Below, piece after piece: positions 1-64,000 of a stretch of 64,000 bases of DNA. Where the stretch lies: positions 252,497 through 316,496 of the forward strand of contig CAVZTZ010000003.1 of NCBI GenBank assembly GCA_963778315.1, given 5' to 3'. The notes under the pieces are model-generated. The model was not told the origin of the DNA. It was given only the letters and a program-made list of their open reading frames with translations, and searched no databases. This DNA is from an uncultured Conexibacteraceae bacterium. Lineage in GTDB: Bacteria; Actinomycetota; Thermoleophilia; Solirubrobacterales; Solirubrobacteraceae. A program made the position numbers and the translations under genes. Every line of letters begins with the position of its first letter. Position 1 is the stretch's first letter.

Positions 1-896
1 CGACGTGGATCGGCGGCCCGATGCGCGACCTGCTCGACAAACACCTCGGCTCTGACTGGCTCTGGCGTGCAGGCGACGTGAGCACCTGGGAGCCGGTCGA
101 TGGCATCTCCGATGCCGAGCTGTGGGATGCGCGGCACCGTCAACGGGCCGAGCTGATCGAGTGGGTTCGCGTCCGCAGCACCCGCGACCGGCTCGAGCGA
201 ACCGACACCCCTGGCTACGTCACCTCCGCGGCCCAGGCGCTGCGAGATGACGTGCTGACGATCGGCTTCGCCCGGCGCGTGGCGACCTACAAGCGGCTCG
301 ATCTGCTGATTCGCGACCGTGAGTTCGCCCGGGCGCTGCTCTCCGACGGTCGGCCCGTGCAGTTGCTGCTTGCCGGCAAGGCGCACCCGCGTGACGAGGA
401 GGCCAAGCGGGTACTGCAGCGCCTGTTCGACCTGAAGTCCGAGCGGGAGGTCGGTCAGCGAGTCGTGTTCCTCGACGACTATGACCTCGCCACCGGCGCG
501 GCCCTCGTCCGCGGTTGCGACGTCTGGCTGAACATGCCCCGGCCTCCGCTTGAGGCGAGCGGCACCAGCGGGATGAAGTCCGCAGTCAACGGTGGCCTAC
601 AGCTGAGCGTGCTCGACGGCTGGTGGGCGGAGGGCTACGCCCCGGGACTCGGCTGGGCGATCCCCGGCGACATCGACGGCGACACGGAGGCTCAGGATCA
701 GCGTGACGCCGCGACCCTGCATCGGCTCCTCTCCGAGGAGGTGATCCCGACGTTCTACGAGCGCGACGCCACCGGGATTCCCGCGCGCTGGCTCGGGCTC
801 GTCCGCGCCTCCCTGAAGGCTCTGGCCCCGCAGTTCAGCGCCACGCGGATGGTTCGAGACTACGTGTCCGGGCCGTATCAGTCCTCGGGTTACTAG
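1..896 (+). CDS. glgP: alpha-glucan (glycogen/maltodextrin) phosphorylase, GT35 family, C-terminal part; 5' end lies outside the window
   Basis: The translation carries the phosphorylase hallmarks LLLAGKAHPRD, DVWLNMPRPPLEASGTSGMK (pyridoxal-phosphate Lys motif) and NGGLQLSVLDGWWAE. The frame is open from the window edge, and the listed ORF merely begins at an internal Met at 21. Confidence 0.85.
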   Translation, partial: TWIGGPMRDLLDKHLGSDWLWRAGDVSTWEPVDGISDAELWDARHRQRAELIEWVRVRSTRDRLERTDTPGYVTSAAQALRDDVLTIGFARRVATYKRLDLLIRDREFARALLSDGRPVQLLLAGKAHPRDEEAKRVLQRLFDLKSEREVGQRVVFLDDYDLATGAALVRGCDVWLNMPRPPLEASGTSGMKSAVNGGLQLSVLDGWWAEGYAPGLGWAIPGDIDGDTEAQDQRDAATLHRLLSEEVIPTFYERDATGIPARWLGLVRASLKALAPQFSATRMVRDYVSGPYQSSGY

Positions 897-1029
897 ACCC
901 CGGCGACCGCCAGCTGAGACCGGTCCCGGTCCGAAATCTGTGACCACTTGCACAGACTGCCATCGCGCAGTATCGGGCAGGGTCAATACGTAGCTATTTC
1001 TGACCTTCCACATGAGGAGCGGTGCATTC

Positions 1030-1485
1030 ATGGCCGAACAGACTCGTACCCAACGGCAGGCCGCCGGCAAGAAGGCAGCCGCCACCCGCAAGCGCAGCGC
1101 TGCAGCGCGGAGCGCAACCGCCACCAAGCGTGACGCGAAGAAGACCACCACCGAGGCCGGCAACGTCGTCACCCGCTCGATCGATGCGGCTGGCGCCACC
1201 GTCGAGGCTGCGGCGCGCCAGGCCGAGCGGCTCGTCAACATCCAGGTTGGCGCGACGCTGACCGCGCGTGATGGAGTGGTTGATCTCCTGAACACCTACA
1301 CCGATGCCCGCAAGCGCGGCACCCGGCTGAAGAAGTTCGAGCGTCGCGGCGAGACCGCGCTGCGTCGTGGGCGTACCCAGACCGAGCGTCAGGTGCGTAC
1401 CGCGCGCCGGGACCTTCAGCATGAGCTGACCGACCTGCGGTCAAGCGCCGAGGACCTGGTCTCCCGGACCAACGGCTCGCACTGA
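1030..1485 (+). CDS. small basic protein with an Ala/Lys/Arg/Thr-rich N-terminus and a charged coiled-coil C-terminus (HbhA/histone-like flavour); paralog of 12232..12756
   Basis: ATG 1030 lies 10 nt after GAGGAG (1014-1019), while the ATG at 1012 overlaps that SD. The gene shares VGATL-x2-RD, K-x-(F/Y)E-(R/K)RG and RQVR blocks with the 12232..12756 product. Function is inferred only from composition. Confidence 0.6.
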   Translation: MAEQTRTQRQAAGKKAAATRKRSAAARSATATKRDAKKTTTEAGNVVTRSIDAAGATVEAAARQAERLVNIQVGATLTARDGVVDLLNTYTDARKRGTRLKKFERRGETALRRGRTQTERQVRTARRDLQHELTDLRSSAEDLVSRTNGSH

Positions 1486-1502
1486 TCGGAGCTCGCGGGC
1501 GT

Positions 1503-2600
1503 TTATTCGACGTCCGCGAGCCCCCGTGGGCCGGCGCCCACGTAGCGGGCGGTCGGCCGGATCAGCCGAGACTCGCGCTTCTGCTCGAGGATGTGCGCCG
1601 ACCAGCCGGCCACCCGGGCGCAGGTGAACATCGAGGTGAACAGCTCCGGTGGCACCTGCGCGAAGTCGAGCACGACGGCGGCCCAGAATTCGACGTTGGT
1701 CGCCAGCACGCGATCGGGTCGCCGCGCCTTGAGCTCGGCGAGCGCAGCCGCCTCCAGCGCCTCGGCGATCTCGACCGTCGGGGCGTCGAGTTCCTTGGCG
1801 GTCCGGCGCAGCACCCGCGCCCGCGGGTCCTCGGCGCGGTAGACGCGGTGGCCGAAACCCATCAGTCGCTCCCGACGGTCGAGGGCGCCTTTCACGTATG
1901 TGGAGGCGTCCCCGATCCGCTCGACCTCGTGCAGCATCTGCAGCACCCGGGCGGGGGCGCCGCCGTGCAGGGGTCCCGACAGGGCGCCGACGGCCCCCGA
2001 TAGGGCGGCCGCGACGTCGGCGCCGGTCGAGGCGATCACGCGCGCCGTGAACGTCGAGGAGTTCATTCCGTGCTCGGCCGCGGAGATCCAGTACGCGTCG
2101 ATCGCCTTGACGTGCTTCGGGTCGGCCTCGCCGCGCCAGCGCAACAGGAATCGCTCGGGGATCGAACGGGCATCGTCGATCGTTCGCTGCGGGACCGGCG
2201 GCTTGCCAATCCCGCGCGCCGACTGCGCGACGAACGACAGCGCCATCACCGATGCACGCGCGAGATCGTCTCGCGCCTGCTGATCGGTGATGTCGAGCAG
2301 TTGCCCGAAGCCCCACTGTGGGGCGAGCATCGCCAGCGCCGACTGCACGTCGACGCGAGGATCGCCGGAGTGCACACTGAGCGGGTGCGGTTCGGCCGGA
2401 GGCAGGCCCGGCAGCAATGTCCCGTCCACGAGCAGGCCCCAGACCTGCTCGTAGGGGACGCGGCCGACGAGTTCCTCGATGTCGAGGCCGCGGTAGCGCA
2501 GGACGCTGCCGTCGCGGTCTGGCTCGGCGATCTCGGAGGCGAACGCAACAACGCCCTCGAGACCGGACTGAACCTCGTCGTAGACGCTCATCGCCGTCAC
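1503..2600 (-). CDS. citrate synthase (short form, about 365 aa)
   Basis: Contains the citrate synthase signature MGFGHRVYRAEDPRA, the LRYRGLDIEEL N-terminal region and HGGAP. An alternative ATG start lies at 2591. Confidence 0.9.
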   Translation of the reverse strand: MTAMSVYDEVQSGLEGVVAFASEIAEPDRDGSVLRYRGLDIEELVGRVPYEQVWGLLVDGTLLPGLPPAEPHPLSVHSGDPRVDVQSALAMLAPQWGFGQLLDITDQQARDDLARASVMALSFVAQSARGIGKPPVPQRTIDDARSIPERFLLRWRGEADPKHVKAIDAYWISAAEHGMNSSTFTARVIASTGADVAAALSGAVGALSGPLHGGAPARVLQMLHEVERIGDASTYVKGALDRRERLMGFGHRVYRAEDPRARVLRRTAKELDAPTVEIAEALEAAALAELKARRPDRVLATNVEFWAAVVLDFAQVPPELFTSMFTCARVAGWSAHILEQKRESRLIRPTARYVGAGPRGLADVE

Positions 2601-2613
2601 AGGCTACGCTCGA

Positions 2614-4041
2614 GTGGCCGTGGACGACGCTCTGCTGCACTCATCTGCGCTTGAGCTGGCCGCCATGGTGCGGTCGGGCGCGGTGTCGGCGCGGGAATTG
2701 GTGCAGTCGAGCCTCGACGCGATCGAGGCGCTGGAGCCGCGCATCAACGCCTTCACGCACGTTGCCGCCGATCGAGCGCTGGCGACGGCGGCCCAGATTG
2801 GACGTGACGATCCGCGGCCGTTCGCCGGAGTGCCGATCGCGATCAAGGACAACCGCGCGGTCGCGGGGATGCCGCTGACGCTGTGCTCCGATCTGCTTGG
2901 GGACTACGTGCCCGATCACGACGCCTACCTCGTCAGGCGGCTGCGCAGCGCCGGGTTCGTGATCGTCGGCAAGACCGCGATGCCGGAGAACGGGATCCTG
3001 CCGACGTGCGAGTCCCGTCGCAACGGCCCGACGGCCAACCCGTGGGATCTGAGCCGGACGCCGGGCGGCTCGAGCGGTGGCTCGGCGGCGGCGGTCGCGG
3101 CCGGGATGGTGCCGATCGCGCACGGCAACGACGGCGGCGGCTCGACCCGGATCCCGGCGGCGTGCTGTGGGCTCGTCGGACTGAAACCGGCGCGCGATCG
3201 AATCTCGACCGGTCCCGACGCCGGCCAGAGCTTCCTCGTCTGTGACGGTGTGCTGACCCGTACGGTCGCCGAGACGGCGGCGGTGCTTGACGTGCTCGCC
3301 GGCTACGAGCCGGGCGACGCCAGCTGTGCGCCGCCGCCGCCGCAGCCATTCGCGGATGCGGCCCGGCTGATACCGGACCCCTTGCGGATCGGGCTGACGC
3401 TGGCGCCGGCGCTTGACTCGGCCTCGCTTGATCCGATCTGCGAGCGGGCCACGCTCGACGCCGCGGCGCTGCTCGAGCAGCTCGGTCACCACGTTGAAGA
3501 CGTGACGCCACCGTGGGCGAGTGCGGGGTTGCTCGAGGACTTCTCGCGGGCGTTCGGGCCGCTGACAGCGATGGGCACGATCGCCGGCGGTCAGATCGCC
3601 GGCCGGGCACCGACGGAGGCCGACGTCGAGCCGCTGACGTGGGGGATGTACGAGCGCGCGATGCAGCAGAACACTCCGGCGTATCTCGCGGCGCAGAATC
3701 GGATCGAGCGGTTGGCGCGCGAGATCGTGGCCTACCTGCAGCCGTACGACGCCGTGCTGACGCCCGCACTCGCCCAACGGCCGGTTCCGACCGGGACGAT
3801 CCATGGACGTGGACCCGATCCATGGGGCAACTACCGCCGTTCGGGCGCCTTCACCCCCTACACCGCGATCATCAACGTCACCGGCCAGCCGGCGATCGCG
3901 CTGCCGCTGTTCCACGGGGACGACGGGCTTCCGGCCGCCGTCCAGCTGATCGGCCGGCCGTGGCGTGAGGACGTGCTGCTGTCACTGGCGGCGCAGCTCG
4001 AGGCCGCGAGTCCCTGGGCTGACCGCCGCCCGGCGCTGTAG
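2614..4041 (+). CDS. amidase-signature (AS) family amidase
   Basis: Contains the AS motif GGSSGGSAAAVAAGMVPIAHGNDGGGSTRIPAACCGLVGLKP. GTG start at 2614; the length of 475 aa is typical for the family. Confidence 0.9.
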   Translation: MAVDDALLHSSALELAAMVRSGAVSARELVQSSLDAIEALEPRINAFTHVAADRALATAAQIGRDDPRPFAGVPIAIKDNRAVAGMPLTLCSDLLGDYVPDHDAYLVRRLRSAGFVIVGKTAMPENGILPTCESRRNGPTANPWDLSRTPGGSSGGSAAAVAAGMVPIAHGNDGGGSTRIPAACCGLVGLKPARDRISTGPDAGQSFLVCDGVLTRTVAETAAVLDVLAGYEPGDASCAPPPPQPFADAARLIPDPLRIGLTLAPALDSASLDPICERATLDAAALLEQLGHHVEDVTPPWASAGLLEDFSRAFGPLTAMGTIAGGQIAGRAPTEADVEPLTWGMYERAMQQNTPAYLAAQNRIERLAREIVAYLQPYDAVLTPALAQRPVPTGTIHGRGPDPWGNYRRSGAFTPYTAIINVTGQPAIALPLFHGDDGLPAAVQLIGRPWREDVLLSLAAQLEAASPWADRRPAL

Positions 4042-4094
4042 CCAGGGGGAAGCGGGCATGTCGGGTGTCCCCGTAGGGACACCCCAATAACGAG

Positions 4095-4967
4095 CTACGA
4101 CAGTCCGAGGACGTCGGAGATCGACCGCGGCTGCACCCCGAGCGACTCCGCGTCAGCCGTGCCGCCGTCGGCGAGCGTTGGGATCGTCAGCAGCTCGGCC
4201 TCGTCCCAGGTCGCGAGCGCGGCCGGCCCGAGCAGCAGCTCGGTGGTGTCGAGCAGCCGCCGGGTGAGACGCTCGGGCAGTGGCAGCAGCGGCCGCTCCC
4301 GCCCGGCGCTGCGCAGCGCCAGCTCGATCACCCGGCGCTGGGTCAGCGTCTCCGGCCCGGCGAGCTCAAGCCGCCCGGTCGTCTCCCGCTGTAGTGCTGC
4401 CAGCACGCAGTCGGCGACGTCGTCTGCCCAGATTGGTTGGGTGGGCGCGCCCCCGCGCCCGGGGATCGGGACGATCGGGAGCAGCGCCATCCGCCGCAGC
4501 AGCCTGAAGTAGGGATCGTCGGGGGCGTAGACGAGCGAGGGAGCAAAGATCGTGTGCTGCAGCGAGGACTCGACCACGGCGCGTTCGGCCACGGCCTTGG
4601 CGCGTAGTAACCGGGAGCGGCTGCGGGTCGATGCCCCGAGCGCCGAGAAGAAGTAGAACCGCTTGACGCCGGCCCGCTCGGCTGCTCGCACCAACCGCCA
4701 GGTCGCGACACCGGCCAGCTCCTCGATCGAGCCACCGGGCTGGTCGCGGATCACCGACGCAAGGTGGACGACCGTATCGACGCCACGCAGCGCGTGGCGG
4801 AAGCTGAGATGGTCCTCCAAGGTGCCGAGCGCGATCTGCACCCTGACTCGGTCAGGTCCGAGGCGGCGGGGGTCACGCACAAGGCAGCGCACCGGGACGC
4901 CGGCGTCCGTCAGTCGGCGTAGCAGCGGTGCGCCAATCGTCCCCGTCGCTCCGGTCAGCAGCAGCAC
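4095..4967 (-). CDS. NAD(P)H-binding SDR/NmrA-like (NDUFA9-like) oxidoreductase
   Basis: Rossmann motif VLLLTGATGTIGAPLLRRL at the N-terminus. I prefer the GTG at 4967, which places the motif at the N-terminus. The longest ORF (to 5060) would overlap the divergent ferredoxin start. Confidence 0.7.
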   Translation of the reverse strand: MLLLTGATGTIGAPLLRRLTDAGVPVRCLVRDPRRLGPDRVRVQIALGTLEDHLSFRHALRGVDTVVHLASVIRDQPGGSIEELAGVATWRLVRAAERAGVKRFYFFSALGASTRSRSRLLRAKAVAERAVVESSLQHTIFAPSLVYAPDDPYFRLLRRMALLPIVPIPGRGGAPTQPIWADDVADCVLAALQRETTGRLELAGPETLTQRRVIELALRSAGRERPLLPLPERLTRRLLDTTELLLGPAALATWDEAELLTIPTLADGGTADAESLGVQPRSISDVLGLS

Positions 4968-5053
4968 TGGACGGAGCCTACCCGTCGGGAATCTGGCGCT
5001 GTCCCTAGAATCCCCGGTCCACTTAGTAGCCAACGAGACAGGATCGAAGACAC

Positions 5054-5314
5054 ATGGCATACGTCATCGCCGAGCCATGCATCGGCACGAAGGACAACTC
5101 CTGCGTGGAGGTGTGCCCCGTCGACTGCATTCACCCGACGCCCGACGAGCCCGATTACGACAAGGTCGAGCAGCTGTACATCGATGCAGAGGAATGCATC
5201 GACTGCGACGCCTGTGTCGAAGCCTGCCCTGTCGACGCGTGCTTTGCCGAGGATCAGTTGCCTGACGAGTGGCAGAAGTACGCCGTGGTCAACGCGGAAT
5301 ACTTCCGCAAGTAG
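5054..5314 (+). CDS. fdxA: 7Fe ferredoxin ([3Fe-4S] + [4Fe-4S])
   Basis: Cys patterns C-x7-C-x3-CP (CIGTKDNSCVEVCP) and CxxCxxCxxxCP (CIDCDACVEACP). The N-terminus MAYVIAEPC is typical of FdxA-type ferredoxins. Confidence 0.85.
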   Translation: MAYVIAEPCIGTKDNSCVEVCPVDCIHPTPDEPDYDKVEQLYIDAEECIDCDACVEACPVDACFAEDQLPDEWQKYAVVNAEYFRK

Positions 5315-5466
5315 CCCGCCGGGCCGACTTACCAGAAAACGCTAAATCGCGTAGACCGTCGCGCTCCTGTGCGCCGCGCGTCTACACTTGCGGAGTTCTT
5401 GCGTGGCGCCGTGGCTGGGTGCGTCACCTCAGCAAGCTGATCGATCGGATTCGAGAGAGGATTGCC

Positions 5467-7443
5467 ATGAGGCGGATCGCCATAGTTCTCAGCGCGGCTG
5501 CGGCCGTAGCGCTTGGCGCAGCCATTCCGGCCATGACGCTTGGCGTCAGCGGCTCGGCACTGGCCGCGACGACCACCACCGCGTCGACCACCACGACGAC
5601 GTCGACAACCCCGACGGCAGCGACCGGGACGGCGACCAACGTCACCGCGACGACCGCGACGGTGAGCGGCACCGTCAACGCCGCCGGACAAACGCTCAAC
5701 CCATTGACCACGGGCTCCGGCTGCTACTTCGCGTACGGGACCTCGACAGGCTCGCTGACGTCGGAAACCGCATGCACGCCGAGTGGATCGACGATTACCG
5801 GGACCTCGACAAACACCTCGGTCACCGGCGCGCTGAGCGGCCTGACCGCTGGTACGCAGTACTTCTACAACGCCACGATCGCGTATCTCGGTGTTCTGAT
5901 CATCCTTCCGATCGAGCCCGAGACCGCGGCAGGGACCCCGGAGTCGTTCACGACGGCACCAGTCGCGGGCAGCCCAGGGGCAGAGACGCTGCCGGCGTCC
6001 AACGTGACCGCCACGACCGCACAGCTCAACGGGGTCGCAAACGCCAACGGCACGACGCTGACGTCCTGCACGTTCAAGTACGGCACCAGCGCCACGTCGC
6101 TGACCTCGACCGCGAACTGCTCGCCGGCCCCGAGCGGGACCGGTGACACCAACGTCTCGGCCAACGTCACCGGGCTGACGACCGGCACGACGTACTACTT
6201 CGAGCTGACCGACGCCAACGCGACCGAGACCGGCACCGGGGGTGTCTACTCATTCGAGGCGACCGCGGGTCCGACCGTGACGAATCCGGCGGCCACGGCG
6301 ATCGGGAACACCACCGCGACTGTCGGTGCGACGGTCGACGCCGACGGGCAGAAGGTGACATGCACGGTCAACTACGGCACCAGCACGAGCTACGGCTCGA
6401 GTGCTCCCTGCTCTCCGACCCCCAGCGGCACCAGCGCGGCGGTGACATCGGCGGCGCTCACCAAGCTCACGCCCGGCACTGAGTACCACTACCAGGTGGT
6501 CGTCAACAACGGCACGACGAACTACTCCAGCAGCGATGCGACGTTCACGACACTGGTCGTGACGACGGGCACGACGGGTCTGATCTCGTCCTCGACGGCA
6601 ACGCTGGCGGGTTCCGTCAACCCCGAGGGGCAGACCGTGACCGGCTGCTACTTCATCTACGGGACCTCGGCGTCGACGCTCAAGGAGGCCAATTGCGCGC
6701 AGTCGCCCTCGTCGCTGACCGGAAGCTCGGCGGTCGAGGTGAGCGCGGGGCTCAGCGGCCTCACACCCAACACCGAGTACGGGGACACGCTCGTGATTAC
6801 CACCTCGGGTGGAGGCTCGGCGGTCGGCACCGCCGTTGATTTCAAGACCCTCGCGACGCCGCTGGCGACGACCGTCAAGGAGACGGCGCTGACATCGACC
6901 ACAGCGACGCTGCATGGCACCGTCAACGCTGAGGGCGGTGCGGTGATCGCGTGTGAGTTCGAGTACGGGGTGACCGCGTTCGGCTACGGCAGCACCGGCC
7001 TTGACGCAGCCTGCTCGCCGACGCCGGGCAGCACCGGAACGACAAACGTGTCGATCGCGCTGAAGGGCCTGGCGCCCGGGACGACGTACTTCTACCGGGT
7101 GCTGTTCGCGACAGACGGCGGCGACGCGGTCGGCTCGACGCTCTCGTTCAAGACCCCGGCGACGAAGGTCAAGAAGCCGGGTGTCAGGATCACGAAGTCG
7201 ACGATCAGCAAGCACGCTCGATCCGCCAAGTTCGCATGGAAGCGGACCGGCTCCTACGCGGCGACAAAGGCTCAGTGCTCGCTGGCCAGCGTCAAGCACG
7301 GGAAGGTCCAGAAGCACAGCTTCAAGAGCTGCAAGTCACCGAAGACCTACAAGCATCTGGCCGCCAAGACCTACGTGTTCTACGTGCGACTCGGCAACTC
7401 GGCCGGCTGGGGCTCGGCGAAGTCCCACAGGTTCACGATCTGA
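5467..7443 (+). CDS. secreted repeat protein: signal peptide, Thr-rich linker, five FN3-like repeats, and a basic Cys-containing C-terminal domain
   Basis: ATG 5467 is preceded by GAGAGAGG. The N-terminus MRRIAIVLSAAAAVALGAAIPAMTLGVSGSALA is signal-like. The upstream part of the listed ORF (from 5269) has no protein-like character. Confidence 0.8.
   Translation: MRRIAIVLSAAAAVALGAAIPAMTLGVSGSALAATTTTASTTTTTSTTPTAATGTATNVTATTATVSGTVNAAGQTLNPLTTGSGCYFAYGTSTGSLTSETACTPSGSTITGTSTNTSVTGALSGLTAGTQYFYNATIAYLGVLIILPIEPETAAGTPESFTTAPVAGSPGAETLPASNVTATTAQLNGVANANGTTLTSCTFKYGTSATSLTSTANCSPAPSGTGDTNVSANVTGLTTGTTYYFELTDANATETGTGGVYSFEATAGPTVTNPAATAIGNTTATVGATVDADGQKVTCTVNYGTSTSYGSSAPCSPTPSGTSAAVTSAALTKLTPGTEYHYQVVVNNGTTNYSSSDATFTTLVVTTGTTGLISSSTATLAGSVNPEGQTVTGCYFIYGTSASTLKEANCAQSPSSLTGSSAVEVSAGLSGLTPNTEYGDTLVITTSGGGSAVGTAVDFKTLATPLATTVKETALTSTTATLHGTVNAEGGAVIACEFEYGVTAFGYGSTGLDAACSPTPGSTGTTNVSIALKGLAPGTTYFYRVLFATDGGDAVGSTLSFKTPATKVKKPGVRITKSTISKHARSAKFAWKRTGSYAATKAQCSLASVKHGKVQKHSFKSCKSPKTYKHLAAKTYVFYVRLGNSAGWGSAKSHRFTI
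5623..7154 (+). repeat. five tandem repeats of about 102 aa (about 306 nt), FN3-like, inside CDS 5467..7443
   Basis: The recurring pattern is T-A-x-(L/V)-x-G-x-V-N-x-x-G-x-x-(V/L)-x-x-C-x-F-x-YG-T-S ... C-(S/T)-P ... L-x-G-L-x-P-G-T-x-Y-x-Y. Boundaries are approximate. Confidence 0.6.
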
Positions 7444-7454
7444 GATCGTGCGGA

Positions 7455-7486
7455 GGGCCGCTCCCGGGAGACGGGGGCGGCCTTTC
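7455..7486 (+). terminator. intrinsic terminator-like GC hairpin after CDS 5467..7443
   Basis: GGGCCGCTCCC (7455-7465), a 7-nt loop GGGAGAC, then GGGGGCGGCC(T), giving a 10-11 bp stem with G-U wobbles, followed by TTT. It begins 12 nt after the TGA stop. Confidence 0.5.
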
Positions 7487-7593
7487 GTGCGTTGGGGGCA
7501 ATTCCGCCGCACGGCGTGCGGCGTGCGGCGTCGGTTAGGGTCAGCGCCGCTCAACCGCGGACTGCTCACCCCTGAGCGCCCCACGTCCTTCTG

Positions 7594-7800
7594 TTGATGC
7601 GGGTTGAGGCCGGCAACGGTGACCGAACCGCTGTCGGGTGTGCGCAGTCCGGCGATGCATTCGACGGTCGTCGTCTTGCCGGCGCGGTTGGGGCCGACGA
7701 TTCCGAAGATCTCGCCCGCCTCGATGCTCAGCGACACGTCGGCGACAGCGATGGTGTCTCCGTACCGTTTCCGCAGCGGGCTCACTTCGATGATTGGCAC
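7594..7800 (-). pseudogene. ABC transporter ATP-binding protein, N-terminal remnant of about 69 aa
   Basis: MPIIEVSPLRKRYGDTIAVADVSLSIEAGEIFGIVGPNRAGKTTTVECIAGLRTPDSGSVTVAG matches an ABC ATPase N-terminus, with a degenerate Walker A (GPNRAGKT rather than GPNGAGKT). Homology stops after about 69 aa in all frames. The rest of the ORF overlaps the 3' end of the neighbouring gene, and no Q-loop, signature motif or Walker B is present. Confidence 0.6.
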
Positions 7801-7940
7801 TACGTTCCCTTTGCTCGTCGTGGTCGTTCGGGTATGACCCAGATGCTTCCGCCACGGGCCTCGCCCGTCATCGGCTGGCAGGGTGAAGTTCGGGGCGGCG
7901 GGGATGAGCCGGCGGTCAACCGATCGGATGATCAGTCGGG

Positions 7941-8420
7941 ATGAAAGACTGTCCCGGTATGGGTGAGATCACGTTCACGACGGAGCTGCAGCCGCGCGGA
8001 AACGCCTCGGCCGTCGTGCTGACCGACGCGCAGATGGAGATCGTCGGCGAGGGCTCCAAGCGCCCGCCGGTACGCGCGACGATCAACGGCTTTTCGTGGC
8101 GCAGCCGGCTCGCTCGGATGAGCGGCGAGAACCTGCTCGGCCTGAGCCGCGCGATCCGGGAGGAATCAGGGGTCCAGATCGGCGATGTCGTCGAGGTGAC
8201 GGTGGCGCTTGACTCAGAACCGCGCGAGGTGGTCGTGCCAGAGGTGCTGGCCGCCGCACTCCTCGACGATCCCGTTGCAGGTGCTGCGTTTGAGGCGCTC
8301 GCCTACACGCACCGCAAGGAGTTCGCCCGGTGGATCGAGGAGGCCAAGAAGGATGAGACGCGTCAGCGTCGGGTGGTCCAGGCGCTCCAGATGCTGCGGG
8401 GAGGCAAGACGCGCAGCTAG
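7941..8420 (+). CDS. DUF1905 / YdeI-like family protein
   Basis: The N-terminal half (AVVLTDAQMEIVGEGSKRPPVRATINGFSWRSRLARMSG) resembles DUF1905. The C-terminus (FEALAYTHRKEFARWIEEAKKDETRQRRV) resembles the YdeI/OmpD-associated helical tail. An alternative ATG lies at 7959. Confidence 0.65.
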   Translation: MKDCPGMGEITFTTELQPRGNASAVVLTDAQMEIVGEGSKRPPVRATINGFSWRSRLARMSGENLLGLSRAIREESGVQIGDVVEVTVALDSEPREVVVPEVLAAALLDDPVAGAAFEALAYTHRKEFARWIEEAKKDETRQRRVVQALQMLRGGKTRS

Positions 8421-8715
8421 GTGCTGTCGGGCTCGGGTTCGATCCGGGGCGATCGGGCGTCGGGGTCGGGGCGTCGGGTCGGGAGCGCTGTGCGGTCTGT
8501 CTTTGCGACGAGTAACGGGTTGTGTGGCGGTCGGGATCGTTCCGGCCGTCCGTTCTGCGCCTTGAGGGTGCTCGAAACGGCAACTCAACGCCCGATTTGG
8601 AGCTTTGTCGTGGGGAGTGCCGTGAAGGCGCTCGAAACGCATGAGCGCCGATTTGGCTGGTGCTTGGACGTTTGGAGCATCCCCAGAGCTCGGGGATAGG
8701 CCCGGCCTCAGGCAG

Positions 8716-24876: not shown

Positions 24877-25064
24877 CTCAACCGCGAGAGGACCTGGAAC
24901 GGGAGTGCCAGGCAGTTGGAGCTACGGACGGCTCGACCGAGAGAGAGACGGGCAGCGTCGCCTGGGCGTTTGGTGACGCACCATGTGTGTGACGGGTCCC
25001 TTTTGGGGGCTTGGTACGGGCGTTACCGAATGATTCAGGTTTCCACACCAGAGGGTGCTGGCCC

Positions 25065-28000
25065 GTGCGCGGCCACCTGACCCCAACGCTGGCGGGCAGC
25101 AGCTCCGGCGTGCTCGGCGCTCCGGGTCTCAGCGGCCTCGGGACACGGCGCCAGCGACTGCTGTTCGCGCTCTTTGCGCTCCTCGCGATGGCTGTGCCGT
25201 ACGCGGGCTCGGCGGCCTACGCGATCCGGGCGGCAGTCGATCCGGTTGCGGTCACGACCCCGCTCCCGGCGCTGAACCTCCCGGCTCCGAGCTTCCCAGA
25301 ACTGACCGCGCCGAAGCTGCGCCAGGCGCCGGCGATCCCGACGGTCGCCGAGGTGCGCAGCCACATGCTCAAGGTCAACCACACGACGAGCACGACGACA
25401 CGGCAGACCACAACCTCCACGCAGCGCGTGGTCTCGACGGGCGCCCCGGCGACACAGCAGGTTCCGGTCATCTCGAGCAGCTTCAACATGCTGCCCAAGA
25501 CGCAGAAGACGAGTCACGGCAAGGCCAGCAACCGCTTCGCCAACGCGCCCGTCGTCCATCAGAGCAGCGGCCCGGCCGCGACGCTCGAAAGCGGCTCGAC
25601 CACGCCCCCGCCGATCGTGACTTACCAGGCGCCGCCGGCCAGTGGCACCGAGAGCGCCGATGTGGCGCAGGAGAGCGCCGATGTGGCGCAGGAGAGCGCC
25701 GATGACACGCCCGCCAGCGCCCCGGTCGTTCCGACGGAGACCACGGCGGCACCAGCTACGACGGTTCCTCCGACGGCCACGACACCAGCTCCGACGGCCA
25801 CAACACCGGCCACGACGGCGACGACGCCGGCTGCGGCTCCTGAGACCGCTGCCCCGGCTGAGACGGCACCCTCAAGCTCGACTGGAGCTGGAGGCTCGAC
25901 GGCGACGATCAGCTCACCGGCCGCGGGCTCGATCTCCAGTCCGGCAGACTCCGGTCAGATTGCAACCACGTCCGCTCCGGCGCCCACTCCGCAGACCGTC
26001 ACCGAGACGACCACGCAGACGGTCACCCAGACCGTGACGGTTCCGGTCACGACGACGACCGTGACCGCGGTGAACGTCGACGTGCCGTCGGTGAGGAACA
26101 CACAGGTGCAGTTCGGCGGCGTCAACACGGCGCCGGTGGCAGTGGCCGCCACGCCGCAGCTGACCGCGGCCGTGGGGCCGACGGCGACCCAGTCCGGCAA
26201 CGCCGCGCCCGCAGAGCTTGCGGCGGGCAGTGGCGGCGGTAACGCGGGGACGGGCAGCGACGAATCGACCGGCAGCAGCCCAGCAATGCTGACGACGGCC
26301 GACGCGGCGGCGCCTCGGGCGGCCGAGATCACGGCCCCGAGCGCAGCGCCCACCATCTCCAGTGATCCGGCTTCGGACCCGGGGAGCGGCCGCGGACCCC
26401 CGAGCCCGGCCTCCGAGAGCAATTCTGCGCCCGCCGCCGGGGACGGTAACCCCGTCTCGGTGTCGGTCAACGGAGGTTCGGCCCAGAGCGCCGTCGGCTT
26501 CGGCTCGGTCAGCCAGGGCACGTCGGACACCTTGACCCTGACACTCGCGGACATCGAGGGCGCATCAAGCGGTGTCACGAACCTCCAGGTCTCCTTCCAG
26601 GAGACCACCTCCAACGGCAGCGGCGGCACCCGGAGCGGGGACTTCACGCTGACGGGCCCGGGCAGCAATACGAACATCGGTGACACCGGCGGCACCAGCA
26701 CGCCGACAGCAAGCGCGGCGCTGAGCTTCACGGCGCCAAACAGGTCGGAGAGCAGCTACAGCGGCATCCTCACGATCACGGGAACGCTGTGCAACACCAG
26801 CTCGTCGAACACGCAGGACTGCAGCGGCAGCTTCACTGAGACGATCGATGTCAGCGCCAGCGCGTCGGCATGGAGCTACAGCGACGGCACCCTGACGCTG
26901 AGCGCGAGCTCGCTCAGCAGCGACCTGTTGAGCGGCACCGTTCAGTTCGACTCCGGCGGCTCCGTCGAGCTGATCAGCAACGGCGTCGACGACACGTACA
27001 CGCCGAGCGGCGCCGTCAACGCCGTTGACATCTACGGCGGGACCGGTGGCGCCAACAATCTGACGATCACGGGATCCCTGCCGGCGAACGTGGTCTACAC
27101 CGGTGGGGGAACGAGCAACACGCTCAGCCTGTCGGTCGCAGGCGGCGAAGCAGCGGTCTGGGCCGTCAGCGGCGATCAGGCGGGCACGTTCAGCGGGATC
27201 ATCCCGCAGTCCGGCAGCAAGCCGGCGAGCGCAGATCTCTACGGGATCACGTTCTCCGCGGTCAGCGCCGTGCAGGTCGATGGCGGCGGTCAGCCGCTGG
27301 TGATCACCGGCGTGCCGCAGGACACGCTGACCTCCGTCCCCGGCACCCTGACACTCGATGGAACGACGGTCGCCTACGCGAACGTCAGCCAGGTGGCGGT
27401 GCTCAACCAGCTCGGCGCCGCGAGCATCACCGCGGGCGCCTCCCCCGCCACTGTCACCTCCACGCCCGTCGGCTCGCTACTCAGCACCCTCGACACCGGC
27501 AAGCTGTTTCCGGCAGGCGTCGGCGCAGCAACGACGATCTCTGATGTCGGCGGCGGTGGAGCGATCCCAGTGGCGCTGGTCGCACCAGTCGACAGCTTCC
27601 AGATCAACGGCACGGCCGTGACGCTGAGCCAGGCGGTTGGCGTCAGCGTCGTCGGCCAGTCGACCGAACTGACCCAGGTCCAGCTCGGGTCTGTCGCGAT
27701 GGGGACGGTGTCAGGCGGGCTTCAGCTGGCGCTGACCAACACGGTCGGTGGGAGCAATGGGGTGAGCTCCGTCAACGTCACGCTGATCCAGCCAGGCAGC
27801 ACCTTTGCCGGCACCGCCGGATCTGACTCGCTCAGCGCTGTCGCCGTCAGTCTCACCCTGACGGGAGGTGTCGTCGACCTCACGCTGAAGTTCACCGCGC
27901 CCCTGACCCAGGCGTTGTACTCGGCGACTCTGAAGATCACGGGAACCGCCCTTGGCGCCGGCTTCACCGAGGAGATCCCGATTCTCGCCTCGGCCTCGGC

Positions 28001-31000
28001 GTGGTCCTACAGCGCCGGCACGCTGAGCCTCGCCGCCGGGTTCCTATCAACGGTCGGTGGCGTCCTCGACCAGACGCTCACCCTGGCGAGCGCCAGTGAC
28101 ATCTCGCTGACGGGGGCGAGCGGCTACGCCGACACATTCATCGCACCGTCGGGGAGCACGGACGCAGTGACGACGGTGCTCCTCACCGGCGGCACGGCGG
28201 GCAACAATGATCTGACCGTGATCGCGCCCGGCGCGCTGCCGGTTGCAGTGAGCTATACCGGTCACGGCAACGACGTCCTCAGCGTGCCGGTCGCCTCGAG
28301 CGAGCTCGGCGTGCTCAGCGCGCAGCCGGGCGGTGGCTGGCAGATCGGCGGCTACGGCACGGTCGCTGACGCCCGTCAGCTGTCCTTCAGCGGCGTCAGC
28401 ACGCTTGAGGTCGCCGGTGGTGGCGCCGGGCTGGTCATCTCCGGGCCGAGCTCAGGGTTCACGACGGCCGCGGACACGGCGACAAGCGCGACCGCCGGAA
28501 CCGTCGCGATCCCGGGCCTGACCATCGGCTACACAGGTACCGACGCGGTCATCCTGCTCGGCAGCGTCGGCACCGCCACCGTCTCCGGCTCGAGCGGTAC
28601 CGAGGCAACTGACGCACTCTTCACCGAGACGGTCGATCCGAGCGAGCTCAGTGTCCCCACCTCCGTCCAGCAGGCGGCGCTCCAGCCCGTGTCGGCGACG
28701 ACCCCGTTGACCGCTGTCGGTGGCGCCGGGTTCCCTGCGTTCGCCCTCGAGCCGCCGTCGGGCAGCCTGACGTTCGACGGCGCGACGTCTGTGCCGACAC
28801 TGACCGGCCCGCTCGCGGTGTCGGGCTCGGGCGGCTCGACGGGCAACGTCGGCTTCGGTGGCGTCACCAGCGGCACCACGGCCACGGACATCGTCACGCT
28901 GACCGATGCGGTCGGCGGCGAGATCACGAATCTCGTCGCGGCGCTCGGCAACGACACCGGCACCGGCTTCGCGATCCTGACGGGCCTCTCGGCGACCACC
29001 GTCAATTCCGACGGCCAGGTGACGCTGACGATCACCTTCAAGCCGGGCACCGGCAGTGAGACGGCGAGCCTCACCGTGCGCGGCGACCAGGCTGGTGGCG
29101 GCACGTTCAGCGAGACGATTTTGCTCAGCGGCCACCCGACCGCCTGGAGCTACAACTCGGGCACGCTGAGCCTGAACGCGACCGCGCTCCCCTCAGGCGT
29201 GATCGACGGCACGCTCTCACTCGTGTCGGGCGGCGCGATCACCTATACCGACTCGAGCGGCGCGGATGCGTTCACGCCGACGGTGGCGACGCCGGTCACC
29301 ACGGTCGAGATCACCGGCGCGGGCGGTACCGCGGCCAACACGCTCACGATCCTGACGGCCGGACAGCTGCCCGAGAACGTCGTCTTCAACGGCAGCTCGG
29401 ACAAGGACACAGTCAACGTGCCGGTTGCGGACGACGAGGCGGCAAGCGTCACCCTGACCTCCGCGTACACGGGATCGGTGACCGGCGTGACGCCGTCATC
29501 CGGCGCCGGAACGGTCGACGCGCACAAGCTGACGTTCTCCGGGGTCTCGACACTGAACGTCACCGGCGGCACAAAGCAGCTGGTCGTCGGCGGCACGGAC
29601 TATCTCGGCGGTCTCAGCGCCACCCCGACCGGATCGTCCAGCGGCACCTTGCAGCTGACCGATGCCAGCAGCGGCTTCACAACGACGATCGGCTTCAGCG
29701 ATGTCAGCCAGGCGGTCGTCGTCAACGACGTCAACGACGAAACGGTGACGAGCGCGGGCTCCGCCGCGACAACGACAGTCGCAGGCGCGATCGCAACGGT
29801 GCTGTCCGGCGTGACGCTGCCATCGGATCTGACCTCAACGAGCTCACTGACCGGCGTCACTGCAACCGGCGAGGTGCCGTTTGCTTTCTCGCTCGCGACC
29901 GAGACGCTGACGATCGACGGGCAGACGAGCTCGGTCGGCAGCAGCAATGGCGGGCTCCTGAGCTTCGTGCAAAAGGCGATCACAAGCGGCGTCGCGCAGC
30001 TCACCGGCGATGTCCTCAACCTCGGAACTGTCACGGTCAACTCGCCCGTGACCGACACGCTGTCGCTCGGCGCAGTCAGCGGAGCGCTGCAGACCCTGCT
30101 CGAGACGGTCAGCTCGCTCGGCAGTCTCGTGTTCAGCAATACCAGCGGCTTCACGGCTCGGCTCGGCACCGGCACCCTCGACAGCGGGCTGCCGCTCAAC
30201 ATCACCTTCACGCCGACCGCATCCGAGGAGGGCACCACGGTCACCAGCCTGCTGACGCTGACCGGCACGATCCCGCTCGTCCAGCAGGTCTTCAGCAGCA
30301 CACTGACGCTCGTCGCCACGGTCACGAGCTGGGCCTTCGACACAACGACCGGAGCGCTGAGCCTCAGCACGAACAACAGCGACCTCGGCTCGAGCCCCGG
30401 GACGCTGACGTTTGCCAGCGACGGAGCCATCACCCTCGGCGACGCCGCCGGTCTCGTCGACAGCTTCGTCGCCAGCGGCAGTGAGACGGTCAAGTCGATC
30501 ACGGTCGACGCGAGCAGCGCCGCGAACGGCGTCTTCTCGATCGTCGCGGACGGCGCCCTGCCGGCCAACCTCACCTTCAAGGGCGACCGGTCGACACTGA
30601 CGGGGCCGGCCTTCGCCAGCGCCGACACCGCCCTGTACACGCTGACGGGCACCGACACGACCGGCACCGGCGGCAATACCATCTCGATCCTCGGCAGCGC
30701 CAGCGGCGCGACCGAGGTCTTGTTCAGCGGCGTCTCGAGCCTGGTCGGCGCGGCCGACTCCACCAACCAGTTCGTGTTCGGATCGGGTGCCTTCGCCAGC
30801 GGCGCGACCGGGATCCCGGGCGCACTCGACGGTGGTCTCGGCAGCGTCTCTCAGGTGCTCGTCGACGCACCCACAAGCGGCGACTACGGCCTTGTCGACG
30901 CGAGCCTTGTCAATGGGGTCGGGTCGCTCGGGGTCAACGAGGACCCGCTCAGCCTCAGCAACGTCAGCTCGCTCGACGTGCTTGGGACCGCGACGTGCGC

Positions 31001-34000
31001 GGTGATCGACTCGACCGCGAGCGACTGCAGCGGCTCGAGCGGCAGCTCAGGATCAGGCAGCACCCCCGGCAGCGCCGTCTCGATCGTCACCGCCAGCGCG
31101 CTGGGACTCGCGAGCAGCACGCTCTCCGGTGCGACCGACCTGGATGTGATCGGCGAGGCGACGAGCGCGATCGCGCTGCTGCAGCCGGTTTCGCTGCTCG
31201 TCAACGACGTGGCCGCCGACCTCGGGATCACGTTGCCCGGCGGCACCACCCAGGGGCTTGACTTCGGGACCGTCACGCTCGGATCGACGACGCCCAGCTC
31301 GTTGATCAGCTCGGTCGCGTCACTGGTCAGCGGTGCCACCCTCGGGATCCTCACGATCACGCTCGGGTCGGCGACGGAGAACGGCTCGACGCTGGGCACC
31401 AATCCGTTCAAGGTGCTCGGCGGTGACTGTGGCGGCAGCAACCCGGCATGCACGACGACCGGCAGCGGCCAGGCGACGTCGGTCCAGTTGGACCCGACGG
31501 ACCTGACCGGCGACGGCGTGCTGTCCTCCTCGCTGACGCTCACGGCGACGATCGGAACGACTCAGTACTCGATCACGGTTCCGCTCAGCGCGATCGTCAC
31601 GGCCTGGTCGCTGACCGGCACCACCCTGAACTTCTTCGACGGACTGCAGCAGGCAGCGGGCGCGACCGACACGTTGACGTTCAACCCCAACGGCAGCATC
31701 TCGCTGGCCAACGCCGGGACCTCGTTCGTCGATTCCTTCCTGGCGTCGTCGGGCCAGACAGTCGATCAGATCGACATCAGCGGTTCGGGGTCGAGCTCAG
31801 GCCAGATCCTCAACATCCAGTCCGCTGGATCGCTCCCAGAGAACCTGAGCGTGACCGACGTCGGGAACCTGATCACGCCGGCGTTCGGCGCCGGCCAGAC
31901 GCTCGTCGCCGACCTCGGCAACAGCACCAGTGGCAACACGATCAGCGCCCTCACCAACGGTGTCCAGGACGCGACGTCGATCGCGTTCACCGATGTGAGC
32001 ACGCTCACGACCGCCGCGGAGAGTACTGCGAACGTAGTCATCGAAGACACGGTGCCCGGCCTGTCGAGCATCGTCGGCGGCCTCGAGAGCGTCACCAACG
32101 TTGTGCTGACGACGCTCACCAGTCTCACCGAGACGCTGGTCGGCGACGTCCTCAACGATCTCGACGGGCTGACTCTGTCCGGGCTCACGAGTCTGATCGA
32201 CCCGGTGCCGATGACGAACGTCGAGATCGACGGAGCAACGGACGCACCCGACACCTTCCTTGTCACGTCGACGAACCTGACGAACATCCTCAGCTCGGTG
32301 ACGGCTGACCTCAGCCCTCTGACGAACCTGCTCTACAAGATCCCGGCGGTCAAGTCGGTGGTCAGCAGCGCAGAGGCACTCGCGACGCTCAACCTGATCG
32401 CGGTGGCCGATGTTGGCCCCAAGCCGCTGGCGATGGTGTTCGCGCCTCCGACTCAGTCACTGACGATCAACGGCGAGGGCGGTCTCGATCTGACGGCGAT
32501 CGTCGGTGACATCGCGCTGCCGGGTGCGAACTTCACGGTCACCAGCGGCGCGATCGTCGTGTTGGGCACCGATGTCAGCACCGGCGTCAGCAACATGGCA
32601 TCGGTCCTGCCGAGCTCGATCGCGACGCCGCTCGAGGCGATCAACTCCCTCCTCAGCCTGATCCCGCAGCTGACGACGATCGACACCACCTGCGGCACCT
32701 CCTGCTCCACCGACGGCGCGATCACGCTCAACGCCGACGGGACGAACATCGGGTTGCAGCTCGACCTCGCGCCGCTGCTGTCCGGTCTCGGCTCCGTTCC
32801 CGGAGTCGACCTGTTGAGCTCGGTGTCGGCCGATCTGGACGTGTCCGCCGGACTGTTGGCGATCGCCGGCGCCACGATCAAGGGGGGCAGCGTCGATCTC
32901 GTTGCCAGCTCGACCCCGACCTCGGCAGGTCCGGCCGCCGCCGTGACGACCGACGTGACGGCGTCCCTCGCCGACGTCGTCCTGCTGTCCGACAGCATCG
33001 AGGCGACAGGCGCCGACAGCGCCGCGCCGGCGGCGAACGCGTCGACGCCGCAGGATGCTGGCACCGCGGGGAGCTCGCCGCCAAGCTGCGGCACCGCTCT
33101 GTGCGTGATCGCCAACTCCGCCCCGACCGTGACGGCGGACTCGACCAGCGCGAACCTGCTCCCGGGGGCCGACGCCGCCGTCGCGACCGACATCGTCGCC
33201 TCGGTCGCAGACATCCTGGTGACGGGCTCCGATCTGATCGCCAAGACAGGCTCCGTCGACGTGCTCGCGAACAATGCGCCGGACGTCACCGGGACGGCCG
33301 CCTCGAGCGGGACCGTCGCTGGCGCGTCCGTGGCCGCGACGATCCTCGTCGAGACGACGGACGACGACGTGCTGCTGAGCACGCTCAGCGGCACCAACGT
33401 CGACGTCGCGGCCGGGTCGGGCGGGTCGGTGACGGCGACCGCGACCGCGAACGCCGGCGGTACCGCCGGCAGCAACGGCGCGCTGCAGACCGCCGTTCAG
33501 TCCGCGCTCTCGCTCGTGACGGCACAGCTTGGCACCGGCAGCCTGGCGCTGCCGGCAGCGGCAGCGGCGCTCGGCGTCTCCGTGCTCGTCAACAACACCG
33601 AGGCGTCGATCGACGGTGGCACGGTGACGGCGACGGGCACGGTCGGCCTCGCCGCCACCGGGGGAACAAGCAGCCAGGCGACCGGTGACGCGTCCCAGGC
33701 CGACGACACGACGACGAGCGCCGCGGTCGGCGTCGGCGTCGCGCTCGACCTCGCGCTGGTGACGACCGATGCGTCCCTCGGCGTCAACCCCGACATCACG
33801 GCGCCGAGCGGCCTGATGGTGTCGGCCGAGGTTCCCGCATCCGCGATGTTCGGCGCTGCCGCCAACTCAGGTGCGGGAGACGCTGATCTCGCCGGCGACG
33901 GCGCGCTGGCGGCGAGCGTGGCGGTCGTGCTGACGACCGCCGGCATCGGGACCGAGGGCGTTCCGGGCGACCCGAACGTCAACAGCGCGAACACGACGGT

Positions 34001-37000
34001 GGACGCGAGCAACGCCAGCTCCAGCACGGCGACGGCCAGCGCAATCAACTCGAGCGCGCAGCTCGTGGGCGTTGGGCCGTCGGCAGCGCTGAACGTCGGC
34101 TTCGAGACGACCACAGCCGAGATCCCGGCCGGAAGCTCGATCGAGAACGCGAACTCGCTCGATATGGATGCGACCGACACACCCTCGCTGACCACCACGG
34201 CCGACGGCGGCGCAAGCGGCGAGGCAGCGGTCGGAGCGGCGACAGCGGTCACGGTCGCCGTCGTCACGACGACCGCACAGCTCGGCACCGGCACCACGCT
34301 GACGCTCGCCGGCAACCTCGATCTGACCGCCGACAACGACCCGTCGCAGACCACCACCGCGACCGGGGACGCCAGCAGCGGGACGGCGGGCGCGGCGATC
34401 GCGGTCGCTCTGACGCTCGGCGTCGACAGCGCAAACGTGACGAGCGACCGTGACGTCACCGCCGGCGGGACCGTGACGTTCAAGGCGGACGGCACGCCGA
34501 CCGCGCAGACGACGGCGACGGCCGGCGCCGCCGGCGGACCGAGCAGCGGCGGTGTGGCGGCACTCGTCGGCGATGTGCAGACGGTCGCAGGCGACGTGCT
34601 GAACGCACTGCCGGGAACGCTCCCGCTGCCGACGTCCGAGATTCCATCGGTGCTCTCGACCGTCGAGTCGATCGACGGCGGCAACGACCTCGGCGCGGCG
34701 GCCGCGATCGCCGCCAACATCCTGCTCAGCACGGTCACAGCCACGATCCCGGCGGGCACCACGATCGATGCGACGAGCGGCGCGGTGATCGACAGCGCCA
34801 CCGGAGCCGCGACGGCCGGCGCGACCGCGACCGGGACCGCCGGCGCGTCTGTCGGTGACAGCGTCGCCGTCGCCGTCAACCTACCGATCATCACCGAGGC
34901 CGCGACCGGCACCGGCATCGTGAACTCGCCGAGCCTGAGCGTGTGCGCCGGCACAGCCGCGTGCTCCGGCACTGGTAGCGCGCATCAGCTGTCCGCCTCC
35001 GCGACCTCCGGTACGGTCGCGAGCGCCGCTGGAGGGGCCGAGGCGATCGCGCTGAACGTCTCCGTCGTGACGACCGTTGCCACGCTCGTGACCGGCGCCC
35101 GCGGCCCGCCGCCGTCAGCCCCCGAATCAATCACGGTGTCGGCGGCAGCCGCCACCAAGGCGGCGGCCACAGCGACCACGCAGAGCGAGAACGGCGGCTC
35201 GGCGATCCTCGGTCTCGGCGCCTCACTTGCAGTGTCGCTCGCAGCGAACACGACCGTCGCCCTCGTTACCGGCACGGACCCACTCGAAAGCTTCGGCGGC
35301 GCCATCGACGTCAACGCCACGAGCGCGCCGAGCACCTCGGCAATTGCAACGTCGGGTGCCAGCGGCACCGCCGGCGTCGCCGGCGGAGCAGCCGTCACGG
35401 TTGCGCTCAACACAACGATCGCGGCGCTCTCAAGCGGAGCGACCAGCGCCGGCGGCGACATCACCGTCACCGCCTCGGAGACACCGTCAAGCACCAGCAG
35501 CGCGACGGACGCGGTCGCCGGCTCGGTGGGCATCGGCGCGGCGTTGGCCACGACCCTGGCCGCGGACACCACTCTGGCGAGCACACTCGGAACGATCGAC
35601 ACCGGTACGAGCGGCGGCACCCTGATGGTCCAGGCGACCGACACGGCCCAGAGCACCGCGACCCCCACGAGCAGCGCCACGGCCACGGCCGGTGCCGACG
35701 GCAACAGCGCATGCTCCGCCACGACGAAGGTCGCATGTGACGCGCTGTCTGCGCTGACCTCGATCGTCAACACCGCCACCTCCGTCTTCTCGTCGCTGCC
35801 GTCGGCGAAGTCGCTGCCGTTGACGTCGATCTCCGGGCTCGTGTCGATCCCGTCCGTGCCGACGCTGCCGACGCTGCCGTCGATGTCATCGCTGCCGAAC
35901 GGAATCGGCGCCGGTGCAGCGATCGCGCTCGACGTGCCCGTCGTGACGACCACGGCGCTCGTCGGTGTCGGCACGGTCACCACGGGCAGCGCCATGACCA
36001 CCGTCAACGCGGACGCCTCAGGGCGCAAGGACAGTTCGTCGGCAACGGGAACCACTGCAGGCGGCGACGCGGTCGGCGCCGGCTTGGCGATCGCCGTCAC
36101 GGCCGCGATCGACGCGACGACCGCAGTCGTCGACGCCACGACGGTGACCGCCGGGTCGCTGACCGTCGCGGCCGCGCACAACGGCGGCGAGCAGACCTCC
36201 AACTTCAGCAGCACCGCGACCTCGGGCGACACCGGCCTGACGGACGCCGCCGGCGCGGTCGCGATCACGATCACGACCGTCACCACGATCGCGTCGATCC
36301 CGACCGCCTCCGTCACCAGCACTGGGCCGGTGGATGTGACGGCCGGCTCGGCACCGACGGCCGGCTCACTTGCGCAGCCCGCAAGCGGCGGCGACGGGCT
36401 GTCGCTCGCGTTCACGCTCGCGAACAACGTCACCCTCGCCGAGACCGGCGCCACGATCACCGGATCCGGGATCAACGTCAACGTCACCGCCAGCGGCGAC
36501 TACCAGACGACGTCGAACGCAACGGCGGGCGCGACCGACAGCGGCCTGTCGGTGGCGGCGGCGCTCGCGGTGTCCCTGGCAGTGAACACGACCGCGTCGG
36601 CGCTGATCGGCGGAACGATCGGCACGCCGGGAACGCCGGTCGGCACGGTCACGGTCACCGCGGCGCCCACAGCGAACACCACGGCGACCGCTCTCGGCGT
36701 CAGCAGCGGCGTCGGGCTCGTCGGCCCGATCGCGGTCAACATCGCAATCGACACGACGCTGGCGACGTCAGCGGCGAACGTCTACGCGAACGAGCTCGAT
36801 GTGTCCGCGATCGGCTCACCGACCAGCGCGGCGGACGCCACCGCCGCTCCGAACGGGATCGGCTCCACCGGCGACACCACCGCCGACTCCCTGATCGACA
36901 GCTGGCTCGCCAGCGCAACCAACGAGATCGGCTCGCTGCCGACGACGCTGCCCGGGACCGATCTGCTCAAGACGGCGACCAGCGCGACACCCACGGCACT

Positions 37001-40000
37001 GTCCTCAACGCTGCCTTCGAACCTCGCGATCCCGAGCCTGCCGACGATCCCGAGCGCCGATCTGCCGGGAGCGAACGGGCTCGAGAGCTCGTTGTACGCG
37101 TCAGCGGCGCTGGCGATCAACGTCGAGGTCGCGACCACCACCTCCGCCGTCCTCACCGGGACGATCGTCCTGGGCGGCTCGGGGCTGGCGGTGGTCGCCT
37201 CCGGCCTGGCAACGCCATCGGCGACGGCCGACGCGCATGCGGCGTCGGGCGCGCTGACGACCGCGATCGGCATCGATGTCGCAGCCGTCTCGCTGATCGC
37301 GCTCCTCGGAGCCGACGTGACCGTCAGCGGGCCGGTCGTCGTCGGGACGCAGGTCACCAGCACCCCTGGCGATCTCGGCATGACAGCGCCGTCGGCCACC
37401 GCCAAGGCAGGGGCAAGCACCGCTGATCCGGGCGTGGCCGGCGCCCTGGCCCTTTCGGTGTCGATCGTCACGAGCATCGCCACGATCCTCCCTGGCGTGA
37501 CGATCGCAGGTCCCGCTGACGTCTCCACCGGCAGCAACGTGACCGTCTACGCGGACGCGAACACCGACCCGCTCGTCGACGCGAGCGTCCCCGCAAGCGG
37601 TGGCATCGGCGCCGCGGCCGCGGTCGCCGTCGCGATCAACACGACGGCGGCGACCTCGTCGGCATCGATCACCGCGGACAACGTCCAGGTGCTGGCCGCG
37701 GGCCCCAGTCAAGTCCCCACCGGCTTCACCTCGACCGAGCTCAAGTTCGCGTTCCGCAGCGCGACCGAACCCACGTACACGACGGAGACGAGCGCCGTTC
37801 CCGGCGGCTCGCTCGGAGCGACGGCGGTCGCGCCGGCGATCTCCGTAGCGATCGCCGTCAACACGACCGTCGCGGCGCTGCTGGGCGGCACGATCGACGC
37901 CGTCAACGGCAGTAGCACCGAAGGCGACGTGTACGTCCTGGCGGCGCCGAACGCCGATACCCAGTCGTGCGCCGACGGCACCTACAGCAGCGACACCTGC
38001 ACCAACGCCCACATCGCGCTGGCGTCGATCTCAGGTCCGATCGCGCTGACCGTTGCGGCTGACACGGTGCTCGCAACGTCGGCGGCGACCGTCACCGCGC
38101 TTCTGCTCGACGTCAACGCAACCGGATCGCCCGTCAGCGCGGCGACGGCGTTCGCCTCGAGCACGGGCGCGACGGCGTGCACCGGCACGAGTTGCCCGTC
38201 GTCGTCGGGCCTGGTCAGCGACCTGCTCGGGCCGCTGACCGGTGATCTGAACACGCTGGCCTCGTTGCCGTCGTCGATCACGCCGTCGCAGGTGCTTCCG
38301 AGCTCGCTGCTGTCGAGCACGGGCCTGTCGGTGCCGTCGTTGCCGGCAGTGCCGTTGGCGCAGGTGCCCGGAGTCTCCGGGCTCGAGCAGGGCCTCGCCG
38401 CGGCGGCCGCGATCGCCGTGAACGTCGAGGTGGCGACGACCACATCCGCCGTCCTGGCGGGAACGCTGAACCTCGGCACATCGGGCCTCGACGTGATCGC
38501 CAGCGGGCTGGCGTCGACGAACGCGGACGCCGACGCATCACAGGCCGCCAGCGCGCTGTCGACAGCGGTCGCGATCAACGTCTCGGTGATCTCCCTGATC
38601 GCGCTGCTCGGGCCGGCGACCGTCTACACGACGGGCATGGTCGTCGTTGCGACCCAGGTCGCCAACCCGCTTGGATCAACGGACGACACGACCACGCCGA
38701 AGGCGACGGCGACGGCCGGTTCGAGCGCCTCGGATCCAGGCCTCGCGGCGGCCTTCGCGCTGTCGCTGTCCGTCGTCTCGAGCGTCGCATCAATCCTGCC
38801 GCTGGCAACGATCGCAGCCGACTCGAGCGGCGACAGCACGACGAGCGCGGTTGTCGTGTATGCAGACGCGAACACCGATCCGGTCGTCGATGCATCGTTG
38901 ACCGGGAGCGGCATCGGCGCACCCGTTGCGATCGCGGTCGCGGCGAACACGACCGTCGCGAGCTCGTCGGGCACGATCGTCGCCGCAGACGTCGAGGTCC
39001 TGGCGGCACCTGATGCGCTGGGCCTCAGCTCAGCACTGTCGGCGATCAACGTGAGGCTGCGGAACCCCACCTACACGACCGACGTCACCGCCGTGCCGTC
39101 GAGTGGAGGCGTCAGCGTCCTCACCGTCTCTCCTGCGATCGCGGCCGCGGTCAGCGTCGACACCACCGTCGCGGCGCTGCTCGGCGGCTCGATCACCGCG
39201 GTCACGACCGGCAGCACGTACGGCGCTGTGGACGTCCTGGCGACGCCGCTGGGGAGCACGGTGTCGTGCGCCGGCGGCAAGATCACAGGCACGTCGACGA
39301 GCACCGAGTGCGGAGTGCTCGGCACCACGCTCGACTCCTCCGCTGTGACCGCGACGGCACCGATCGCGCTCACGATCGCGCTCGGCTCGACGGTCGCACT
39401 CAGCTACGCCAGCGTGAAGGCGGCGACGTTCGATGTCGCCGCCACGACTGAGGACCTCAGCACCGCGACCTCGTACGCGACTGCCGACGGGAGCGGCACC
39501 CCGGGCACCAGCGGCGTCCCGGCGACTGTCGAGGCCACGGCTAACTCGCTGACCTCGGCGCTCGAGGAGATCCTCTCCGGTGGCGGCGTCGGAGCTCCGG
39601 TCGATCAGCTCACGAACGCCCTGTCGAGCGCGCTGCCCACGGGAGACGTCTCGAAGGTGCTGCCGGGCGAGCTGCCGGTCGGTGGCACGGTCACGATCCC
39701 GTCGTCGCTCACCAAGGAGGAGTCGGTGCTCGAGGACTCGGGCGGCAACCTGCCGTCCGTCCCGAACCTGGCCGACGGACTCACCTCGCTCGTGCTGCCG
39801 ACGCTGCCGCAGATCACCACCCCGTCCGGTCTGGTCGGCGTGGCAGCAGCGCTGGCGATCGACCTCGGCGGGTCGATCACGGTCTCGGCCGTCCTCGGCG
39901 GCACGGTTGTGCTCGAGGGCGCGACTGGGCTGTCCGTGATCGCGCAGGGCAACCCAACCGCCAACGCGACTGCCAACGCATCCGCCCTCGGTAACGCCGC

Positions 40001-43000
40001 CGGTGTCGCCGCCGGCGTCGCGGTCAACGCCGCCGCGGTCACGATCGTCGCGCTCGTCGGCGGCGGCACCCTGCAGGTGACGGCACGCTCGATGAACGTC
40101 GCGGCGGAGATCACCAATACGACCGGGACGACGCCCCAGGACGGCAACGCCACGGAGATGTCGCTCACGAGTGACGCCTACTCGGGTATCGGTTCCACCG
40201 ATGTCGGCGTTGCCGGTGCGGTTGCGATCAACGCGGTCGCGAGCCTGATGGCTGCACTGATCGCCGACTCCGCATCCACAGCGCAGGAGTTCGACATCAT
40301 CGGCCCCGGGACCACGGTCGCCTCGAACAACACGGTCAGCGCTGAGGCGACCAACGACAGCGCCGACAACGCCCTCGCGACCTCGGCCCTGCACGACTCG
40401 AGCGCCACCTCGACTGCGTCGATCGGCGTCGGTCCGTCGGTGGCGACGAACATCGTCACCCAGATCACGCTCGCCGGTCTGCTCGGTGGCGATTTCGGAA
40501 CGACCGGCCCCTGGAGCCTGACCGTCGATGCGACCGGCAACCACACCGAGCAGGCCAACGCAGCTGCCGGCAGCTCCGGCGGCGTATCGGTGGACGGCGC
40601 CGTCGCCCTCAACGTCACCGATAACCAGACGATCGCGCTTGCGACGCCGAGCGTCACCGGCGGGACCTTGCACGTCGACGGCGCGCTGGTCCTCGACGCG
40701 CAGGAGAACTCGATGACGACCACCGACGCGACCGCGAAGGTCGACGAGAACGTCGTCGGCGCCGGCGCCGCGATCGCCGTCGGGGTTCCAATCGACGGTG
40801 CCACGGCCCTGCTGTGGCGTTCGGCAACGGCAACCACGGTGACCGACACCGCGAATGTCAACGCGCCGAGCACCGCCACCGCCAAGGCCGGCACACAGGG
40901 CCCCGGCTTCGACTCCTCCGGCTCCGTCGATGGGCAGCTTCTGCAGGACACCGGCGACCTCGTCAAGCTTGTCTCCGACGTGATCCCGGCGGGGATCCCG
41001 AACGTCGGCGCGACCCTGATCAGCCTGATCGCCTCAGTGCTGTCTGATCCCACCGAAGGCATCCCGTCGGCGCTGACCGATCCGACCGATGCGGTCAACG
41101 ACCTGCAGCTGCCGTCGCTGCTCGATAGCGTCAGCGACGCGACCAGCTCGAGCATCCCGCTCCCGAGCCTGGCACCGCTCGGCGATATCCTCAGCCTGCT
41201 CGGCACTGTCGCCGGCGCGCTGCCGTTGCCGCTCAACGTCGGCGCATCCGCGGCGCTTGCCGTCAACGCTCCGGTTGATCTCGGAATCGCCGCGATCGGC
41301 CCCGGGGTCACGGTCACCGCCACCTCGACGATGACGGCGCCCGATGGCCGGACCGATGTCGGGGTTGATGTCGAGAGCACGATCGACAGCGCGCCCAACC
41401 CGCAGTCCCAGGCGAACGCCGACACGACTGAGGTGGGAGCTGGTGCCGGCGTCGGGCTCGGGGTCGCGATCAACATTCCGATCGTCCTCAATGTCGCGCT
41501 GGTCGGCTGGCTCTCGAACGTCAGCTCCACCGCGGGCAACGTCAACGTGATCGCGCAGACGGACGGGCCAGCGACCGGCGCCCTCTACTACGACGCGACC
41601 GCGACCGACGGCTCGGCCAGCACGATCGCCGGAATCACCGGCTCGGTCGCGGCGAACATTGCGACGACCGCGACGATCGCACGCGTGTCGGAACTCGCGA
41701 CGATCACGGCGGCCGGCAACGTCAACGTGCTGGCCCTGTCGAGCGTCGAGGTCGAAACCGAGGCGCTCGCCGGCTCGGCTGGGCTGGCCGCCGGCGCCGG
41801 TGCGTCGATCGCGATCAACATCCTCACGGACACCGCCGATGCCCAGGTCGCCTCCGGCGCTGAGATCGACGCTCCCGGCGAGATCCTCGTCGACGCACAG
41901 AGCCCGCAGACGCTCGACGCCGAGGGCTTCGGTGGCGGCGCCGGACTCGCTGTCGGCGCGGCCGGCTCGATCGGGATCAACATCCTGACGGCGATCACGA
42001 CCGCCACGGTGCTGCCCGGCGCCCAACTCAACGAGAACGCCTACGACCCGTTCAGCTCCACCTCGTCCTGCACGGGCGTGACCTGCGACGCGCAGGAGAT
42101 CGACGTGATCGCATATGCGCCGACGCTCGTCGATGCATTCACGGGCGCGGGTGGAGTTGGCCTCCTGGCAGGAGTCGGGGCCGCCATCAACGTCGGCCTG
42201 ATCACGAAGGACACGCTCGCTGCGATCGCCGGCCTGACCGCCGACGGACTCGGGATCGCAAGCGCGAACGCGAAGACGAACATCAACGTCTCCGCGGTCT
42301 CGAGCGAGGAGAACCTTGGCATCGCTGCCGCCGCCAGTCTTGCGCTCGGGATCGCGATCGAGGGCACGACCGAGATCTGGGCGGTCGCCCCGCAGACGCA
42401 GGCACTCGTCCTGACAGCAACGCTCGACGCGGGTGGCAACGTGCTCGTCTCCGCGGTCGACACCAACCAGATCGTGCTGTTCACCGGGGCAGCTGGAGCA
42501 TCGTTGCTCGCCAGCGCCGGTGCCGGGCTGGAAGTCGTGACCGTCGCGAAGACGACCCTCGCGTCCGTGGTCAGCTCGACGATCACGGCGACGGGTGACG
42601 GCAACCCGATGTCCGTCCTGCAATCAGGTGACGATGTCACCGATGCTGCCCCGACCGACACCGGTGGCAGCTACCACGCCAACGGGCTCGTCGTCCAGGC
42701 CGTTTCGCACGATGACATCGTCGAGCTGGCATTCGCCGACGGCGCCTCGCTGCTCGCGTCGGCTGAGGGCGTCGCTACGGTGGCCACGGTCACCAACGTC
42801 ACGACGGCGCTCATCAGCGGCCCGCTGACGACGATCAACCCCGGCACCCCGACGTCCTCCGGCAACCAGCTCGTGCGCGTGTTCGCGTGGGATGCGACCA
42901 CGGTGATCGGCGTCGCCCAGGCGGCAGCGTCCGCCTACCTCGCGGCGGTCGGCGCGGCGCTCAGCGGCGCGGTCGTGGTCAAGGCGACGACTGCCGACAT

Positions 43001-46000
43001 CGCGCTCGGTGCGACCGTCAACTCGCGCGGCGACGTTGATGTGCAGGCGCTCTCGAGCGAGGACATCGTGATGTTGCAGGAGGCGGCTGCGGACGGCGGC
43101 GTCGCCGGCGCCGCCGGCTCGGTCACAGGCGTTGTCGTCACAGTGACGACGATCGCCGCGATCGGAGACCCCGTCAGCAGCACCCTGCCCGACACCTCGG
43201 CGGTGCTGGCGCTCGGCAACGTCTCCGTGCACGCCGACGAGACGCTCAACGTCAACGTGATCGGCGGGGCGCTGTCCTCGGGGCTGGTCGGGGTCGGCGC
43301 TACACCGCAGGTGGCGGTCGTCACGAAGATCACCGAGTCGTTCATCGGGGACGGCGTGTCTGTCACTGCCGAGGGCCTTGCGGGGGCGACCGCGGGTGTC
43401 CCCGACGGCACGATCAGCGTCAGCACAACCCCCGACGACGCCGGCACGGAAACCTTCGACAACCCGGGCAGCGCCGACACGTCGGTGATCGAGATCATCC
43501 GGAAGTTCATCACCGATGCACTCGGGATCAGCGTCTCGACCCCGTCGAGCACGTTCGGCGGAACCACGACGCTGACCTCCAGTGACACGTGCAGCAACTG
43601 CGCCACCAACAACACCAGCGATTCCAACCCGACCAGCGTCTCGACTCCAGGCAACGCGTCACTCCAGCCCAACACGCAGACGAAGACCACCTTCGGGACC
43701 GCCGCATCGCAGGGCGTCTCGGTCACCGCAACGAACTCTGACGAGGTCGCCACGGTCGCGTTCGCCGGCAGTGGCGGTCTCATCAACGCCACCGTCAGCG
43801 GCGGCCTCGTCGTCGACGTGGCCCTGACGACGGCGACGATCGATCTGCTCGCCAACGTCAACGCCGACCCGAGTGGCAGCACTGACGGCAGCGGCCCGGG
43901 CGTCGACGTCACGGCCTCCAACGACCTGTTCAGGTTGGGGATCGTCATCGGCGTCGCTGCCGGCGGTCTCGCCGGCGCAAACGCCGGTGTCAGCCTGACG
44001 ACCGCAGCACTCACGACCCTGGCGACGATCGCGGCGGGCGCGAACGTCAGCGCCGCCGGCAACATCACCGTCGACGCCAACGGCCAGGAGATCGTTCTGA
44101 CGATGACGACCGGTGGCGCGGCGGGCGGCCTCGCCGCGGCGTCCGGCGCCGCCGGCGCGACGCTGATCGTCAGCGCGACTCATGCGGCGGTGGGCGCGCT
44201 CCCCGGCGACCTGGCCGCGCTGCCGACGGCGTCCCAGCTGCCGGTCAGCCTGCCGACGCTGCCCTCGACCATCACGCTCACCGTCGGGAAGGTGACGGCC
44301 GGTGGCAACGTGCAGGTCAACGCAAGCGACGAGACGATCGTCGTGACGATCCTCGGCAACCTTGCCATCGGCGGCGCAGCCGGAATTGGCGCGAGCGCTT
44401 CGCTGACGGCGCTCGTCAAGGACACGGAGGCGACGATCGGCACGCCGACCATCGGCGGTATTGGCACCGATGTGACCGCGTACGGCGATGACGTCAGCGG
44501 CGGCGAGAACGGGATTGATGTCCAGGCCAGCTCGGACGAGGACGTGTTCGTTGTGGCGCTGACCGGCGGCGGCAGCTTCATTGCAGGCGTCGGCGCGTCG
44601 ATCTCGCTCGAAGTGATCGACGCGAACACCAATGCCGCAGTGGAGCCCGGCTCCACGTTGACCGCCGGCCCCGCAAGCTCATCAGCTGGGGTGCCCGCGC
44701 CCGATGTGATTGTGTCAGCCACTGACAGCGTGGAGGCGTTTGTGTTCGTGGGCGGTGCGGCGGTCGGCGGCATCGCCGGCATCGGCGGCGGCATCGACAT
44801 CGGTGTCCTGCTCAACAACACGACCGCGTCGATCACCGGCGCGACCGTCACCGCCGCGGGTGACGTCGACGTGAAGGCGAAGGCGACCGACAACATCCAG
44901 TCGTTCGCAACCAGTGGCGCGGCCGGCACGGCAGGCCTCGCGGGCTCCGTGTCGCTATGGGCGATCGGCGGGCCGATCCTTCCGACCTACGCGCTGGCGA
45001 CGGACTCGGGCGGCGACGGGAGCGCCCAGCAGTGCACAAACAACGGCACGGGGTCGTGCTCGGCCAACGCACTCGGCTCCGGCGGCAGCACGCTCAGTTC
45101 GTTGACCGGCTCAAGCGGGCCGTTGAGCAACATCAGCTCGGCCACCAGCACGCTCACCGGCCTCACCGGACTGGCCAACGCCAATCAGATCTCAGAGCTG
45201 CTGTCCGGAAACGTCGACCTCGGGGCGCTGCTTGAACAGGTCAAGCAGGACGCCGACGTGTCCGCGCTGACGAACGCCGCGACCGGTGCAGTCGGGACGA
45301 TCACGAACAGCGTCAGCGACTCCGGGCTGCCCCTGACCCAGCTGCTCGACCTGACCACGCCGCTCGGCTCGGTCACGAGCGCGACGATCTCCGACTCGAC
45401 GATCACCGCCACAGGCAGTGTCGACGTCAACGCCACGGACACCGTCACAGCGGTCAGCCTTGTCGGCTCCGCCGCCGCCGGCCTTGTCGGGATCGGTGCC
45501 TCGATCTCGATCCTCAGCCTCGGAACGTCGACTCTGGCCCGGCTCACGGACGTCCAGATCCGCGCCGGACCCGCCGTCAACGTCACCGCGAACCACACCT
45601 CCGTGGTGATCGGGTTCGCGTTCGCAGGAGCCGCTGGAGTCGTGGCGCTCGGTGCCCAGGTTCTGTTCGTTGCCGACAACAGCACCGACGAGGCCGAGAT
45701 CGACTCCCGGTCGCAGATCGACACCGCAGGGGCGGTCAACGTGACCGCCACGAGCAACCGCCAGTACGTGCAGAGCGCTGCAGCCGTCAACGCCGGCGGG
45801 CTCGCAGTCGGCGCCTCGGCCGCGGTCGTGATCGCCGGTGGCGGCACGACCGCCACGGTGTCCGCCTCGTCCATCGGTGAGAGCGGCATCGTCGGCAGCG
45901 TCAGCGTCATCGCCACCGGCACGATCGGCGTCACCGCCGTGGTCTTCGGGCTGACTGCCGGTGCAATTGCGGCCACCGGCACGCTCGCGCTGGCGATCCT

Positions 46001-49000
46001 GACTCCGACGGTCGACGCCGAGCTCGACGACACGCAGTTCACGTTGACCGGATCGGTGCTTGTCAAGGCCATCTCGAACGGGAACGCGAACGAGGTCGCG
46101 ACCGGCGCCACCATCGGCGCGATCGCGGTCGGCATCTCGATCGGCTACGCGACGCTGACGCCGACGGTGACCGCCAAGCTGACCGCCGACAGCGCCGAAC
46201 GGGCCGCGGGCGGGATCAGCGTGATCGCGCTCAACAACGACAACGGCAGTGGCCCCAACGGTGACGGAGCGAACGCTGTCGCGGTCGCCGGCGCGGGTGG
46301 CGCTGTCGCTGCGGTCGGTGCCGTCAGCATCGTCAACACCGGCGCAACCACCACCGCCACACTGACGACCACGGCCGACATCACGATCGGCGGCGACCTC
46401 GACGTCACGGCGCAGGCCGCGAACCGGGGCAGCGCCGATGACGCGGCGCTGGCAGGCGGACTGATCGGAATCGGCGCGAGCTACGCGACGATCACCGTCA
46501 GCGAGGACACGGCCGCTGAGCTCGGCGGCGCTGCGGGCAACCCGATCCAGGCCGCCGACGTGTCGGTGACATCCGATAGCCCGGACAACGCGGGGAGCGT
46601 CACCGTCTCGGGCGCCGGCGGGATCCTGGCCGGCAGCGGCGCACTCCCGAGCTCATCGGTCGACGAGCAGACGACCGCAACGATCGATCAGGGCACCGAG
46701 ATCCAGACGATGATCGCCACGCCGGTCACCGAGAACTCAGGATCGACGCTGCCCGGCGACGACGGCGCCACGAACGGAGAGCTCATCGAGCTGACGCAAC
46801 CAGCCACCGTCTACGAGTTTCTCGCCGGCTACAACACCGACGCGATCCCGGTTGACGAGCTGCCGGAGTCCGGCTCGAGCTTCCCGACCTCGCTCGAGGC
46901 GGTTCCCGTCGCACTCGTCACCGGCGGCACGGTCGGCGGCTACTTCTACACGTGGACGGCGCCAGCGAACGCGAGCAGCACCGGAACATGGACGAAGGGG
47001 CTCGCTGACACGGCGTATGTCTACCTGACCCAGACCGACGGCTCCCAGGGCGCCGGCCTCTACCAGTACAGCTCGGGCTGCACCACAAGCACGAGCTTCT
47101 GTGCCAGCTCGCAGACGACCCCGTACGACTTCAGCTCGCTACCCAACCAGGGAACGTCGTTCCCGTCGAAGCCGTCCTCGGGCGACTGGTTCCTGCTGAC
47201 CGGTCAGGCGTCCGGCGGCACGTACGCGAACGGCTACTACGAGTACAACGGCACCAGCTGGGTCGATGAGTTCGGAACCTCCGAGGTTCTCGGCGTCACC
47301 GGCACCAGCAGCCTCTACCAGTGGAACGGTTCGTCGATCGCGGTCGATGGGTTCACCGTCAACGAGCTGCCGTTCGACGCCGGCACCGTCACCGCACCGA
47401 GCGGGACGACGACCGCCGCGAACATCCCGGACCCGCCGTCGACCGAGGACCCGCTCTTCTACCTGACGTCCAACCTGACGGTTGGGAGCACGACGTATGA
47501 CGCCGGCCTCTACACCTGGGATCCGGACTGCGGCACCTGGCAGCAGGTCCTCAACCCGTGCCCGACGAGCGAGTTCGCCTCAGGCTCGAATACAGAGAAC
47601 GAGGTGCTGCTGACACAGGCGGATGGCAGCGATCCAGCCGGTGTCTACGCGTACGGCGAGAACTCAGGCGGCACGTACGGATGGATCAACCAGAACGTTC
47701 CGGCCGGTGAGTGGACGGAAGCTGACGTGATCGACACCGGGTCGCTGCCGAGCGTCGGGACCACGCTTCCGACACTGACGGACACGAGCGCGACCCAGCC
47801 GACGACGTACTACCTGCTCGACTGCGATGAGACGCTCGCCCCAGGCAGCGCCGGGGCCTGCGCCGATGGTCAGGACCCCGGCCTGTACACGACGCCGACG
47901 CCGGGCCAGAACGCGACGGACACGGCCGAGTGGGAGGAGCTGGCCGGTATTAGCACCGCGTTCGTCGTCGAGGTCGGGAACACGCTGTACACGTGGAACG
48001 GCAGCGCACTGGTCGCCGAGACCGCTCCCGACCTGAGCTCGGCCCCGGGCACCGGGACCGGGGGCGAGCTGTATGAGACGGTCCCCGCACCGATCCTCGA
48101 GCAATATGAGAACGGCACCTGGTCACCGGTGACGACCACAACGCTGCCGCAGGCGACGTCGCTGCCGCCACTGACCGCGAGCACAACCCCATACACGGGC
48201 TCCGGCGTTAACGAGTATGAGCTGACCGCACCCGACGGACTGGGCCACAACGCCGGGGTGTATCTCGTGTCGCGCGGAGCCGTCACGGTCGAAGCGACCG
48301 GCTCACCCCAGGCCACCGCCACCTCGGTCGCCGTCTCCGCCGGTGCGCTGGCCGTTGGCGTCTCCGGTGCCAGTGCCACGATCCAGCCGCAGAAGTACAA
48401 CGCGACCACCGACCCGAACGCACCGATCGTCAGCGCCTCGATCGGGAGCCAGGCGACCATTTCGGCCGCGACCCTGACCGTCGCGGCGATCCTCAACAGC
48501 TCCTCGACCGGTACTGCCGCGGGCGCCGCCGGCGGTCTGATCGGCGTCGTCGGCTCCGAGAGCACCGCGGCCGCGACCGGCACCGTCGAGAGCTACATCG
48601 GCTCCGGTTCGACGATCACCGTCGACGGACTCGTCAATGTCTCCGCCAACGACAACACCAATCAGGATGCGAACGCTGACAACGCGGCGGGTGGCCTGCT
48701 CGCGGCCGGCGAGGCGAACGCAACCGCGAGCTCAACGACCACGACGCTGGCGTACCTCGGTGACACGACCACCGTGCAGGCGGGCGCGCTGTCCGTCGGA
48801 GCGAGTGCGATCGACACGAACTTCGCGCTGACGACCGCCGGCTCGGGTGGTGTCGTTTCGGCTGATTCGACCTCGCCCACCACGGACAACACCTCCACAA
48901 CCGTCGCCTCGCTCGGAACGCTCAACCCGGACGGCAGCGCAGCTTCAACCTCCGGCGGCGTGACCGTCGACCTCACCGAGCGCGGCGCCGGCACGCTGCT

Positions 49001-52000
49001 GCTCGACGCCGAGCACACGGCGAACTTCAACACGCAGGTGGTCACCGCCTCGTTCGGTTTGCTCTCGGGCGCCGGCGCGAGCGCGACCAACAACGTGACC
49101 ACGAACGTCAATGCGCTCGTCGGGGGCAGCGACAAACTGTCGGCTCAGACCGTGCAGGTTCTGGCGACGAACAACGTCGACAAGCCGGCAACGTCCCTCA
49201 GCAACATCGTCGGCTCGACCGGCGGGTTCGCCAGCGGCGCGTCAGGGAACTCGACCACAACGCTGACCACCGCGACGCTGGTTGCCGTGGGCGACAAGGC
49301 GGACATCACGACGATCGGGCCGCAGGGCACTCAGACCGACGTCACGCTGGCCGCGCAGAACAACTTCAACGTCGTTGACTCGATCACGTTCACGACGTGG
49401 GGCGCGTTGTCAGGCGCGTCGGTCAACGGCACGATCACGGCGACCAGCACGGGCGCCACCGTCGACGTCGGCGCCGCCACGATCACGACGCCGGGCACGG
49501 TTGACGCTTCCGCTCGCTCCGCGGGCACGGTGACGATGCAGGTCAACGCCAACACCGACGGCGTCGCGACTGCTGCAGCCGGCCAGACGACGGTCGTCGT
49601 CACACCGCAGAACACGGTCACGGTTGCGACCGATGCGCAGATCAGCGCAGACGGCAACGTCGAGCTGACGGCCGGCCGCAGCGACGACAGCAACCCGGTC
49701 GTGGCGGCCGACGCCTGGACGGTCACCTCGTACTGGGACGGGTTCGCCGGTTCGTTGATTCCGATCAACGACACGAACTCGGTCGGGCATCTGCTGATCA
49801 GCAACGAGGTCGACGTCGAGATCGGCGCGACGATCGTCAGCGGCGGCGAGGTCGACCTGTTCAGCGAGGACACTCCGCTGGCGACTGTCGGCTCCCAGGC
49901 ATCGGTGACCAGCTGGGCCAGTTCGGCGGCGCAGGGGATCGATGAGCTGCTCGGCGGCGATGGCATGAACACGTTCGTCGGCAACGCGCTGCAGACTGAG
50001 AGCGGCGTCGTCGACAACGACGGCCTGATCGAGGCCGGCCTGTTCCGCAACAAGACGGTCGAGCTGACCTACGACGGGACGAACATCCATGCGCAGGTGA
50101 CGGTCGGCACCGACCCGCCCGCCAATGCGGAACTCACCAGCGGCACGACAACGGACGTCGCCGGGATCACATTGGAGCTCGGCTACAGCACGATCTCGAA
50201 CAACCTCGAGACCGAGCTGTTCCAGAACGACCAGGAGCTGAAGACCTACGAGGGTTCGACGGTCAGCGCCAATGAGGCGAACATCGCCTTCTACGCAGGG
50301 CTCAACCAGACGATCGTGGGCGAGCTGAACGCTGAGGGCTACACCACCACCTGCGACAGCTACGAGGACTGCACGGTCGTCACCGGCCCGAGCTCGCCCG
50401 GCGAGCCGACGATCACCGTCGGTCAGATCTACTCGGCGCCGGGCCTGATCAATGCCGACGGCTCGCTGCTCGAGGGCGACGGCACCTTCGACGCGCCGAC
50501 GGACGTCACGATCTCGATCACCAACGACACGCCCGACTTCCTCGACCTGCTCGGGATCAACGTCGCAGCGGAGCTCGGCGGCCTCAACTACAACGGCTTC
50601 AACGTCGGCCAGTCCGAGGCCAACAGCTCGCCGACGCCGGCTCAGAACGACGCGCAGATCGAGGGGCTGAACAGCCAGACGGGTGGATCGGCGAATTTCG
50701 GCTATGACATCGGCGACACCGTCAACACGCCGAGCGTGACGGTGGAGAACACCTACGACATCGGCAGCCAGTCGATCCCGTGGCCCGACTTGACGGTCGT
50801 CTCGGCGGCCGATGGCGGGATCGGTATCCAGAACGCCAATGGCTCAGTGACCCTGTCCACGGTCGCGACCGGGACTGGGGACATCAACATCGACGACTCC
50901 GTCAACTCGGCGACCCTGTCGGTCACCGCTGGCGGCGACCTCAACGCCAACCAGTCTGACCCGTACGAATTCGGCGGTGAGCCTGATCAGGCGGTCGTGG
51001 CGGCGACGACTGGCGCCTACGTCCAGGGCAACGTGCCTGCTCCGGGAGTCGCCCCGGCATGCTCGAGCCCCGATGAGACCAACCAGTACTACGGCGAGTA
51101 CATGTGCGACCCCTCCTCGACGTTGTGCTCCGCTTCGGGCGGCCTGTCGGACGGCTCCTCCGAGTACGGCGACGGTAACGGCGGCGAGATCCGGACGCTG
51201 ATCACCACGTGCACGATCACGACCAGCGAGACGCAATACCTCTCCTCGGCCTTCACGAGCGCTGTTCGGTCCGGCCCGCAGGGCGCCGTGCAGATCACAG
51301 GCGGGACGATCTACGTCAACGCTCCGTACATCAACATCGGCGCGATCATCCAGAGCGGCCGGGATACGTATTCGCTCAACCTCGGTGGCCCCGACACCGG
51401 CACGCTTGTACCGGGTGACTGGGCCGCCTACGAGGTCGACCATTCCGGTCAGACGCAGGGCACGCTGGCGCTCTCGCTGCCCAACATCTCGGGGATGCCC
51501 GCGTCCTACGACGACGGCGTGAACGTGTCTTACGACTACGACACGAAGGCGTACGTCGTCGACGCGATCCAGAGCCGCGGTGGTTCGATCAAGCTGCTCG
51601 GCACCGTCACCTCCACGGGGGCCGGCCAGATCAATGTGCTCGGCGGCTACCCGACGGTGACATTGGACAACAACACCGGCGCTCCGCTGGAGACCAACGG
51701 CATCGACCTCTCGCAGCCCGGCATCGGCACGCTGTACATCGGCGACAGCTCCGGTGGCAACCCCGGCGGGACGGCAACGCCGAGTGCGACAGATCCAGGC
51801 AACTCCGCGACGTCGATCTATCAGTGGACGCAGAACGGAGTTCAGATCACCTACCAGGACTCCGCTGAGACCGAGGCCATCACCAACGTCGTGTCCAGCA
51901 GCGCGGCCCTGAGCTACGTGCCCGATCAGGAGCTGCGGTACGGCTGGGTCACGCAGTACCAGGTCACGACCACGGTGCAGGACACGTACGACTCGACGAA

Positions 52001-55000
52001 CTTCATCGGGTTCATCCCGACCGGCTCCAGCAACTACACGTCGCAGACGACAACGGTGTCCAAGGCGCCGATCGTCGCCAACCCGGGCGGACGGTACTTC
52101 TACACGGCAGGTTCTGTCAGCGCGGGCCAGGATCCGTACCAGTTCACGCAGACGATCTCCGCCGACTTCGGTCCGAACGTCACGAAGAGCCAGAGGAGCT
52201 GGTGCACGTACAGCTGGGGCAGCCTGTGCTGGACGCACGAGTACCAGAAGATCACCGACGCGACCGACGTCTACACGGTCACCGATGCCGACTCGATGAG
52301 CGCGGGCCAGTCGATCCCGATTGACTTCCTCGGAGCGAACGCGGGGAGCATCTCGATCGACTCGAGCGCCGGCCTGATCGTGAACGGGGCGATCGACAAC
52401 CCCACCGGCTCGACCTCGATCGACACCGCCGATGGGACCGTCACCGAAGGCCCGCAGGGTCAGCAGATCGGTGGCCGGGTGCTGACGCTGAACACCGCGG
52501 ATGCGATCGGGAGCTCGACCGCGCCATTGCCGATCGAGGTCAATGCGGTCTCGTACGTCGGCAGCAACAAGGAGCCGTACGTCACCGCGCCAAGCCAGCC
52601 GTGCTACCCGTCCGGCACCGGCCAGAACACGGTCCTGACGCAGCTCAACACGCCGTGCTACGCGGATACGACCGACGACAGCGCGACGCTCTCCTGGGGG
52701 TTGACGGTCCACCTCGGCACCGACTACACGGGCGGCGACGGCACCCAGGGCCTCGTCTACCGGTACGTGGGCACGTGCACGAAGGCCAACGCGGCCGCCG
52801 ACAACTGCGTCGGCGACACCGTGTCGCTCTCCGGTGAGGATTTCTCCGATGCGTCCGACTGGGACGTCGAGACCGCCACCTCCGACTCGGTGATCCAGTT
52901 CGTCGATTCGACCGGCGCCGCCACGTATTGGCAGTACCTCGGCCAGGCGACCGAGATGAACCTCAGCACGCTGTGCCTGACCGGCTGCTCGAACTACCTG
53001 CAGGGCAACACCTCGGTGTGGGCGCCGGTCACCAGCGACGCGGGCCTCAACGCAGTTGCCGGCCAGGGCGGCATCTACCTCGACGACATCAACGGGTCGC
53101 TTCCGATCCAGCAGGTGATCGCCGAGAACGGCGGCAATGTCACGCTCAGCTCCGAGAGCAACATCACGGTCGCGCAGGGCGCCGCGCCAAGCGGCGTGGC
53201 GCAAATGGGGCAGGTGACGGGCAACCAGATCACGCTGCTTGCCGGCGGTCTGATCCCGAACGCGTCGGGCAATTCGCCCAAGCCGGGAGTCGTCGGTGCC
53301 GATGGAGCGCCGCTGCTGCTCGATTCAGGCGGCACCCAGCAGTACGGCGACGTGACCATCCGCGCCGGCGGCGACGTCAACGTCGAGGAGGACCAGGGCA
53401 ACCTGTGGCTCTACCTGCTGAAGGCCACGGGCGGCAACGCGTGGGTCAAGGTCGACAACGGCAACCTCTACGACGCGAACACCGCAACGACCCCGAACCC
53501 GGTCACATACGCTCAGCTCGAGCAGAGCACCTACAGCCAGCTCGGACTCGAGAACCCGAACGAGGTGACGGATCAGGAGCTGCAGTTCGAGGCGACCGAA
53601 GAGCAGCAATATGCGCAGCTGTGGACCTATTTCGATGACAACTCGAGCTGCACCGTCGGCACCGCCAGCACCTGTAGCTTCGCGCTGACCTCCGCCCAGC
53701 AGACCTACTACGAGGGCTACTACTGCGCTCTGGAGCTGGAGGCAGCGAAGGACACGAGCGGCCGGTGCAGCGACGTGCAGACGGCAGTCAATGGAGACCT
53801 GGCGACGATCACGAAGGCCGATCAGGTGCAATTCGCCACGCTCGCCAGCCAGTTCAACGCATACTTCCAGCGCCTCGGCGAGACGTTCCCGACCTCCGAG
53901 ACCCGCTCCGCGACCTACGGCGGCATCCTCAGCACGCCAGGTATCTACACCGACGGTGATCTCGCAAGCGGTGCTATCGCCTTCTCATCGCAGGGCGCGA
54001 CGTTCACGGGCGCCGACGTCGGCGGCAAGATCACGATCGCTGGGACCACATACACCGTCGCCGCTGTTCTCGACAGCCACGACGTGCTGCTGGCCGAGGC
54101 CGCGACGACCGGCTCCGGGGAGTCGTTCTCGTACACGACGGGCACGGCCGACGGCACGACATACGCGGCCGGCACGACGCTGACGATCTCCGGTACGGGC
54201 CAGAGCGCAACCTTCACCACTGCGAACGTCGGCGAGAGCGTGACGATCACAAGCAGCGTGGGCACGTTCTCGGACACGATCGCGTCGGTCAGCACGAATG
54301 GCGCTGACGCGGTCACGCTCGGCACGCCGGTTCCGGTCGGCACCGGGGCAACCGTCACGTACCAGGGGATCCTCACCGACGGCGTCGCGACGACGACCGG
54401 CTCAGGCGCGACCACGGTCACCACGCTCACGTCGCAGACGGCGCACTTCACAGCTCTCGACACCGGCCAGACGATCGTGATCGCCGGCAACGCGTACACG
54501 ATCGCGGGCGTCGACAGCACGACCCAGGTCACCCTCGACCAGCCCGCGTCGTCCGCTGACCCGGGCGACCCGAGCGGCAGCGGCCTGGCGTTCGAGGTGC
54601 TGCTGAGCTACTCCGATGGGGCGGTGACCGGCACCGGCACCGTGCTCGACTCTGCTTCGACCACGTTCACATCGTCCGACATCGGCAAGAGCGTCACCGT
54701 CGGCGGCAACGAGGACACGATCTCCGGCTACATCGACGCACACGACATTGAGCTGACCAACACAGCGGGGTCGATCCCCGACACCACCGGCCAGACCGTT
54801 GCGATCAGCGGCAACGATGGGACGGTCACCGCGGTCACGACGGTCAGCTCGGCGACGGCCAACTTCGTGGCGCCGACGAGCACATCGAGCGGTGACCTCG
54901 GCGCCGTGATCACCTTCGGCACCGCCTCGACATACGAGATCACGTCCGTGATCAGCCCCACCGAGGTCGAGGTACAGCCGACCGGGCAGACGCTGGCGTC

Positions 55001-58000
55001 GAGCGGCAGCGGTCAGACGTTCAGCCTCACCGTTCCGGGCACCGGCTCGAATAGCACGGTCCAGTCCGACCTGACCTCGACCTGCCCGACGACCGCCGAC
55101 TGCGCGACGTTCGCGGCCTCCGACGTCGGTCAGCAGGTCACCCTCTCGGATGGCAGCAAGTGGCAGATCACGAGCATCATCTCCGCGCACGAGGCCGAGA
55201 TCTCAGAGCTCGTCGAGGCGGCCGGAAACACCCCGACCGCGCTCGGCGCGACCAGCTTCACCTACAACCCGAGCTTCCTCGACGGGCAGATCAGCAGCCA
55301 GACCGTGACCACGGGCGCCAGCACCACGACCGAGACGATCCTGACCTCCGCCAGCGCGGGCTTCGGGTCGGCTGACGTCGGCCAGTCGATTGACGTCAAC
55401 GGCACGAGCAACACGATCGAGCAGGTGCTCAGCGCGACTGAGGTGGTGCTCGGCACGAGCATGGCAGCGGCAACCGGTCGTCCGTTCTCCTACATGCCGC
55501 AGTTCACCTACCAGCTGAGCACGGCTCAGATCGAGCAGATCGAGAGTGGGGTCAAGGTGTGGACTCCGGCGCAGCTTCAGAACCTGCTCGGCGCCGGCCT
55601 GCTCAACCCGGTCAGCTCCACCGTCGCCGCGGACGGCGTGTCCGTGATCGACGCCGAGAACATCACGCTGCTGACGTGCGACAACGCCGGGACCGACACC
55701 GGCTCGACGTGCCCGCAGGTAACGGGCTCGTCGGTTGGTGCTGTCGGCCAGCTGACCGGCACGACGACGATCCCGCTCGACGGCACGACGTTCACCTCCG
55801 CCGACAACGTGGCGCTGAACTCGGCGGAGCGGTCCGACATCACCTACGTCGCTGGCGCCGCGCTCGCCGACGGTACGAACACGGCGCTGAGCGTCGACTT
55901 CAGCGCGACCACCGCGGCACTCGGGACGATCACGGTGCCGGTCGACACCGGCCTGACCGGCCTGACCGACAACGAGATCCTGCGGGTCGTCGGCGTTACC
56001 GACGGTTCCGCGAGCGGCCTGGCGTACTACGAGTTCACCGGCTGGAGCGGCAGCGGCGCCGACAGCACCACATGCAACACGAACTCGGGCGCCGGCTGCA
56101 ACGTGCTCGACGTCAAGGTGCCGTCGTATGAGAGCGAGCAGCTGCAGAGCCAGGCCGGCGTCACCGTGTCGATCGTCCCGGTCACGAACACGGCCGTGAC
56201 AGCCGAAGTGTCCTTCACCTCGCCGACGACGATCGTCAACGACAGCAACACCGGCTGGGGCGTGATCAGTGCAGGCATGCAGGTCACGATCTCCGGGAAC
56301 ACGAGCAACAGCACCGACCCGACCGACTCCAGCGGTCCGGCCTACTACACGGTCGACCAGGTCACCGGCAACACGATCACCCTCGATGCGTGCATCACCG
56401 GCCCATGCGCCAGCGGTCAGACGTCCGACGTGAACCTGAGCACCGAGACGGATGATTCGAACATCACGATCACGCCGATCGTGACCGACCCGGCATTTGC
56501 GGCCGACACGACGGTGACGGCAGACGTCAACGGCGTCAAGACCCAGGTCAGCGGCACCCAGACGCTACCCGTGCAGTTCATCAACAGCGGCTTTGATCAG
56601 AGCGGGGTCCGCCAGCCGGATCAGATCGTGCTCACCAACGGCGAGAACTGGAGCGACTACGGGTACGCCGTCGGCGATCTGCTCGAGGTGACGGGCTCGG
56701 ACCTCGACAGCACCGGCTCCTACCTGCCCTACGAGATCGTCGGCGTCAGCGGCGCAACGCTCGAGGTCGCGGTTGGCGACTCGCTTGCACCTGAACTCGA
56801 CCCAACCGGCATCACGTTCACGCTCGGCTACTCGCCCGTCACGGTCCAGATCGACGTCAGCCAGGTTCAGCCGATGTGGATCGACGCCACCACCGAAACG
56901 GGCGGCGCGGGCACGTTGGACGTCACGGCCTCGAGCGATGTGTTCATCGACTCGGCGAGCTCGATCGCGATCGGCCGCGTCAGCACCCCCGGGCAGACCC
57001 GACTGAAGAGCGGCGGCGCGCTGACGAACGCCGACTGCACGCCAAGCTCGAGCGCCACGATCGACAACTGCCAGACCGCGCCGGCCGCCGCCGACACGAA
57101 CCTCAGCACCGGGGATCTGATCCTCGAGGCGGGCGGCGGTTCGATCGGGACCGAGCAGAATCCGGTGTTCACCGATCCATATACGGCCGGCTCGACGCTG
57201 ACCGTCCGGGCGTCGGACAGCATCTGGATCGATAACAGCAACGCGGCCGGTACCGCCGGCGACCTGAAGCTGCAGTCCGCATACGCGGCGGGCACGTCGC
57301 CGCAGGGCGCCACGGACCCGCTCGCCGGCTACGTCCACCTCCAGGCAGACGGGGCGATCTACTCCCCGATCGCAACCGAGTTCACGAAGATCGACGCGTC
57401 CGATGTCGAGCTCGATGCGGGCGTCGCCTGCACACAGTCACAGGCACAGGCGGGCGGGTGCTCGATCGGTCAGAGCGGCAACCCGCTCGAGATCCTCGCG
57501 ACCGATGTGACCGCACTCGCGACCGGGTCGGTCTGGCTGACGGGCACGGACCTGACCGGGACGCTGACCACATTGCAGATCCGGCGCATCGCATCGCTCT
57601 ACGGCGATGTCTCGCTGGCCGGCATGCAGCTCAAGGTTGATCCGGCCGACGGTGCGGTCGCGCAGAACGCGACGCTCGCCGGCAGCGATCCGGACCTGGA
57701 TCCGCTGGACGAGAGCGAGATCTTCCAGAGCGAGTTCGCCGGAACCACCGACGAGTCGAACGCGACGATCAACGTCGTCGGCAACAACATCTCGCTGACC
57801 GCGAGCACCGGCGGCATCGGCCTGACCGCCGATCCGATCGGGATCGAATCCGACCGCGCGCTGACCTGCTCCAACGACGCCCAGAACGGCATCACCGTGG
57901 CGAGCGGGTGCGGGACGCTGACCGTCTCCGCAGCAGACGACGTCTTCATCGATCAGCCGAGCCGCGACCTGTATCTCAACACGGTCAGCGTCTCCGCCCC

Positions 58001-61000
58001 GGGACAGGTGGCCTTCATCACCGCTGTGTCCGCATCGATCTACAACGGCAACCCGGCATCGGGGTCCAACGTCGAGTCCGGCGAGGTCTGGCTGTCTGCC
58101 AAGCAGAACGTGGGCACCACCACCGACCCGTTGACGACCAGCACCGGCGACATCCAGTCGGCGGCCGGCGGATACACCGAGATTCACAACAGCGGCCAGG
58201 TCTCGATCCAGTGCGTCAGCCCCGGCGCCGACGGACCGGGTTCGCCGACGTCCAGCACGTGTGCGCCCGGCACCATCGGCATCCAGTCGGGTCAGAGCAT
58301 TACGTTCACGAACACGGACAGCTCCGGAAATGCGTGCACCACGGGTGCGTCGACGGGCAACAGCTGCGTCACGCTGACCCAGAACATCGTCTCAACCAAC
58401 GGCTCGGTGACGATCAGCTCCCAGAACCAGGCGGGCGAGGACAACGCCGTCACCGTGCTGCCGGGGATCCAGGTCACGGGCGCGACAGGAATCTCGATCA
58501 CGGCGGGCGGCGATGTCACGATCGGCGACGGCGGCGGCCTGACCGCGACGACCGGTGGCATCTCGATCGTCGGTGGCACGCACGGCGCCGGCGACGTCTC
58601 GATCACCGACGGCACCGTGACCGCGACCGGCGCCGGTGGTCAGATCGCGGTCCAGACGGCTGGAAACGTCACCTTCACCGGCTCGACCCTCACGGCGGAC
58701 GGTCCGATCACGGTCACCACCGGAACCAACAGCGCCACCACCGCGACCGGCCTCGGCGCCGACGGAGCGGGATACGTGCTGGTCGGCGGGTCAACCGTTG
58801 ACGCCACCGGAACCGGGGCAATGATCACGATCACAGCCGCGGGCAACGTCGGCGCCGGCGAAGACGCCACGGGGACCACGGATCCGGCCATCGTCAAGGC
58901 GTCTGGCCCGATCGCGATCACCGCCGGTACCGGTGGCACCGGTGGTCTGGTTGTGAAGGACTCGATGGTGACGGCGACCGGCGCGAGCGGGTCGATCACC
59001 GGGACCACGACCGGCGGCGACATCCAGCTTCTCGACGGCACTGCCGTGACGGCCGCGACCTACGTCACGCTGATGGCGGGCCACGGGATCTACGTCCAGG
59101 ATCCGACGACCGTCACCGCCCAGGATGGCAACGTCGAGATGACCGCCCACGCCGGCTCGATCACGCTCGGCCCGAACGCCGAGGTCACCGCCTCCGCGGA
59201 CGTCGACGGGCAGGCGAGCGCGGCCATCTACGTCGAGCAGAACTCCGAGGTGCTCGCCGGTCTGGCGGTGACGCTGACCGCAATCAGCGGTGACGTCGAC
59301 GTTGACCAGTCGTCGTCCGTCGCCGCACTCGACGGTTCGGTCCAGCTGAGTGCCGGCGCGGACATCGTGGTCGACGCCGCAAGCACGGTCAACGCGACGA
59401 GTGGCGACGTCATCGGCTCGGCGAGCGGCTACATCACGATCGGCGACGGCGTCGCCGGCACGGCGACGGTGAACAGCACGGGCGGCAGCGTGAAGCTGAC
59501 GGCCGGCACCACCCTGACCGTGCACGACACCGCCACGATCACCGCCTCACTGGACATCGACGCCACCGCCGGCGGCGATCTGACCGTCGAGAGCACCGCC
59601 GTCGTCACCGCGCAGCGCAACGTGACGCTGTTCGCAGGCAGCGGCGCCGGCACCGGTGACGCGCTGATCGGATACGCACCGTTCCCGAGCGGCGACACGA
59701 CGGCCAACACCGGCAGCCCCGCCCAGATCGACGCGACCGGAACGGCACCGGCGCTGCCCGGCGGCCGCACGGGCGTCGTCACGATCGAAGCAGGCGGCAA
59801 CGTCACGATGTGGGCCGGTTCGACCACGCAGAACCCCGACGGAACCGTCGCAACGACGAACCACACGACCGCCAGCACCGAGATCGACATCTACGGAGAC
59901 GTCAACAATCTCGATGCCAGCGGCAGCCAGATCACGTTGTCGGGCACGCTGAGCGCTCCGCTGATCCAGGCGTTCGGGAACACACACGACGACACGATCA
60001 CCTTCGAGCAGACCCAGCTGAACGGCCGCACGCGGGCGTGGGGCTCGAATACGCCGACCGCGACGGGCCAGCTCGCGTGCACGCCGACCGCGGCCAACTC
60101 CAACCCGTGCCCGTCCGGGAACAACCTCTTCATCGTCGACCAGCTCGCGACGATGACGAACATCGATGCCGGTACCACGCTGATGCTCGACGGTCAGTCC
60201 GGGACCAACGTGTACGACATCAACACCCACGGAAGCCAGGCCACCCAGACCGCCAACTACGAGATCAACGTGCTGCCGAGCGGCGCGCCTGGCACCGGCA
60301 CCAACACGCTCAACGTCTACGGCGCGAACAACACACCCGTGGCGGGCGACCCGTACAACGATCTGTTCCTGCTGCGCTCCGAGACCGCGATCGCCAACGA
60401 GACGCTGCCGAGCATCTTTGACGGGACCGGCAACAACGCCGGAACGGGCGCCTCTGCCGCGCCGTACTCGGCCGGTCCGGCATTCGTCGCGGTACTCGGC
60501 ACCACCTACAACAACGCCGCGCCGAGCAACGCGACGAGCACCGCCACCGCCGGCGCGCTCAACTCGAGCGGCACGTTCAACGTCGAGATGGTCAATTACG
60601 ACAGCAATGTCAGCGCGCTGAACGTGATCGGCAAGGGCGGCAACGACTACTTCGCCGTCGACGACAACAGCGCGATCACGACACTCGACGCCGGCACCGG
60701 CGACGGCACCTTCCAGATCGGCCAGGTGTACGGCTTGCAGCGGACCGACTCCGCGAGCCAGGGCAACCTCACCCCGGACGACCAATTCGCGTTCGCGACC
60801 GTGGCGACCACCGACGGCTGGTTGAGCCGCGGCACGAGCATGCCGCTGACCGCGGAGGGCGGCAACAACGACACGTTCTACGTCTACTCGAACCAGGCCC
60901 CCGTCACGCTCGAGGGCGGGATCGGCAACAACAGCTTCAACGTGCAGGGCTTCGCGCTCGCGCAGACGAGCGGCGGCAACCTCGTCCTGCCCGCGGGCTG

Positions 61001-64000: not shown

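Follow-up and report, generated by a model that had tools for sequence, protein, structure and literature searches.

Several kinds of giant surface protein are known in bacteria. The Marinomonas ice-binding adhesin MpIBP, a giant RTX/T1SS adhesin of about 1.5 MDa, belongs with LapA and SiiE to a type that has no N-terminal signal peptide and carries near-identical tandem repeats. FHA of Bordetella and LktA of Fusobacterium necrophorum are filamentous exoproteins of two-partner secretion, and they are compared here through the repeats of the NCBIfam model NF012206. In Gram-positive bacteria, Ebh of S. aureus is a giant surface protein. Giant1-5 of Apilactobacillus kunkeei are likewise Gram-positive giant surface proteins (PMC12863079), and background on RTX proteins can be found in a review (PMC3034196). 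Bacterial giant genes encode mainly surface or adhesion proteins and NRPS/PKS (PMC11573180; bioRxiv 10.1101/2023.11.21.568195). Proteins of more than 30,000 aa have been reported, Actinobacteria included, and those of the Omnitrophota type reach 85,804 aa (bioRxiv 10.1101/2023.11.21.568195). A fibrillar adhesin is defined operationally by stalk repeats together with an adhesive domain and an anchor or secretion signal (PMC8286594).

The locus described here lies in a window of 64,000 nucleotides (the whole stretch of DNA that was analysed) and is a single intact giant gene, coding throughout. A six-frame stop scan of the window revealed a plus-strand stretch without any stop from 24993 to 64000, i.e., 13,002 codons, while the second-longest open stretch has 901 codons. 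Counting from the GTG at 25065 to position 63998 gives exactly 12,978 codons. The preliminary description had reported frame 0 as open from 24993 to the window end, with an unterminated 39-kb ORF of at least 12,978 codons, and the scan and the codon count bear out both statements. With the base composition of the window, the chance of a stop-free run of 13,002 codons is about 3e-115. The GC content by codon position 1/2/3 is 0.60/0.58/0.89, and GC3 stays between 0.85 and 0.93 in 13 of 13 successive 3-kb blocks. Because GC3 is uniformly high block by block, the frame is considered coding over its full length; codon statistics had been named beforehand as a check, and they favour frame 0 in all blocks.

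The giant gene is missing from the ORF listing because it is unterminated within the window and the listing holds terminated ORFs only, as had been noticed earlier; the longest ORF listed in the region has 790 aa and lies on the minus strand. In the ORFs that overlap the giant gene, the GC-rich position falls at codon position 1 and the arginine content is 16-29%. Two 'mirror' antisense ORFs share the third codon position with the sense frame and contain 2-3% Arg, with R+P+A+G at 38-41%. This codon-position GC and the skewed residue composition indicate that all ORFs overlapping the giant gene are wrong-frame artefacts, which is how the off-frame and antisense ORFs had first been read.

No long near-identical DNA repeats were found inside the giant gene. 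The longest repeat pair measures 123 nt with 76% identity, and the only tandem arrays are two tiny ones with a 21-nt unit (25650-25704 and 25771-25831). With the longest repeat this short and diverged, and with only two tiny arrays, misassembly of the gene through repeats appears unlikely. It is also highly improbable that the region is non-functional, whether as a chimera or expansion made in assembly or as a pseudogene in decay that, in GC-rich DNA, happens to lack stops. The source contig seems to be MAG-derived, two genes neighbouring the giant gene look frameshifted, and frameshifts break many of the MAG relatives, all of which would agree with such an origin, but it is contradicted by the stop-free run, the uniform GC3 and the repeat content, as well as by collinear protein homology with independent genomes over aa 7972-13002 (the collinearity with L001, a Solirubrobacteraceae MAG locus, begins at aa 7972).

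The start of the gene comprises the following features:

24847-24876, plus strand: promoter-like site TTGACA-18 nt-TATGTT, about 190 nt 5' of the start codon (sigma-70 consensus match only)
24993-64000, plus strand: whole open frame, unterminated at the window edge (stop scan and codon GC)
25050-25055 and 25065-25067, plus strand: Shine-Dalgarno-like AGAGGG and, 9 nt after it, the GTG start (read from the sequence)
25065-25223, plus strand: signal-peptide-like N-terminus, product aa 1-53 (sequence, judged by eye)
25224-26417, plus strand: low-complexity spacer, some 400 aa in which Pro, Thr, Ala and Ser are frequent (composition), with both 21-nt tandem arrays

The promoter-like site is the only sigma-70-like match in 23700-25300, versus 0 expected in shuffles, and Rfam gave no riboswitch in the leader or elsewhere in the window. 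The Shine-Dalgarno-like sequence stands before the GTG as the preliminary description had it; an upstream TTG at 25011, after the frame opens at 24993, has no properly spaced one. The N-terminus has a long n-region that runs to RRQR, the h-region LLFALFALLAMAV, a hydrophobic core of 13 residues directly after this positive stretch, and the c-region PYAGSAAYA followed by IRA, with a cleavage-like site between AYA and I. It is the only TM-like segment in the window part of the giant protein, a sole N-terminal hydrophobic segment of signal type. The N-terminus thus described as signal-like, as it had been before, looks like a Sec signal peptide, from which export is predicted on sequence only; the hydrophobic segment could also be an uncleaved anchor. 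Tat export, considered for the T-R-R-Q-R motif, was discarded, given that the match to the Tat consensus is poor and that this route seems implausible for a 1.3-MDa protein. The first 500 aa contain 18% Ala, 15% Thr, 12% Pro and 11% Ser.

Counted from the GTG, the product has at least 12,978 aa, 1.26 MDa and a pI of 4.05. Thr, Ala, Gly and Ser make up 51% of it, and Lys and Arg just 1.4%. Self-BLAST, iterated HMMs and inspection separate about ten architecturally distinct regions, where at least eight repeat regions had been proposed. Those that follow the spacer are:

26418-32252, plus strand: five tandem modules, diverged from one another and about 370-425 aa in size (self-BLAST, landmark motif, alignment)
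32850-46440, plus strand: LktA/FHA-type filament repeats of about 50 aa, about 4,500 aa in all, in roughly 47 copies (NCBIfam NF012206 and iterated HMM)
46680-48300, plus strand: aromatic hairpin-like repeats (G-L/V-Y-x-W/Y ... W), about 540 aa (sequence inspection)
48270-49770, plus strand: second, short filament-repeat block rich in Ala, Gly and Thr (iterated HMM copies at aa 7760-7897)
49770-53790, plus strand: region without repeats, about 1,340 aa long and with more Tyr, Trp and Cys (no internal repeats by self-BLAST)
53790-56940, plus strand: array of small beta-barrel-like domains of about 70-90 aa (self-BLAST, HMM; homologous to the protein P0033)
56670-59940, plus strand: second beta-strand repeat block, directly before the core (41% identity to residues 1-923 of the relative P0032)
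59940-63998, plus strand: conserved family core, aa 11650-13002, truncated by the window edge (homologues, AF2, Foldseek)

Domain searches were performed with Pfam and NCBIfam on thirteen tiles of 1,000 aa, and the whole protein was searched against PDB sequences. In the tiles, LktA_tand_53 was the sole match above the cut-off, with ASH, Phage_attach and FlgD_tudor sub-threshold, and the PDB search returned no sequence relatives at E<=0.01. A confident structural model covers about 9% of the protein.

The five N-terminal modules are 25-36% identical and share an Ig/ASH-like start and the conserved landmark (S/T)(A/S)W(S/A)(Y/F/L); ASH (PF15780) matches them weakly, under the cut-off, with an E-value of 6e-5. 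For aa 480-1290, no homologues were found in a database of 5.8 billion proteins. An AF2 model of module 1, obtained with the five paralogues aligned, was set aside as unreliable (pLDDT 49). In the filament region, LktA_tand_53 (NF012206) matches tiles 4 and 6-9 and exceeds its cut-off in tile 7 (65.4 bits vs 50), and the iterated HMM places 50 copies of the 53-aa LktA/FHA-type repeat over aa 2623-7897. This block also contains super-repeats of about 450 aa at aa 3500-5000, 31-59% identical by self-BLAST, and linkers rich in Pro, Leu and Ser. The aromatic repeats have no match in Pfam or NCBIfam; a YD/RHS identity, for which there is no Pfam match, was rejected as unsupported. In the non-repetitive region, aa 8260-9600 gave one weak match in the 5.8-billion protein database, and the product of 49770-53790 is collinear only with L001, at 33% identity. 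The small barrels carry the motif F-T-x-x-D-V/I-G-x-x-I/V-T-V/I-x-G, and their iterated HMM finds 6 copies at aa 9670-10173 plus two outside the array (aa 7812 and 12429); the sub-threshold matches to Phage_attach and FlgD_tudor fall in this array. The second beta-strand block contains 17% Gly, 16% Thr and 13% Ala, and 'beta strand repeat-containing protein' is the name given to its relatives.

The core begins with an RTX-like G/D-rich beta region of short strands, after which come Ig-like domains in tandem and small barrels. It has no match in Pfam, NCBIfam or PDB sequences. Its AF2 model is confident (pLDDT 77.4, pTM 0.80) and all-beta, with Ig-like domains strung in a row, and Foldseek pairs the model with the Ig-like strings of pilins, PrgB, integrin alpha legs and Cna, with E-values down to 2.5e-8. 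Homologues of the core are numerous: the 5.8-billion protein database holds 30 matches (best 1.4e-287), all of them fragments below 2,400 aa, and among GTDB species representatives the core was found in at least 384 species genomes (confirmed loci) of many phyla, the best match having 47% identity. Representative proteins matching the core number 1,228 at E<=1e-3 and 252 at E<=1e-30. The host ORFs of the core almost always exceed 6,500 aa (11,650 aa precede it in the window protein), and in 70 of 78 related loci the ORF is open through the entire 10-kb upstream flank of the core. Members of the family were recorded from soil, water and rhizosphere, and its cultivable carriers include Microbacterium capsulatum, M. 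candidum, Bradyrhizobium and Nostoc. The preliminary description had recognised no single characterised family that covers the domain order. This remains correct to the extent that no curated family in Pfam, NCBIfam or PDB sequences covers the full order, but the protein is not an orphan, as sequence homology places its last 1,350-2,450 aa in a family of giant proteins that is widespread but uncharacterised and has a core of about 1,350-1,600 aa.

The closest relatives are the proteins P0032 (59% identity across aligned aa 11366-13002, and 67% in the HMMER core match) and P0001. Beyond the equivalent of the window end, P0032 runs for 696 aa more and P0001 for 552 aa more; because both continue that far, the window protein likely extends about 550-700 aa past the window, for a total that is probably near 13,500-13,700 aa. 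The nearest relatives are Solirubrobacterales/Thermoleophilia MAGs, and the host, judged from the best matches and the GC content, is probably a monoderm, high-GC actinomycetote near Thermoleophilia/Solirubrobacterales. In P0032 and in three other of the closest relatives (the loci L005, L007 and L020), the tails end in Ig domains of the Big_13 type and a helical/FIMAH-like domain, and across the family the tails carry Big_13, RTX, DUF7507, matrixin-like and FIMAH modules, with toxin domains absent.

Downstream of the closest relatives, conserved genes encode secreted proteins of about 215 and about 450 aa. The gene of about 450 aa lies directly downstream in 8 related loci, mostly labelled as Solirubrobacterales/Thermoleophilia MAGs (two carry the label Actinomycetota only, and L084 carries no taxon), and among the actinobacterial relatives compared it is shared by those of Thermoleophilia type only. 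Its product is internally duplicated, with at most a weak DUF3108_like match and no sequence relative in the PDB. These relatives suggest that a conserved secreted protein of about 450 aa may be encoded downstream of the window gene too. A secretion partner shared with Microbacterium, Pseudarthrobacter and Sinomonas was considered and rejected, the downstream genes there being unrelated housekeeping genes. On the other side, the divergent neighbour of the giant gene encodes a surface-type Big_1/Invasin_D3 protein. As the preliminary description had stated, no TpsB or T1SS genes are present among the upstream genes in the window.

It may be asked from the filament repeats whether the protein belongs to a contact-dependent delivery system of the polymorphic-toxin type, in which the filament, similar to FHA and LktA, would display at its C-terminus a variable effector encoded beyond the window. 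The LktA/FHA-type repeats would suit such a role, as would the highly variable C-termini of the family, some with a matrixin-like HExxH module. Nonetheless, this role is improbable: the first 1,000 aa have no Pfam match to the TPS domain (Haemagg_act) at E<=0.1, a TpsB (POTRA/ShlB) gene is absent among the upstream window genes and downstream of the actinobacterial relatives, the four tails named above are Big_13 and helical/FIMAH-like instead of toxins, and the secreted proteins encoded downstream of the relatives do not resemble small cytoplasmic immunity-like proteins.

The giant product probably leaves the cell and forms an all-beta fibre on its surface. We favour, with reasonable but not high confidence, a giant fibrillar adhesin or an extracellular matrix or fibre protein that is exported by Sec, and we infer adhesion at the level of the class. 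The fibre is supported by the LktA_tand_53 repeats, the all-beta model of the core, the Ig strings retrieved by Foldseek and the signal-like N-terminus. A surface location is supported by the family tails, which carry surface-type modules and not toxins, and by the Big_1/Invasin_D3 neighbour, and the HlyD-family and site-2-protease genes that follow the gene of the related protein WP_114295156.1 give the family an export context. The N-terminal segment would be either a Sec signal peptide or a signal-anchor and the Pro/Thr-rich spacer would span the cell wall, while the remainder would fold extracellularly into a thin fibre of beta-solenoid and Ig domains with a length of a few hundred nanometres. 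Calcium may bind to the G/D-rich RTX-like motifs in the core, which would aid folding. The fibre would scaffold a matrix or attach the cell to other cells, polymers or surfaces, and in the closest relatives the secreted protein of about 450 aa would probably work together with it.

A structural component of the envelope or matrix (sheath, S-layer-like coat or biofilm scaffold), forming a bulk layer around the cell and not a specific adhesin, is unlikely. The extreme acidity, the marked scarcity of Lys and Arg and an abundance of Thr and Ser that suits glycosylation would fit it, as would the facts that the giant gene is conserved in single copy in free-living taxa of soil and water and that Pfam and NCBIfam identify no ligand-binding domain in the window part. 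However, one 1.3-MDa polypeptide is a costly route to a bulk layer, the succession of signal, spacer, long stalk and conserved distal core is that of a fibrillar adhesin, and the Foldseek matches are the Ig strings of adhesins and pilins.

To make such a protein, a cell invests heavily: its gene takes up 39 kb of DNA or more, and each molecule about 13,000 residues. Unterminated giant ORFs systematically drop out of ORF tracks and of protein catalogues built from fragments (the 5.8-billion database contains only the fragments mentioned above), so that whole families of megadalton surface proteins stay invisible. Such proteins probably dominate the contact with surfaces and other cells in little-studied, mostly uncultured hosts. 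The present gene is a well-preserved actinobacterial example of its family, free of frameshifts over 39 kb, and for the family core of about 1,350 aa there is neither a curated domain model nor a solved structure. The locus is of descriptive value, in that a domain model could be built from its core and structures predicted tile by tile, and conceptually it is unsurprising.

Among named proteins, the LEPR-XLL proteins of Proteobacteria and Planctomycetota resemble the window protein in the core. WP_114295156.1 of Pseudosulfitobacter sp. DSM 107133 is a 12,918-aa 'LEPR-XLL domain-containing protein', a name that is an annotation with no experimental characterisation behind it. Its aa 9056-10685 align with aa 11652-12956 of the window protein at 29% identity (E 7e-86 and 4e-33), and it is also alike in having one LktA-type repeat match, a similar size and the core near its C-terminal end. 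In contrast, the N-terminal 10,000 aa or so of the two proteins are unrelated. The LEPR-XLL motif, present in WP_114295156.1 and in the protein P0170, is absent from the window protein, which has the Sec-type signal-like segment at its N-terminus (no NCBIfam match in tile 1, and no LE[PD]R by regular expression in the whole protein), and no HExxH C-terminal module like that of the LEPR-XLL protein was seen in the window part. The HlyD-family and site-2-protease genes lie downstream in the Pseudosulfitobacter locus (L082), and none occur among the upstream genes in the window. It is conceivable, if rather doubtful, that the core and the partner of about 450 aa define an unrecognised Sec-dependent system for assembling or anchoring megadalton fibres in monoderm Actinomycetota, linked evolutionarily to the diderm LEPR-XLL/HlyD/site-2-protease loci.

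The likeness to FHA and LktA resides in the approximately 50 repeats of LktA_tand_53 type, which imply a long beta-helical filament; the window protein differs in being four times longer, in its many further module types and in its probably monoderm host. With LapA, SiiE and MpIBP it shares megadalton size, a very acidic composition and Ig-like strings, and its core contains the G/D-rich RTX-like motifs. However, its repeats are highly diverged (25-59% identity) and it has a signal-like segment at the N-terminus. True RTX repeats occur in the tails of relatives, those of the actinobacterial relatives giving weak RTX matches only; no window tile matches PF00353, and just two GGxGxD motifs are present in the window, beyond which the true C-terminus lies. 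Ebh and Giant1-5 are similar in their Sec signal, their very long extracellular stalk of beta-rich or Ig-like repeats and their monoderm hosts, with no sequence homology detected. Compared with them, the window protein is 1.3 to 4 times longer and, in the window, has no YSIRK, LPxTG or C-terminal TM anchor (no LPxT[GAN] in 13,002 aa, and no SLH in the window part). The Omnitrophota-type proteins are alike in giant size, in beta-helix filament regions and in that domain databases miss most of the sequence, but they exceed 30,000 aa and have many transmembrane regions and SecA_DEAD domains, while the window protein has no SecA match in Pfam.

With regard to the operational definition of a fibrillar adhesin, stalk-type tandem repeats are present, namely the five modules, the filament repeats, the small domains and the Ig-like string seen by AF2, whereas Pfam and NCBIfam recognise no adhesive (ligand-binding) domain and no calcium-binding Pfam repeat was detected in the window part. 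The protein had been proposed to rank among the largest bacterial proteins. With 13-14 thousand aa it is indeed large, but it is far from the record, given its 12,918-aa homologue and the reported proteins of more than 30,000 aa. As a member of its widespread family, it is a large, poorly understood example of an already known kind of giant protein.

On the + strand, the frame from 24993 to 64000 reads through 13,002 codons without a stop in a six-frame stop-codon scan of the window, as the preliminary description had claimed, and the next-longest open stretch in the whole window has 901 codons. The chance of such a run, computed from the base composition (69% G+C), is about 3e-115. The GC content at codon positions 1/2/3 of this frame is 0.60/0.58/0.89, with GC3 between 0.85 and 0.93 in 13 of 13 blocks of 3 kb. 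Given the unbroken run, its chance probability and the uniform GC3, it is clear that this is the coding frame over its whole length. The giant ORF is missing from the ORF track, as had been noted, because it has no stop codon inside the window. The ORFs listed in its place, the largest of 790 aa on the minus strand, are artefacts, as previously proposed: in most of them the GC-rich position is codon position 1, and Arg reaches 16-29%. Two antisense "mirror" ORFs of ~500 aa (33497-36499, minus strand) have a GC3 of 0.89 because their third codon positions are shared with the sense frame, and GC3 alone would miscall them as coding. Such high-GC3 mirror ORFs are typical for Ala/Gly/Thr/Val-rich genes in high-GC DNA.

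The G+C of the giant gene equals that of the flanking chromosomal genes. Within it, no DNA repeat exceeds 123 nt (76% identity), and its only tandem arrays are two 21-nt micro-arrays, which makes misassembly by repeat collapse or expansion unlikely. That the giant ORF is an artefact or a pseudogene we consider very improbable.

From the GTG to the window end the product has 12,978 aa (~1.26 MDa), with a pI of 4.05, 1.4% Lys+Arg and 51% Thr+Ala+Gly+Ser. The preliminary description spoke of at least eight distinct regions, and about ten can be separated.

Features of the giant gene and its product (aa numbers count from base 24993)
24847-24876, +: promoter-like site TTGACA-18-TATGTT, consensus match
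25065, +: start codon GTG, first well-placed start; AGAGGG ends 9 nt upstream
aa 25-77, +: signal-like segment, from the sequence
about aa 80-475, +: low-complexity spacer, Pro/Thr/Ala/Ser-rich, from composition and micro-arrays
aa 476-2420, +: five diverged modules of ~370-425 aa, 25-36% identity; sub-threshold ASH/Ig-like match
about aa 2620-7150 and again 7760-7900, +: ~50-aa filament repeat, ~50 copies; NCBIfam NF012206 LktA_tand_53
aa 7230-7770, +: aromatic hairpin-like repeats
aa 8260-9600, +: non-repetitive part
aa 9600-10650, +: small beta-barrel-like domains
aa 10560-11650, +: second beta-strand repeat block
aa 11650-13002, +: conserved core, cut by the window end

The N-terminus, read from the sequence as MRGHLTPTLAGSSSGVLGAPGLSGLGTRRQR-LLFALFALLAMAV-PYAGSAAYA|IRA, shows n-, h- and c-regions plus an A-x-A site, the pattern of a Sec signal peptide, and both the SD-preceded GTG and the signal-like N-terminus described earlier are borne out. 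This points to export of the giant protein, and the segment could alternatively be an uncleaved signal-anchor. An Rfam search of the leader returned no element. LktA_tand_53 scores 65.4 bits against a cut-off of 50 in one tile, and ~450-aa super-repeats lie within the filament-repeat region (aa 3500-5000). Besides this match and the sub-threshold ASH/Ig-like one, Pfam, NCBIfam and PDB sequence searches of the window protein gave nothing, in line with the earlier statement that no single characterised family covers its domain order. A motif scan found no LEPR, LPxTG or HExxH, and only two GGxGxD motifs.

The AlphaFold2 model of aa 11650-12849, built with a 30-sequence alignment, is all-beta (mean pLDDT 77.4, pTM 0.80): ~500 residues of short strands with G/D-rich, RTX-nonapeptide-like motifs such as GGDGSDTVNV are followed by longer-stranded sandwich domains. 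In a Foldseek comparison with the PDB, it matched chains of successive Ig-like domains, namely those of CfaB pilins, the PrgB Ig domains, integrin alpha "legs" and the Cna collagen adhesin. E-values ranged from 2.5e-8 to 1e-3, and the global TM-scores were low, which is to be expected of multi-domain chains. The model of the N-terminal module was unusable (pLDDT 49).

The last 1,353 aa retrieved 30 homologues from a clustered database of 5.8 billion proteins. Each of them is a fragment shorter than 2,400 aa, although the genomic ORFs exceed 6,500 aa; many end in frameshift "garbage", and several extend into RTX (PF00353) repeats. Many database "proteins" of the family are thus pieces of giant genes. 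In seven of them (P0002, P0006-P0009, P0015, P0019) the ends become Arg/Pro/Ala-rich out-of-frame translation, which suggests frameshift errors in MAG assemblies. With one genome per GTDB species there were at least 599 pattern matches, with at least 384 confirmed relatives among the matches listed; these include Actinomycetota (Solirubrobacterales, Microbacterium, Sinomonas, Pseudarthrobacter), Proteobacteria (Bradyrhizobium, Burkholderiales, Marinobacterium), Cyanobacteria (Nostoc), Planctomycetota, Chloroflexota, Dormibacterota and others. Given that the full 10-kb upstream flank is open in 70 of 78 related loci, and that related ORFs run a median of ~2,265 aa beyond the equivalent of the window end, the core is characteristic of giant ORFs. 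When 1.84 billion representative proteins were searched exhaustively with HMMER, there were 1,228 matches at E<=1e-3 (252 at E<=1e-30). In annotated records, members of the family are named "LEPR-XLL domain-containing protein", "calcium-binding protein", "DUF4347 domain-containing protein" or "hypothetical proteins". A Pseudosulfitobacter plasmid encodes a 12,918-aa "LEPR-XLL domain-containing protein"; after its gene come those for an HlyD-family adaptor, a site-2 protease, SapC and a prepilin peptidase. On the 54.9-kb Rhodococcus antarcticus plasmid NZ_CP110618.1, a broken ~30-kb copy (record 8508-38452) takes up over half of the plasmid; it is annotated as two hypothetical proteins (6,747 and 2,189 aa) on either side of an unannotated gap. 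Our literature search found no paper characterising the family, and "LEPR-XLL" is mentioned in just two papers, in passing. The window protein lacks a matrixin-like zinc-protease module (...AAGWGW.ID....DLL.V..HE.GH.LGL.H) that lies at the C-terminus in four related loci (L008, L010, L026, L083) but close to the N-terminus in the copy from Rhodococcus (L081 3-1013); the module appears to be mobile within the family.

The closest relatives indicate how the protein may end. P0032, an N-terminally truncated protein of 3,220 aa from an ENA metagenome scaffold, aligns to aa 10560-13002, with 59% identity over aa 11366-13002; the HMMER match to the core gives 67%. Collinearity with locus L001, which comes from a Solirubrobacteraceae MAG, begins at aa 7972 and holds to the end. 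Since P0032 and a second homologue, P0001, continue 696 and 552 aa past the window end, the full protein probably has ~13.5-13.7 thousand aa. The P0032 tail carries a Big_13 Ig domain, and its end is helical. Directly 3' of the giant gene, the contig of P0032 and seven MAG loci (labelled Solirubrobacterales, Thermoleophilia or unclassified Actinomycetota) carry a gene for a secreted, internally duplicated ~450-aa protein.

Locations of the ~450-aa protein in the related loci
L084: 9619-11648
L005: 21344-23490
L001: 18211-20448
L002: 17160-19329
L006: 22583-23938
L011: 22565-23925
L021: 23060-24334
L051: 22997-24369

This protein has the motif WLPHP..A.WTY.WSDS.Y, matches no curated family or PDB relative beyond a weak DUF3108_like hit, and is often encoded alongside secreted or lipoprotein-like proteins of ~215 and ~265 aa. 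In relatives from other actinobacteria the downstream genes are unrelated. This distribution and the 69% G+C suggest that the host is Thermoleophilia/Solirubrobacterales-like.

Upstream, the window holds ordinary chromosomal genes (among them citrate synthase, amidase, NmrA-like protein, AlkA, UvrD/PD-(D/E)XK helicase-nuclease, HD-domain protein, OYE-family reductase) and a Big_1/Invasin_D3 surface protein gene that is transcribed divergently. The ORFs 14880-15641 (+; UvrD-type helicase N-terminal domain) and 15569-18022 (+; UvrD_C and PD-(D/E)XK nuclease, AddA/AddB-like) overlap in different frames; they could be separate genes, or the result of a frameshift, whether from a sequencing error or in a pseudogene. 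In the divergent neighbour (21913-24640, minus), a frameshift seems to have split a single secreted protein. A Gly-rich ORF with a signal peptide (23901 to ~24640) overlaps the beginning of an ORF with four Big_1/Invasin_D3 repeats (21913-23823), whose first ~100 codons read as Ala/Pro/Arg-rich nonsense, and the junction falls in G/C-rich runs. A 724-aa protein (5269-7443, +) with fibronectin-III-like, purple-acid-phosphatase-N and PhoD_N-like domains is probably also secreted. None of the upstream window genes encodes TpsB, an ABC/MFP/TolC component or a sortase, in agreement with the earlier remark on missing TpsB and T1SS partners. The absence of TPS/TpsB, together with the toxin-free tails of relatives, weakens the proposal that the product is an FHA-like delivery arm with a C-terminal effector beyond the window, which we consider improbable.

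The reading that we moderately favour is a megadalton fibre on the cell surface, exported through Sec and akin to the fibrillar adhesins. The signal or anchor segment would be followed by a spacer spanning the cell wall and by a very long stalk in which diverged modules of beta-solenoid and Ig-like type succeed one another, with the conserved core placed distally and probably binding calcium. A solenoid coil of about 20-25 residues adds 0.48 nm and a 100-residue Ig domain ~4 nm; with these generic dimensions the fibre length is estimated at roughly 0.3-0.5 µm. A role as a bulk matrix or sheath component is rather unlikely, if less so than the delivery arm.

Giant bacterial genes are rare and well documented. 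Proteins longer than 5,000 aa number in the thousands, most of them surface proteins or NRPS/PKS (PMC11573180). Some exceed 30,000 aa, Actinobacteria being among the hosts, and in Omnitrophota lengths reach 85,804 aa (bioRxiv 10.1101/2023.11.21.568195). Giant1-5 of Apilactobacillus (PMC12863079) are further examples. By homology, the window protein is a member of an existing, widely distributed, unnamed family. Unlike LEPR-XLL proteins, it has no N-terminal motif of the kind that defines their naming; it lacks the TPS domain that TPS exoproteins require; it differs from RTX/T1SS adhesins in having no PF00353 match and a signal-peptide-like N-terminus; and it does not show the defining features of Omnitrophota-type giants. 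It stands out by its size, its intactness and the small share of it that is visible to curated models.
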